NCBI GenBank assembly: GCA_965178125.1
Contig: OZ237767.1
Coordinates: 310,001-374,000 of the forward strand
Length of the DNA: 64,000 bases
Source: Bilabrum cf. latius
Lineage: Eukaryota
Direction: 5' to 3'
Position 1 is the first letter of the stretch; every line of letters begins with the position of its first letter. Below, in pieces: positions 1 to 64,000 of the stretch. The position numbers were made by a program, and so were the translations under genes. The notes beneath the pieces are model-generated. The model was not told the DNA's origin, ran no database searches, and saw only the letters and a list, made by a program, of their open reading frames with translations.

Positions 1-1
1 A

Positions 2-1510
2 TAGCCTTTTACAGTAAAAGTTTATGAATGGGCTGAACCTACTGAAGTTATGAACAGTGAAGAAACCTTATCCACAATCTCACCCGTTGGACGCCCTGAC
101 ACTGTTGGTGATTATCGTGAAGTAAGTGATACCCTTAAAAATCCTTTAGCTTGGGGTTAGGATGTTGGATATAGTGCCGGTGATAGCTTTAGTTATCGTG
201 GAGCATATGGGAATGCTTTTACGACTGTAAGTGCTGATTTCGTTGCGGGTAATAGAGACCAAATTGATTGGACTATTGATTTTCAAGAAGCTATACCACT
301 AAAAGGAGCAGATGTTGATGTGAATGCTAAGTATTTTACCGGTGTAAGAAGCCTTCAAGTTGATTTAGATTATCACGTAAATGCTATTCAAAGACTGTGT
401 AAGGCTAGTCTTACAAAAGATAACGGAGATATTAATAAAATAACGGCTTAGTCAATTATAGGAGAAACAAATACGACCCTTCTTGTTGATGAAGTTGAAT
501 TTTAGAGTGGATACGCCCCCCCGACTCGTTGTATGTATAATATGCCTACAATTAAATTTTAGTCTTAGGCTCCTATCCCTGTAGCTAAATCCGCGACTGA
601 AAATTCTTTAACTTCTTTTGATTATCAATTATCCCGTGAGAATGGTATCCCTAGTGCTATTATGGTATGTGCCCGCCTTGTTGGTTGTGATGATAACCCT
701 AACTGGGCTAATAGAACTTTACCAATTAGAAGAATAGGTTTCTCACTCAATGGAAGTGCTGAGGAATTAGGGGCTGTAGATAATCCACACGAATTATATA
801 GAATTAGTAGAAAGAACGGATATGCTCTTCCTCCTTCATCCTTTTATGGTTCATCAATTGATGGAAGTGATGGAAACCGCGGTACTGGTTGCTATATGAT
901 TTTAAAACCTTCAGATGTTGCTACACTTGCTGGTGTTCAATCTAATGTAAATACTGGATTTAATCTTAAAGTTAATCTTCAGTGCTTCAACCCTTATAAT
1001 AAATATGCGGATGGTGCGAATGAGGATAAATACGAGATAAAAGTATGGATGTTTTATGATAATGTTCTTGTGAATGATAACGGTGTCTATACTGAGGCTG
1101 GTGCCCTTATTGAGCCTTCCAAAGTGCTTTCTGAACTTGCTAAACGTGGTGATGCTGAAAGTGGTTCTAAAGGTTTCTAGCCTGTATTTGAGGATTTAGA
1201 TAATTATGCTAATGTTATGGGTGGAAAAGGTCGTTTCTGGTCTAAGATTGGACGAGCCTTTAAACACGGATGGAACAAGGTTAAAGATTGGGCAAAAAGT
1301 GATTAGGCTAAAAACCTAGCTAAACAAATTAGGAATATAGGACCACTCAAAAGTCTAACAGGAAACAATACCGCTCTTGGCAAAGCGGCGGCACATTATG
1401 GATATGGAAATAGTGGAGGAGAATTGAATAAGCTTGGTGGAAAACTTACGATGCGTGGTGGCTAGGCTATGCGTGGAGAAGATCTCGAGGCCCTTTTAAG
1501 CACATCTTAA
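2..1510 (+). CDS. Major capsid protein, virophage type (5' end outside window)
   Basis: Frame is open from 2 to TAA at 1508-1510 when TAG is read through (>500 aa). Beta-rich body, then a C-terminal MGG-KGRFWSKIGRAFKHGWNKVKDW amphipathic, Gly-rich tail like the protease-cleaved tails of Sputnik/mavirus MCPs. Confidence 0.8.
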
Positions 1511-1511
1511 A

Positions 1512-1529
1512 CGTTTAAAATGACTTAAA
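1512..1529 (+). promoter_or_regulatory. Viral upstream motif CGTTTAAAATGACTTAAA
   Basis: Ends 29 nt before ATG 1558; the same motif recurs at matching spacing before several other viral genes. Confidence 0.7.
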
Positions 1530-1557
1530 TATATATTAACTAACTAATATATATCAA

Positions 1558-1848
1558 ATGGAAAAGTTAAATAAAATTATTGAGAATCTACCGCCTACAC
1601 ACGATGTCTATATCCAGACAGAAATTGATGGAGTTTTGACCGTAATTTTTACAAATAGTGATTAGGTAAAAGAAATCACCAATCAATTAAAAAAAGACAG
1701 TAGAGAGGAGCTATTATATCTCAAATATTCAACCTATAAATGTATTATATAGACGAGGAATAAGTATAGAGATGATGACATTTTACTTCATTATTTGGCT
1801 GTTTGTCTATTAGAAAAGAAACCCATTCAATTACATAAGGCAAGATAA
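1558..1848 (+). CDS. Hypothetical viral protein (96 aa, 2 in-frame TAG)
   Basis: ATG follows the conserved motif; ends TAA; followed by an AT hairpin at 1859-1883. Confidence 0.7.
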
Positions 1849-1900
1849 TCATTTTATTATTTATTTATACATATTAAATAAATATATGACCTGTGAATGA

Positions 1901-2012
1901 TACTTTCCGAAGTTGGTTCACACTTTCCGAAGTTGGTTCACACTTTTCAAAGTAGGTTCACACTTTCCGAAGTTGGTTCATACTTTTCAAAGTAGGTTCA
2001 TACTTTCCAAAG
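1901..2012. repeat. Tandem array of ~5.6 x 20-bp units (YACTTTYCRAAGTWGGTTCA)
   Basis: Units start at 1901, 1921, 1941, 1961, 1981 and 2001. Two variants alternate, each with an internal dyad ACTTT-nn-RAAGT. Confidence 0.95.
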
Positions 2013-2114
2013 AACTATTTAACCGGTCTAATTAACTAATATTTTAATAATATTAATTATTATAATCATCTATATCTATAGTGTCTATTTTTAAGCCCCT
2101 TTTTTATAATAAAA

Positions 2115-2134
2115 CGCGTTTAAAATGACTTAAA
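2115..2134 (+). promoter_or_regulatory. Viral upstream motif CGCGTTTAAAATGACTTAAA
   Basis: Ends 30 nt before ATG 2164; an identical 20-mer lies on the minus strand at 3612-3631. Confidence 0.7.
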
Positions 2135-2163
2135 GATTATATTATATAGATATTATATAGAGA

Positions 2164-2715
2164 ATGTGTAAAAAGTGTATTGAACAAATATAGGAACATA
2201 CCGGTAATATAAAATGGATGGACATTTAGAAGAAATTAATTCATATTGGTTCAACCGTTATTCAAGGTGATAAATTGGGTAATTGTATTTGTGGGCACGA
2301 GATACGAACCGAGCACGAAATAGAGCATACCCCTAGTGGATATGTTTTTAAAGTGGGTTCTAGTTGTATAAAGTAGATGATAAAGGATAAAAAAAATCAA
2401 ATTCGTAAAAAATGTTTATATTAGTGGTGTGGAATATGTAAAAAGGATGTCGCAAGAGACCGATATAATAAGCACTGTGAAGGAATAAGACATATTGAGT
2501 TAGAAAAGAAATAGAAAAAGTTAGAGGAAAAAAAGAGGAATGAAAAAAGATGTGATGTGTGTCTTTGTAAAATGGCTAGAGGTAATTGGAGGACAACCTG
2601 TAAGTCTTGTTATACGATTACAAAATATGGAAAAAAGGCGTGTAAAAAATGCGGAGTGTCTAGAATTAAAGATATGAAATATTCAATTTGTTATAAATGT
2701 CATATTGGTAAATAA
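2164..2715 (+). CDS. Cys-rich multi-zinc-finger viral protein (183 aa)
   Basis: Open with TAG=Gln, ends TAA. Motifs: CICGHEI...VGSSCI, CGIC...HCEGIRH (C2H2) and two further CxxC...CxxC pairs. Confidence 0.8.
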
Positions 2716-3037
2716 TAATTAGATATTAATGATAAAATTAATATTTAACATATTGATGATGGGAGTTAGAAGGGGCTATATTACAACCTTCTAAAGTGAT
2801 AGAACTTTTGGGCTAGAAATACGTTATCAATCAAATCATCTTCATAAAACTAATCCATCCACGTTTTGCTAAATAATACATATACTAATACGCAATTTGT
2901 GGATATAGCCATCGTATGGATTTTATAATAGAGATAACCATATATATTTTAATATTCTAGCCCTTTTATTAGATGGTCAAGGTGTTCAATTATTAATAAA
3001 GATATCATATTTAATATTAGTATAAATATTAAATTAT

Positions 3038-3583
3038 TTAGAAATCTTTTAATGCTTCTTGAAGTTGCTCTCTAAAGGCTTCTTCATCATCATCTTCATC
3101 ATCTGGTTTCTCAACATTTCTATTATTATCACGTTTTTGTTTCTTCTTATTCCTCTTCTTAGTCTTTTTCTTGGGTCTTCTTGGTTCTTCTTCTTCTTCT
3201 GGTTCCTCTACTTCCTCGGGTATAAATTGACCGTATGACAAATTAATATATTTGATGGCTTTGTCCTTCTTTTTAATTGTCATTATGGGGTCTTTACTCT
3301 CAAAATTTCCTGTATAATAAATCGGGGGCTCACTAGAAAACATATAAATGTATGGAACAAATGGATTTTTGGCACTGTCGGTCTTCATATCAGGGGTTAG
3401 ATACAAACCATTTAATTCGTCTTCATCCACTAGTTCAAATTTATCTTCTACGGTATTATTAAAAAATATCCCTTTAAAAGTTTTAAAGAAGAATTGATTA
3501 ATATATTTCTTGGCTTTCTTTACGGCTCCCTCTTCTAAAAGTTCCATTAATTCGCTTGGTTCATAACTCTAAAATTTTGACAT
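3038..3583 (-). CDS. Hypothetical viral protein with acidic/basic low-complexity C-terminus (181 aa)
   Basis: ORF 3038..3547 extends through one TAG to ATG 3583, which is 29 nt from the conserved motif; ends TAA. Confidence 0.8.
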
Positions 3584-3610
3584 TCTATATATATTATAAT
3601 AAAATAAAAT

Positions 3611-3646
3611 CTTTAAGTCATTTTAAACGCGTCTATTTGGCTTAAA
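3611..3646. promoter_or_regulatory. Back-to-back viral promoter motifs (TGACTTAAA minus, TGGCTTAAA plus)
   Basis: Divergent motifs end 29 and 30 nt from ATG 3583 (minus) and ATG 3676 (plus). Confidence 0.7.
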
Positions 3647-3675
3647 AATAAAATATCTATAGTATATATATAAAA

Positions 3676-4020
3676 ATGGTTAAATTAAGTGATATTCAAA
3701 TCGTTAGAACTCAACTTGTTAAAAACAATAAGCCCGTATATAATTTTGTGTTCCCTCTTCGTGAAAATGATAATGGATATAATGATTTAGAAATGAAGAC
3801 TTTATTAAAAAAATATATCTAGAGGTTATTAAAACAAAAGCCCCATTTAAAGAATTATGATGCGTATGTTAGCTCTCTCTACCCCATAGGCTGGCGAACT
3901 TCGTCACCATTTAAATTAAAGGATGATGTAATGTTATTCAGTCCTTCTTCTCGTTATACCTTCTTAAGTGATGAGCAAGTGAAGAGATTTATATTAATCC
4001 TCACTGCTCCGAAACAATAA
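3676..4020 (+). CDS. Hypothetical viral protein upstream of pPolB (114 aa; terminal-protein candidate)
   Basis: One in-frame TAG, ends TAA, has its own upstream motif; contains YVSSLYPIGWRTS. Function is inference only. Confidence 0.7.
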
Positions 4021-4098
4021 TTACATTTTATAATTTAAACTTTATAATATGTGTTTAAAATGGCTTAAAAATATATTAAATATAATATACTATAGGAA

Positions 4099-5598
4099 AT
4101 GATAAATTACGAAAATGTGTTAAATCAATTAAATATATGCTTTGGTAAAAAGTATGATAACCCCATTCAATCCGTAAAGTATCTAGAAAAGGTATTTAAC
4201 GGTAAGCCCATAACTACAAAGAACCTTTATAAACTTGTTTCAGGTTTAAAAATGGATATAGAGATTAGAGAGAAAGACGATATAAAGGTCTATTATCTAA
4301 GTAGGAAAAAAGAGAGTTTTAAAAGGGTTTGTTTAGAATATAAAGATGGTTCATTTAAAGCCGTCTAGAGGATGAAACCTTTATTTGTGCGGTGCCATAA
4401 ATCTATGGTTGTTAAATTAACCGATAAAGCCGAAATAATTGAAAAAGATAAATATAGAGTTGAGAGCCTGACCGATTATCATTCAAAGAAATATTATCTT
4501 CATTATACCATTCACGAATGCCCAGAGGATGAAGATATCAAAGAATGGAGTTTAAGGTTGAGTATAGCAAGTGATGAATTACACGATGAGAACCCATCAT
4601 TAGATGTAATGAAATATGGAATCAGACAAACAGCCCTTCATTTCTTTACAATGTTTAATATGATGATAGATAGCCCACCAGATATAACCCCAGAGGAAGC
4701 GGTATTTATTGAAGGTTCAACGCGTGGCGGGATTCAATATCACAAGAAGGGACAATATGAGGAGTTTATCACCTACGATATAAATAGTCATTACCCCGCC
4801 ATTATGTCATCTAATTCACTACTACCATATGGAAATCCTATTTATAAAACAATTGATAATAAATAGATAAATAATAAAAACGAAATAGGGATTTATAAAT
4901 GTAAGGTGAGCCAAGGGAAATGCGACCCGAATATCTTTCAAATGATGAAGGTATTTGAAAATGAATTTACTTATTATGTCTTTACAGATATGAATATGTT
5001 TGTTAAATATGGTTGTGAGATAGAGATGTCAAGCGACGAATTTAATTTTATGACCTATGATAAATTTATCAAAAGTGAAACACTTTTTAAATCCTATGTC
5101 TCAATGTTCTACAAATTAAAAAGCAAATCATATCTAGCAAAAGAAATATTAAATTCATTATGGGGTAAATTATGTAGTTCCTCTAAAAAGACAATTACAT
5201 CAAAAGACGATAAAAAAATAAATATAGATAAATTTGATATTGACCGTGTAGAAATGGATAATGACGGAGAATTTATTTATCATTTAAAACATAAAGTACC
5301 CTTTAAATATAGCTGGGGAAAATTGAAACCTTTTATTCTGGCATATGGAAGACAACGATTGATGAAGAAAGTGAATAAGAACAACGCTAAACATATTATA
5401 CGAATTCACACCGACAGTATCACATTTAACAAAAGATTAAATTTTAAAGTAGGTAAAGAATTAGGTGAATATAAAAAAGAATAGATAAATGAAGAAGGAT
5501 AGAAATTAATTATCCACGGATAGAATGATTTAATGGTCGTAAATGAAAAAGAAGAAATTATATCAAGGAAAGGAAAAAAAGGCGGTTTAATGCTTTGA
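4099..5598 (+). CDS. Protein-primed family B DNA polymerase (499 aa)
   Basis: Three track ORFs join through TAGs into one frame ending TGA. Motifs: TRGG, YDINSHYP (A), KEILNSLWGKL (B), ILAYGR, IHTDSI (C), LGEYKKE. Long insertions between A-B and B-C match TPR1/TPR2 of protein-primed enzymes. Confidence 0.92.
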
Positions 5599-5625
5599 AT
5601 TAAATATTTATTAATTATATAATAT

Positions 5626-5784
5626 ATGATTAATATTATTAGTAATATCTTTGTTTAGTATGCTATTAAGAAGGCATTAAAGAAGGTAAAAAATAAATTA
5701 ATGAAGAATCCAAATAATAAAAGACTCTATGAAGAATATAGAAAAAAAACGGCTCACGCTATTAAAAAATTATCATTTTATTAA
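5626..5784 (+). CDS. Small Lys-rich viral protein (52 aa)
   Basis: ATG after a TATA-rich spacer, one TAG, TAA stop; fills the gap between pPolB and the next gene. Confidence 0.45.
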
Positions 5785-5792
5785 TTATACAA

Positions 5793-6215
5793 ATGAATGA
5801 TAATATACCTAGTTATATTAATAATCCTAAAATTTACAAAAAAGCAATCCAAGAAGTAAATAGAACGTATAAAAAACCATCAGCTTATCGTTCATTAGCC
5901 TATCTAAAAAAATATAAACAACTAGGGGGGACATATGATAAAATTAAATTAAATGAAGCATAGAAAAATTTAAGAAGGTGGAAATTAGAGGATTGGAAGA
6001 ATTAGAAGGGAGAAAAGGGATATTAGGAAAAAGGAGATATATATAGACCCACTAAAAGAATAAATAAAGAGACCCCTTTAACCTTTGGAGAATTAGACAC
6101 GGAAGAAATAGAGGAAGCAATGAAGGAAAAATTTAATAACGGACACGTGAAATCATTTAGACCTAAACCAGTTTTTAATTTATATAAATCAACTAAATCA
6201 AATAAAAATATATGA
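5793..6215 (+). CDS. DUF5872-like conserved giant-virus/virophage protein (140 aa; probably frameshifted fusion with next ORF)
   Basis: Pattern PSAYRS..Y..LGG.Y..LRRW..EDW..YRPTKR..TPLT..EL; 3 in-frame TAG; TGA stop overlaps ATG 6212. Confidence 0.7.
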
Positions 6216-6499
6216 TTAAAGTAGTTCAAGGTAATAATATTCTGTTTACTGTTCATTTTGGTGGAATTAAGAATGATGGTACCCCTTATATGGACTTTAT
6301 ACAATATTATAATAAAGATGGAGAGAAGGAAGCAAACCGTAAAAAGAAAAATTATATTAAAAGACATTCAATAAATGAAGACTTTAAAGACTATAAATCC
6401 CCCGCTTTTTGGTCTAGGTTTGTATTATGGAATGAACCAACATTAAAAGATAGCTTTATGGACGCCGTAGATAGAGCTAAAAAATTAATGAAAGTTTAA
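6212..6499 (+). CDS. Tlr6F-like (DUF5754-like) protein
   Basis: VHFG..PYMDF..R...YIKRH..SPAFWSRFVLW pattern typical of Tlr6F homologues in virophages, Polinton-like viruses and giant viruses. Confidence 0.75.
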   Translation: MIKVVQGNNILFTVHFGGIKNDGTPYMDFIQYYNKDGEKEANRKKKNYIKRHSINEDFKDYKSPAFWSRFVLWNEPTLKDSFMDAVDRAKKLMKV

Positions 6500-6552
6500 T
6501 ATTATAGGTTTGATATAAGTTTTAGTTTTTCTCTTATTTATATATACAAAAA

Positions 6553-7089
6553 ATGAGCTTAGCAAGATTATCGCAACCTAATGATATGTCTATTCAATGT
6601 AAGAATGTCGCAACTGGTAAAATTGATAGCACTGGTATTGACCTAAATGCTGTCCTAGACAGTAGTGGCAACCTACAAGGAAACCCTGGAATTCATTTTG
6701 ATTCACAACACGGTGTAGGATATTTTACCACTGGCAGTGCTTTACGATTTGGTGCTAATTCCGCATCTGCTGGTTTAGTTATGAAGTTTGATGAAGATGG
6801 ACACGAATGTGATATAACCGTAAAAGGTGAAGTAGTAGCCACCAATTCAATCAAAGCTAAAGGTAAAATGGAATGGTCAAATGGTGGTAGTGAAAAACAA
6901 ATAGCAGTAGCAGGGGTAACCGAAGATGACGAAATACATGTTACCACTACTAAACCAGCAAATGAGGTTGATACTGAATTCTCACACGCTACTTGTGGAA
7001 TTGGTGTTATCACCGTTCATTTAACCAATAATTGTGTATCAAATTCTTTTGAATGTAATTGGATGGTTCTTCCCGGTGAAAGTTTATAA
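6553..7089 (+). CDS. Putative virion fibre/minor structural protein (178 aa)
   Basis: Intact ORF, Gly/Ser/Thr-rich and beta-strand-like; N-terminus MSLARLSQPNDMSIQC. Lacks the GRCTTAAA motif. Function is inferred. Confidence 0.55.
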   Translation: MSLARLSQPNDMSIQCKNVATGKIDSTGIDLNAVLDSSGNLQGNPGIHFDSQHGVGYFTTGSALRFGANSASAGLVMKFDEDGHECDITVKGEVVATNSIKAKGKMEWSNGGSEKQIAVAGVTEDDEIHVTTTKPANEVDTEFSHATCGIGVITVHLTNNCVSNSFECNWMVLPGESL

Positions 7090-7145
7090 ATATTTTTTAT
7101 ACTTTTTAACCTTTTTATTTATAATAAATAAATAAATAGATAAAT

Positions 7146-7448
7146 TTAAATTGATATCTCCGGTGGTTTAATCCCGCTATTAAGCAAGGTTTGATTAAGT
7201 TTTTTGATATATTCCTCTAGTATATCCTTTTTTGGTTCTTTGAGATTTTTTTGGTGTTTCTTCGTTCGTTCGTGTCTCGTTCTGTCCTTCCTTCTATAAT
7301 AACAATCACACACATCGCATTTAACTTTTTCATTTCCTCTAGCTAAATATTTTTTATTCCATTTGTCTTTGTTTGTTTTGTAATATTCCTACATATAATT
7401 AATTTTTGGTTGCTCCTCTGTATTGCTTGAACTCTAAATATCGCTCAT
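7146..7448 (-). CDS. C2H2 zinc-finger viral protein (100 aa)
   Basis: VKCDVCDCYYRRKDRTRHERTKKH; 2 in-frame TAG; TAA stop; upstream motif variant at 7476-7494. Confidence 0.8.
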
Positions 7449-7506
7449 CACTATATATTATATAAATATATAATGTTTAAGTTATTTTAAACACATAAAA
7501 AAGGTA

Positions 7507-7770
7507 TTAAATATTCCTTTTAGACTCTCTATATTTTTCTCTTCTTCTTTGATTAATCATTTCTCTATTATTCAAATAGTATTCTTTAGCCTTCTAAAGG
7601 TTCTTTTCCTTTATTTTTTCTTTATGCTTTTCATAATACCGCCTATTTTTTTCTGTCGTTGTCAGTCTTCCCTTTTTACTTTCACCTATATATTTATACT
7701 TCTCTAATTGTTCCATTGATATATTCAACTCTTTTAATACAGTATCGTTTATATCTATTATGTATTTCAT
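7507..7770 (-). CDS. Small charged helical viral protein (87 aa)
   Basis: YYEKHKEKI / YYLNNREMI repeats; one TAG; TAA stop; GGCTTAAA at 7810-7817. Confidence 0.65.
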
Positions 7771-7861
7771 TTTTGTCTATATACTATATATTTTATTTAT
7801 AAGATATTTTTTAAGCCTCAATGTATTATATAAATTAAATTATATAAATTAATCAACACAA

Positions 7862-10621
7862 TCACTAATCTAATCTTAAATTTTCAGTTTTATAAAGATT
7901 AATATTATCATCGTTATACTAAAATTCATACACTCTTTCAAATAAGTCTTTCTTTTTCGTAAAACTAACCTTTAACTATCTTACATCCTCTTTTTTCGCC
8001 TTACCCCATTTTGAACTTATACATCCAAACAGCTATTTATATAATTTAATTATTGCTCCGTGTAATTCTATATCCGTCTCAATAGGTTTTTTCATTCTAG
8101 CTCCAACCGTTTCAACATATCTTTTACCTATTTTTCTATATTTATTAGATATTTCATTTTTACGTTTATAATTGATTTCAAACTTACTTAATCCTAAAAT
8201 CTATAACATATCAAATAATAAAACTATCTTATTTTTATCACTTTTAAATTTTTCATCCTCAAAATCACGCCTATCTTTCAATTCAGATAAAATAGTAAAT
8301 TTATTTTTTCTTTTAAAGCTAGCATAATTAAAATAATTCTACAAACTATAATTATCAATGAGAAACTCTTTTAACTATTCATCAATTGATTCTTTAGGAA
8401 TTCCTAATATATTTATTCTTCTCTAGATGTGTTCATTCTCATACTCAAATTTTTCAATCTTTTCATTCTTGAGTTCCTTAATGATTGATGCTATCTATCC
8501 ACCTTTAATTTTTGTTGGTAATTGTCTATCAACCATAACATTAAATCCCCTATTTCTTAATATTTTCTATAAATGAATATATTTATTTGTGTTATACGTA
8601 TCAACTTTATAATTATATAATCGTTTTAGTGGAATATATATTTTAGTGCTCGCATTATACATTAATTTAAATAATCTATCATCATCATCATCTTTTAAAA
8701 TATCATACTCTAATCCATTTTCTTTTAGGCATTTTTGTTCGTATTGTTCTAATGTTCTATAAATCTTACAAGAAGCATTAATTTCCATCTATAATTTACT
8801 ACAAGCATCACTCATTGATTCATATTCAGGATATGTAGATTGAACGCATTCAAAAAAGATATTTATATAAGATGGGTTTCTACATCTTGCTAGCTACTGT
8901 ATCATTTGAGTAGGTAATATAGTTTCACCTTTGAAAAGACCATAAACTGGTCTCTCCATAGTGCTATCTAGCCCGTAAATCACCTTCGGGCTAAAGATTA
9001 TCTTATCATATTTATCTAAATCAATTTCTTCACTAGGTAATAAATCGCTTGTAATCAATTTTATATTTTCTATTCCATCTTTACATAACATTTTATGAAA
9101 TGTATCCGCATTCTTCTTACTATCACAAGAGAGGATAAATTTATCTTCCGCTTTTAATTTATCATAAAACTCCTACTAATCTTTATCAAAATATACATCT
9201 ACACCATTGAAATGTTTATAAATATTCTTATAATATCTGTATTTAACGCCTGTACTCTTCACAAACTTCATCGCAACCTAGCTAATATCAGCATCTACAG
9301 CAATAAACTATTTACAAGTTCTAATCATTTTCTGTATCATAAACAGAACTAACACGCGGTTATTATTCATTGTTGAAGAACTTAAAATGTGTTCTATAAT
9401 ACTATTAAATTCATCTAAGAATACTACATATTTTGAAAAATCATAATTTACAATCTAAGGTAAGCTTTCGGGTGTAATAATAAGGCTCTAACCAAAATCA
9501 AATTTTTTATTCTAGTAAAATTCACATTCTACCCCTTCATCTTTAAAACTTCTATACTATTCACTCCCTAAACAAACCCTTGAAACTATAGAGATAAAAG
9601 GCGTCTTTATCTATTGTATATACTTCTTGAATGCTGTGGTCTTTCCAGTTCCTGTATCACTTTTTATAATGTAATTATGGTCATACTTAAAAAATCTTTC
9701 AGGTTTGTTAATATCATCTAATTTGGGTTTATTAATTTCAATGAATCCATCTACATTTTCTATATGAGGTCTATAAAAACATTTACCATAATATTTATCT
9801 TTTAAATAAAATTTTACACTGTTATCATCATTTTTGATAATCATATTAACAGTATTAAATGTTTTTAGTCTATCAAAATGATGAATTGAATTCCAAACTT
9901 TCATATTATTCACGTAATTATATTTTTTCCCGTTTTTACTCCAATCATTCCATTCTTTTTTAAATCCTAAATATTTACTTGCTAGTGTAGCTTTATACCA
10001 ATCATTAAAATCATCTAAATATTTATTATTCAATCTATTCAATATAATTATCCAATCTTTACTTTCTAAATTGAAATTTAATAAACAATTATTCATATCA
10101 GAGCAATTAACCTCGTTCTTTGATAATGCTCCTTTTATATTAGATTTCTTAGATGATTTAATAATGTAATCACAATAATAATTATATAATTCTTCGGGAC
10201 ACTTCTTTATTTTAGAATCGTTAATAACTTCATATTTATCATAATTTATTGAGCTGGGAGGAATAGGAACATATGCCCCGTCATTTCTTATTTTGATTTG
10301 AACATCCTTATTCTTGGTAGTAAGAATATTCTAATTGTATTCAAAATATAAATGATACTGCCCGTTTGCTGTCTTAATTGTTCTTGTATTGAATCTCTTT
10401 ATATAATCCTTTCCAAATGCTTCAATAAATGAATGCTCTTTAGACCATTTCTATACCTCCAACTCAAATATTGTTATATTATTCTATTCTCCTGTTATCA
10501 TTCCTATATTCTAATTTTTAAACTTCTAAGGGATAACTTTATTTACATATTTCCAATTCTTGACATCGGGGACATCCTGATTATGTTTAAGTGGAAAAGT
10601 TATTAACTATTTTGATGACAT
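7862..10621 (-). CDS. PrimPol + PriCT-2 + SF2 (UL9/origin-binding-type) helicase (919 aa)
   Basis: Single frame with ~27 TAG (manual count), ends TGA. PrimPol motifs NIGMITG, TANGQYHLYF, RNDGAYVPIPPS. PriCT-2-like DW..W..WS..KY..W. Helicase motifs SDTGTGKTT, IVSR, LDEF, DAD, SPKVIYGLD, Q(TAG)LARCR. Confidence 0.9.
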
Positions 10622-10691
10622 ACTATATATTTTATAATATATATAATAATTTTATTTTTAAGCCACGATATAATTATTAAAAACGAAAATT

Positions 10692-11453
10692 TTAATTATA
10701 AATTTCCCTGAGTCTATTATATTCCTTTTTGTAATCACAGGACAAATAGACTTTATAATTCCAAAATTCAGCTGTATGTATATCGTCATTATCGTTAATA
10801 CTAAAATTTCTTTTGATTTTTGATATTATAATTTGAATTTTTCTAGAACTAAAACGATTTCTAAGCGATTCAACGTCTGGTAAGTGTGAATCACCAAATT
10901 TAATTATATTCCCATTTACTATAACCTAAAAACGATAATCTCCATCATCCAACCTCTTTAAATCTCCTATTAGTTCTAATTTGCTCTCTGTTTCTTCCTC
11001 ATTATCACTATCCGCCACAATCTAGTCCTGTTCAGTATTTACACTTTGACTATCATCACTATCATCTTCAACACCTTCGTGAATTATTGCGGTCTATCTA
11101 ATTAATTCTGGCGGTTGTAAATCATCTACATCATTATAAATTTTATTATTCTGTGGTTTATAGTCATTAAATTTATCTAGAATGTATGTTTGCTTAATTT
11201 CAACCTGATCGTTGTTGTTGTGTTGTGTCTTCTGTTTCTCTTCTTTCTTGGGCTTTTTCACGGATTTTTTCTCTTTAATATCACTAACTATATTTTTATT
11301 AATTAATTTAGAGGTGGAAAACTTACCACCTAAATCTACATACGTAGTAATGGTCTCTAGAATTTTCTGCGTGCTATCTGTAATATGGTCTGTAGCCTTA
11401 TGAATCTGCTTCATTAGGACGGGATTTTCAATGACATAATTATTAAAGTTCAT
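10692..11453 (-). CDS. Hypothetical viral protein, possible degenerate Tlr6F-like C-terminal domain (253 aa)
   Basis: ORF 11094..11453 continues through TAGs to TAA at 10692-10694; C-terminal YRFQVIVNGNIIKFG...HTAEFWNY. Confidence 0.75.
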
Positions 11454-11479
11454 ATCTATAATACTAAGTTATAATTTTT

Positions 11480-12529
11480 GAGTTTTAAAAAAACGCTTAG
11501 AGGTGGGGGGTCATGTGGGGGTTATCCCTAGCCTATAGGCTAGGGTTATGAAGGGGGGTATGTGATGTATAGGCATAGATTAATACTTTAAAACATATAC
11601 ACCCTTAATAAAGGCTTAAACTTTAATATTAAATCCTGTAGGTTAGACCCTCATATTTCCTAAGAAATGCTGGACTCCAATATCCAGATTCAGGTTCATT
11701 TTGACGATGACGAGTGTAGCGAGTTGCTGTTGCGCGTTTGTTCCATTTGTGAAGGTATAAGCGAGGATAAGGGGGTATAATGAAGGTAGTTTAGAAGGTT
11801 GAATAATGGAGTCCCATAAAGTGATGGAATTTTTGGCTAGAAAATGGCTAGAGTCCCATAACACCTTCACAAAATTGAGAGATCCACGTAATGAGAATTA
11901 ATACTGAACTTGAATATTCACATTCATTTTTATTTATACATATACTTTTAAAGACCAACATTTCCTAAGATATACTGAACTTCAACTTCAATATTCATTT
12001 TCATTTTTTTTTTAATATTTATACATTCATATCATATATTTATTATTTATCAATATATTCTTTTAAATTAAATACTATTATGACCCATTATTATCATATT
12101 TAATATTCTATTTAGCCCTAAATTACCATTTCAAGGGGTACCCCTTAGATAATCATTCTAAATATATAATTTTATTGCTTTACCTTCATTAATGATTGAA
12201 CTTGAATTAATTTTATAAATTTACATTGAACTTTAGAAGGTCAAATAATCACCCTTCTAAAATGAAGGGACTATTTTATACTAAAACACCAAAAGTCCCA
12301 TTTGACCTTCTAACAAAAGCCCCGGTACAAGAAATGTTATAATATACTATATAAATAGCATTTTTTGTACTATATCTTTTATAGAGATTACCTTGACTTT
12401 TGGAGCGACTAGCGACAAAAGGAGTGAAACGGACTGAAGAGCTTTAGCTCTGATGGACTGGAACTATTGATGATGTTAATCATCCTTAACCGAAGGGAAT
12501 AAATTTATTTATTACCGTAGCGGGGGGGG
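11480..12529. repeat. Non-coding viral terminal region (probable terminal inverted repeat)
   Basis: No convincing ORF. Perfect palindromes at 11526-11545 and 12133-12146; inverted 14-mers at 12233-12246 / 12300-12313; G8 run at the GC boundary. The partner repeat cannot be seen in this window. Confidence 0.55.
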
Positions 12530-12547
12530 TTGCCAGGCCTGCCGGCG

Positions 12548-12591
12548 AGAAATACAGAAATACAGAAATAAATACAGAAATACAGAAATAC
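12548..12591 (-). repeat. Octamer tandem tail (AGAAATAC)n at the retrotransposon 3' end
   Basis: About 5 copies visible; two more at 12801-12815. Confidence 0.9.
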
Positions 12592-13024
12592 ATTGTTGGG
12601 TTAAGTTACCGAACCCGCCACAGATGCACCATATCTCAGGTGATCACCTGCAGCGGTAGGAGCCCTCATAAGAGGACTACAAGACCCCCGACCCTTTCAG
12701 ACCAAAGGCCCCCCATGTACCGGCCCTGATGTTGGGACCTCCCTTTGTCGCCTTCAAGCCCTCCTTCGCAGCAGTCCCGGAGCCTTTATTTCGGATATCC
12801 GAAATACAGAAATACATTGTTGGGTAAAGATTCCACAAGCACCCAGATGCACCGTTGCCCCCGAAGGAGTTCGAGTGATCACCTGAATCCAGAGGAGTCC
12901 TCAAACAAGGACTACAAGACCCCCGACCCTTTCAGGCCAAAGGCCCCCCAATCTCAGCCTACACCGCCGAGTCCCCTTTATTCGCCATCAATGTGGTCCC
13001 CCACAAGCCCTCAGCCTGATGCCT

Positions 13025-15500
13025 TCACAGGGAGAAAGCATACAGGTGCGGAGCATGTGCCCGGCACAAAGCGCGGTCCAGTCCCACATCAGGGTCCCCT
13101 GCCGAGACCCACCATTTCCTCCTCCATGACCGTCTCTGCGTCTCACGGTCCTTCAGAGAGGCTAGCATGCACGCGCTCATGCCTTTGGCCCATTGCCTCT
13201 CTATGTCCCTTAGCAAGCCGTGGGGCTTAAACATCCGTCGCTGTAGCCGAGCGTTCGCATTGGTTGCCGCTATCAGCTCTTGCGTGGCCGTGGCGGCAAG
13301 AGCAGCCGCCGCATCGCCTCGCATCCACTGCCTGCACGTCAGCTACTCCTGCTAGCGCAGCTGGTTCCTGATCACCTGCACCACTCGGTTGGCCAGCTCC
13401 TTGACAGCTGTACGTTCCGATGACCGCGCAATCGTACGCTCTATCCGAGTGAGTGCGTCTTCGACGATTGGCTTGGCCCTGCTGGTGCGCTCCAGCTTCT
13501 CGTCCCAAGGGTCCTGAGCGAGAGCTGTCTTCGCCCATGCTTTCCGGAGAGAGGCAGGGGACCTCCCTCTATTCTGATCCGCATCATCGGGTTGCCACGG
13601 TCTCGTTCCGGCATGATGGTCATGCTCGGCCCGCTCCATCTGCTCTACCGCGGTGCCCATCACTTGAAGGTTGGGCGTGCCCTGTTGCGGGTTATTGTCC
13701 AGCTCGGATGCGCAGAATTCGTCTTCCTTGGTGGCCGTATTCCTGCACCACCGCTGCTGTTGGCATGGCTCCTGGTCCGAAGGCATACCGTCCCTTCGTT
13801 GCGTACCGGTTAAGCATGACCACTCCGAGCGCAGCTCTCTCCCGGTCCCAATCCGACAGTGCCGGATCGTGCGAGCATCCCAGGCTCAGGCTTGTGAACG
13901 ATCGGTCAGCAGCTCCGGATTTGGATTTCCTCCACTTTGTGACTTTTTTTGCAGTCTCCTGGCATCCCATCCAGTCCTTCGCGTCATCGATCCGTTGGGT
14001 CCACCCTGCCATCTTGATCCTGAATCCCAGTGCCAGCGCGGCCCCGAGTGGGCCTGTCTGTACTGGTGGTCCCTGCAGGAATCGGCCCTGGTGGATGAAC
14101 CTGGCCGCAACATCAAGGCCCTTCTTCGAGGGACACTCGATCAGGTCCAGCAGGCCCATAGCAACACGCCCTGCTGCCGATGCCGTCAGCAGCTCAGTGT
14201 CCATCGCGAGGTTTGGCACGTATCGACCGCCCATGGTGAAGGGCCTTACCTGTGTCGATCCGCTGACAATCATCCAGCGCGTATCCAGCAGGAATTTGTC
14301 CAGCATCTTGAGGACTTCCAGGTTCAGTTCCATCCCATAGAAAACTTGGGAACCATATCCTAATCCTGACAAGGTGTCCCATCCTGTTGCACATGCCGCT
14401 GCCTCTGCTCCGTAGAATGCACTCGTGATTGCTCCTGCATGGAGCAGCTGGGCGTGCAGGGAGACCGCCCAGTTGCCGTTCACCGCCGCTCGTGTGATGT
14501 CCCTGGCCGCCCGGTACGCCATCGCAATCCTCCTGCGTACGTGGGGTGCCATATCAATTACCCAGATGTCTCTCGCCTGCGTCAGCCCAGCTACTTCATC
14601 TGGGCTGATCCGTACCGGTTGGGTCGAAATGAGTAGACCGAGGTACGGGTAGGATGAGGCAAGTGGGATGGTCCACTCCCCATCCGTCTCTCCCGCGTCC
14701 GCTGCTCTGCATGCGACGCCCTCTGGCATGTCCCCAGGAATTGAGTCCCGAGCGTAGCCAAAGGCCATGATCGCTGTCTTGGTTCCCTGGCCCGATGCTG
14801 TCAGGGGCTTGATTCCCAGCTACATGCCCGCAAGTGCAAACAGGCTCTTGACTAGCTTCATGACCGCCACTGCTTCGTTCCAGTTCGACGTCAGTGCCAC
14901 GTAGTCGTCTGCGTACCCGACTTGTCCACATTCAACGTATCGTCCGGTGTCGGTCACGATCCTTTGATGGTGCCCGTGCTGGAGCCTCTCTTTCCGCAGC
15001 GTTTCCAGGAGAACCCCCATCAGTACCAGGAAGATGGTGGGAGACAGAATCTCGCCCTAGGGGGTGCCCGCCGTCTTCTGCACTCTGGTAGAGACCCTCC
15101 TGGTGAGTGGGTCTCGAACGCGGATGGCCACCTGCATGCGGGCCATGAGAAAGCGGACCGTCTGGCGTCCCCATCCTTGCTCCGTCATGATGGCCTCGAT
15201 GATGTTCCACTTGCAACTGTCAAATGCCCCTTTGATGTCAAAGAATACCAGAAAACCTCCAGCACCCCTTCGTTGGGTAATCCATTCCATCACCGCTGAG
15301 TAGGCCTGCTGGCAGTTCTTGCCGATGCGAAATCCGGCCTAATCCTGGCCGAAGAGTCCGTGGTTTTCGCAGTACCACATGACCTTCTGGTTTGCGATGG
15401 TGCTCACGACCTTCGAGAGGGCCGAGGTCCAGCATATTGGCCTGAATTCGTCGACTCCTGTGACTCCTGTGCCCTGCTTGCGCTTGGAGACCGGCGAGGC
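13025..15500 (-). pseudogene. Non-LTR reverse transcriptase ORF, truncated and probably frameshifted
   Basis: Motifs FRPI, Q(TAG)AGFR, FFDIKGAFDS, GTPQ(TAG)GEILSP, YADD, YPYLG. The RT frame stops at TAA 13692-13694; a different frame continues to TGA 13025-13027. Confidence 0.85.
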
Positions 15501-15831
15501 ATGCTCAACGAGTTGCGTGATGATATATTTTAAATCAGACCATTGGCAGCCACTGCACAGCAGAACAAGGCGTCGTACAAACAGCCCTCCGGCCCCAGTT
15601 TCAGGTACAAGAGTTCTGCACAAACAGGATTTTTCGTAACCGTTTCAATTAGCGGGAATCCATTACGGACAAAACCCTGTTATAGTAGTGATTCGATCAG
15701 AAACTGTGGATTGGAAGCTCGCGGCAAGCATGAGACCTGAACGCCGTGGACCGTGCGCAGCCCATCACATACGCAATTGGTTGGGTACCACAGTTTTCAT
15801 CATTTCTATTAGCTGCTTGTTTTGTAAATCT

Positions 15832-18800
15832 ATGCAGGTTTCACACCCTGGGTGAGTCCCAACCCACTTGCTGATTTCATCGTGGCGTCGTCAATCCGTA
15901 AATTTCGATGAATCAAAGTAGAGCTTTGCAGTTTCTGATGCTAACTATGCACTACAGATCAATAACAGGTGGGGAAAATGCCGCCCGAAGGCTGGAAGCC
16001 GCAGCCTGGTCGCGGAACGACGGCGAAGTACATGGATGGGACAAACTATCGAGCAGGTCGGGCAACTTCCACGGTACGCTCGAAAATGGTGACAGTTTCG
16101 GATATAGCATCACTGCACTTGGTGATCTGGATGGAGATGGGGTTGGAGACATGGCAGTTGGAGCACCACGAGACGACGATGGGGGGTAGGATCGTGGCGC
16201 GATTTGGATTCTGTTTTTGCTCTCTAATGGCACTATTAAGGACCATCAGAAGATCTCCGATACGAATGGAGGATTTTATGGGCAGCTTGACGACGGTGAC
16301 TGGCTGGGTGTGTCAGCAACAACGCTATCTGATCTGGACGCGGACGGAACACGTGAGCTTGCAGTTGGAGCACCACGAGACGACGATGGGGGCAAAGATC
16401 GAGGTGCTGTATGGGTACTATTCCTTCGAGTCGATGGCTCTATAAAGCGGTATGAGAAGATCTCCGATACGAACGGCGAGTTTTCAGGGAACCTGGACAA
16501 TGATGACCATCTAGGGTGGTCAGTGGCTGGTCTGCCTGATCTCAACGGAGACACAGTAGCTGATCTAGCTGTTGGGGCAAGGAATGACGACGATGGATGT
16601 GATTTGAACTGTGGTGCTGTGTGGATACTCTCCCTGCGTTCCAACGGAACGGTTCGGGGACACAAGAAGATATCAGAGCTCACAGGTGGTTTCGCTGGCT
16701 AGCTGGACAATCAGGACTAGTTTAGCTATTCCCTGGCTTCACTGTCCGATCTGAACGGCGATGGAGTGGTGGACTTGGCGGTGGGGGCAGTACAGGATGA
16801 TGATGGCGGCACCGACCGAGGAGCCGTGTGGATTCTGTTTTTGCGACCGGATGGCTCAGTCAGGTCGCACCAGAAGATCTCTGACACGGAAGGGGGCTTT
16901 TCGGGACAGCTTGGCAACGATCATAATTTCGGCGGTTCGGTTGCTTCACTTGCAGACCTTGATGGCGATGGAACGGTGGACCTTGCTACGGGGGCACTGC
17001 GAGATAATGACGGGGGAAATGCGCAAGGAGCAGTGTGGATCTTGTTCCTGCACTCAAGCGGCACGGTGAAGCGGCACTAGAAGATTTCCGACGCGCATGG
17101 CGGGTTTGTGGGGAGCCTGGACGAGTTGGATATGTTTGGCGCATCCTTGGCATCGCTGTCTGACCTTGATGGGGACGGATCGGTTGACATGGCGGTGGGG
17201 GCAGTACAGGATGATGATGGCGGCACCGATCGAGGCGCCGTGTGGATGCTACAGCTCCATAGCTCAGCCCGCAGCGTCCTCCCCGCGCCTGTCCTCAACG
17301 GCACCTACACAATCGATCCTGCCCTCCTGTAGGACCCGTGGAGCACAGGCACAGAGGCACACCAAGTCAACGGATCCATGTACTCTGCCGCATCTGCGAC
17401 GATCTCTCCAGACAACAGGAGGATAATCCTCGCCCAGACGGGCTGTGCTTCCTCCAGCGCCAGGCTGCCCCTCGGGTACCTGCAGGGCAGCGTGCGGGTG
17501 CAGCTGCCGTACAACTCGAGCATGAGTGGGGCAGAGGCGGAGGAATTCCACTTCATGCTGGTGGCTGGCGGCCGATTACTGGATTCTCACCAGGCTATAT
17601 TCCCAGTTGAGCGAGTGGCATGGGCTGACCTGTACGCAGAGGGACTCAACGGTACTATGCAAGTGGATCTGCTGCTACGCTACTGGCCCAGAAACGCGAA
17701 CGTGTACGGGTGCTACGGCAGGGCCCCCCACCTGCTGGCTGACCCCCCTTTCCCTACGACGTCCTGCGGGGGCCCGGTGGTGCAGTCGAGGTGTGCCATG
17801 GTGACGAGTGGGACCAACTCGATCGAGGTGCGCCTGAAGGAGGACTCTATCCGGGGGTGGGCTTTGGCTCCTCAAAGCTTTGTGAACATGTCACTTGTGG
17901 ATGCGCGGGAAGTTTGGGTTTTGTTCAGGTTTGGGAACGTACCATGCGTTGGTAGCCCGAAGGGCTGTCTAGCTGGAGGACATGCTCTAGGAGGGACTTG
18001 CGATCGTGTAGCTGCACTCATGAGTGGCATTGCGGAGTGTGTGATCGATGGAGATGGCAAGCTGCAACTCGGGTCGGACACATAGAGCGACGTGCTGCTG
18101 CAGCAGGGAACGGGGCCGCATGTTCAGTTGCGGATTTGGCAAAAGTGGGATGGCACGGTGAAGCGACACCAGAAGATATCCGACACGCAAGGCGGCTTCA
18201 CGGGGCAATTAGATGACAATGATTTCTTTGGTAGTTCTGTCACATCTTTGGGTGACTTGGACGGTGATGGAGTATCGGACATGGCAGTGGGAGCATCGTC
18301 CGATGACGACGGTGCGTCGGGTGACAGCAATCGAGGGGCTGTGTGGATCGTGTTTCTGCAATCGGATGGCACGGTGAAGCGACATCAGAAGATCTCCGAC
18401 ACGCAAGGCGGCTTCACGGGGGCTTTAAGTAATGCTGATATGTTTGGCAGATCCGTTACATCCCTGGGTGACTTGGACGGTGATGGAGTATCGGACATGG
18501 CAGTGGGAGCATGGTCCGACGACGACGGAGGAGACAGTGTCAGCAATCGAGGGGCTGTGTGGATCTTGTTTCTGCGATCGGATGGCACAGTGAAGCGACA
18601 CCAGAAGATATCCGACACGCAAGGCGGCTTCACGGGGCAATTAGATGACAATGATTTCTTTGGTAGTTCTGTCACATCTTTGGGTGACTTGGACGGTGAT
18701 GGAGTATCGGACATGGCAGTGGGAGCATCGTCCGATGACGACGGTGCGTCGGGTGACAGCAATCGAGGGGCTGTGTGGATCGTGTTTCTGCAATCGGATG

Positions 18801-21800
18801 GCACGGTGAAGCGACATCAGAAGATCTCCGACACGCAAGGCGGCTTCACGGGGGCTTTAAGTAATGCTGATATGTTCGGCACTTCCGTTACATCTTTGGG
18901 TGACTTGGACGGTGATGGAGTATTGGACATGGCAGTGGGAGCATGGTTGGATGACGACGGAGGAGACAGTGTCAGCAATCGAGGGGCTGTGTGGATCTTG
19001 TTTCTGCGATCCGATGGCACAGTGAAGCGGCACCAGAAGATATCCGACACGCAAGGCGGCTTCACGGGGCAATTAGATGACAATGATTTCTTTGGTAGTT
19101 CCGTCACATCCCTGGGTGACTTGGACGGTGATGGAGTATCGGACATGGCAGTGGGAGCATCGTCCGATGACGATGGAGCATCGGGTGACAGCAATCGAGG
19201 GGCTGTGTGGATCGTGTTTCTGCAATCGGATGGCACGGTGAAGCGACACCAGAAGATATCCGACACGCAAGGCGGCTTCACGGGGTCTTTAAGTAATGCT
19301 GATATGTTCGGCACTTCCGTTACATCTTTGGGTGACTTGGACGGTGATGGAGTATTGGACATGGCAGTGGGAGCATGGTCGGATGACGATGGTGCGTCGG
19401 GTGACAGCAATCGAGGGGCTGTATGGATCTTGTTGCTCACACCTGTAGAGGACCTCTCCGCAGCTTCCTCACCTGCCCATCGACTCCTCCCCGTCCCTGG
19501 CACTGCATCCAGGCCATCCTCGACATCCCCTGCCTCTTTGGATGCTTCAATCGGAAGCCTGCAGGCCAGCCAAGGAACATTCATTCTTATGGAAGGCGAA
19601 CCGCTTCAGGTAAACAGATAGGCGGGCACGGACCCAGGGACGGGGCATCACAGCTGGGTCAGCAGGGGACGGCTGCATGTCAGGGTCGGAGCATTGAATG
19701 GATCGGATGCACCTGCTGTGGATCGACCCCCCGCCGGTATGGAGCTGGTCCTGGACGGGAGTGCCGTGTGCTCGCTGGGGTCTCTGGGCGCGGGGGATGG
19801 GTCTGTGTCATTGCTGGTGGGGGATGCATCGATGGGGCAGCTGTGGGTGAGTCGGCTGGGGACGGGCACAGCGGGAGAGGGAGCGGATGACGATGGGGCA
19901 GGGCATGTAGGTGATTCGATTCTGCCGACTGTGGTTGTATCCAATGCAACGATTTCCCGCGGGCCCGTCTCGCTGGGTGCATCAGTGGCATACTTGGGCC
20001 GGTCGATGCTCGGCCCCACGCGGCTGCATGCCCCTGTGGTGGCGGCGGGGGCACCTCAGCAGGGCGAGCTGCACCTGCATGCACTGCACCTAGTGACAGC
20101 CAGCAGCAGCAACAGCAGCAGTAGTAGTAGTGCTAGCCCAATGACCGCCTGGGATGGAGGCAGGATCGCCGTGATATCGTCTGTCACGGGTGCAGCTGGC
20201 GACAGCTTCGGGGCATCGCTCGAGTACCTGGGCCCGGTGCGTGAGCAGGGGCAGGGGAAGGGACATGCCAGGAGCGAGGTGTCGATGCTGGTGGGCGCGC
20301 CTGACTGGAGAGACCTGTCGCTGTCGGGGGAGGACAGGCGGTTCGGGGCTGTGGTGATGCTGCACCTGGCTGTGGGCGAGATCGAGACCGGGGCTCTGGC
20401 CATGTCCGTGTCTGACCACCTGCTGCTGTCTCCTGCCCTGATGCCGCTGCGGCTGGCCGGGCACTGGCCGGGGCAGTTCGAGCGATCCCGCTTCGGGGCT
20501 GCAATCGAGCTGCTTGGCTTCGGAGCAGACCGCACGATGGACGTGTTCGTGGGTGCCCCTGGCTTCAACGACTCTGCAGGGGCCGTGATGCAGCTGCGGG
20601 TGGATCTCAATGGCAGGCTGGGCCCGACCAATAATGCGTCATCGGAGGCAGTTGCCGTGCTGAGCTCGGAGCGGGCAGAGGCTCCTGTCCCCGCGGGCGT
20701 GGGGCCCGGCTGCGAGATGGGGACCGCACTCGTCACACGGGTCACGACCAACGCGTCCATCAGCGAGCAGGAGGTGCATCTGCTGGTGGCATCGCCGGGG
20801 TGTGGGGGGCGCGGGCTGGTGGCGTACAGGGCCAACACCACGGGCCTGCACTCGAGGCCTCTTTGGATGCTGCCCGTGTCACAGGCGCAGTTTGCCTCGC
20901 TGGACTGCAGCAGGGAGCAAGCGCTGTGCAAGGGGCTGAACGAGAGCGTGATGGGCAATGGTGTGGGTGCAGCTGAATTGCCTGTAGCAGATGCTGCTGC
21001 GCTTGGTGCTGCCTTGGGTGAGGCTGCCGCGGCTAATGCGGCATCAGGGTGGGGTGGGGATGCGTTGATGCGGCATGTGGCGCAGGCCGGGTGCTTGCTG
21101 TCCCGGGGCCAGCTGGGCGTGGTGGCGTCTGGTGGAGCTGTGTCGGGTGGTGTGGGCCGCGTGAATTGGGCAGGCTCGGCCAGTGGCTGTTTGCCTGTCT
21201 ATCCCGGTGGTGCAACCGATGGACTGGCAGTGGTGACCAGCCGTGCAATGCACCTGCCCCGTCCTTCAGAGCTCGGCAGGTTGCAGGAGCTGGGGCACGT
21301 GTGGGCAGGTGGACTCAGGTGTCCCACTGCCAGCGCGCATGCCATCGATGCAGGGGTGCGGACCGTGCTGGTGTGCATTCCGGAATAGCCCCTGCTGCCG
21401 GGTCTGGCCGAGGTGCAGGTGCACCTACCTGGGGCTGGTGGTGGCAGTGGAGGCGGGAGCGGCGGGGCACTGACGGTGTCGAGCGATGACCCGGCGGCAT
21501 GCGAGCTGGTGCTTCGTGAGCTGGCCAGCGGGCAAGCCATCGCGGGTGCGCCCTCGGGTCCTGACATGGTGCTGTGCGTGGCAGTGGGCATGCAGGGGGC
21601 ACTGAGGCTGCAGAACGGGAGCAGCTGGCCGGTGACTGTGGGGGCCGGCGGGACTCTGCTCATGGACGTGCAGGGGGCGGGATGGGGCTCTGGAGGCGGG
21701 TGGCACGAGAGTGCCCTGGCACCTGTGGACCGGATTGACTCCAAAAATGGATTTAGCAATCGATGGAGTCAGCTGGAGGCTGCAACAATTCCTAGTCTAA

Positions 21801-24800
21801 GACAGACGGTCACAGGCACGCTGGGTCTGTATCCATGCGAGGGCAATCTGACGGCTGGATCGATGGCGTCCTCGCTGCAGTGCATTGCACCTGCCGGCAT
21901 GGTGGGTGGTCCTGCGTCCCTGTTGGTGCACCTGCCCGGGCTGTCCTGGCTGGACACCGCCTCGATCGTGGTGGAGGACAGCGGGTCTGAGCCAGCCGGC
22001 AACGCGTCCCAGCTGCAGCCCGCGTGGGTGGATCTGCCGCCTCCCGTGGTGCAGGCCGTGGAACCTCCCAGCGTGAGCGCTGCCGCGCTGGTCGAGAGCG
22101 AGGTGAGTGGTACTAAGTTTAACCTAACTCTGCGTGGGACTTCACTCGTCACACCTGACATGCGGGTGCAGGTCATGGCGGTGTACATTGGTGCGCAACG
22201 ATGCGACCCGCTGGTGGTGCAGTCTGCCACTGAGCTGCGGTGCTCCGTGCTGCCTCACCTGATGGAGTCGGACGAGGTGCGTGTGGTGTCGCGGTCCTTG
22301 GGTGCGGTGAATGCGGCGGTGGAAGCAGACGGTGCAGCCAGGGCGCAGAGACACGCCCGGGAGTGGAGGCAGCTGTCGCCTGACCCGAGGGAAGGCTTCG
22401 AGGCGGGCGTGTGGGACAGCAACGTGGATCCGCCCCATGTTGTGGAATGGACATCCAACCAGCTGATGGCCCGTGTGAATCCCAGGGTGCTCGGCTCCAA
22501 TCCGTCACTCGTCAGTCCCAGGGGGGGACAGGTCGTGCAGCTGGTGGGGATCCAGTTGGGTGCAGTCGATGGCGGTTTGATCGACCGCATCGATGTGGAT
22601 GGTGCCCCATGTGTAAATATGTCCGTTGAATCTGACTTTTTGGTGTAGTGCACCCTTACTCCAGGCCCAGGGGCAGAGGGAATTGTGTCTGTGCGGACTC
22701 CATGGGGCGACGTGTACTCCAGCTCTGCCGGCGTGGTGCGGTTTCTGGCTCCCGAGATCGAGTCGGTGGTGGTTGACCCTGACACGATCTTCAACGACCT
22801 GGGCTCTTCATATAGAGTGACCGTGCGGGGGCAATACTTCGGGTCTGCTCGGACAGGCGGCAACGGCACCTCCCCGCGGATGGTGATCTCGGGCAAGGAG
22901 TGTCCCGTGGTGCGCGTGCTGAGCGACTCTGAGATGGAGTGCGAGGACATCGGGCCGGAGTGGACGCCCGGCGACTTCAGCGTGCGGGTGCTGCTGTCGG
23001 GGCGAGAAGCAGTTGCCCCGACCGCGTTTCAGTTCCAGCCCCCCGTGCAGGTGCAGGCCGCGTCACCCGAGTCAGCGGATGGCGTGCCTGAGGGGCGGTT
23101 GTCTGGCGATGGCGGGTGGATCGTGATTGAGGGCAACGGGCTGGGCAACAGCGTGGACACGATCGACAGGGTGCAGGTGGGGCCGTACATCTGCACTCAG
23201 CTCGAGATGCTGGCGCCTGCCACTCGGCTCAGGTGCCTGTTGCCTCCGGGGGTGGGCACGGGACACAGGGTGCAGGTGGTGTCGGTGCGGAATGGCGAGA
23301 ACTCGATCGATTCTGCGCCTGCCGTGGACTACGCTGCCCCTGTGATCACCCGAGCCACATTCGCGGGAGGCCCAGACCCGGGCATGGAAGTCGTCGTCCC
23401 TGTTGCAATCACCAACGGGAGCGATGCAGCCGGCACCAGCAACAACAGCAGCAGCAGGATCAGCAGCGGCAGCGGCACGTATCCCCGCGCAGCGGCCTAC
23501 CTGCTAGAGAGCGGCCTGGAGCTGCTGCTGGACGTGACCCACGCGGGTGCATCCCTGACTCAGTGGGACGGTGTGACGAGTGACGGTGCCGGTGCGATAC
23601 GGTTGCACGGGCAGGGGTGGAATGCGTCGTGCGTCAACGCCACCGTGCGCGGCACACGGGCCAGCGAGACATCCCCACAAGATAGTATGATTGCTATGGT
23701 GCAGTGTACGGTGACTGACTGGCAGGAAGCTATAGCTGCTGCATCGGACCAGTCGTCCGAGGATGCGCTTCAGCTTGTTTCCGTTCACTTCAGCGTCGGG
23801 GGCCAGAGCGCCACGGGGCAGCTGGAGGACGAGGTGCAGGAGTCGAGTCTGCTGCAGGCCGAGTCTAGCCCGGGCGGGACGGTGCTGCTGGTGGGTCGGC
23901 CGATGGTGCAGGTGCTGAGCCCTCGTCTGTTTCCGTCCAATGGCAGCGCGGATGCGGTGCTCGCAGGGGCAGCGAGACGGGCCCAGGTGGCGCTTGGGTC
24001 GACCACTACTGCCAAGTTGGAGCTGGACGCTTTGCTGGACTTTGCGGGGTCAAGTGCAGCAGCAGCGTCGAGCGGTCGCGCGTCTGTGGTGCTGGATGCG
24101 GCCGATGTGGGGTAGATCGCCCGCACGCTGGTGGGCGCGCCTTCGTCAGCTGGGCTGCTTCAGATCCGTGGAGAGGGGCTGGGAGTGGCTCCGTGGGCCG
24201 TGGATCGTGTGGAGGTGGGCGGTGTGCCATCTCGGGTGGTGATATGGTTATCTGACACTGAGCTGCTGGCCTACTGCGAGCCTGGTGTGGGCGTGGATGT
24301 GCTGGTGGAGGTGCACACGCTGGGCGGGAGCTCTGAACAGGACCAAGGCGACGATGCACAGCAGCAGACGGGTCGCTTCACGTACTTGTCCACGCAAGCG
24401 ACCGTGAGCTACGAGCGGCCGTTGGTGGAAGAGATCCTGCCGCCGTACAGCCTCACAGGACCAGTGGTGCTAGCTGATTTCACGGTGCGCGGGGTGCACT
24501 TTGGATTCAAGCGATCTGACATTGAACGGGTGTTGGTGGGCGGTAGGCCCTGCAGTGCAGTGCTCCTGGTATCCGGCACGGAGCTCCTGTGCAACGGTGT
24601 AAATGGGACCAGCTGGCCCGGTGGGGCCGTGGTGGAGGTGCAGGTGGCCCAGCAGACGAGTCCCCGCAATCGGTTATTCACCGCGCTTGGGCGGCCCGCA
24701 GTGACGTCAGTGGCTCCGAGTGGGGCCACGGCGGGGGAGCGCCTGGTGATTGCGGGCAGCAGCCTGGGCAGGAAGGACGATGACGTGGCTCGGGTGCTGC

Positions 24801-27800
24801 TGGGGCCATACGATTGCCTGGATGTGAACCTGCTGAGTGAAACCTCGATCGAGTGCACGGTGCCTGACCTGCAGCAGGACCAGATCGATGGGCTGCAGGT
24901 GGTGGTGCAGCAGAGAGGGGGCCTCAGCAGCGACCCGGAGTCTGCCCCTGTGTTCACGTACGGCGTGATCGGGGATCCATGGCCTAACGTGGCCAGCTCA
25001 ATCCAGGGGTGGAGGGTGCGGAACGACCGCTTCGAGGTGCGGTGGGCCTTCCGCGACCCGGGCAGGGTGTCGATCGTGGAGGAGGGACTGGCGGGTCTGA
25101 ATGGATTCGAGATACAGTCCAGGCTGCTGGATGCGAGCGGGGCCAATGTGACGAGTGAGACGACATCTGCAGGGCAAGGCATCGCCTTCGAGGATCAAGA
25201 CGGTGATGAGGCTGCAGCATTTCGGATCGATCTGGCCAACATCGATGTAAGGCCCAGCTCCACCGGTGGATTGGCCGCCATGCGCGCGTCCTTCACGGCC
25301 ATCGATCCCCGCCCCATGGCCCTCCGGATCCGGTCCATCAGCGAGGCGGGCCCTGGCCCTTTCTCCCCGTGGACCCCCGGCGTGCCGTCCACGTGTGCCG
25401 CCGGCGAGTTCCTCACCACGCACCTGTCTCCCCATTAGTGGGGCTGCAGGCCATGCCACCAGGAGGCCACTCAATGCGAGGGCGGGTCTGCCTTCACCCT
25501 GGCTGCAGCTTCGGGGTACCAGCGGGTGCCCTGGGCACGAGGCAGGACGGCTTTCATTAAGTGCCCCCGGCCAGAGTCTTGTCTATCGCTGGCCGACACA
25601 AGCAAGCCACAGGAAGGAGATACCGAGCCGGGCCGCGTTCGGAGACTACATGAAGTGTCAATTGCGATGCAGCTGCGGGGTCGAGAGCTCCAGCTGCAGC
25701 AGTAGCCAGGACATCTGTCCAATTTGTCATCGCTGTTCGCGCAGGAGCCTGCGGTGGAGTCTGTCTCGCTGGTTCGGGCGAGACACGCGCTGCAGTCCAT
25801 GGCAAACATGACCCAAGTTCTCGGTGCTACAGATGTATCCTCCCTCATCTCGGCTGGTGCCCCCTTGTGGGCTGGTGAGACGTGTGCGGAGGGATATGAC
25901 GGGCTCTTGTGCGCCAGGTGCCAGCCAGGGTACAGAGTATGGGGACCATCGGAGTGCCGCAAGTGTCAGGGCGGGATTGTGGTTGTGCTAGTGGCAATCT
26001 TGGTATCGATGGCGGTGCTGTTGCTGGCTATCGGACTGGTGCTGAATGCACTACGGAAAGGGGCGCTGGCTGCAACGCAAGAGAATGAATAGGATGACGA
26101 CCAATCACTGGTAGGCTCCGGCTCGGCGGGAACTCAAGGTGCGCACGGCCTTGCAGTGACACCTGATCCCTCCAGCGCGGAATCTGGCACCCCTCAGCAA
26201 GGAACGTCAGCATGTGGCGAGATCATAGGTAGGCAACGTGACGCGGAGGAATCGAGAGAACGCACCAACCCGCTGAATCTGATGCTCCGTGGAACTCAAT
26301 CGGCCATTGATCGCCCAGTTCGACGGCCCATGCAATAGGAGCCGCACCAGTCGTTGAACTAGATCAGCGATGACAGCTCAGAAGACTCGAACGAGGAACA
26401 GCAATGTATCGCTAGTCCGCGTGCCGTCGCTGGTGTTAGTGCCGCAATAGTGCCTGCAACCAGGCCACTAGCAGCTGCGACCCATGGCAACAGTGCGTCT
26501 CAATTCAAGTCTTCGGAGCAGAAGACTGAAAAGGCCAATCAGACCAAGCACGCTAGGCAGCGAGAGCACGGGCAGCAGGCTGTGGATCAAAACATGGGTA
26601 TGGCCACCATCAAGATCCTATTTTCGCACGTGCAGGTGGTGGCAATCGCAGCTTCGTTCCGACTTCGCTGGCCCGACGACGTGGTCAGCTTGTTCAACAC
26701 CATGGGCTCTATGTCTTCGATTAGCTCGGAAGTGCTTAGCCTAGACTGCATGTTGTAGCAGAGTACGGAGGACCTTTCTAAGACTGACGCATTGCACGGA
26801 CAAACAGCCGCGCTGGATGAGTGGACATCCATCCTGCAGCAGCACCAGCAGCAAACAAATGATAGCGATTAGAATGACATAAACGGCATGATAGGTCCAC
26901 TGTTCGACGCATGGCCGGGAACACAGCTGTAGGATGAAAAATTGCTGGCAGATTTGCTCGCCATGCACGAAGAGAACGTGCTGGGGGTGGACCTGCGACG
27001 GCAGAAAGACGGACTCGCTGCCAGCATGCCGCACGGGTCTACATACTTCCTGCGGACCATTGTGGTGCTGCTGAGTCCTCTGCTGCTTGCGCTTGGTCTG
27101 GCCCTGTTCTGGGTGATAGTGGACGCCATCGACGGGTGCCTGCACGAGCCAGACGGGATCGTCATTGAGGAGCCAGGGGAGGAAGGGGGGCCGGACGATG
27201 CGGGCAATGCGCCATTTGGAAATGGAATCTAGAGCTCAAGGCCCTCTGGGACGAAAGGTGAAACGATTTCCGCGAGCCGAGCGTCCAGGCAAATGATGGC
27301 GCACAACCCACTCACAAGAGTTTCGCGGGCAGGTTCATCGTTCGTTTCAGAGGACAGCTCGTCCGATAGCAAGCACACGGCCTCAGAGCCGAGATTGAAT
27401 CCGCGTTCGAGTGCAACACTCCTGCGGCGATCGGTCTCTGTCTCTACCAGCAGTAGCAGGACGCCCAAAGCTTCTGCCCCACCTTCAAAACCTAGTGTCG
27501 GCACTGAGAATAGCAGAAGCGGCTATGGATCTGGTATCCTGCGACAGCGCACCAGTCGGTTTCGTAGCTTATTAGGTGCATCCAGCGGACCATCAAGCAG
27601 AAGCGTCATGGAGATAGCTGACCAACAAAGAACTCGCGCGTCGCTTGCTTGCAAAGGCGACTCCAGCCCGGGGACCATGGGGCCCTCCCCAGCTACTGAG
27701 CTGCCGCCACCACCAGAGTACTTCTGGCTTGCGTCGAACGAGCGCAAAAACACAGTGTTGGGCTGTCTCGGCGTGCCACTCGCGGCTGTGAAGCTCCCGC

Positions 27801-28738
27801 TGGGGATGCGGATCCTCTCGGGTCTGACTGTGATTGCCTTCCTAGTGCACCTGACCCTGACTGAGGCATCCTTCGGGCTGTTGTCCTGCACCACCCTGGA
27901 GCCAAATGTTGACCTGGCCGAGGGCGACGATTAGATGGGCTCGCTGGCAGTGAGTCCGGCAGGGCATAACGAGTGCCCGGAAGGCAAAGAGAACAGGCGG
28001 CTGGTGCTGGACCTGGATGTGTGCTGCCACAATCCCAGCGCGCTGCAGATCATGTACGGCGTGGGCGTTCCAGCCATCCTGGTGTTTGCAGTGGGCATCC
28101 CGCTGCTGGCTGGCCTGAGGCTGTGGTGGGTCAGCGATAGGCTACGAGCCCCTGATGTGATCGCAACGATGGGTTTCCTGATGGCAGGTTTCAATGACCA
28201 CGCGTACTATTGGGAAGTTGTGATCATGCTGAGGAAGCTAGCCGTGGTGGCCATCACTGTCCTGGTGGAGCCAATGGGCGTGCGCGTTCAGATATACTCT
28301 GCAATTGCAGTGATTTTTGCCGCTGCTGTGCTGCACTCGCTAAATCAGCCGTATGAGGCCACGGCACTCAACACGCTGGAACTAGTTGCGCTGGTGGGTG
28401 CATTTTTGACCTTCGAGGCTGGTCTCTTCCTGCATGACGAGAATTCAACCGATATTGTAAAGACGCTTGCAACATTGGCTGTATTTGCTGCCAATTTAGG
28501 CGTGCTGCTGTGGTGTCTGTGGGTTCTGCGGCACGAGATCCTGGGCAAAGCGTGGGAGGTGTGCTCCTTCGTTGGTTCGCTCGTATTCGACGAAGTGTAG
28601 CCTGGCGGAATGGCAGCTGGCACAGTGCTGGTGTTGTCCGACTGGGAGCAGGAAAAAATCCGAAAAGCGAGGTCCAGTCGGGCTAGAAAGGGAGCTAGCA
28701 GTGGTGGTCAGCAGGAAAGGAAAGGGGAGGAAGTTTGA
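15832..28738 (+). CDS. Giant cell-surface protein: FG-GAP (integrin-alpha propeller) repeats, IPT/TIG domains, Cys-rich segment, multi-pass TM C-terminus (~4,250 aa)
   Basis: Sixteen track ORFs share one frame and are joined only by TAG; ends TGA 28736-28738. DLDGDG..D.AVGA...GAVW repeats; CAEGYDGLLCARC; KILFSHVQV..WP..SLDC; YYWEVVIMLRK; QPY..LN. Probable intron 15852-15957; the start is uncertain. Confidence 0.88.
18146..19440 (+). repeat. Six near-identical 216-bp FG-GAP units in an ABABAB (432-bp) higher-order array
   Basis: Units alternate GQLDDNDFFG and G(A/S)LSNADMFG; antisense ORFs in the track recur at a 432-bp period (18209, 18641, 19073). Confidence 0.95.
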
Positions 28739-29763
28739 GTACTATAAACCTCTAGCGGAACGCAATGCATGTAGGTTCCCGCACAAAAAAAAAAAAAAGC
28801 CCTTGCCTTCTAGACGCCTATCTTACGGAACTGAACGTTGCGCACACTCTTGACAATAAGTATTCAATCATTCCTCAGCGCACAAATTGTAATCCAATGC
28901 AAAGTTCCATTGGGGCTGCATGGGCGAGGAGAGCACGCGGTGCGGTGTTCCGCGGCTCGAGCTCCAATCGGATTCTCGTTACTGGGGTAATCTCATGGGT
29001 TCCGAGCACGCTGGGTGCTCTACATTCATTCATCATTACCCACCTTTTTGTAAATTCAAACGTTGTCACGCATATGGACTCGCACACGGCAACGCAAAGT
29101 CCGTTCGATTGTTCGTAGGCCTCACTTACTGCATGGCACTGTACAGTGACTGCACACCATGCGACCAGCAGCCCCTACATCTGAATGGTCCGTCTGCTAA
29201 ACAGGATCTGTCCTCTGCCCACCTGTACTGGAGCACTGCATGCATGAGGGCCCGCTCTTCTGTGCGAAGCCACGGTCACGGTGGAGCTAGGGCACAAGAA
29301 GCAGAAGGCTGTGGTGAGCAACCGATTGGGGAGGTGATGGAGCTGGAAAACTGATTGGACGATCTGAAAATCGTAGTTGGCATGTGCAACATAATCGGGG
29401 CAGGTAGAGGGGGTAGCCTGGGGACAATGGGGGTGGAAAGAGAGGGAGGGGACCAGAACAAGGCCAAGCCGGGACCGAAGGCTTAGGCAAAGTAGTACAA
29501 CCAGGTAGGTGATGGTTCCGGGAGTAATGCATCATTCTAGGGGAAAACAAAGCTCTTGAGTCAACCTGCCCCCCTCAAAGAGTATAGATGTAGTCCAGTT
29601 GCCTGATCTGGGTTGCGACCAGCAGTTGCGACCGGCAAGCGCCAGTGAACCACAAACAGACCCAGAACAGATCCCACAGCCGTTGTTTCGGTGTCAGGGA
29701 GAGATTTGGCCACGTTTGTCAGGATCAATTTCTTGTTTACGCATCCAAATACTCAATTGAGGG

Positions 29764-32700
29764 ATGGCACACCACGGTGCCGCTTTAGGAGCCCACCGGC
29801 AGGCAGCAAATGCCCAGTTCATCGCGCAGCAGAGAGAGAAGCGCGAACAGCGAGCCGCGCGACTTGCAGCAGATGCAGAGCATCGGCGATAGGTAGAAGG
29901 AATTGCAACTGATGCTAGGCTGCAGCAGCAGCTCGGTGGTCAAGGGGCTCTTGCCACTGCCGCGCATCTTGCGTACCTTCGCCAAATGCAAAGTCAAGCA
30001 GATGGATCTGACCCGGGTGAGACGAAACCCGGCGTAGGAATTGGTGTTCCAGCGGACCTTGAAGATTCTGATCACAGCGACTCAGACTCTGACAGCGCCA
30101 ACGGCTCCGGAGACGATGATGGCGAACAGGCATTCCAACGAGTGTTGAAATCGGACGAGCCGCCACCAGCGAACAACTTCGAGGCCGCGCGGCGAGCGAT
30201 CCGAGACAACATTACACAGAGCTGGTGGTTCGATCCAATGATCTTACTGTGCATCGTTGGGAGCAGCGTTACCCTCGCTATCAGCGACCCGCTGGCAGAC
30301 GAGAACGATCCTGTAGCCGAACGTCTTGCCGTGGCTGACCTCGTGTTCCTGGCAATCTTCTGTCTGGAAATGGTGCTCAAGATGTTTGCACACGGAGTTG
30401 TGGGCGAAATATGCGGAGTGGATCCGTTCCGGCGTGCCGAGCAACAAATCAGTGAATCGGGACGCAATTATGACAAGCCAGGCTCCCATAGCCCCATCTC
30501 GAAAAACAAAGCGAAGTCATCTGATGTGATCGTAAAGGTTAATGATGAAGGCAATCTTGGCCTTCCAGCTGACAAGGTGCAGGACCAAAAGATCGCAGGC
30601 CCGGCCATACTGCCGCGTGGCACCTCAATGGTTGATGGCAGCAGCAACAAGAAATCGGGCGAAACAAGCCTCGAGGGCAGCAAAGAGAGTCAAAAAGATG
30701 CCACTCCGAAGCCCACAGAGAAGGATTACGTGCCATACCCATACTTTGACGTCAGCTGGAACTGGCTTGACTTCATCATCGTGGTGGCGGGCGTGGTCGG
30801 GTTCATTCCCGGAGTGGACGGGGCAGGCGCCAACGCCGTGAGACTGCTGCGCGTGCTTCGTCCCTTGCGCACCTTCAATCGCCTGAGGGGCCTGCAGGTC
30901 ATCATCGGGGCGCTTCTAGGGTCACTGGGCGACCTGCTGCAGGTGGTCATCCTGCTGATCTTCTTCACGGCCATCTTCAGCATCATCGGGCTCCAGCTCT
31001 GGTCCGGCGTGCTTCACCGCACCTGCATTCCCAACGAGGAAGCACCCGACGCGTTCGCGCTGGGAAGGGGCGAGTTCTATCCCAGGGAGGACACGTTCAG
31101 CGTGGCGGGGTTCTGCACCCGATCTCCCGCTGGCCTGCAGTGCCCCGAGGGATACACGTGCGTGGCAGCGGCGGAGAACCCTGGGTACGGCGTGTTTGCA
31201 TTTGACGACATCGGGCAGAGCCTCTTCTCCATCTATGTGTCCCTCACATTTGCGAACTGGACCGGTCTCATGATGCCGCTTCAAGACGCCTATGCCAGGA
31301 TCGCGCCTGGAGTGTATTTCGTGCTTCTGGGGCTGCTGCTGAACTTCTTCGCTTCAAACCTCGTGCTTGCCGTGGTGGTAGACAACTACGGTGAGCACGC
31401 TGAGAAGGCCCGCACCGAGCTGGCGCTTGAGCAGGCCGAGGAGGACGCCGCGGAGGGGATCGAAGACATGGAGGACGAAGACGACGAGCAGCTCATGCAC
31501 GTGTACCGCGAGTACGGTGTGAGGCCTAAGCCTAAGGAGGACTAGGACAAGGACAAGAAAGGAGGTGGGAAAGTCGACGAGGGGGGCAGCAAAGCAACCG
31601 CACCAGAGGCCAAAGCAAGCAGTGCTAGTGCAGGTGCTGATGGGTCCGATCAAGACGAGGAGAAGGATGGGAGTCACGAGGAGCAAGCCGAGCCAGGGAA
31701 GGAGGCACTCGCGGGCGATGCTGGCAGTAGCACACCGGCAGAGTCGGGGGACACAGCGGCTGGCAGTGTCCCCGACCAGTCTGCCACCGGTGATGACGAC
31801 AACTCACCAGCGGCCGATGTCGGCCAGGCGCAGTCATCGGGAGACGGGCAGGAGATCCCCGTGCTGAACCCAGCTGGTGGCGCGGCGGCGGCGGCTGTCT
31901 CGGGTCTCAGTGGCAGCGAAGAAGCGGAAGCTGCAGACTCTGGGCTCACGCAGCTCAGGAGAGCTTCTACTGCTGCAGCCATGACAAGAACTGATGGTGA
32001 CATCAGCAGTCCCCCGGGCGGCAACCACAAGATGAGGTCGTCAGGGGCAATCGAGCCCAAATTCAGGACCTAGGCGGCTGGTGGGGTGCTGCGCCGAGGC
32101 AACACCATGCCGGTGCAGAGCAGCCTCCAAGGTGTCGGTGCATCCCGCACGGCTCCGAAAGGGTCCCCGGCACGCAAACGAACAGCTAAGGGTGGCCAGC
32201 TTGCTAGGCTCGCCAGTGTGGAGGAGGGAAGTCAGAGCAGCGGCTCGGGAGGGGCACCCGGGCGCAAACGGCTGGCAAAGCAGGCGCAAGACGAAGAGTT
32301 TGTTCCAAGGACGGATGAGCAGCTTGAGGCAGAGCTATGTGCCGAGGACAAGCTGAGGGACAGACTCAAAGCTGCGCTGAGGCATGTGCGGGAGGCTGAC
32401 GTGGTGGTTCGGCGCCAGACTGAGTACCTGGTCGGCATGCCCATGCCCGTGGTGTGGACGTACCACATGGTGCAGAGCGGCTGGTTCACCGCCTTCATCA
32501 CGCTGTGCATCATCGCCAACACGGCCTTCCTCGCCCTGGACCGCAAGGGCATCAGCGAGCAGGAGATCGATGTATCGGAGATGGGCAACTATGTGCTCAC
32601 CATCGTGTTCGCCGTGGAGATGGTCCTGAAGCTCGTCGGACTGGGCTTCTGGGAGTACATGCGGGATGCCTTCAACGTGTTCGATTGCGTGATCGTGATC

Positions 32701-35700
32701 ATCTCGATCGTGGAGCTCATCGTGCTCGAGACAGGTGCGGGGGGAGAGAGTGCGGCAGGTGGTGCCATCTCTGCCCTGCGCATGCTTCGGCTGCTCCGTG
32801 TGCTGAAGCTGGCCAAGAACATCCGGTCACTGAGGATCCTCCTCATCACAATCCTGCAGTCGCTGCCCGACGTGTCCTACATGGCCATCCTGCTCGGGTT
32901 GTTCCTCTTCATCTTCACTGTGCTGGGCAGGCAGCTCTTCGCGGGCCGCTTCGAGACGGTCGAGGAGGACTCGTCGTTTGCCATGACTTCGTTCAGCCAG
33001 GCCTTCTTCGTTGTGTTCTAGACGGCCACTGGGGACGACTGGCCTACGATTGCGATGGAGTCCACTGCCGCCTCTGGTACCCAGGCCTCCTTGCTGTACT
33101 TTTCTCTGCTGCAGGCGATGGGGGAGTACATCGTGCTGGCGCTGTTCGTGGCTATTCTGCTGGAGCGATTCGAGGAACAGACAGACGACTCTTTGGACGC
33201 AGAGGACTTCAAGGAGGCGGCCGTGAGGGTGAGGATCGACGAGCTGCAGGAAGGGGGCAGGACACTGGCCGACAAACACGAGCTGCAGCCACCATACAAG
33301 GCTGTAGACGTGGTGGCTCGCGTGATGATGGAGCGGGAGATGGCAGAGGAGAAGGAGACCGACATTCGGCGGGAGAGATACTTCAAGTAGACCAGCAACA
33401 AAGGGATCGAGATGGATGGCTTTTCCCTCGGTTGTCTGGCACCTGACAACTGCTTCCGCAAGTGGCTGTTTGACGTGGTGGATCACGACTGGTTTGAGGC
33501 GGCAGTGATCCTCCTCATCTTTGCGAACTGCGTGTTCCTTGCGATGGAGACGCCTGGTCTGGACCAGGAGTCAACACTGGCGCAGGTGCTCGAGGTGACA
33601 GACATCGTGTTCACCATACTGTTCGCGGTGGAAGCAGCCATGAAGATCCTAGCGTGGGGCGCGGCCGTGTACTTCGGCAACAACTGGAACAACCTGGATT
33701 TCGTGATTGTGCTCGTGTCCATCCTGGCACTGGCATTGCCCGACTTCACCGCGGTGCGGGCGCTGAGGGCGTTTAGGCCACTCCGCGTTGTGGTTCGGTC
33801 CAAGAGCATCAAGGTGGTGGTGCAGGCACTGTTTTACGCTCTTCCCAACATCGCCAATGTGGCCATGCTCACTCTCCTGTTCTACTTGATCTTCGCCATC
33901 CTGGGCGTCAGTCTCTACAAGAACCAGTTCGGGGCTTGTAACGACCCGCAGATCGACGTGGAGGTGAACTGTGTGGGAAACTTCACCGCCACGGAAGAGG
34001 GCAGTAACGGCACCGAGGTGCTGGACCGCGAGTGGGAGACTCCGCAGGCCAATTTTGATGACGTGGGCACGGCCATGGTGACCCTCTTTCAGGTCGCGAC
34101 TCTGTCCGACTGGGCCTCTGTGGCTCACAGCGCGATCGATGCCAAGGGAGAGGGTCTGGCACCTGGCAAGCAGGAGAACCCGGAGCAGATCGTGTACTTT
34201 TTGGCGTTCATCATCATTGGGTCGTTCTTCTCTCTGAACCTTTTCGTGAGTACCGCGATTCGCAGTGACTTTGCACTCGCCTGATCGATGCCGCAATGGT
34301 TAAACTCAAGGCTCCCACACCCTGTGTTCTTTCGCTCTATATTTGTCAATACCCCCATACCCATGCCCATGTCTGCCTATCTACATTGTTCGCAGGTCGG
34401 TTCGGTGATCGATTCGTTCTCGAGGCTCAAGGCATCCTTCGACGGGTCTGCCTTCCTGACCGCAGAGCAAAGGCGCTGGGCCGCTGGTCAGAAGCTCATC
34501 GCACAGATCGAGCTGACGGCCTCTCCGGACCCTCCTTCCAACCAGGTACTCAAGTTCTGCTTCGACGTTGCCTCGCATCCGTAGTTTGACCCGGCAATCA
34601 TGGCAGCCATCATCCTCAACACAGTGTTCATGATGGTGGAACACTACCAGCAGACCGATGCAGTGACCGAGTTCCTGTACATCAGCAACCTCGTTTTCCT
34701 CGTGGTGTTTGCGCTCGAGGCGGTGCTGAAGATTGGAGGCTTCGGCTGGCTTCTGTACTGGCGGGATGACTGGAACAAGTTCGATTTCATCGTGGTGCTG
34801 CTGTCGCTGGCTGGCCTCGGATTCGACGCCGGTGTGGGTGCCAGCGTGGTGCGCGTGTTCCGAGTACTGCGCATCTTCCGGCTGATCAAGCGAGCCGAGA
34901 CGCTCAAGAAGCTCATCCAGACCCTGATTTATTCGCTGCCGAGTCTCTTCAACATCAGTGCGCTGCTTCTTGTCATGTTCTACATCTACGCCGTGGTGGG
35001 CATGGCTCTCTTCGGGGAGGCAGAGCTGGAGCCGGTGGACGACTTCGGTCTGACGAGACAGTCCAACTTCAGCGACTTCTTCTCGGCCATGCTGCTGCTG
35101 TGGAGGCAGGCCACGGGGGACGCCTGGGAGGCACAGTATTGGACGGCACGTAGAGTATCGGTGGGTGGGGCCATCGCCTACTTCGTGTCGTTCCAGATCG
35201 TAATGTCCCTCGTGCTCGTGCAGGTGATGCTGGCCGTCATCCTAGACACGTATTCCGAGACACAGGGCACGGAGGCTGAGGAGCAGGCGGGTGAGATTGC
35301 CAAGATCCGCCAGTGGGCCGAGGTGTGGCAGGCGTACGACAAGCTGGCGCTCAGGTACCTCCCCGTGGGCGTGTTCAGCCGTGTCATGATCGACGCGCCT
35401 GCTCCATTCGGGCTGGACAACAAGACAGAGTTCACCAGGGGAGCCATGCTGAGGCGGTATAGCAGACTGCGCGTGCCGCTGTACAAGCGGCCCGTGTCGG
35501 AGTTCCTGAGCGTGGATTCTAGCGCTGCTGCGCGGGAGGAGGCCGAGGCGTTGAAGAAGGACATTCGACAGAGGGAGGCCATGCACAGGACCAGCAGCAG
35601 GCGGTCGCTATCCGCAGGCATGACCATGAGCCCGATCGACCCAGGAAGTGGACGGCAGGGGTCAGCAGGAAGCATGGGCAGCAGTGGACCTGTGCAGATG

Positions 35701-37131
35701 GTGGCGGGCGCTGCAGCGGCACGCGCCAAGATCGTGGAGAGAGCTGCGGGTGGTGAAAGTGGCACATCGGCAAGCGGGAGGGCATCAGCCTCTAGTTCGG
35801 CTTCTTCGTTTGGAAAGAGGCTTGAAGGGAACCCCGGAAAAGGGGTGGAGATGGTGGGCGTGGGTGGAAGCCGGAAGGGAGGCGTGAGTGCGGGAAGCCA
35901 TCAGCTGTCGGGCGCGGGTCTGGAATCGGACGCTGCATCGGACAAGGACATCGAAATTCTAGTCAGGCTCCGTCGCAGGGCAGATGCAGACGAGGAGGAG
36001 CGAAAGATCCTCCGGTACATGTAGGCGAGGTACGGCAGCATGTTGCTCACCGCAGAGGCCAGCGCAAGGGCGGCGAGGATCGAAAGCCTCGGGGATCTGG
36101 ACGCGCTGGCAGGGAAGGTGGTAACGGAGGAGGGGGATGAGGAGGAGGAGGAGGGTGTTGGAGGTGTCCGAACCACGACCTCTGGTCGCGGGAGCGAGGA
36201 TTTGGGTAAGCAGGATGATTAGGGCAAGGGGGGGGAAGGGGCGGTTTCGGGTGCATCGCGCTCTGGTTCTGCTTCTACTTCAGCTCCAGCCGCTGCTGGT
36301 ACCGGTACTGCATCCGGTGTGACTCCTGCGGGCAATGATGGGGGAGAGGGAGAGAAGGATATGGAGGAGGATCAAGCTGGTGGTGGTGCAGCACCAACAC
36401 CAATCGAGGCTCCAATCGTGCCTAGTGCATCGCACGATAGTGCTGCAATCGCCGGCAGCAGGTCGGCCGCGAGTCGCCCCGTTGTGATGGCTGGTGGTGA
36501 TGCCGCAGGCGAGGCGCAGACCCCTGCAGTGACCCCACTCGAAGCCGGGGGGGACTCAGAGAACATCGAAGAGGCGGAGGGTGTCGTGAAGCAGGCGACC
36601 CATCGGAGCGGCGGTCGCAAGCAACGGGGGCGCGGTGGGCAGCACAAGGAGCGATCCCCGACCCAATTCACGGACTCGATCCGGGGCGTGGTCAGCGCCG
36701 AGCAGGCAGTGCGGAAGAGCGTGCTTCGGTCGCACCTCGGGGGCCATACCGAGATATGGTGCGCGATGTTTGACAACACCATCAAGGCGCTTGCAGCAGA
36801 GGTGATCGAGATGGATGTGCAGCTCGAGACGAGGACCGACATCATGTGGTTGCACGAGTGGCTGGCAGGGCGCATCATCCTGGATGCGCTTCAGAAGCAC
36901 TACGCCGCCAAGGTGCTGGCCAGGAGCAGGAGTGCAAGCCGAGGGGGCAGCGGGGCGCAGTGGGCGGTGCAGGGTCGCGAGCTGGGTGCATCACACGACA
37001 GTGCAGAGGGCGGCGAGGAGGAGGGCCAAGAGGACCAGGGGGGTGCCGGCGGGAAGGAGGATCCGGAAAAGCAGGAGGGGGCTGAGGGGGCGGGGGCAGC
37101 AATCGGTGACGCTGGCAGCCAGGATGACTGA
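29764..37131 (+). CDS. Four-domain voltage-gated cation channel alpha subunit (Cav/Nav family; ~2,405 aa)
   Basis: Four 6TM repeats, each with WN.(L/F)D-type S3, Arg-rich S4 and a pore loop. Intron 34246-34395 (GTGAGT...GCAG) restores LNLF|VGSVIDSF. TAG readthrough; ends TGA. Confidence 0.93.
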
Positions 37132-38200
37132 GGCGGGCTGGTTCAAGTTGCACCCACTCCGATGTGTTGCTCCATGCCACGGGAATCTCTGTTGGGCCTC
37201 TCGAGCGCGGCTGCCGAACGCAGCCGCTTGCTTGGCACTGATTACCCCTACAGAAGTGAATGTAAACAGTCTCAATCCATCGGATCTATGTCACGTTCAT
37301 AGAATACAAATGCTTGATTCAAAGCACACAGTGTGCCACACACTACCCAACTACAGCGACTAACCCGGGGAGTAATCGCGGACCAGTACTGACCCAGAGA
37401 GGGGCGTAAACCTAATGAATCAAGTAAGGATACGATACGTCCTTATCCTCCACGCGTGAGGATTAACAAAAAGTCGATGCGGAGTTTGCCCTAACTTAAG
37501 CTTCTACCCCCCTCCCCTTCCCCCAATGTGGGGGTATTGTATCATCTTCTACCCCCCAACCCCCCTCCTGACCCGGAACCCCTCCGAGCCCCGCCGCCCC
37601 CTTCCCGCATTCCTGCCCTGTATGTACCTCTCGCTTCATCCACCCCGTCCACCTTGTCCACCTGTCCTCTAATCCACCCACCCCCCTTTCCCCTCACCTC
37701 AATCATGCCTCACGACTTGTCTACTCGTCCGAGCGCTATACCCAGCGCGAAACCTCAGCCTTAGAGGTACAACCCCCTCAAGCATTAGTGCGGCTGCAGT
37801 AGCAACCGGTGGCCCACTGGCAGTGGTGGGGCAGCTGGCGCTTCAACTGCATCCAAATCCTACGCACTACCAGTTCCACCAGCCTGATGCAGTGTCGCTC
37901 CTAGCTGTGCAGGTCCTGGTGCCAGCTCTCCCACTTGACCGCCAGCTCCTGCTGCGGCCGCCCCCTGTGCGAGCAGCTCACAAACGTTAATGATATATTT
38001 GCTCGTGAAAGCTGCATTCCGTATGGCGATCAATCCGGCAATATCCCGAGCCCAGAACCTTGCCTGGGCAACGACTGACTTGCTCCTATTCTTTCCGAGC
38101 CGCTTACGCCTGATGCGTGCAGTAGTCTATTCTCCGGCATTCATGTGGGCTTATGTGACGAGTGCGGATTGAACATTCGTGGCGTGTCGCATAGAAAAGA

Positions 38201-38854
38201 ATGTGGGGCGTTCAGCGCCTTATTTCATGCTTCTCTTGCGATTCTGTGCGTGATGTTGATGCCAAACTGGCTGATCTGCTGAGATCCTCGGCTTCGAAGG
38301 AAGAATTCACGAGCAATCTTATGATTGTAGGGGCCTCTTTGGCATCGGGGCTTTGGAGCGGAAAACATGGCCCTAGCGTGTGGTTGAATGCGCTATTCGC
38401 AGCGGGAGCGCCGCTTTTTGATCGAAATGATTATTTAGAAAGCATTTCACTTGCTGTGAGGAATGCTGTCGTGGAGGGTGTAGCACCAGCAGCGCACTTG
38501 CAGTAGGTACTCGGCTTCTGCTACGGCAACCGAGCACACGCCGATGCCGAGCACCTGTTCCCGCTTTGTTCCCAAGCTCGCCATACCTGGGACGAGAAAA
38601 CACGTACGTTGGTACTGTTTAGGGCAGGACTCCGAGGCGGGGTTTCCGTGAGCAGCTGGTGGCTATCCAAACGATACCAGAACAAGCTGGCCGCCTTGCT
38701 ATCAACGGACCGCGACGCACGAAGTCGGGCTGTAGCGGCCGTCACGAAGCCGGCTCACCAGCTTGAGCCGCCTAGTATGGAAGAACGTCGCGAAGTTCAT
38801 CGGCACGCGAAGGAAAGGTGGCGGATATTCCGCGAGATGCTGGATGCGCTGTGA
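38201..38854 (+). CDS. Hypothetical protein (217 aa)
   Basis: Two track ORFs join through one TAG; ends TGA; no recognised domain. Confidence 0.45.
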
Positions 38855-39490
38855 TTTGAGCGGCCGCGAGCGGTCCAAGTTGCACTTCGCATCGAGCAAT
38901 CGAGTGGATCGGGCAGTAAAAAGGATAATTTGCCGCACTGGTGGCCTAACATTGAATACTAATACAGATATTATGCAGCAGCGCTGTAATTGCTCATCTC
39001 TAATCGCTCAGCCAGTGGCAGAAAGAACCCCACGTAACCTTGAGATCTTGACGAGAGTTGCGCGCCATGGGATGCCATGCATATTGCAAGAGACTGAGTT
39101 CGATTGCTACTATTAAGTATTCAAAGCGGAATCATGTCATGCTCGCACGGCTCCGGCCTCACGGGCCTTAGCCACGAGTGTAGCAGCAACAGGGTCGGTG
39201 CAATCGCACGCACGAGCGCCGTCCAAACGCCCATCCCCTGACTGATAACCCGGCAGCACACACCAATCGATAGCTTTCACTGCCTATCACTCCCATCGTA
39301 GGGGTGGCGGGCAAGTTATCGCGAGGAGAGCGGGCCGCGAACAGCGTACCCCGCACCTCCCCGTAGCTTTGAAGCCTCTTCCAGCAGCACGTGTGATCAG
39401 CTTCAAGACCCCGGCAAGCCGCCACCGAGATGCTAATTCATTCCCCGCAGCGCCATGCCGGGCCTTGAATCTGTATCCTGCAAGGCGCGC

Positions 39491-40456
39491 TCACTCCTCC
39501 TTGATGGCCATGGCCTTGTCGGCGGGCTTGGCGAGGTCGACCGAGAACTTGGAGATGGGGCTCTCCTGCATGCGGGTCTCCATCCACAGGTCGGGGGACA
39601 GGTAGGTGTACGACTTGCGGAGGGCGAAGAAGCATGCCTTGATGAAGTTGCCCATGGTGCGCGTGTGGCCGCGGGAAGACGTGTAGCAGTCCTGCACGCC
39701 GGCGAGGGCGAGCATCTTCTTGGTGGCGGGGGCGGCGACCAGCCCGGTACCACGAGGGGCGGGGATCAGGCGCACGCGCACGGAGCCGCAGGCGCCCTGC
39801 AGCTTCTGGGGGACGGTGTGGGGGAGTCCGCGGCGGGAGCCCCAGTACCCGCGGCGCACGGGCACGAGCGCCAGCTTAGCGGCGGTCAGGGCACCGCGGA
39901 TGGCGATGGCCACCTCGGTGGAGACCTTCACGCCAAGGCCGATGTGGCCGTCGTGGTCACCCACGGCCACAAAGGCCTTGAAACGGGTGCGCTGACCGGC
40001 GGTGGTCTGCTTCTGCACGGGCACGACCTTCATCACCTCGTCGGTCAGGGAACCCTCCTCTGCGACAGCCAAAGACGAACAAAATACAGCCACGCGACAA
40101 ATGAGTACATTTTTATTATTTTGGCAAGTTTGCGCAAAAGCTGAAGCAGATGACTCACCCTTGAAGAAGTAATCGATGATCTCGGCCTCCTTGACGGGCA
40201 GGGAGTGCAGGTAGATCTCCTCGAGGCTCTTGATCTTGCCCATCTTAATGAGGCGGCCCAGCTTAGTTACTGGTACCCATTCCCCAGGGCCATCCGAGCC
40301 ACGACCGCGCCCGCGTCCACGCCCACGGCCGCGTCCGCGACCGCGTCCGCGACCGCGTCCGAACCCGCCCTGGTCCTCACCCTCAGCAGGGGCCGGCGCC
40401 ACCTCGGCGTCGTTACGAGCGGCTCCAGTTGCTACGATTCCACCTTCTTCAGCCAT
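39491..40456 (-). CDS. RPS2: 40S ribosomal protein S2 (uS5)
   Basis: RG-repeat N-terminus, [46 protein letters not shown]. In-frame 99-nt intron 40060-40158; TGA stop. Confidence 0.98.
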
Positions 40457-40596
40457 AATGCTACTTATACTCTCTGGACGGAAAGAATGCTCGGAATTGC
40501 GTTATTGGTCGCTTCTGATCGGATCAATGTTGTGCGTACTTTCAGAAGATGCAATAAATCAATTTCGGTATTGCTTCTACCAAACCCGGCAAAGGA

Positions 40597-43536
40597 ATGA
40601 AAGGGGGCATTACTGTCATTTTCCTATTTATTTGTTTATTTCTTTCCTGCGCTCGCTGCCGTGACGCCAACAATCCACGATCCTCACGCGTGTCTGGCAA
40701 AGCCAGCGCAGTTGCTGTTGGGGATTCACAAGCATATGCTGCAGCATCTGGCCGTAAGCCAGCCCGATCCAGTTAGCATGTCGCAAATAAGGGAGCTAGT
40801 ATCACTAAAGGCTCCCCTGGGGCGGCTCTGCTTGACGTTACGGACCCTGTCATGGCGGGAAACCCGCTAGCACTGGAAGCAACCGGCACCCATCTCGACG
40901 GAAGCCAGTTGAATCAACTGCAGAGTGGTACATAGCAACTCGAAAACCCTCCGTCTCCGGTATCAGTGGCTTTGGCTCCGGCTGTGGCTGCGGGTGTCAT
41001 TGGTGGCGGCGGCCAGGCCGGAGGAGCAGGCGGTGCTAACGCCGGTACCCCTCCCACCCCGCAGCAGCTACAGCAACAGGCCAAGGAGGCCCAGGCTTCA
41101 ACTATTCCTATTGTACCACTGCAGGCTGCACCCGGTGCTGCTACGGGCGTGCCAGCCCAGCTCGTCACGCCCGCAGTGCACCACGACATGGTGCTGTACA
41201 ACCTGCCGGGCAGCCCAGAGTGCGAGGCGGACGCCTTCCAGGTCTGCTCCAGCGTGGTCAGGCTCTGCATAGGAGGCCACGAGTGCGCACTTCAATGCCA
41301 TGCACCAGAAGCTCCAAAGGTATCCGAGGCGTGTCTCAAGACGCACCCGTGCGCCATCGACGCAGAGGCGCTGTGCACGGGGGTTGCGACCAATCGAGTG
41401 ATGAACTGCCTCCGGACGGCCGCCAGGGAACACAAACTGACCCCGAAGTGCGCCAACTCCGACCCCTGTCTGTCCCACCCGGAGCGCCCGAGGTGTATGG
41501 ACCAGCACAGCCTCGCAGCCCAGGACGCGCAGCAGGAAGGTAGTCAGCCGATGCTGGACGGGGACGGGAAAGGCCATGGGCACCACCAGCACCATCATCA
41601 CCACAATCCATTTCGGCTGATGCTTCCCCTGATGCCGTTCCATGCCAAGAGGAAGCGCCACGTGGCATTCTCGCAGGCCATGCAGCACTTGCTCGAGGGA
41701 TCGCCCATAGAGGGCGGATCCTTCTCTAGCATTGGCCAGCTGGCCCATGGCAACTCGCCTGACGGCAGCAGTGCTGGGGATCAGGGGGCAGAAGACGACG
41801 ACGGGGCCAATGTAGAAGGGCGGGCGGGTGCTGATGGAACGTTCGCAGGCACTGATTCTGATTCCGAGTGCGACTGCCTGCCGACCAGCCCGTGTGGGGA
41901 GCACCTGGAAGATCCATTTTGCGAGCCGTGTGACGAGTAGGAGAAAGGGGGTGGCCAGGGGGGCCCTGGAAAGGTCGCGTGCGTGCGGAACCAGCTCTGC
42001 GGCGCCGGTCGGTACTGGTGCGAGGTGTCTCCAAAATGCAGGGGCAGGCCAGGGGTGATTTCCCTAGATCACAGGGGTTGCGTGGGCCCCTATGGTGTGC
42101 AGGCCACGAGGGCGGCGCTGGGGGCCCCTGCACCTGCCACGGCGGCGTCGGCGGCGCAAGGGGGACTGCCTGGGCTCGCCGCCGTCGCCTCTGCACTCGG
42201 GGTGGGCGGATCCGGAGCCGAAACCAGCGGCGGCAGCGGTGAGGGTGTCACGGGCACAGGTGTGGAGGCGCAGCACAGGTATGACGAGTGCGAGGCCAGG
42301 ATCGCCGGGCTGCTGGCGCAATGGGAGCTCGCGGAGCACAGACCCTCCCACCTGATGCCGATGCGCGGCGACGGATCCGGTTCCGCAGCCGTCATGGTCT
42401 TCGGTGGGGGCGGTGTGGATGACGGGCAGCTGCTACACGAGGAACGGCGCCGCATGGACGACCGGTGCCAGGCCCAGCTGAAGCTGCATAGAGAGGGCGA
42501 CGTGTGCCCCGAGCCTCCGCGGGGTTCCATCGCCAGCATCGCGGACCTGCCGCCCCCCGATGAGCGCAGGTACCGCAGGCAGTGCATGCTTCAGCCCAGG
42601 GTGGGTTCCCTCCTCCGCAGCGTGTTTGGCGGTGTGTCTGATCTGCTGGCGGAGGGCCTTCAGCAGGCTGAAAGAGAGCTGGATGGAGCGAAGGCGATCA
42701 TGGAGGACGGGGTGGACAAAGGCGCCGAGGGGGAGAGAGAGGAAGCAGGGGGCAATGTGGCGACGAGCGGGAGTAATTTGGGTGCAGTGCAGGGTGGTGT
42801 TGTGGTGGATGAGAAGTCATCGGATGCAAGCCGCGAGCAACGGCAGCAATCCGAGAAAGAAGAGGAAGACGCAGCCGAGGAGGGGGATAAGGAGGAAGAC
42901 AAATATCTGGAAGAAATGGAAGAGCTGGAAGAAATGGATGACCTGATGCTCCTGCCGAGCACGAGCACAACAGACGGTGGTGTGACGAGTGAACAGACGG
43001 CCAGCTCAGCGGAAGATGGTGGCGGGCTTCGATTCGCGAGCAGCTCCCTGAATCCGGGCAGCTCGGTGCCGCGATGGGCCGTCTTGGTCGGCATGGTAAC
43101 AGTAGCTTGCCTGTGCGCGTGCGGTGCGTGGGTGTGCGGCTGCTGTGGCAAAGGCAAGGACAAGGCCTGGCAGCAGGCCAGGAGAGGTACGCAACGTGCG
43201 AACAGAGCTGCGGAAGGGTCGGGCGAGTACCAGGACATTAATATGCGGGCCTAGAATTCTGCCAACGGAGATGGCGAGTATGCTGATCCGCCAAGCAGCG
43301 TGCAACACCCGTCGGCCGCAGACGCAGGGGGGGCGGCAGGTCGCAAACGAAGGGGTTTGCACGCCACACATGGGTCGGGGAGCGATCTCGAGTCCGACAG
43401 CGACGACATGGACTTTTTTGGAGGTGACGGTGCGAGCGCAGCTGGGACACTGGCAGATGCTGGCAGCGGCCACACGGGCAAAGCAGCCAAATCCGCTCGG
43501 GGGTGGGGCTCCCAGCGGCTCCGGCAAGCACGATAA
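40597..43536 (+). CDS. Type I membrane protein with GLG1/Cys-rich-repeat-like segments (979 aa)
   Basis: Signal peptide MKGGITVIFLFICLFLSCARC; CxxDxxxxC...CL...L(S/T)xxC repeats; one TM segment near the C-terminus; TAG readthrough; TAA stop. Confidence 0.8.
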
Positions 43537-45105
43537 AGTGCAGTGGTGAGCACAACAGCTTCGGCGAGGAATATCTGCGCTTTCGAGTGCATCCACACCG
43601 TGTCATTGGCAGCCAAGAGCACACTTCGTGAATCTGGGTAGCATGCAAGTTACTTTGTGGGCACGAGCAGGATTGCAAGGCTAGGTGGTAGGAAGTTTTC
43701 CGGCAGCGCCACTCATTCGTACGGCTCATTGACAAACATTTGACGCCTTGTCTGATAGAACTATGGGCAGTGGGCTGTTACAGTAGCTTTGAAACCTTAT
43801 TGGAAACAATGGTTCTACATCCACGCCGCTGTCGCGCCCAAGATACGCTTGCCCTTAACCGATAAGCAGCCCACCAAGCATTGCAATAACAAAGCATGCC
43901 ACACGATGTGCACGTACAGAGGTCTGCTTATTTTGAAGCATATGTTCGTTGATTCTCGAGTGTGTTAGACACCGATTCGAATCTAAGTATTCGACAAAGC
44001 TACGCGGTTTTGCATTCTGTCCGTCTATTGGACTTAATTGCTTTAAATGAAGCCGCCCCAGAGAGTTATCGAAACAACATACAAACAAATAGCGCTAATA
44101 GACACTACAAACGCCAGTCATGCCTGGCTGTGAGCACAAATAGGATTTCGATCTGATAAGGATCTGTCGAAGTTTCGCAGCGTGCAATGCCAACCAAGCG
44201 TAGGATAGAGAACGAAATACTAAACCGTCGTCGAATTTATGATTTGAATCACATAGAAGCTAGAAGAGCGTGTTTCTTTAGCAGAATTGGGGTCAAACGC
44301 ACAGGTTTCTGCAAACTGAACTCGGGCGCCAATAATCGTCCGGATTGCCAGTGGGATGCCCCCCTGGGTCGGTATTGCCGATAACAACTCGACATTACCC
44401 ATAGCTGCGGTCTCAGAATTTGTTTCACCTCGCTGATCAGGGCCAAACAGTCAAAAACCAGATAAACTTATCCACAGCATGCGGGATCGTTCTCGGCCGT
44501 AACACGCACAGGCAGTCTGAACCTGTTTGGAGCTCCGCACAGTACTACAGTTCAAATCCAACCAATACATACTGAATTCAATCATGCGTTCATAAGTCCC
44601 ACTTTGGAGCCGGAGCAGCAATATCGCCAGCTCGGGTCTGTCATCAGAGATCTTCCCACAGCGAGCACAGTGGACTGGCCACATCTCTCTGTAGTCGACA
44701 CGGCACGCCCCACAATTATCACCTATCGAGCCAGGTGGGCATTTCATTATGTAACACGGGAATCGCATGTGCGTACCGCACGGTTCATGAAGACTGAGGC
44801 ACCACGGGTTGCATTTTTGTGTTTGGCGCCGCGGCGGCGCGACTGATGTGATCGCTTTTTGCACACACTGCAAGCATTCTTGCGACACATAGCACGTCAT
44901 TGTCGGTCACATCACGCTCATGTAGAAGTAAAGCATTTGATCGCTAAAAGGTTACCGATAGAAGGTTGGAAGTACGTGATATCTACGCAGTTCGCGGTTG
45001 ACTGAAATTTTGGGGAAGTCAAATTGGAGTCGTCTTGAGCTATATAGGAAGTTAGGAGCTCGTTGCCCACCGTGATCACCAAGATCTGATATATCTAGTT
45101 CTAGC

Positions 45106-47838
45106 ATGGACCCATCGATTGGACGAAAACGGTTGTGGGCTGCGATGCGAGCTGAAGAGGACACTGCCAGCGGCCCTGATGGGGAGTAGACTTCAGTGCA
45201 TTCCAAGCTAGATAACGCGAGGCCCGCCCGCTTACCAGGCGATAATAGGTGGTTGCTACCCACACCAAGTGTGCATGGAGTTGTGGAGCAATATCGACCG
45301 CAGATGTATGGCAGACCGCTTGGCCAGGTTCGCACTCCAGCTAGCCGTGGGTGTGAGGTACCCCCTGCCACTGTATTGAGCACTGCAACGCTGGCTCCCG
45401 GTGCAACCTAGCATGCGTTTTATACGTAGACAGGTAATGATGGGGCTGGGATACAGGTGAAGAGCTTTGCAGGCCCTGGAACCAGCGTTGTCACATCCAT
45501 CGCGGGCCGCCCTCCCCATGGTGGCAGCACCAATCCTTTCGGACAGGCTTCTATCGGTCACCATAGCGCTCATTCTGCCGCTGATTTGAGTTACCATGCC
45601 GATGATGCCTTTCAGCGGGCTCAATCGGGGCAACTGGGGCCCGTGACCAGGGATATTGGACCTCAGCAAGTGGCTGGTGGCGCCAACGCTCAGGAGTACC
45701 CCACGCAGCAGCGCGGCATTCACGCATGGCCGCCGCGCCTAATTTCACATGTGCATTAGGGGAATTTTGATTAGGGTGGTGGCATCCGAGATAGGCCATT
45801 GGAAACGCCGCAGTCATCATTTACGCGGAGAGCCTCGGCCCAGGTCGCACCTATTTAGCATCAACCAGCTTAGCATGCCGCTAGCATGCCACTCGTACGA
45901 TACCAGCGCAGTCATAGTGACCTTTTAGCAGCATCAGGGGAGGCATGTGGGCCGGCCGGCTTTTCGAACGGCAGGATGGGACCTGTTGCTGAAGTATAGC
46001 AGATGAGTGCCCCCCAACACAGCAGCAGCGGGCTAGCAGTTGGCATCAACAACAAATTTGGCAACACCACTAGCATGCACGTCCAGCAATCCCCACTTGG
46101 TAGCTCCAGATCGAGTGCTGCCGGTCCTTTTCGTGGGGTGCAGATGCCTTTTGGAGGAGCTCGGCGGTTTCCTGTCGCAGCGCTCCAGGGTCAAGTGCTC
46201 AGTCCGGCCTGGCAGCTGCTTGCAGACGATGCTCGCTCAAGAGCCACAGGGGCTGGCTTTGTTCTTCGCTCGCGGTCTGCACGTGGAGTTTCTCCTCGTG
46301 AAGGCGTGACGTGGGGATAGGCCCCACGCCAGTTGGGCCCAACCGAGGTGCCCCCCCGGGGGCGCCAGGCCCCTTGGGTAGGGGGTGCAGCACACATGCC
46401 GCGGCAATCAGATTAGCTTGATGTCCCTCCTCCCTTGAAGCACCCTCGGGTGTCCATGGCTGTGCGGCGAGGGTCACTCGTATCTCAGGGCATTGCACTG
46501 CAGGGTGTACCAGCCGCGCTGCCAGGGCCGCCGCGGGTGAGTGCGGGGCAGGGTTCGACTCATGGCGGCTCGCGTGCTCCCGACTCCGGTTCCATGGCCC
46601 GACCAGAGCATCTGGGCCCCCCGCCATCGAGCACGCCCGCACTCATTGCCCCACTCGCATTGACATGGTCCGCTGGGTCTGGAGCAGCTGATTCCCTGCA
46701 GCACGGCGTGGCAGGAGATGGCCTGCCCACAGGCAGTGGCTACGCCTCTGTTACCACCGATATGACGAGCAGCACACGCGCAGGTATTGCAAGCAATTCT
46801 CGTGCAGCCGTGCAGCAGCCCAGGAGTCACCGTCGAATTCGATCGGATGGGTAGATCTAGGGACCTAGTGAGGAGGGTCGCCGCGCACTTTCCCAAGCAT
46901 GGAACCGTGCAGTAGAGCCACAAGAGGCAGGTGCCCCTGGGATGGTAGAGTTGTCAGAGGTGATGCGGCAAGTTCCAGCCGAGTGGGGGAGGAAAAGTTC
47001 CAAGATCAGATGGTTCCGTCATGTGATGGGCTCCAACCGGCACGGGTCCAGCGCAGTTGCTATGCGACGAAGTAAGACTGCAGAGGTCATCCGTCTGTTT
47101 GACGACTTTGACTTCTCGATCCGTTGCTCGACCGAGCTTCTACGAAGAGGCTGCCGAGGCTCGATTGAAGTCGTGCCAAGCAACCCACCTTCATCTTCAT
47201 CTTCATCTTCATCCTCTGCATCCGCTGGTGTGAGGATCAGGCTGCTCAAAGACTTCTCGTACACAGAGGTGGAAGGCTGGGCGCACGGGGACGGCGCTGG
47301 CAAGTGGCAGGTGCTACTGGAGGATCAGTGCATCGACAAGCCCCATGCATCCACCAGTTCTTTACCCCAGGTCGAGGCCGAGGGCCAAGCCGGCGGGATG
47401 GTCAGCCACGAACTGGGCTAGGCTGGGCCTTAGGGCTAGATTCAAGGGAAGAAGCAGGGACAGTAGTAGGCTCGAGCAAACTCCTCGTCATCGTCGTCAT
47501 CTACAGCTCGTGGGCAGGGCAGGGCTGCAGCTGGCACCAGCGGGCTTGCAGCTCGTGCTGCTGACATTTGTTTTGTCCCGCCCGATCCTGCCGGTCGGCA
47601 GGTCCGCGGCTACCAGCTCTATATCGTGTTCCGGCCCGTTGGCGCCACCACCCGGCGGCCGAAGCAGTACCGCACTCCGGTGCAGCGGGGCGTGTCTGTG
47701 GCCAAGCTGCTGCGCGGTGGGACGGAGCGGAGGACGTCCATCTGTGCCAAGCTGAGGAGCGTGACCTCGCCGGACCCCAACGGTGATGAGGACGTTCTTC
47801 AGTGGATCGATGAGCTTGTCAAGTATGGGATCATCTGA
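45106..47838 (+). CDS. Unknown protein, paralogue A (910 aa; low-complexity N-terminus, conserved C-terminal domain)
   Basis: Six track ORFs in one frame joined by many TAGs; ends TGA; C-terminal region is homologous to the next gene. Confidence 0.8.
47571..47780 (+). repeat. 210-bp direct repeat, copy 1 (copy 2 at 51716-51925)
   Basis: One mismatch seen by manual comparison. Confidence 0.92.
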
Positions 47839-48689
47839 TTCCGCATCTCTGGTTCTACTGCAAGTGGACGAGCATCAGATCTCCGGCAGACGGCAAAGCA
47901 CTGGCAGCAGCTTCACCCTCACATGACTGGGTTGAAGTTGAGTCAGCGCCTCCACTTGGAGACTGTGTGCGCCTCGTCTTTTGCGCGGTGTTACCGTTGT
48001 GCTGGCGTGCCAGCATGAGGTCTCTAGAACACATCTATTGGACCGCACCGCGGATGCCGGTCCCTCGACTGTCACCACCGTAGCTTCTAGTATCGAGGGC
48101 TTCTCCTCGTGTGCACTTGGAATATCACAACTTGTCAGTGAATACATTATCTGCAGAATGCAGGATGACAAGCCACAGAGGCAGAAGTGCGGGCACATCA
48201 TTTTATTCAAAAGTAGCGTGATGTTTGAGCCACTGATTTACCTGTCGGCAGTGCTGGGCAGCGCTGCGTGTGCTTGGAAGCTTTTGGGCAGCAGGCGGCG
48301 ACCATCCTGACTGGTACAATGGCAATAAGCAGATTACGTTAAGTTACTACATTTTCTTCAGGAATCGATCGGAACGAAGCCGCCCCGTCAGTTGTGAGCG
48401 ATCTAATTGTCGCACAGAATGTGGTATAATACAGCTTAAACGCCGAGACAATCTCTGGCAAAGCAAAGCGCGTGTTAGGCGCTTGTTTCACCATCCAACG
48501 CAGCCAAGTTACAACGCAAGGCGTAGGAGCAAGCAAGCTGCGGTTAGCCATTCTGGTTGCATGCGCTGCTAAAGGTAGGTTGGGCTTACGGATCCTAAGA
48601 CAGCCTTGCCTCGAAGCGTCGGATACTGCAGGCCCACATTCTTAGCGAGCTATTCGCAGCCTCACTTGTGCTGAATAGAGTGAGCTGGT

Positions 48690-51600
48690 ATGGACGTGAA
48701 CTATCAATTGAGTTCGCAGCACGGCGGAGCGACAGGCAGACATCAAGCAGTGGCATCAAGTTTAGCACGCAGCCCCTCAACCGGGATTGACGCGAACACT
48801 GTCCTGTGGGCCACTACTAGATTTCGGGTGCCGGCAGACCCCCACATAAAAGCAATAGAGCTTGATTTAGATCGTTCTTTTCGCCAGCTACAGTGGGGGG
48901 CAAGTTCTTCAGCCGTAGTAAGCCGTGCAGGTAGTGGTAGCGACGCTGTCAGCGCAACGCAACACGTGTAGACTTCACCTACTGACACTGAGCGCTCATC
49001 AATAGAAGAAAATGTGCTTGCTGGGCTAACTAAGTCGCATTGGCTATCCCAGCAATAGAATCTCGTCGGAAATGCAGCGGGAACTACCCTGGCAGCACCG
49101 GGTGACATGGACAGCCGAGGTCCATTGGTCGGGTGCTCGGCGGTGGATAAGCAGGATTATCCAGAGCCATGCAGCGCCGCTCCGCCAGTATACTATGTCC
49201 ATGGCAGGTCTGTAGGTAATTCTAGATCAGGTGCCGGTTTTGGGGCTCCTTACGTCCCGACTGTCGTGCCAGCAAACATCAAGTCGTCTGCAGCGCACCG
49301 CGGCTCTCCGTGGGAGCTGCTGCTCTAGTCCTGGATTGCGTCACAGAGTGCAATGCAGCAACGTCTTAGTAGATACTCTATGTAGGGCAGTTGTATTGAT
49401 CACAGCGACTTCCAACTCTCAGCAGCTAGGAAGAAAGGCGATGGTTCCTCCCCGGGCCAGCCGCCAAGCATGGCGAGCAATACTTCTAATGCTGAAGGGA
49501 GCGCATTGTTGGCGTCTGCTAATGCATCAACACCGCCCTCCTGGCTTCATTAGCACGCAATACACGTTGGGGGGGGTAACTAGCGTGATTTCGCAGGCAT
49601 GCGGTCAGTTCCAAAAATGTCCGGCGTCGCTGGCGGGCCTTTATTCTCGCCCGGTCCAGGATCGAGATCCAGATAGAGAAGCGCCGGGAAACAACGCTCT
49701 GTAGATGCTAGCGCTGCAGCTATGCGGCAGGGGTGTGCTGATCAGCGGGACGCTCTGCCGTAGAAGCGGCAAAGGCCAGTGGATTTCAGCGCTGCAATTG
49801 GCTCGCGGAAGCCCCCTCTTGACCTGCATGCCCGAGTTGCCCGAACACCCAATACTTAGCATCCAAAAAATGTGGGAGGCAGGTAGTCGCGTGAGCAGCT
49901 GCTTGCAGCCGAAACGCTCGCGCTCGGTTTGTCTTAGGACATGAGTTGGCAGGCTGCAGCAAGTGCTGGCATTGGCAGCGCATCTTTGCACCAGCGGCAA
50001 GGGCACGGAGTAGATGAAAACAGTTCGTTCGGGAGAGGCTATTTACATAGTCTGGATCAGCGCGTGCTGCCTGACGACTACCCGTCGTAGGGGGTTGACC
50101 CCATCAAGGGGCGCGCAGCATGGGGGATTTCCCCCTCCGCCTCTAGAGGTCCTCCCCCCATGACTGCAAGGGAGCAGTCATGGGCGGAAATGAAGCAGCA
50201 GGAGTGGATGCGCTAGAGGCATCCCCTGGCATCCCACTGGGAGAAGGGGTCCGAGCGCATGCAGCTGGCCCACCTGACGCATGGCCAATGGCAGTGGCAG
50301 CAGCAACAGCAGCAGCAGTGGCAACAGCAGTGGCAACAGCAGCAACTACATCAGTGGCAGCAGCAGCAGCAGCAGCAGCAGCATCAGCAGCGGCGGCGGC
50401 AGCAGCTTTGGCTCATGCAGCGGATGCAGTCGGGAGGCCTGATGGGTCCTGCATCCGGAGCCGAATAGCCGGTGCGAGTAGACCGACCCCTTGGCACGTC
50501 CGGCAGTGCTGGTCGTCCTGGCGTCAGACATGCGAGCCACAGCGGTGGTCAGAGTCACCACAGCGGTGGTCAGAGTCACCACCAGCACCATACAATACGG
50601 GAGGGGCTTGGGCGAAGTGCTGCGGCTGGTGGACCGCTGTGGTCACCCGCTCCTGCGTTTGGGAGTACTGCCCCAGGCGCACATCGCAGTGCCAGTGCTA
50701 GTGGTAGTGATGCTGGGGAGGGTGGTCACACTGTGCAGACCCCTTCCTACCCAGTACGTGGGGCTGTGGATGGGGCTGTGGGTGCCGGCACGGAACGGCC
50801 ATCCAGCGGTTCAGCAGCAACGGGCCTCCCCGGGGGCATCTAGGCCAGGAGTGTGGGCGAGTTCTAGGGAAGCCGGCCCCTGCGAGGCGCGCGCAAGGCA
50901 GCGCAGTCGGGTGTACGGGCCCGCAGGATGCAGGAGCGTAGCGGACTAGCGGAAGGAGAAGGAGAAGGAGCAGAAATAGGACTGGGTTGCGATCGAGATG
51001 GGTCGGGTGCGAGCTCTGGCAAAGAGCATGGCTTCAACTCTGGTGACTCTGCTCAACCAAAGTAGTACCGAGGCGTTGAGCGTGGCATTGGAGTTGAAGC
51101 CAGCTGGGATAGAGTCAACGGAGCTGGTGGGGGTGCGAATGAATTCGAGAGCCGGTTGGGAGCGGTAGAGGCTGCTGGTGCGGTTGGATTAATGCAAAGC
51201 AGTAAGGTATCCTCCTCATCCTCGAGCAGGAGCAGCAGCAGCAGCAGTGGTGCCAGTGCTAGTTCCTCTTCCGCTGGAGCCGGTATCCCGCAGCCTGCCA
51301 GCTGGCCGAGAGGATCGACCAAGAGCAAGTGGTTCTCCATCGTGATGAACTCCACCCGAGGGGGCGCAGACAGGGCAAGTGTGCGCCGCGAGAAGCAGGC
51401 AATCATCAGGAGGCTCTTCGACGACTTTGAGTTTGCGGCGCAATGCTCGCTGGAGCTGCTGCGCCGGGGGGCAGGAGGCACTGTGAAGGTGGCTGACCCC
51501 TCGGATTAGCCCGAGTCATTGGCCAAGATGGCCAGCACGCGCCGGTCGGCTGTCCGCTTAGTGCGCGGCTTCAATTACAGTGACATGGAAGAGTGGACTG

Positions 51601-51983
51601 AGAGCATGACCCACGGGTGCTGGGAGGTCAGAGCCGAGGACCAGCCCGCGGTACCGCAGCTCAATCAAGCCAAAGCATCTCGGGAGGCTTCTAGCGAGGA
51701 GCCAGGCACGCTGCCTTTTGTCCCGCCCGATCCTGCCGGTCGCCAGGTCCGCGGCTACCAGCTCTATATCGTGTTCCGGCCCGTTGGCGCCACCACCCGG
51801 CGGCCGAAGCAGTACCGCACTCCGGTGCAGCGGGGCGTGTCTGTGGCCAAGCTGCTGCGCGGTGGGACGGAGCGGAGGACGTCCATCTGTGCCAAGCTGA
51901 GGAGCGTGACCTCGCCGGACCCCAATGGAAACGAGGCAGTCTTGCAGTGGGTGGACGAGCTGCTAGACTACAAGGTAATCTAA
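48690..51983 (+). CDS. Unknown protein, paralogue B (1,097 aa; poly-Gln tract)
   Basis: Continuous frame with TAG=Gln; ends TAA; shares WF..VM.S.R, RLFDDF.F...CS.ELLRRG and QLYIVFRP blocks with paralogue A. Confidence 0.8.
51716..51925 (+). repeat. 210-bp direct repeat, copy 2
   Basis: Matches 47571-47780. Confidence 0.92.
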
Positions 51984-52829
51984 CCGCTTGCATGCGGCAG
52001 TCGGGGACCCGGGGTTGCGTAGATGGCGACACCTGCGTGAAGCGGCCCATCCGGTTAGCAGGTTCACTCGACATGGGATTGTCGAGGCGAATACTTGCAG
52101 ACTATCCTTTTGCTTTTAGCCTCAACATGGATCTATCCAACTGATTCGATCTGGATCTGGATGCAATTTAATTCCTCGGATCCGTTCTGGATATACTTTA
52201 GACATGTTCAGAAGATCTCACCCACCTAGCAAATCGAGTTTTCAACAGTTGGTAGCCCGCACACGAAACTTTACACATCTGGCTGCGTGTTGGCCTCTGG
52301 TTGATACCGGGTATCCGGGTATACGCTTCCTGCATAGCCAGGTTGGAACCGATTACAACAGGACTTAGCCTGGACCTAGACCCTACGGGAGGTCGAGAGT
52401 GCAGTCCAATGCTACCGTTGCCACAAGCACTGCCTGCCAAAATTATAGCGAGGGTGTACCTATGTTACTTGAATCCACTATATCTATCTGGATCCATTTC
52501 GGTTTCGAGGAAAAAGCTCAATGCCTCTGATTGCAGCGGTAAAGAAGGATTTTGGATCGTTGGTCCTTCGCGCGTGGCGGCCCGACCTTGTCTAGCTAGA
52601 TCTAGCTACTACCTATGGGATCACACGTCTGCTCCTGCACCTCGAGCGGGCCCTGCGCCCACCGCGCGACCTCAATCTCAGAGACCTTGCAGGCCTCACC
52701 AACGTAGTGCATAGCAGGGAGATCCGGATGGTCGCAAGAGTGCGCTTTTGCCGATTTTAGATATCATAACTGACCTCGTCTCCCTTTCTCGGCACGAAGT
52801 CCCTCATATAGTCTGAAAGAATGGTTGAA

Positions 52830-54520
52830 TCAATACACGGGACAGTATTTGATCCAGGCCGGGGTCCCATCAGGCAGCGGGTACTGGCCTTGTGCGTGAG
52901 TGGCCTCTGCCGCGGCATTGATCGCACTCATCACAGACACCTGCTGCGGCTTGGCCTGGTCCCAGATGTCGACCATCCCCAGGGAGCGCATCGCACTGCC
53001 ACTCATCGCAGGGTGGTCCACCCATCGGTACTTCACGTACCCTACGACCCAGGGCTGCTCCACCGCCTCTACGAGCGCGAAGGCCCCGTTGCACTGTGCC
53101 CTGTCGATCCACGAAAAATTTGCGGCTGCAGGCTCGCCGGGAACAGGGCAAGGGAACCCGCTGACAGCCGGGTTCTCGTAGTCCGGAAATTGCGTGAAGT
53201 TGCAGCACTTGAGTGGTATGGACGGGTCCGTGACCTGGTACGGGCACCCGCTGCCCTCCCATGCGTACTGCGATGCGTGGCAGGTGTGGTGGGGCTTGGG
53301 CGCAATGAGGATGCTGATCGATTGGCATCACGCTGACAGCGAATGCGCGAGAGCATCAGATAGGGGTACTGCGCTCGGGTAGGGCATCCGATCGGAGCAT
53401 GCGGTCACTCGTGCCTCACCTCTGCGATTAGTACCGGCAGCTGGGTGACGTCCCATGCCAGCTTCAGTCTTGCGGTCATGTTATACCTGTAGTTGTCGAT
53501 GGACACTACGTCCACAATCCCGATCATGCCCCTGTACACCGCTTCGTGCCTCGGGGTGGCAAACTTGCTGCCGAGCATGAGGTGGTTGCTGTCTCTCTGC
53601 CTCACCGCACTGGTTGTCGCGTTGAAGTACTGCCGGCTGTACTCCAAGAGGAAATCGGACTCGTCCTCGGCGAACTTGTCGCTGCAGAGAGCTAGGCCTT
53701 TCGCCGTGGTGAGCTGCCCGAGCAGCTGCTCCGATGTGAGATGCTCGCCCAAGCCCCACGCCTCCCCAGCGGCCTGCACGCTTCCGTGCTTTGCAACCGC
53801 CAGTTCCCACGCCTTGGAATACGTCGCGTAGGAGGCATTCAGGGACAGTGCGTACTGGAACGTGCCGATGTTGAGCTGCTTGGACGCGGGCTGCGGTGCT
53901 GCGGTGCCCTGCTACCCCAAGCAAGCGGCTGGCGGCCAGTGCTCGGGCTGCCCGCGCGCCGCCGCCCATCCCAACTCGTTGTCGCTGTAATAACCCACCA
54001 TCATGCGGTTGTTCTTATTGCGAGGGGCGACGGCATCGGCCTGCGCGTCGACGTGGGAGAGCCAGAGAGGCGACCAAACGTCCGGCATGTGCGAGAGATC
54101 ACCGAGTGACAGGTTCGCAGGGAGATGGTACGAAGCCTCGAAATCCACGCTGTACGGAAAGTTGCCTTCATCGGTCTAAAACTCGGGGGTGGCCCATGCG
54201 CCCAAGAAATTGAATCCCCACGAGCGCAGGCGGCGCCAAACGCTCTCTCGAAATGCCGGCTTCCCAATCGGGTCCCCATACCGCGCGGTCGTGGCGTTAA
54301 AGTACGGACCGATATCGCCTTCGTTAAGACCACCGGCGTTCGCACTTGTTACGCCTCGAAGAAACATCTTCTAATTCGTGCCTGGCTCGAGGAACCACCA
54401 CACGCCGTTAGAGTCCTTTGCAACTCGGAAGTATCCCTCCTATCCCACAACATCAGAAAATTCAGCCGCCAAGCCCAATATCACGCATGTAGTAAGTACG
54501 GCAAGGCGAATCATAACCAT
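52830..54520 (-). CDS. Secreted clan GH-A glycoside hydrolase, GH50/beta-agarase-like
   Basis: Signal peptide; GYFRV..GVWWF, RLRSWGFN, VGYYSDNELGW, D.NHLMLG.KF, DVVSIDNY, PVLIAE|Y. Intron 53268-53419; TAG readthrough; TGA stop. Confidence 0.8.
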
Positions 54521-54663
54521 TTATCGATTATGAATGCGCAAAACTGCGATTCGACACTGCACATTTCGGGCGCCGGAACCTTAACCGGAACTGCCGACGG
54601 ACTCTCTCGCCCACCCATGGATTCGCCGCGCTTGCGCAAGTCAAATGAAATCTCCATCTGTAT

Positions 54664-56965
54664 TCACGTCCTCGCTTTCTTGGCAGGCTGCTCCTCCTCT
54701 ACGTCCCCGCCACTTCCACTAAAGTGAGCCCCCTACGCCCTCGCTGCCTCTCTCCACGCCTCCCCAAACAAGGTCCCCAGGGCAGCAAGCACGCCCTCCA
54801 GACCCCCAATGGCTGAAACACCAGGTTGACTGTCGAGTCCAATCCCACCGCTGGGAGCAGGCAACACCCCGGCCGCCCGCCCCTCATCGATGGTCGCAGC
54901 GAGCACCTCGGCAAAGTCGCATCGGTCCTCGGGCGACACGCGAACTAGGCCCGGGCTCGACGTCGTGTGGGGGGCAGCCCCCGGTTCCTCACTAGGGAAC
55001 AGCGGCGGGTCTCTACCTGCCGATGGGGCCGCAGCCTCGACCTCTCCGCCGATCTCCACGCGCAGCACCCTAGCACTCGTCACACCTGGCATCACCACAA
55101 CGAGTCGGTTCTGCGCGGCCCACACGGCCGCGCAGCCGGTGCAGGGCAGCGGAACCACCGCCCCGATGCGCAGCGCCCGCCCGGACGCCCCGCCTACCGG
55201 GTCCGACCCCCCCTCTGCTGCTGCAGCCGATTCTTTCGCCTCCCCTAGCAAAGCCTCCAGCTGGCTCCTCAGGTCGATCACAGCGAGCCAGTACCGCCAG
55301 CCGCCCGCCGGTCCTCGTCCTGCTCCCTGCACCGCAGTGCGATACACCAGGGCGGCTCTTGTTCCCCCGGGGCAAATGTCCATGCCCTCGATGTCGAACT
55401 CCTGCAACCGGAACTCAAGATCTCCGATCGTGGAGGGCTTGGTCTTGGACGACTCTGCCGATCCTGTCGCTGCAGCTGCAGCTGAAGCTGAAAAAGACGA
55501 GGACGAGGAGGATGAGGAGGGAATGGTGGCAGCAGCAGCCGGGCTGGGCGCAGATGAGGCAGCCCTCTTGGACCCCGCCTGTTCCCCAGCCTGTTCTCCC
55601 GCAATGGGGACCCTGGCACCCCCAACACTCCCTGCCCCGCGCGGGGGCTCATGGACACCCCCCTCCCCTGACCCGAAAATGACCGTGTTCTCATCCGCCA
55701 GGTCATACCCGAACTGCCCCCTGTCGTCTGCAAGGGCGGGAGACCCAGGCAGCACGGCCCGTCCCACCTCCGTCCCGGCAGGAAGTTCGCCGACACACGA
55801 CTGCAGGATCGATCGCAACGGGTCCTCTTTCTTGACCTTTTCTTCAACATCCGCAGCACCTGTACTCCCACCCACCGTTGCCGATGCGCCTTCGCTGCCG
55901 GCTTCACCCGCAGCACCCGCAGCACCCGCCCCAGCATCCTCGTCGCGGACACCCACGAACCACACGCGCACCGTGCCGTCGGCAGAGGCGGTCACGGCCA
56001 ACTGGGCCGGGGCCTGCGCCTAGCGTGTGACGAGTGAGGTAGAGTCATCGGCCCCAACGGCCATGGGCTCAGCTTCGGATCCCGGGAGCCGAAGGAACCT
56101 TGCCGCGCACACGCGTGCCATGTGTCCCATGAGACAGCTCTGAATTTCGTGCCCAAACGGCAGTGCGATGCACCTCACTCTTCCGTCTCCGTCGGACGAC
56201 AGCGTCATGCGTCCGTCCGGGCTGAAATCCTGCGTCGCACAAAAGGAGACTAATCGGAACCTCGAAGCAGATTATGCAAGCACAATAAACGTCGGAATCG
56301 TTGCAATTTACATGGGACGATAAGCAGCACCAGGCTGGCCCAGCCTTCGCTGCTGGACGACACGCAGCGACTTCAACTGGTAGCAGCGTGCGTCCTCCCA
56401 GTTGAACGGGAATGACACGGCGTGCAATCTCTCACGACTTCGGTGAGGACACCCCCAGTGTGGCCATACAGCACCTTTTGCTTCCCACCGATGTCGGTGT
56501 CTCGTCGGAGGCAGAGGTTGCCAAGCTTGTCGCCTACCAGCACAACTGAGGTCGGACCAGCGCCCGGGATGGCGACTCTTCCGCCGCACAGCGTCATCGC
56601 GCGCCGATGTAGCTTAGCTTGGCCGCCCTCTGATGGTTCGAGCGAGCCTTGGGCAACGACTGAAACTGTGCCATCCACGTGCGCAAGAACTACCTTGTCG
56701 TTTGGCATGCATGCCAGCGCTGTCAGATCGTTGCCAGCTGGAACTCCAGCAATTGCTCGGACTCTACCTGATACGCTCGTTGAATCTATACTGCGTGCGC
56801 AGAAGACCCTTACATGAGACAGGCATAAACTGAATCGATCATTTCACAGATGCGAGCAGAGCCGCACGAACCCACTCACTCTGAGAGCTAAACAAGCGCG
56901 TTGCCGTGGCCTATGAAGAGTCCACTATCGTCAATGGATCGACAGGCATGCAAAATGCTGAACAT
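54664..56965 (-). CDS. WDR4: tRNA m7G46 methyltransferase non-catalytic WD40 subunit (WDR4/Trm82-like)
   Basis: VGDKLGNL, LYGHTGGVLTEV|DFSPDG, SSDGDGRVR...EIQSCLMGH. Introns 56791-56879 and 56230-56435; ends TGA after TAG readthrough. Confidence 0.8.
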
Positions 56966-57102
56966 ATTCACAAAACTTGAGAATTTCCTCGTTTCTCGCA
57001 CTATTGATTATTTCCAGTGGTTGCGTGCTCTTTGTTCCCGAAGTGCAACTGCTGAATTTGCTCTGCAACAAGGTCATTCGCGCTTCAGTTGAATTAAACA
57101 CC

Positions 57103-58524
57103 ATGGCACAACTATCTTTACAGGCCCTATAGGCGGATGGTTTTTACATGCCCGCGGACTACGACCCCAAGAAGCACGGGAGCATTGACAAATTCGTTGG
57201 TAGCAAGGGGAGCTTCGGAGCCCGGGCAAACAAGCTGCATCTCGGCATTCTAGTTGTTCGGTTTGAAATGCCACATAACGTGTGGTGTCTAGGCTGCGGC
57301 GAACATGTGTCGAAAGGGATTCGATTCAACGCAGAAAAGAAACGAGTGGGCAAGTATTACTCGACCCCCATCTACGAGTTTCGAATGTCTTGCAGGTTCT
57401 GCCAGCACCCTTTTGTGGTTCGGACAGACCCAGAAAACAACGATTTTTCGTTCGAAAGCGGCCTGAAACGAAAGGCCGAAGGAGCATCGAAAGGAGTAGA
57501 GGAGGCGGCCGCTCGGCCGGGTGAGGCAGAACGCGAGGAGCTGCGCGGTGACGTGCTGTACAGCCTGGAGAGCGCCATTCAGGACAAGAGACGGGCCGAG
57601 GAGACGAAATCAAGTCTCGAAGCGGCCATGGAGCTGGCCGAGGAGGAGGGCGAGGAGGGCCCGTACGAGAGGAACCGGCTGGCGCGGCAGGTCGCTAGGG
57701 AGGACAGGAGGAGGGCGGCAGCGGCCGAACAGGAAGCGGACTCGCTTGGTCTCGCATCAGCCAGCCTGCTTCCCCGCCGCAGGAAGCGAGACATGAAGGA
57801 AGCCAGGGGGGTGGATTTTCTGGGGGATGCACCGGAGTCGAAGAGAAGGAGGGCAATGAGCGCGGCCTACGCCACCGCCTTGCACGCCCCCGTGCTGCCG
57901 CCTTCCCTGCCTTCGTCAACCCGGAATAAGAAACAGGAATCAGGACAGACCGGAACAGGCGAATCGTCGGGTGCTCGACCTGGGCATGCTGTGACCAGTG
58001 GTGTGACGAGTGCAGGCCCACCGGCACCGTCCTCCCAGGGCCAGGGGCATGGGCATGCTGCCTCCAATGCATGCTCCGGGCCTAGACCACGAAGCGACCC
58101 ATCCTCTTCTCCCTCTCCATCTCCCTCATCTTCATCTTCCTGTATGAAACCCAATGGCCCTTCAGGCGCTAGCACAGCACAGGGTGCACCAGCCACCCGA
58201 GGAGCTGAGTTGAGCGGGAGCTAGATCTAGGCATCGGGCGGGGCCGCTGCCGGTGGGTCGCAATCGGCAGACAGGGGCAGCTCTGCATCAAGAGAGTCGC
58301 AACGGGGCGTGCTGGTTGTGTCGAGAGGGAACAGTTCAAGCGCGGCTCGGCAGACCACCCGGGCCGTGCCACCAGTGGATGGGAGCGGTAGGCTGAGGCT
58401 GGCTGCATTAGAGGCGAGAGGGGTCCGGCTGTCGAGGTTCCAGCTGGCTGGGGGCAAGGCTAAGCAGAGGGGTGTTATGAGCAGCGGTGTAAAACTAGTG
58501 CGAAGGAAGAGAAAGAATGCATGA
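57103..58524 (+). CDS. CCDC130: CWC16/YJU2-family splicing factor CCDC130 (DUF572; 473 aa)
   Basis: ADGFYMP.DYDP, RFEMPHNVWCLGC, GIRFNAEKKRVGKYYSTPIYEFRM.C, TDPEN. Extended at both ends through TAG; TGA stop. Confidence 0.92.
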
Positions 58525-58669
58525 TCGAATGTTGGTCGTTGCGGTCTCTTGGTAGGCCAGTATGCTCGCAAGCCCCGTCCAAGATTCGCGGTGCCGCCGG
58601 TATGTGACTAGTGCGAAATCGCGCACGCAACTGATCGCTTTCATCCGACATTTCTAAGGTTTTCGAAGT

Positions 58670-60297
58670 ATGAAGGGTGCAGTAGCCCTCGCTGCGATTG
58701 TTACATTTGCTGCCGGACACCCAGCAAGCCAGTTTCCGGTGAATATCCACTGGTCGCTGAACGGGGGTGGCCCCGAACAGGTTAGTCCTTGTTTCCTTGG
58801 CTTTCGCGCCACGAGAATTCCCTTTCCTAACCCAACTCCTCCAAGTTTCTCCCCTACAATACCAACATATCACAGATTTGGATCAACTATGGCGCTGACC
58901 CTAGCGAGATGGTCGCGAACTGGGTGACGGCCTCGAACGCCTCGTCAGTCGTGGAGTATGGCGAAGCGAGCGGTTCATACACCGGCAAGGCTACCGGCGA
59001 CACGTCCGCCTACACTTTCGGACTTTACAAGTCTGGCGTGTTTCATCACGCGACCATGACGGGCCTAAAGGCCAACACCGAGTATTTCTACCGCGTGGGC
59101 GACGGCAGCTCGAGCTGGTCCCAGGAGTACTCCTTCCGCTCGCACCCGGGCGTGGGCCCCGATGTCGACACCACCTGGTTCGTGATGGGAGACCTCGGCC
59201 AGACCACGTACAGCAACGAGACCATCTGGCACGGCAAGGACGCTCAGCGCGAGGACGGCGCCCAGCAGTTCTTCATCACGGGTGACCTCTCGTACGCCGA
59301 TTCGGACGAGCAGAGGTGGGACTCGTGGGGCAGGCTCATGCAGCCGCTCGCAGCGACCGTTCCCGGCGTGGTGGCCTTCGGCAACCACGAGGTCGAGACC
59401 CAGCCCATGACCGGCACCAACTTCGTGCCGGCCAACACCCGCTTCAGGATGCCCTACCCCAAGGGATCCCCCGGGCTCAACAACTTCTGGGCCATCGAGC
59501 ACGGCCCCATCACGCTCCTGAGCATGGGCTCCTACATCGATTTCGACGAGTCGTCGCCCCAGTACGCCTTCATCAAGAGCACCCTTGAGAACGTGGACCG
59601 GTCAAGGACCCCATTCGTGGTGGGCATTGCGCATGCCCCGTGGTGTGAGTTGAGTCTTTATTGCCCTTGGTGGAGAGTGTGCAGGCCAGTGTTGCTGTGG
59701 AGGTGCTCTGTGCGGTGGCACGTTGCTGAGCACATGCGCCGCTGCACAGGGGACTAGGATGGCTTTCAACCATGCCATGGCATGGTCTCCGACGCCCAAC
59801 GCTCTTTACAGACCTGGTCGAGCGTACTGCACGATCTACATACTGCACCCCCCAGCCGCCGCCCCAAGCATCCCTCTCCCTATTCTAACTCGCCCCTATA
59901 ATTCGCCCTTTTAACTTGCCCCGCAGACAACTCCAACACGGTGCACCACACCGAGGGCAAAGCCATGCTGGCCGTGTACGAGGACCTCTTCTACGGGAAG
60001 GTGGACGCCGTGTTCTTCGGTCACGTGCACGCATACGAGAGGCACTTCCCCTGCTACAAGGACAAGGTCGACCCCAAGGCGCCCGTGTACATCACCATCG
60101 GCGATGCAGGGAACAGGGAGGGCCTGTACTCGGACTGGGTGAAGCCCACGCCTGCTTGCAGCGCGTTCCACAAGGCCGAGTACGGCCACGGCCTGCTCCG
60201 AGCGAACGCCACCGACCTGGTGTGGGAGTGGCATCGTGACGAGGATGCCGAGTCCGTGGTGTCGGACCGCACGCAGATCCACGCCCGGTCCGAGTGA
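58670..60297 (+). CDS. Secreted purple acid phosphatase
   Basis: Signal peptide; GDLG, GDLSYAD, GNHE, HAPW|YNSN, GHVHAYER. Introns 58781-58875 and 59645-59926; TGA stop. Confidence 0.95.
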
Positions 60298-60959
60298 TCT
60301 GTGATCCCCAATCCCCGGGGGTTCCAAGGAGAGGGCTTGGGCATGGCCTTGGCGGGGGGTTGATGTGGATCCATCGGGTGGTGGTCGCTAGCGTGCAGTG
60401 TAATGCACTTCTGAATGCTCGCGTCACACGCTTGGTAGTCCATACTGGGCTTGCCTTTGTCGCCGGGTAGCTAGCTGCGTTGGGCCAAAAGGGGTCTCGA
60501 AAACGCAGCTACTTGGGACCGACAGTGGATTCTTTCTGGATCTGCCACGAGTGTAGTAGTATTAAGTATTCCTACACTCAATCGATCATAAGCACAAGCC
60601 AGAAGACTTGCCTGCTCCAGCAGCCTCACACACTCGTCATGCCCTCCCAATCGAGCTGCTTCTAGTGGGGGCGCCAGCCGGGTCCCGCTCGCCCCGTCCT
60701 CTACATCGCCCTTCATTTCAATCGCGGCCTACCATCTTGCCCAGCTCAATCGCCCTCCCAGCTCCAGCGGCCTGCCCCACCCGCATCCCTCTTGGCTGCA
60801 TGTGGCCATGCCTCGCATGAAGCAGCCCGCCCCTATCCCCTCTTCGCCTCTAGTAGTGCCACGTGCTCCTAGTCCGCTCCCCCTCGGCGAGCTGCTGCCA
60901 ACCGCCGCGGGCCACATGGTGCAACGAGTAGGTGTCCCAGTGCGACCATCCGCCCCGAT

Positions 60960-62082
60960 TTATCCTCTGGCTCCACCATTGTCCTGCTCCGTTCCCTTCC
61001 CACCTGCGCTCGATGAAGAACCCCCCAGCCATCCGCCCAGCCAGCTTCCAGCGGTAGTTTGGCCTTCCCCGGCACTAGTCGCTCCCCCAGCAGTGGCAGT
61101 GGCAGTGGCAGTGGCAGTGGCAGTGGCAGTGGCTCCACCTGCCGCCGCACCAGGGGGCACCCGAAGGCTAGGCTTGACCGAGTATTCGCTGCCGTGCGAT
61201 GCACCCTGCGGTCCTCCCACTGCACGTCTCCCACTCCCACCCCCTTGCCCTTGTTCCCTCGCCAAGGTCATGCTGTGTTCCCTCTCCGAAGGGGGGGGCA
61301 GCCTAAGGTACCTGCCCGATCGCTTCTTGACAGTGCGGACCATCTTGTAGTGGGCCTCGTCCGCCTTCTTTAGGTCCTTGGGCACCCCGTCTCCGTTGGC
61401 ATACGCGAGGGAGAGGTTGGCGCAAGCCCTCACGTCGTCCCCGTCGCAACCCTTCTGAAGCAGCTCCACCCCCTTGGTGGGGTCGCGGGGGAACCCCTCG
61501 CGGCCGGTCAGGTAGACGATGCCGAGCGCTGAGCAGGAATCTGCATAGTCGTGCTGGTAGCACGCGGTTTCCAGGGCGTACCTTGCTCGCTCTGGGTCCG
61601 GCTTTGTCTCTCCGCCGGCGCCCGACAGCAGGCTTGGTCCTACCATGTCACAGGCCTGGCCGTTGCCAGAACGGCATGACTGGTAAAACAGGTCCATCGC
61701 CTTGACTGTGTCTTTCGCGACACCCTTTCCTGTAGCTGCGGTGCAACAGGAAGGCTTTGGTAGGGGTGATGGAGCCGTGACGGAAGCAGCTGGCAGTGCA
61801 CAGCGCCACAACTGCAACCAGCTCACCATACAATGCCGCCAAGTTGAAGCAGCTGTTCTTATGACTGTGATTAGTGCATGCATCCTCGTAATAGTACCTA
61901 GCTTTTTCGAAGTCTTTGCGCATGAAGGCCCACCATTCGCCGAGAGAGTGGCACGAATCAACAAGCCCCTCGTCGCAGCCAAGACTAAACTCCGTAAACT
62001 TATCCTCGAATTGCCGCATAACCATTTTATCTAATTTCTCGGCATCTCGCTTTCGCCGCGCTGGGGTGGAGTGTAAGGGCAT
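60960..62082 (-). CDS. Sel1-repeat protein, COA7-like (343 aa)
   Basis: Cys-containing Sel1 repeats (GC...SCHSLG, AC...SCFNLA, GC...ACANL...GDGVPKD). Intron 61736-61826 joins two track ORFs; TAA stop. Confidence 0.85.
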
Positions 62083-62217
62083 GATTCGTGTGCTGATTGT
62101 AACTCAGTTGCACTTCCCGTGGATTTGGGGATACCCGGAAGAAACCAGCCGGCTCCTGTGAGTTCATTATTGATGTACGCTCTGATTAAACTATGCTAGT
62201 GGATACATAATTATTGA

Positions 62218-63135
62218 ATGGGCACTTCCACCGGGACTGGGCTCGTCGTTTTGTTCGTTGTTCTAGGCGCTGCTTGTTGTACCGGTGTGATTGCTGCCTG
62301 TGCGCGTTGCCGCGCAGTCTCATGGCTGTTCTAGGTACAATAGGTCTCTCAAGCTCGCGATGACAGTGATACGGAACAATTGATTGAATTGGAGGCAGGC
62401 AACCGGCGAGTGCGCCGCAGACAAGGGCGAGCAGCAGCGGATCCAGCAATCGACGAGCGCTGGCTTGCAGTGCCATCAGCAAAACTGAACGACGACACAG
62501 GCGCGGCTACCTAGCGTTCTGATACCAAACAGTAGCCTGTTCTCACGGCACGTGACCTGGAGCACGCCCCAGATGCAACCGGCATGTTTCTGCCGGCCCG
62601 CGAGGATTTTGACCGGCGCGGGCGTGCCATCTACGGCGATGCTTGGGACAGAGCAACCCCGGCCGGTCCAGGTGGCGAGCCCTCCGGGCTACCTCTGAAA
62701 GCCGTGTTTTCTATGCGCCCCTCCGCGATGCAGGACCTGCAAGCTAGAGCTAGGGCATAGGCCCGAGCACTTGCCTCCGAGAAGCGAGCACGCCGGATGC
62801 CAAAGCACGACAGCAATCAGGCTGCTGCCCGCGGTAGTGGCCGTAGTGGCCGTAGCAGACGCAGGAAGCGAGCACGTCCACCACTTCCGGCCGCTGGTCT
62901 TGTCATGAGCCCGCAATCAGCCGGTAAAGGTACTAAAACGAGCGAATCGATCGCTGCCAGTGCCAGTGAATCAAGCCGGGGGGCCAGTCCAAACCCAGCA
63001 CGAGGCGCACAGGTCAGTGGGGGCGAAAGCGGAGACGACGCAGACGTGTCCGGAGGCGATGGGATAGAAGAAGACTCGAGCGACGGCGGCGTAGACAGCA
63101 GCGATTTCGAGTGCGAGGTGGAACCCAAGTGGTGA
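62218..63135 (+). CDS. Hypothetical protein with N-terminal membrane anchor (305 aa)
   Basis: Frame open from ATG 62218 with TAG=Gln to TGA; hydrophobic LVVLFVVLGAACC N-terminus. Confidence 0.65.
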
Positions 63136-63303
63136 GGGGGGCCGCCCCCATAGTGGGGTAGAACCAAAGCGCTGTATCCTCTGTTGCATTTCCGTGCCCA
63201 TCCAAGCTCAGTCTACGTGCATGCGCATGAGCCGATGACCACGCATTGCTGCAATCTACCACTAGTGGCGGCAAAAATGTTACATATAGAAGGGCAGCCC
63301 GCG

Positions 63304-64000
63304 TCAAGTGCCGGCATCGTCCCCCCCTCGATCGGCGGGCCCTCCCTCCACGGCCGCTCCCTCATCGCGATTGCCTGTGTCAGAACGCCCAGCCGCTGCC
63401 ACCGCCCCACCACTACCGGAATTGCTGAGATCCTCCTCGTCCAGCGACACAGACCTTTGCCTGCCTCTCCTGCCCCTCCTCTTCACCTACCCCGCACCAA
63501 TGCCTTGACCTCCTGTTCCTACCCATCCCACTGGGGTCGGCTGCGGTGAGGGTGATGATGATGATGCTGGACCGCCGGCTGCACTCGTCACACGAATGCC
63601 CGGCCGGTCGCCCCTCGCAGCCGTGGACAGGGCCGCTGTTCCCCTTGTTCCCTAGCCGATCCCGTACCTGCCGTCGCTGACCGACCTAACCTCTGCCCCC
63701 GCCCCGGCTCCAGCCCATGAGTTGGCGCCGATGCGTGGGGGTAGCCCACGTACTGTACCCGTTGTGGCCTGCATGTGTGACGAGTGCGATGTCCCGCCCT
63801 CGTCCAGTCTCCTGACCCCCACCCTGGGGCTAGCCTCTGCCCACTCGTCATACCCGCTCGTCATACCAGTAGTACCGCTCGATGCCCGGCTGCCCCCAGT
63901 AAATCCGCCGCTTCTGCTCCTACGGAACGCGCTGTTGCCACCGCTGCCGCCAGTCGCTCTGCCGCTCAGCAGCACGGCAAAATGCAGAGCACCCTGCTGC
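63304..64000 (-). CDS. 3' part of a low-complexity Gly/Ser/Arg-rich protein (starts outside window)
   Basis: Track ORFs 63652..63975 and 63304..63486 share a frame joined by TAG; ends TGA. Confidence 0.55.

What the first reader, a model, noticed from the sequence alone, without database searches (positions are those of the whole stretch)
1..12529. Endogenous virophage written in the host's non-standard UAG=Gln code
Seen: almost all viral ORFs are interrupted only by TAG and end in TAA/TGA. The helicase has ~27 TAGs, one at the invariant Gln of SF2 motif VI (8894-8896). Known: virophages depend on a giant virus for transcription and on host ribosomes, and Cafeteria carries AT-rich endogenous mavirus-like elements. 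Inference: this virus is adapted to, and translationally confined to, UAG=Gln hosts. Its helper giant virus should be code-compatible too, and standard-code gene callers would shred such genomes. The near-intact ORFs, promoters and terminus suggest it may be reactivatable. I know of no description of this combination but cannot check the literature.
Basis: partly seen in the sequence, partly recalled or inferred. Interest (0 to 1): 0.95.

Follow-up and report, generated by a model that had tools for sequence, protein, structure and literature searches.

The report
Virophage genome reading TAG as glutamine
The first 12.5 kb of the window is the right-hand part of a virophage (a small virus that parasitises giant viruses) lying next to genes of a GC-rich protist, and both the virus and the host use the stop codon TAG to encode glutamine, which ties this virus to hosts with that rare genetic code.

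Summary
Window 1-12,515 is 26-36% GC and the rest is 50-67% GC. Read with TAG as sense, it holds 13 tightly packed ORFs with 59 in-frame TAG and no in-frame TAA or TGA. All 13 end in TAA or TGA.

The capsid gene, cut by the window start, is of virophage type. A profile built on it matches the mavirus capsid protein (E=1e-128) and Sputnik V20 (5e-48). The best fold matches are mavirus, Sputnik and lake virophages.

The 919-aa primase-helicase has 27 TAG. In 120 homologues these columns are 5.6-fold enriched in Gln. One is codon 8894-8896, where 119 of 120 have Gln.

The host genes (FG-GAP/TIG protein, Cav-type channel, others) also carry in-frame TAG, at conserved Gln sites in three informative cases. 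Among 104 environmental relatives of the helicase, none is TAG-recoded.

Not shown: the junction at about 12.52 kb was not checked with reads. The left half (penton, ATPase, protease, integrase, inverted repeat) is outside the window. Helper-virus dependence and reactivation are inference.

There is a precedent: endogenous Polinton-like viruses of Streblomastix use the host's TAA/TAG=Gln code. I found no report of a virophage with a reassigned stop codon.

The parts
2..1510 (+). Major capsid protein gene, virophage type. It is cut at its 5' end by the window start; about 115-130 N-terminal residues are missing. 9 in-frame TAG, TAA stop.
   Evidence: Profile A1 matches 6g45 (mavirus MCP, E=1.2e-128) and 3j26 (Sputnik V20, E=4.7e-48). 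The single sequence matches 6g45 at E=3.2e-6. Pfam MCP_V20_C is weak at E=0.0019. The missing N-terminus shows.
1513..1529 (+). Promoter-like 17-mer GTTTAAAATGACTTAAA upstream of ORF 1558. Further copies lie at 2118-2134(+), 3612-3628(-), 4053-4069(+) and 7476-7492(-).
   Evidence: 5 copies with at most 1 mismatch, each 29-46 nt upstream of an ATG in the ORF's orientation. 0.1 matches expected by chance.
1558..1848 (+). ORF of 96 aa, no family match, 2 TAG.
1902..2012 (.). Intergenic tandem repeat, 20-nt unit x 5.6.
2164..2715 (+). Cys-rich ORF of 183 aa (zinc-ribbon-like by eye), 5 TAG, no family match.
3038..3583 (-). ORF of 181 aa with an acidic/basic tail, 1 TAG.
3676..4020 (+). ORF of 114 aa, 1 TAG.
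4099..5598 (+). ORF of 499 aa, possibly the polymerase part of a family B (protein-primed type) DNA polymerase. 5 TAG, TGA stop.
   Evidence: The call rests on motifs read by eye in the translation (D-I-N-S-H-Y-P, K-x-x-x-N-S-x-W-G, H-T-D-S) against motifs recalled from memory. Pfam and PDB sequence searches gave nothing. One local tblastn hit to a helicase-bearing metagenome locus: L092, 26% over 294 aa, E=2e-13. Unconfirmed.
5793..6215 (+). DUF5872-family ORF of 140 aa, 3 TAG.
   Evidence: Pfam PF19197, E=1.1e-23.
6212..6499 (+). ORF of 95 aa, no TAG. Weak relatives lie in other helicase-bearing viral loci.
   Evidence: L019, L020, L027, L101; E=5e-7 to 3e-5.
6553..7089 (+). ORF of 178 aa, no TAG, no family match.
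7146..7448 (-). ORF of 100 aa, 2 TAG.
7507..7770 (-). ORF of 87 aa, 1 TAG.
7862..10621 (-). Primase-helicase of 919 aa: Prim-Pol, PriCT_2 and an SF2-like (ResIII) helicase. 27 TAG, TGA stop.
   Evidence: Pfam Prim-Pol E=2.8e-8, PriCT_2 1.9e-5, ResIII 8e-4. phrog_4913 'replication' E=9e-25. 232 full-length homologues. The closest are in metagenomic virophage contigs.
8894..8896 (-). TAG codon 576 of the helicase, at an invariant Gln of a motif VI-like Q-Q-x-x-R-C-R stretch.
   Evidence: Q in 119 of 120 homologues. Invariant in the top 10.
10692..11453 (-). ORF of 253 aa, 3 TAG, no family match.
11454..12515 (.). About 1.06 kb without ORFs of 60 aa or more at the right end of the AT-rich block. 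It holds degenerate 48-nt direct repeats and a 20-bp palindrome at 11526-11545. Possibly the terminal repeat region.
   Evidence: An inverted repeat cannot be tested without the left end.
12506..12545 (.). Junction: the AT-rich sequence ends and a short GC-rich stretch leads into an (AGAAATAC)n microsatellite.
12546..15380 (-). GC-rich, 5'-truncated retroelement fragment with a reverse transcriptase ORF (13692-15380). Its repeated 3' tail (12577-12715 and 12801-12950) abuts the virophage end. It also carries in-frame TAG.
   Evidence: RVT_1 E=8.7e-15. Repeats D4 and D10.
15908..28738 (+). Host gene of 4,276 aa (FG-GAP repeats, IPT/TIG) with 21 in-frame TAG. Context showing the host's use of TAG.

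Best explanation
Window 1 to about 12,515 is the right-hand part of a virophage genome. Its capsid is mavirus/Sputnik-type. Its replication module is a PrimPol-SF2 helicase plus a probable family B polymerase, as described for low-GC endogenous mavirus-like elements.

In this assembly it lies in a GC-rich eukaryotic chromosome, directly against a truncated retroelement. Its genes are written in a code where TAG means glutamine and TAA and TGA stop. This is the same code the flanking host genes use.

Shown here:
- the gene content
- the capsid family
- TAG at conserved Gln columns
- TAG use in host genes
- a conserved 17-nt motif 29-46 nt upstream of five genes, and a shorter motif upstream of others
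- the absence of such recoding in 104 environmental relatives of the helicase

Inferred:
- Host ribosomes decode viral UAG with a host tRNA-Gln(CUA) and a release factor that ignores UAG. Neither is in the window.
- The upstream motifs are promoters read by the transcription machinery of a helper giant virus, as for mavirus with CroV. That helper must itself be expressible in a UAG=Gln cell.
- With 59 in-frame TAG in 11 of 13 genes, the element cannot make its proteins in standard-code hosts.

TAG is used as often as CAA in the AT-rich virus (59 against 56, with 12 CAG). In the GC-rich host it is less common than CAA and far less than CAG (68, 110, 339). This is broadly what base composition predicts for a full synonym of CAA, and it points to long residence under this code.
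For: Capsid:
- 49 homologues.
- Of the 40 sequences in alignment A1 (the window's protein and 39 homologues), 38 hit Pfam MCP_V20_C and 11 hit Sputnik_MCP_1st.
- The profile matches mavirus MCP at E=1.2e-128 and Sputnik V20 at 4.7e-48. The single sequence matches mavirus MCP at 3.2e-6.
- The AF2 model has pLDDT 71. Its top five PDB matches are mavirus and Sputnik (E=2e-15 to 5e-14), against 2e-6 for the best giant-virus capsid.
- The top BFVD matches are Qinghai Lake, Sissi, Miers Valley virophages and mavirus.

Code in the virus:
- 59 in-frame TAG and 0 TAA or TGA in 3,347 codons.
- At the 27 helicase TAG columns, Q is the commonest residue pooled (450 of 2,846 residues, 5.56 times background). 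Column 355 has Q in 112 of 120, column 576 in 119 of 120, column 438 in 74 of 120.
- The MCP and the helicase end where their homologues end.

Code in the host:
- Long ORFs appear only if TAG is sense: 68 TAG in 9,715 codons and no in-frame TAA or TGA.
- In the FG-GAP repeats, TAG falls where sister repeats have Q. H-x-K-I-S-D/E has Q 8, K 1, TAG 1. G-G-F-x-G-x-L has Q 5, S 2, A 2, TAG 1.
- In the channel's pore loop, TAG aligns with Q of Cav1.1.

Relatives:
- The closest helicase relative with context (L026, 44% identity) lies on a virophage contig with penton, MCP, an ATPase-like gene and an rve integrase.
- Of 105 environmental helicase ORFs, none has more than 1 TAG inside the profile envelope, against 26 in the window. 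Seven environmental MCP ORFs have 0 TAG, against 9 in the window.

Same-sample presence: six runs hold 0.63-0.71 of the words of a 4-kb stretch centred on the junction. That is more than either side alone could give.
Against: - No read-level check of the junction.
- The junction lies against repeated retroelement tails, which is a classic place for misjoins.
- Other assemblies hold the same element on contigs of only 12.8 kb.
- Only one of the four virophage core genes is in the window. No integrase, inverted repeat or target-site duplication is visible.
- Some helicase TAG columns are conserved for other residues: column 57 has Y in 83 of 120 and column 901 has R in 102 of 120.
- The 9 MCP TAG sites fall in variable columns and say nothing.
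- The host's TAG=Gln rests on three informative sites. The other host TAG sites examined were uninformative.
- No tRNA of any kind is in the window.
- The Q residues in database proteins P0001, P0170, P0173 and P0174 come from a gene caller that itself read TAG as Q, so they are not independent evidence.
Confidence: 0.75

Rival explanations
1. The AT-rich block is a free (episomal or particle-borne) virophage of the same culture or host, joined to a host contig by misassembly at a repeat. On this reading the code sharing is real but the element is not endogenous.
For: The junction abuts a microsatellite and a twice-repeated retroelement tail. The same element occurs on separate contigs of 12,807 and 12,842 bp in other assemblies. 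No reads could be laid.
Against: The window is contiguous as given. Runs from at least two studies hold 0.63-0.71 of a junction-centred 4-kb stretch, so both sides occur in the same libraries. AT-rich virophage islands beside retrotransposons in GC-rich hosts are a documented natural arrangement in Cafeteria (PMC8547959, passages read).
Confidence: 0.2
2. It is a decayed viral fossil. The TAG codons are nonsense mutations or assembly errors in a dead element, not a reassigned codon.
For: Premature stops in endogenous viral elements are often reported and are often artefacts (PMC10120064, passages read). Near-identical copies in another assembly carry frameshifts.
Against: All 59 interruptions are TAG and none is TAA or TGA, although TAA is 2.4 times commoner than TAG in the region. 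TAG sits at invariant Gln columns. The host genes show the same pattern. The ORFs align end to end with homologues. The promoter-like motifs are conserved.
Confidence: 0.02
3. It is a Polinton-like virus or Maverick rather than a virophage.
For: It has a possible family B polymerase. No penton, ATPase or protease can be seen to type it. Adintovirus capsid proteins appear among the fold matches (rank 6).
Against: The best sequence, profile and fold matches of the capsid protein are all virophages. The closest helicase relatives lie on contigs with Sputnik-type penton and MCP.
Confidence: 0.03

Closest known systems
Endogenous mavirus-like elements (EMALEs) of Cafeteria burkhardae, low-GC types (PMC8547959, passages read)
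   Same: An AT-rich virophage island in a GC-rich protist genome. A mavirus-type capsid protein. A replication module of primase/helicase plus a family B polymerase. Type-specific upstream promoter motifs. Association with GC-rich retrotransposons. Partial copies at contig ends.
   Different: Cafeteria and its EMALEs are described with ordinary gene calling; no reassigned codon is mentioned in the passages I read. Here 11 of 13 genes need TAG=Gln. The retroelement here shows only a reverse transcriptase; no tyrosine recombinase was seen. Integrase, inverted repeat and target-site duplication were not seen.
Endogenous Polinton-like/Maverick-type viruses of Streblomastix strix that use the host's TAA/TAG=Gln code (PMC10120064, passages read)
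   Same: A small integrating dsDNA virus of a protist that shares the host's reassigned stop codon. The authors read this as a sign of long virus-host association.
   Different: That capsid belongs to the 'Metamonada' Polinton-like group, not to virophages. Both TAA and TAG are reassigned there. Here only TAG is sense and TAA is the main stop.
Mavirus and Sputnik virophages (PDB 6g45, 3j26)
   Same: A double jelly-roll capsid protein of the same family by profile and by fold.
   Different: Direct sequence similarity is low (mavirus E=3e-6 for the single sequence). The code differs. The other core genes are unseen.
TAG=Gln ('code 15') bacteriophages such as crAss-like phages (PMC9523058, abstract start seen in a search listing only)
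   Same: A virus genome with TAG read as glutamine, which standard gene callers shred.
   Different: Those phages differ in code from their bacterial hosts. Here virus and host agree, so no viral suppressor tRNA is needed, and none is in the window.
Eukaryotes with UAG=Gln and UAA kept as stop: Iotanema spirale (PMC5304391, abstract read); Hartmannula sinica and Trochilia petrani (PMC11687900, abstract read)
   Same: The same decoupled code variant as the host genes here.
   Different: The host here is not identified. It has about 60% GC, long genes and GT-AG introns. I made no attempt to name it.

Membership tests
Virophages (class Maveriviricetes / Lavidaviridae sensu lato) | Virophage-type double jelly-roll major capsid protein | tested here: met
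Virophages (class Maveriviricetes / Lavidaviridae sensu lato) | Penton (minor capsid) protein, FtsK/HerA-type packaging ATPase and cysteine protease | not testable with these tools
   None of the 12 other ORFs in 1-12.5 kb matches them. In relatives they lie upstream of the MCP (L026), which here is left of window position 1. No genome is held.
Virophages (class Maveriviricetes / Lavidaviridae sensu lato) | Replication dependent on a giant virus (Nucleocytoviricota) | not testable with these tools
   The only hint is a shared upstream motif. The motif is not recurrent in any IMG/VR contig.
Integrated provirophage (EMALE-like) | A composition island flanked by host DNA on both sides, with terminal inverted repeats and a target-site duplication | tested here: inconclusive
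   The right boundary is seen at about 12.52 kb. The left boundary is outside the window.
Integrated provirophage (EMALE-like) | An integrase (rve or tyrosine recombinase) | tested here: not met
   No integrase domain is found in any ORF of 1-12.5 kb. It may lie in the unseen left part, as in L026.
Genetic code with TAG=Gln and TAA/TGA stops (as NCBI table 15) | In-frame TAG at conserved Gln columns of homologues | tested here: met
   Virus: (5.56-fold Q enrichment; Q in 112, 119 and 74 of 120 at three columns). Host: three informative sites.
Genetic code with TAG=Gln and TAA/TGA stops (as NCBI table 15) | TAA and TGA absent in frame and used as terminators | tested here: met
   0 in-frame TAA or TGA in 3,347 viral and 9,715 host codons. 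Terminators are 9 TAA and 4 TGA in the virus, 2 TAA and 4 TGA in the host.
Genetic code with TAG=Gln and TAA/TGA stops (as NCBI table 15) | Suppressor tRNA-Gln(CUA) and an adapted eRF1 | not testable with these tools
   There is no tRNA in the 64-kb window and no Rfam match. The rest of the genome is not held.
Polinton-like viruses | Capsid protein closest to Polinton-like or Polinton capsids | tested here: not met
   The top sequence, profile and fold matches are virophages.

The most novel reading that the evidence does not exclude
This is the first recognised virophage lineage written in a reassigned-stop code (UAG=Gln, with UAA and UGA as stops), at compositional equilibrium with that code. 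On this reading it has co-evolved for a long time with a protist lineage using this rare code. It would also imply an undiscovered code-compatible giant virus in the same host. The three-partner system (host, giant virus, virophage) would be sealed off from standard-code hosts by translation alone. Relatives exist: a 97% variant, and a 66-74% helicase relative on another contig.
Probability: 0.5. Interest if true: 0.8.

Novelty: new variant of a known kind. Interest (0 to 1): 0.68.

Why it matters
Virophages use host ribosomes, so a host's code change should drag its viruses along. Here that is visible gene by gene, in a virus class where I found no such report.

- It gives a concrete handle for finding the giant viruses of hosts with reassigned stop codons: look for Nucleocytoviricota contigs or insertions with in-frame TAG in the same genome.
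- It shows that standard-code pipelines will miss or shred such elements. Standard-code reading breaks 11 of the 13 genes here.
- It offers a natural test of whether a code change acts as a barrier to virus host range.
- It adds a GC-rich, intron-bearing eukaryote to the very short list of organisms with UAG=Gln and UAA kept as a stop, if that host is not already described.

Tried and rejected
- No RNA holder was listed among the sequencing runs.
- No whole genome is held.
- Single-protein scans of IMG/VR with the MCP and the helicase found no relative.
- Alignments A1 and A2 were too divergent to seed scans.
- A metagenome scan with the close MCP alignment A4 found no relative.
- Database proteins with Q at the window's TAG sites first looked like direct proof. 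P0001 has Q at 4 of 5 sites, P0170 at 5 of 5, P0173 at 13 of 13 and P0174 at 6 of 6. They come from near-identical DNA with frameshifts, called with TAG read as Q, so I rejected them as independent evidence.
- The MCP TAG columns are variable and uninformative.
- Host TAG sites were uninformative in the Yju2-like protein, in the second half of the channel and in the two TAG-rich paralogues.
- Summed ORF length with TAG as sense is 2.49 times the standard value in the window, against 1.03-1.88 in 104 relatives. The same measure with TAA as sense is also high (3.28), because TAA is so common in AT-rich DNA. I therefore use it only in comparison with relatives.
- The 17-nt promoter motif occurs only once per contig in 75 IMG/VR contigs, which is compatible with chance and gives no lead to a helper virus.
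- The phage collection holds no virophage. The MCP had no match and the helicase had only distant phage primases.
- There are no tRNA or Rfam hits in the window.
- Earlier findings of this scan gave nothing.
- ORF 4099-5598 had no Pfam, PHROG or PDB sequence match.
- Literature: five searches found no paper describing a virophage with a reassigned stop codon. Supplementary tables of PMC10120064, PMC6905037 and PMC13524828 could bear on this and were not seen.
Full report
**What is in the sequence**

The window splits sharply by composition. Positions 1 to about 12,515 are 26-36% GC, and everything to the right is 50-67% GC. Under the standard code the AT-rich block holds only short ORFs. With TAG read as a sense codon it resolves into 13 ORFs of 87-919 aa that fill about 88% of positions 1-11,453.

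These ORFs contain 59 in-frame TAG in 3,347 codons. Eleven of the 13 have at least one. Nine end in TAA and four in TGA. TAA and TGA together make up 6.2% of all triplet positions in the block, and TAA is 2.4 times commoner than TAG. By my arithmetic from those counts, a 919-codon frame free of TAA and TGA has a probability of about 3e-26. That includes the count of 27 TAG in the helicase and the TAG at 8894-8896.

**What the genes are**

ORF 2-1510 is a major capsid protein whose first 115-130 residues lie left of the window. Alone it gives only a weak Pfam hit to the Sputnik V20 C-terminal domain (E=0.0019) and E=3.2e-6 to the mavirus capsid protein in the PDB.

An exhaustive search found 49 homologues. 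I aligned the window's protein with 39 of them (alignment A1).
- 38 of the 40 sequences in A1 match MCP_V20_C and 11 match Sputnik_MCP_1st.
- The profile matches mavirus MCP at E=1.2e-128 and Sputnik V20 at 4.7e-48.
- An AlphaFold model (pLDDT 71) finds mavirus and Sputnik capsids first in the PDB (E=2e-15 to 5e-14). Giant-virus capsids follow only at 2e-6.
- In BFVD the best matches are the Qinghai Lake, Sissi and Miers Valley virophages and mavirus.

ORF 7862-10621(-) is a Prim-Pol + PriCT_2 + SF2-like helicase with 232 full-length homologues. Its closest relative with genomic context is L026 (44% identity). L026 sits on a metagenomic contig that also encodes a Sputnik-type penton, a virophage MCP, an ATPase-like protein, an rve integrase with a chromodomain, and a GIY-YIG protein.

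ORF 5793-6215 belongs to DUF5872 (E=1e-23).

ORF 4099-5598 shows three motifs that look to me like family B polymerase motifs A, B and C. Those motifs are recalled from memory, and no search confirmed them. One local hit to a helicase-bearing locus, L092, is the only support. A primase/helicase together with a protein-primed PolB is the replication module described for low-GC endogenous mavirus-like elements of Cafeteria (PMC8547959, passages read). The remaining ORFs have no family.

**What TAG means**

I aligned the helicase with 120 homologues and masked its TAG codons. Gln is the commonest residue pooled over the 27 TAG columns, at 450 of 2,846 residues or 5.56 times its background frequency. 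The next strongest enrichment is Arg at 2.35 times.

Three columns are strongly conserved Gln:
- column 355 has Q in 112 of 120
- column 576 has Q in 119 of 120
- column 438 has Q in 74 of 120

Column 576 is window 8894-8896, in an invariant Q-Q-x-x-R-C-R stretch.

Results against: column 57 is Tyr in 83 of 120 and column 901 is Arg in 102 of 120. The nine MCP TAG sites are in variable columns.

Database proteins that carry Q at the window's TAG sites looked like direct proof at first. Their odd termini, however, are encoded in other frames of the window's own DNA. They therefore come from near-identical, frame-shifted contigs on which the gene caller itself read TAG as Q, and I do not count them.

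TAA and TGA are stops. Neither occurs in frame, and the MCP and the helicase end where their homologues end.

**The host**

The GC-rich part is eukaryotic nuclear DNA. It carries:
- a 4,276-aa FG-GAP/TIG protein
- a four-domain Cav/Nav-type channel interrupted by a 150-nt GT-AG intron (34246-34395)
- ribosomal protein uS5
- a Yju2/Saf4 splicing factor
- a purple acid phosphatase

Its long ORFs exist only if TAG is sense. They hold 68 TAG in 9,715 codons and no in-frame TAA or TGA.

Three TAG sites can be judged, and all point to Gln:
- In the FG-GAP repeats, H-x-K-I-S-D/E has Q in 8 sister repeats, K in 1 and TAG in 1.
- G-G-F-x-G-x-L has Q in 5, S in 2, A in 2 and TAG in 1.
- In the channel's domain II pore loop, TAG aligns with Q of Cav1.1.

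Other host TAG sites I looked at were uninformative. So the host's use of TAG as sense is firm, and its meaning as Gln is supported by few sites.

This variant, with UAG=Gln and UAA kept as a stop, is known from Iotanema spirale and two phyllopharyngean ciliates (PMC5304391 and PMC11687900, abstracts read). I did not try to name the host.

**Codon usage**

In the virus, TAG (59) is used as often as CAA (56) and far more than CAG (12). In the host the order is CAG 339, CAA 110, TAG 68. This broadly follows what base composition predicts if TAG is a plain synonym of CAA. I read it as long evolution of the virus under this code. This is an inference.

**Is the recoding special among relatives?**

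I fetched 24 IMG/VR loci and 80 metagenome loci that encode helicase relatives. Some contigs occur in both sets.

Of 105 helicase ORFs on these loci, none has more than one TAG inside the profile envelope, against 26 in the window. Seven MCP ORFs have none, against 9 in the window. Summed ORF length rises 2.49-fold in the window when TAG is read as sense. In the 104 loci the median rise is 1.08-fold and the largest is 1.88-fold.

Closer kin do exist in other assemblies:
- contigs of 12,807 and 12,842 bp, with MCP 100% and 97% identical
- an 11,891-bp contig with helicase pieces 66-74% identical

Their DNA could not be fetched.

**Regulatory signals**

GTTTAAAATGACTTAAA occurs five times with at most one mismatch. 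Each copy lies 29-46 nt upstream of an ATG and in that ORF's orientation, and 0.1 matches are expected by chance. GGCTTAAAAA occurs five times against 0.09 expected, three of them upstream of further ORFs, the helicase among them.

By analogy with mavirus and the EMALEs (PMC8547959), these are likely promoters for a helper virus's transcription machinery. That is inference. The 17-mer is not recurrent on any IMG/VR contig.

**The junction**

The AT-rich block ends at about 12,515 after about 1.06 kb without ORFs of 60 aa or more. A short GC-rich stretch follows, then an (AGAAATAC)n repeat. After that comes the twice-repeated 3' tail of a GC-rich, 5'-truncated retroelement whose reverse transcriptase ORF (13692-15380, minus strand) also carries in-frame TAG.

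This resembles the virophage-retrotransposon association in Cafeteria. It is also exactly where an assembler could misjoin.

The only independent hint is that six runs hold 0.63-0.71 of the words of a 4-kb stretch centred on the junction, which is more than one side alone could supply. I put integration at roughly 0.7-0.8.

**Novelty**

Five full-text searches found no virophage with a reassigned stop codon. Related precedents exist:
- Endogenous Polinton-like viruses of Streblomastix strix use the host's TAA/TAG=Gln table (PMC10120064, passages read).
- An ochre-suppressor tRNA in one metagenomic virophage clade was taken as a hint of reassignment in its hosts (PMC6905037, passage read).
- Alternative codes, code 15 among those tested, improved gene calling in some giant-virus MAGs (PMC13524828, passages read).

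The supplements of these papers were not available and might list such cases.

I therefore rate this as a new variant of a known kind. It is a virophage, not a Polinton-like virus, in the rarer TAG-only variant, with strong gene-level evidence.

Reactivation, the helper virus and completeness remain open.

Noticed in passing
window 34246-34395: A 150-nt GT-AG intron (GTGAGT...CAG) with an in-frame TGA interrupts the Cav/Nav-type channel gene between domain III S6 and the III-IV linker. ORFs 29764-34284 and 34288-37131 are one gene.
   Followed up: partly
window 39491-40456 (-): Ribosomal protein uS5 (S2) gene without a single TAG. It contains an extra in-frame stretch that looks like a retained intron. 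A highly expressed gene may avoid TAG.
   Followed up: no
window 45106-47838 and 48690-51983 (+): Two paralogous ORFs of unknown family with near-identical C-terminal parts. They are unusually rich in TAG (17 and 18) and carry long poly-Q/W tracts.
   Followed up: partly
window 1902-2012: A 20-nt tandem repeat (5.6 copies) in the intergenic space between ORF 1558 and the Cys-rich ORF of the virophage. It may be an origin or a binding array.
   Followed up: no
window 11526-11545: A perfect 20-bp palindrome (CCCTAGCCTATAGGCTAGGG) flanked by G-runs, just upstream of the last viral ORF and at the start of the non-coding terminal region.
   Followed up: no
window 12546-15380 (-): A 5'-truncated retroelement with an RVT_1 domain. 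Its 3' tail is present twice (12577-12715 and 12801-12950) and ends in an (AGAAATAC)n microsatellite that abuts the virophage. This recalls the retrotransposon-virophage association in Cafeteria.
   Followed up: partly
proteins P0170, P0173, P0174 (ENA contig of 12,807 bp); P0177, P0180 (contig of 11,891 bp): Another assembly holds a near-identical copy with frameshifts, on which an automatic gene caller read TAG as Gln. A further contig holds a 66-74% identical helicase in pieces of about 100 aa, possibly a second recoded relative.
   Followed up: partly
L026 1-14918: A metagenomic virophage contig with a Sputnik-type penton, an MCP, an ATPase-like gene, an rve integrase with a chromodomain, the closest helicase relative (44%) and a GIY-YIG gene. 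Its MCP is only distantly related to the window's, so the capsid and replication modules have been shuffled.
   Followed up: partly

Follow-up and report, generated by a model that had tools for sequence, protein, structure and literature searches.

Reassignment of UAG alone to glutamine has been listed for Iotanema, for Protocruzia tuzeti and for two phyllopharyngean ciliate lineages in the part of the literature covered here (McGowan et al. 2024; PMC11687900). In the founding case, the fornicate Iotanema spirale, UAG specifies glutamine whereas UAA and UGA remain stops; according to the sections of that report dealing with the code, UAG was not seen as a terminator, UAA and UGA stand in frame only in retained introns, and the predicted mechanism combines a tRNA-Gln(CUA), itself not found there, with an altered eRF1, whose N-domain motifs GTS, NIKS and YxCxxxF are relevant to stop recognition (Panek et al. 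2017; PMC5304391). Other uncoupled codes are those of the rhizarian exLh, with UAG as leucine and the reassigned codon seldom used in genes for ribosomal proteins, and of Scotinosphaera, with UAG as serine, as summarised in parts of PMC5304391 and PMC11687900. Endogenous polinton-like viruses of Streblomastix strix use the TAA/TAG = Gln code of their host, a match that its authors, in the section concerned, take as a mark of long association (Bellas et al. 2023; PMC10120064).

The window analysed here is a stretch of 64 kb from one genome, to which all counts refer. Very probably, it belongs to the nuclear genome of a GC-rich eukaryote with introns, on whose cytoplasmic ribosomes UAG is translated as glutamine and UAA and UGA terminate, as in NCBI table 15. 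This reading, which a preliminary description of the DNA had proposed, is supported by in-frame counts, columns of homologues, a near-identical sister copy, RNA contigs and anchored gene ends. The code type itself is already described, in Iotanema and a few ciliates, and the host is probably another lineage with a table 15-type code. The preliminary description had called uncoupled codes rare; few cases are indeed known, but the list, as far as PMC11687900 gives it in the part considered, is longer than the description stated.

The assignment is the same as in Iotanema, and, as in P. tuzeti and the two phyllopharyngean lineages, UAG alone has passed to glutamine with UAA kept as a stop (the relevant parts of PMC5304391 and PMC11687900). 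Iotanema differs in its reported ends, 104 UAA to 15 UGA, against 3 TAA to 9 TGA among the host genes here (Fisher P 8.5e-6), and is known, on that report's account, from a transcriptome only, whereas the present case rests on genomic DNA that carries an integrated virus and a retroelement as well as introns (PMC5304391). The locus resembles exLh and Scotinosphaera in reassigning UAG while keeping UAA and departs from them in the amino acid, as far as those sources describe them (PMC5304391; PMC11687900). As in Streblomastix, an integrated small DNA virus shares the variant nuclear code of its host; unlike that code 6 system, as it is outlined in the report, only TAG is reassigned, and the extent is measured here, at 46% of viral glutamine codons (PMC10120064). 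The virus also reads TAG as glutamine as do crAss-like and other phages (code 15), but those phages, in the account given by part of PMC9523058, depart from the code of their bacterial host, whereas here virus and host share it.

The host genes in the window, with their in-frame TAG codons, are the following.

13692..15644, minus strand: reverse transcriptase (RVT_1) of a retroelement; 3 TAG, including 15057-59 and 15339-41
15902..28738, plus strand: protein with FG-GAP repeats, IPT/TIG domains and a transmembrane C terminus; single exon of 4278 codons, 21 TAG, TGA end
29761..37131, plus strand: four-domain voltage-gated cation channel; 8 TAG, one of them (33019-21) in the pore helix of domain II, TGA end
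39491..40501, minus strand: ribosomal protein uS5 (RPS2); 0 TAG, one intron placed by eye, TGA end
45076..47838, plus strand: gene without assigned function, paralogue of 48684..51983; 17 TAG, TGA end
48684..51983, plus strand: paralogue of 45076..47838; 18 TAG, TAA end
52804..54520, minus strand: secreted enzyme-like gene; TAG at 54440, 54371, 54176 and 53912, intron 53268-53419 absent from RNA contigs, TGA end
54664..56790, minus strand: WD40-like gene; TAG at 56020 and 54733, intron 56229-56434 absent from RNA contigs, TGA end
57100..58524, plus strand: Saf4/Yju2 splicing factor; TAG at 57130, 58222 and 58228, TGA end
60960..62100, minus strand: Sel1-repeat gene; 0 TAG, intron 61736-61826 absent from RNA contigs, TAA end at 60960-62
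62218..63135, plus strand: low-complexity membrane protein; 5 TAG, TGA end

The left part of the window is occupied by an AT-rich virus-like element.

1..12530, no strand assigned: polinton-like or virophage-like element with 13 frames, its left end beyond the window
2..1510, plus strand: candidate major capsid protein, incomplete at the window start; 9 TAG, TAA end
4069..5598, plus strand: protein-primed family B DNA polymerase-like gene; 6 TAG, TGA end
5766..6215, plus strand: DUF5872 gene; 3 TAG
7862..10651, minus strand: Prim-Pol/PriCT-2/helicase gene; 27 TAG, 7 CAA, 4 CAG, 0 TAA, 0 TGA, ending TAG-TGA

The host zone has a GC content of about 60%, the element one of about 28-32% and the viral frames one of about 28%. 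Altogether, 139 in-frame TAG codons were counted in 21 frames of 13,925 codons that contain no TAA, no TGA and no frameshift: 76 TAG in the 8 host frames (10,460 codons) and 63 in the 13 viral frames (3,465 codons). The genes concerned include the channel, the FG-GAP protein, Yju2, the reverse transcriptase, the primase-helicase and the protein-primed polymerase. Summed over the two other frames, the same regions hold 414 TAA and 262 TGA in the virus and 72 TAA and 435 TGA in the host, and at these off-frame rates the 4278-codon frame would be free of both with a probability of about 2e-52 and a 929-codon viral frame with one of about 7e-49. TAG, by contrast, occurs in frame 76 times against 80 per off-frame in the host and 63 times against 90 in the virus. 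Within the window, TAA and TGA mark gene ends and do not occur in coding frames. Read with the standard code, the 15902..28738 region breaks into pieces of at most 588 amino acids. [quoted passage not shown]

The three genes with the strongest conservation or the deepest coverage, namely RPS2, the Sel1 gene and one for a purple acid phosphatase, have no TAG among their 32 glutamine codons (P 0.008).

Each of the five triplets on which the preliminary description had relied reads TAG in the coding direction: directly at 17078-80, 16700-02 and 33019-21 (plus strand), and as CTA on the plus strand, hence TAG on the minus coding strand, at 15057-59 and 15339-41. Its motif alignments also hold, and TAG falls at glutamine positions of relatives. 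Of 11 sister repeats in the FG-GAP protein, 7 have CAG opposite the TAG of KRH[TAG]KIS (17078-80), and 4 have CAG or CAA opposite that of GGFAG[TAG]LD (16700-02); the channel codon in VF[TAG]TATGDDW lies opposite the conserved pore glutamine of Cav1.1 ('vfQvltgedw'), and GTP[TAG]G of the reverse transcriptase matches the glutamine of the R2 reverse transcriptase motif 'vgvkQgdpmsp', the third TAG of that gene being opposite lysine. The 95% identical capsid copy P0136, from another assembly, carries glutamine at four of five TAG sites and alanine at the fifth (P ~1e-6 at its glutamine frequency). The second TAG of the DUF5872 gene faces glutamine in both of two viral relatives; for five TAG codons of the polymerase, the residues in its nearest relative are Q, E, R, E and Q, and the four TAG codons of the enzyme-like host gene lie in variable columns facing A/T, S/R/K/G, F/C or gaps.

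The largest alignment, of the primase-helicase with 120 homologues, was used for codon-by-codon inference, which decoded 40 of 43 control codons correctly. Three of its 27 TAG columns are glutamine in 120/120, 111/120 and 78/120 homologues; the other columns include one with arginine in 107/120, a tyrosine column (73/118) and two aspartate columns (74 and 69). The glutamine share is 18.2% in CAA/CAG columns and 15.7% in TAG columns, so that the non-glutamine TAG columns behave like CAA/CAG columns of the same alignment, with some room for ambiguity.

Six introns retained in the DNA run X1, each bounded by GT..AG or CT..AC, are missing from contigs of X5 and X7, which are on that ground RNA-derived; introns in the window measure 89-282 nt. 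Pieces of X5, a run flagged 'RNA? (probably DNA)' of which the spliced contig only is surely RNA-derived, cover 14 in-frame TAG codons without a differing letter, six of them on that one spliced contig and two also in X7. TAG stands in frame in genomic DNA and in spliced RNA-derived contigs alike. The preliminary description had named CAG in transcripts as one of the observations that would overturn its reading; the spliced contigs retain TAG wherever they cover it, and RNA editing is excluded at those sites. Between 51000 and 64000, contigs of four studies differ from the window at two positions only (52665 and 52671), neither of them in a TAG codon.

All 25 gene models end in TAA or TGA, 12 of them in TGA and none in TAG, although ends were delimited by these two codons, so that the count is partly circular and by itself no proof that TAG never terminates. 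The four TAA ends cited beforehand were found in place (1508-10, 43534-36, 51981-83 and, on the minus strand, 60960-62). Homology anchors five of these ends. The paralogues at 45076..47838 and 48684..51983 terminate at one and the same position of their alignment, with TGA and TAA respectively; the TAA of the open reading frame at 6206-6499 lies no more than a few residues from the ends of four relatives; the polymerase TGA lies three residues past an alignment to P0137 that reaches residue 442 of 444; and the capsid TAA coincides with the last residue of P0136. The TAG-TGA end of the primase-helicase does not discriminate. The sole in-frame TGA of the channel falls in a canonical 150-nt intron, GTGAGT..CAG, at 34246-34395.

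The circularity of the end count bears on a context-dependent UAG, in the style of Condylostoma, karyorelicts or Blastocrithidia, that would be glutamine inside genes and a stop near some mRNA 3′ ends: TAG ends would be invisible to a method that delimits frames by TAA and TGA, the primase-helicase does end TAG-TGA, and the lack of TAG in RPS2, the phosphatase and the Sel1 gene fits a less efficient reading. We nevertheless consider it unlikely, as the five anchored ends use TAA or TGA and no upstream TAG fits better, TAG is not depleted in frame relative to off-frame, and the ambiguous codes of those organisms, as listed in the literature covered here, concern UAA or UGA, not UAG alone. Code 6, with UAA and UAG both glutamine, is used by hexamitin diplomonads, many ciliates, some ulvophytes and oxymonads. 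It shares with the present code the step from stop codon to glutamine by one transition from a glutamine codon, and TAA could be unseen merely because it is rare in a host zone of about 60% GC. This explanation has a negligible probability in our estimate: TAA is no sense codon in any of the 13,925 codons, AT-rich genes included. The viral frames, with a CAA:CAG ratio of 61:13, contain 63 TAG among 137 glutamine codons and no TAA; with TAA and TAG used in the proportion of CAA to CAG, about 296 TAA would be expected in the virus and about 25 in the host. Ten of the 13 viral frames, moreover, end in TAA with the next gene close behind, and the host paralogues stop with TAA and TGA at the same residue.

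With UAG as sense and UAA and UGA as stops, the residue itself might be lysine, glutamate, leucine, tyrosine or serine, all of them known from other variant codes, or a mixture, and several TAG columns do stand opposite K, E, D, R or Y. The log-odds over the 25 well-occupied primase-helicase columns are +16.3 nats for glutamine, -2.5 for lysine and -4.4 for glutamate, a lead of 18.8 nats over lysine; together with the three near-invariant glutamine columns, the channel pore and reverse transcriptase glutamines, the four of five in P0136 and the single transition that separates TAG from CAG, they make another residue very improbable. The suggestion that in-frame TAG codons are assembly errors, sites edited to CAG or marks of pseudogenes found no support, and we give it almost no credence: the contigs of four studies agree at all TAG codons from 51000 to 64000, six TAG persist in a spliced RNA-derived contig, and decay would add TAA, TGA and frameshifts, none of which occurs in 13,925 codons.

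Glutamine thus remains the preferred reading, and the element shows how far a virus has adopted it. Its replication module comprises Prim-Pol, PriCT-2 and helicase domains and the protein-primed PolB-like gene, whose family profile matches phi29 DNA polymerase (E 2.4e-7); the primase-helicase has 375 homologues, many on contigs of 20-25 kb, and 70 IMG/VR loci. As for the double jelly-roll major capsid protein of polinton-like viruses and virophages, the candidate here matches Pfam MCP_V20_C weakly (E 0.0019, 18.1 bits, below the curated cut-off of 27), and its sole sequence relative is the copy P0136. No packaging ATPase, minor capsid protein, protease or integrase was found by Pfam in the scanned frames of the element, which is cut by the window start, beyond which the missing genes may lie. 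TAG makes up 71% of the glutamine codons in the replication gene, whereas 69 IMG/VR primase-helicase relatives have two in-alignment stops altogether. Taken with the 46% across the viral frames, this would mean, if the reading is true, that hosts with the standard code are unable to express the genes of the element.

Drawing on published work, we propose that a tRNA-Gln with anticodon CUA, one base from tRNA-Gln(CUG), would decode UAG and, owing to a C:A mismatch, would be unable to pair with UAA, while an eRF1 with weaker recognition of the G in UAG would cease competing for the codon, much as predicted for Iotanema (the mechanism section of PMC5304391). On the same reading, the integrated element is translated by the host code and now uses TAG as a major glutamine codon. 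The 64-kb window contains no tRNA gene and no Rfam match, eRF1 is not among its genes, and it has no rRNA or other usable marker bearing on the guess of the preliminary description that the host is a Cafeteria-like flagellate.

Set beside the UAG = Gln ciliates, the locus has a contig of at least 64 kb, about 60% GC and, besides introns, both a retroelement and an endogenous virus. In phyllopharyngean macronuclei the chromosomes are gene-sized, and ciliate somatic genomes are, to our knowledge, without insertions of retroelements or endogenous viruses. The chances seem to us evenly balanced that the host is neither a ciliate nor Iotanema but a GC-rich free-living protist, with integrated polinton-like or virophage-like viruses, from a lineage without a known variant code, representing a further independent origin of UAG-only reassignment to glutamine, and that the virus has long evolved under this code, its genes no longer expressible in standard-code hosts.

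Uncoupled UAG/UAA reassignments being few, a case at the level of the genome would provide one more example by which to judge the frequency of this route, and long contigs would give direct access to the genes for tRNA-Gln(CUA) and to the changes in eRF1. Annotation of the genome under the standard code would truncate most long genes. The AT-rich genes of the element separate TAA as a stop from TAA as a merely rare codon far better than the GC-rich host genes do. The element also shows the depth to which a DNA virus is committed to the variant code of its host, a matter of relevance to the long-standing view that changes of code restrict the host range of viruses; if its long evolution under the code is true, the code change would be a measurable host-range barrier in a virus-host system, perhaps one of giant virus, virophage and host.

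The window divides into two compositional zones, with a GC content of 28–32% from position 1 to approximately 12,530 and of about 53–66% over the remainder. The AT-rich zone holds a virus-like element with several small ORFs, and the GC-rich zone holds eukaryotic genes. The features considered here are as follows.

1–12530, AT-rich element, comprising the next four genes and several small ORFs
2–1510, plus strand, weak capsid candidate (Pfam MCP_V20_C, below cut-off)
4069–5598, plus strand, polymerase (pPolB-like; family profile matches phi29 DNA polymerase, E 2.4e-7)
5766–6215, plus strand, DUF5872 protein
7862–10651, minus strand, Prim-Pol/PriCT-2/helicase protein (primase-helicase)
13692–15644, minus strand, reverse transcriptase (RT) frame of a retroelement
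15902–28738, plus strand, FG-GAP/TIG protein of 4278 codons
29761–37131, plus strand, four-domain voltage-gated cation channel
39491–40501, ribosomal protein uS5 (RPS2)
45076–47838 and 48684–51983, paralogue pair
52804–54520, minus strand, enzyme-like host gene
58659–60700, purple acid phosphatase
60960–62100, Sel1-repeat protein
GC-rich zone, Saf4/Yju2 splicing factor

Read with the standard code, the large FG-GAP/TIG gene falls into pieces of at most 588 residues, and with TAG as a sense codon it is a single 4278-codon frame containing 21 TAG. Across eight host frames (10,460 codons) there are 76 in-frame TAG and neither TAA nor TGA, with 160 TAG, 72 TAA and 435 TGA in the two off-frames. 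The 13 frames of the AT-rich zone (3,465 codons) contain 63 in-frame TAG, 0 TAA and 0 TGA, with off-frame counts of 181, 414 and 262, respectively. In-frame TAG thus shows no avoidance, whereas both TAA and TGA are shut out. If stops occurred as often as they do off-frame, frames this open would arise with a probability of ~2e-52 (large gene) and ~7e-49 (viral primase-helicase). TAG accounts for 76 of 549 glutamine codons (14%) in the host frames and for 63 of 137 (46%) in the element, including 27 of 38 in the primase-helicase. None of the 32 glutamine codons in the uS5, phosphatase and Sel1 genes is TAG (P 0.008, given 14% in the host frames), and genes that are conserved or highly expressed may avoid this codon.

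Among the 25 gene models, the viral ones end in TAA (10) or TGA (3) and the host ones in TAA (3) or TGA (9), although this count is in part circular, TAA and TGA having been used to delimit the frames. Several ends are anchored by relatives. The two host paralogues stop after the same aligned last residue, one with TGA and the other with TAA; the TAA of the viral ORF 6206–6499 lies only a few residues from the ends of four relatives; the polymerase (TGA) ends three residues past its alignment to a relative, P0137, which reaches residue 442 of 444; and the capsid candidate ends at the last residue of P0136, a 95% identical protein from another assembly. The sole in-frame TGA of the channel lies inside a 150-nt GTGAGT..CAG intron, removal of which restores the conserved junction ‘LNLF-VGSVIDSF’. 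Whether TAA is reassigned together with TAG is settled by the AT-rich genes, in which CAA outnumbers CAG 61:13: if TAA were read like TAG, ~296 would be expected in frame in the virus and 25 in the host, and 0 are found in both. The claim of the preliminary description that UAA and UGA remain stops is therefore supported, and the five TAG triplets and four TAA ends that it cited are all present where it placed them. At its 3′ end (7862–7867, minus strand) the primase-helicase reads TAG-TGA; the TAG could represent the ancestral stop, with readthrough now adding one codon before a back-up stop.

Assembly artefact and RNA editing were considered as sources of the in-frame TAG. Over positions 51000–64000, contigs from four studies differ from the window at only two positions (52665 and 52671), neither in a TAG codon. 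Six stretches of 89–282 nt with GT..AG or CT..AC ends are skipped in contigs of runs X5 and X7, and the DNA run X1 is continuous across them; they are real introns. The RNA origin of X5 and X7 is judged from the spliced contigs alone, and since X5 is labelled ‘RNA? (probably DNA)’, only these are surely RNA-derived. The X5 pieces listed cover 14 in-frame TAG with zero differing letters; six of these lie on a single X5 contig with three introns removed, and two X5-covered TAG are also under a spliced X7 contig. Spliced, RNA-derived contigs thus retain TAG with no change to CAG, the outcome by which the preliminary description proposed to judge editing, and both artefact and editing are rejected where these contigs cover the sites, at the level of assembled contigs rather than raw reads, which rare edited forms could escape.

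Homologous positions indicate the amino acid. In the host, the channel has a TAG in its domain II pore helix opposite the conserved Q of Cav1.1 ‘vfQvltgedw’, two TAG in FG-GAP repeats correspond to CAG or CAA codons (in 7 of 11 sister repeats for one and 4 of 11 for the other), and the retroelement RT motif ‘GTP-TAG-G’ is opposite ‘GVKQG’ of an R2 enzyme. The viral evidence is stronger because the viral genes are richer in TAG. The primase-helicase, with 27 TAG, has 375 homologues; in an alignment of the best 120, three of the columns with TAG show Q in 120/120, 111/120 and 78/120 sequences. Over all its TAG columns Q is the commonest residue (15.7%), not far from the 18.2% Q in the CAA and CAG columns of the same gene. 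Log-odds decoding of TAG over well-occupied columns gave +16.3 nats for Q, −2.5 for K and −4.4 for E, and the same procedure decoded 40 of 43 ordinary codons correctly. P0136 has Q at four of the five TAG sites of the capsid candidate and A at the fifth (P ~1e-6). Its start is the first Met downstream of an upstream TAG in the window’s copy; judged from the protein and not its DNA, this suggests that P0136 was predicted with the standard code and has CAA or CAG for its glutamines. In the DUF5872 gene the second TAG is opposite Q in both of two relatives.

Other sites face different residues. Four primase-helicase columns are occupied by R (107/120), Y (73/118) and, in two cases, D; at five TAG sites of the polymerase, the closest relative carries Q, E, R, E and Q; and the third TAG of both the DUF5872 gene and the RT is opposite K. 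In the enzyme-like host gene all four TAG lie in variable columns (only 14 homologues), and those of the Yju2 gene lie outside the part alignable to solved structures. The paralogue comparison places TAG sites at gaps or in low-complexity stretches that do not align, three opposite gaps and the rest opposite CCA, GCC and AAA, and is uninformative for the amino acid. Non-Q columns of this kind are the usual behaviour of glutamine positions. Homology columns, log-odds and the 95% identical capsid copy thus bear out the initial reading of UAG as glutamine, which we regard as very probable and no more than that, because some TAG columns face non-Q residues.

UAG is present in mature mRNA and corresponds to glutamine. 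By analogy with the mechanism described in PMC5304391, a tRNA-Gln(CUA), which a single mutation of tRNA-Gln(CUG) could yield, would read UAG and would fail on UAA owing to a C:A mismatch, and a change in eRF1 would weaken recognition of a third-position G; the eRF1 of Iotanema carries a T32G change in the GTS motif (PMC5304391). In the 64-kb window neither ARAGORN (tRNAs) nor Rfam (at gathering score) returned a single hit.

The host genes have further features. The FG-GAP region of the large gene contains, at window positions 18300–19600, near-identical tandem double repeats of ~144 residues; the same 72-residue units appear three times and differ in only a few places, a sign of recent duplication in tandem or of homogenisation. 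In the channel, alignment to Cav1.1 places A in the selectivity filter of domain I (‘TFANW’ versus ‘TMEGW’) and D in that of domain II (‘TGDDW’ versus ‘TGEDW’). Domains III and IV read by eye as ‘TLSDW’ and ‘TGDAW’, set against reference motifs that we assume to apply, and the predicted filter would be A/D/S/D, not EEEE or DEKA. The paralogues share a 246-nt C-terminal block (47571–47816 and 51716–51961) with 95% identity and are elsewhere diverged (~49% over alignable C-terminal parts), a pattern that suggests gene conversion or strong constraint. The ~75-nt stretch at 52628–52703 is covered at ~30-fold excess by both the DNA run and the RNA-like runs, has loose ends on both sides, and is therefore taken as a dispersed repeat; as an RNA gene it was rejected, with no tRNA, no Rfam family and folding no better than shuffles. 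Against solved ribosomes, uS5 scored near-equally across all eukaryotes listed, and an Atlas look-up of the phosphatase exon returned no informative taxa.

The retroelement (12540–15700) separates the viral element from the first host gene. Its RT frame (RVT_1) spans 650 codons, with an R2 protein as best solved relative, and the retroelement also carries a (GAAATACA)n run at 12545–12590 and two direct repeats of roughly 150–200 nt starting near 12580 and 12810. Neither a tyrosine recombinase nor an endonuclease domain was recognised in it.

We read the AT-rich element as an integrated virus of polinton-like or virophage-like type; its left end lies beyond the window. Relatives of the primase-helicase occur on 70 IMG/VR contigs, mostly of ~10–26 kb with a median GC of 31%; by tblastn, only four frames out of 37 searched in the element region matched these loci. 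The capsid candidate has no IMG/VR relative, and its sole relative in the protein collection is the 95% identical copy. Relatives of the polymerase are ~610 residues long, and the frame here aligns to only about the last 450; an N-terminal part that includes the conserved ‘GG..NDCL..CL’ block of the family consensus is missing or in a separate upstream frame. Primase-helicase alignments of 69 IMG/VR relatives contain only two stops altogether, and thus next to no in-frame TAG, and in one viral relative a neighbouring gene ends in TAG. The element’s frames lack TAA, TGA and frameshifts, so it is under selection in this code and not decaying.

A contig of this length that carries a retroelement and an endogenous virus is, we presume, unlike a ciliate somatic chromosome. 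Iotanema genes end mostly in UAA (104/119), whereas the host genes here end mostly in TGA (9/12; Fisher P 8.5e-6). Given these two differences, a further lineage with a code in which only UAG is glutamine is likely. The observation is confirmed and the interpretation supported; the kind of variant code is already known, since UAG is reported as glutamine with UAA kept as a stop in Iotanema spirale, Protocruzia tuzeti and two phyllopharyngean ciliate lineages (PMC5304391; PMC11687900). In the literature outside supplementary tables, some possibly relevant (for example, Codetta results, PMC12220804), we found no report of a GC-rich eukaryote other than ciliates and fornicates with UAG alone as glutamine, or of a polinton-like virus or virophage with TAG-only recoding. 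Endogenous polinton-like viruses of Streblomastix strix follow their host’s code 6, according to PMC10120064, and the present element is therefore a second kind of example, not the first. The integrated virus committed to its host’s code is a useful addition.
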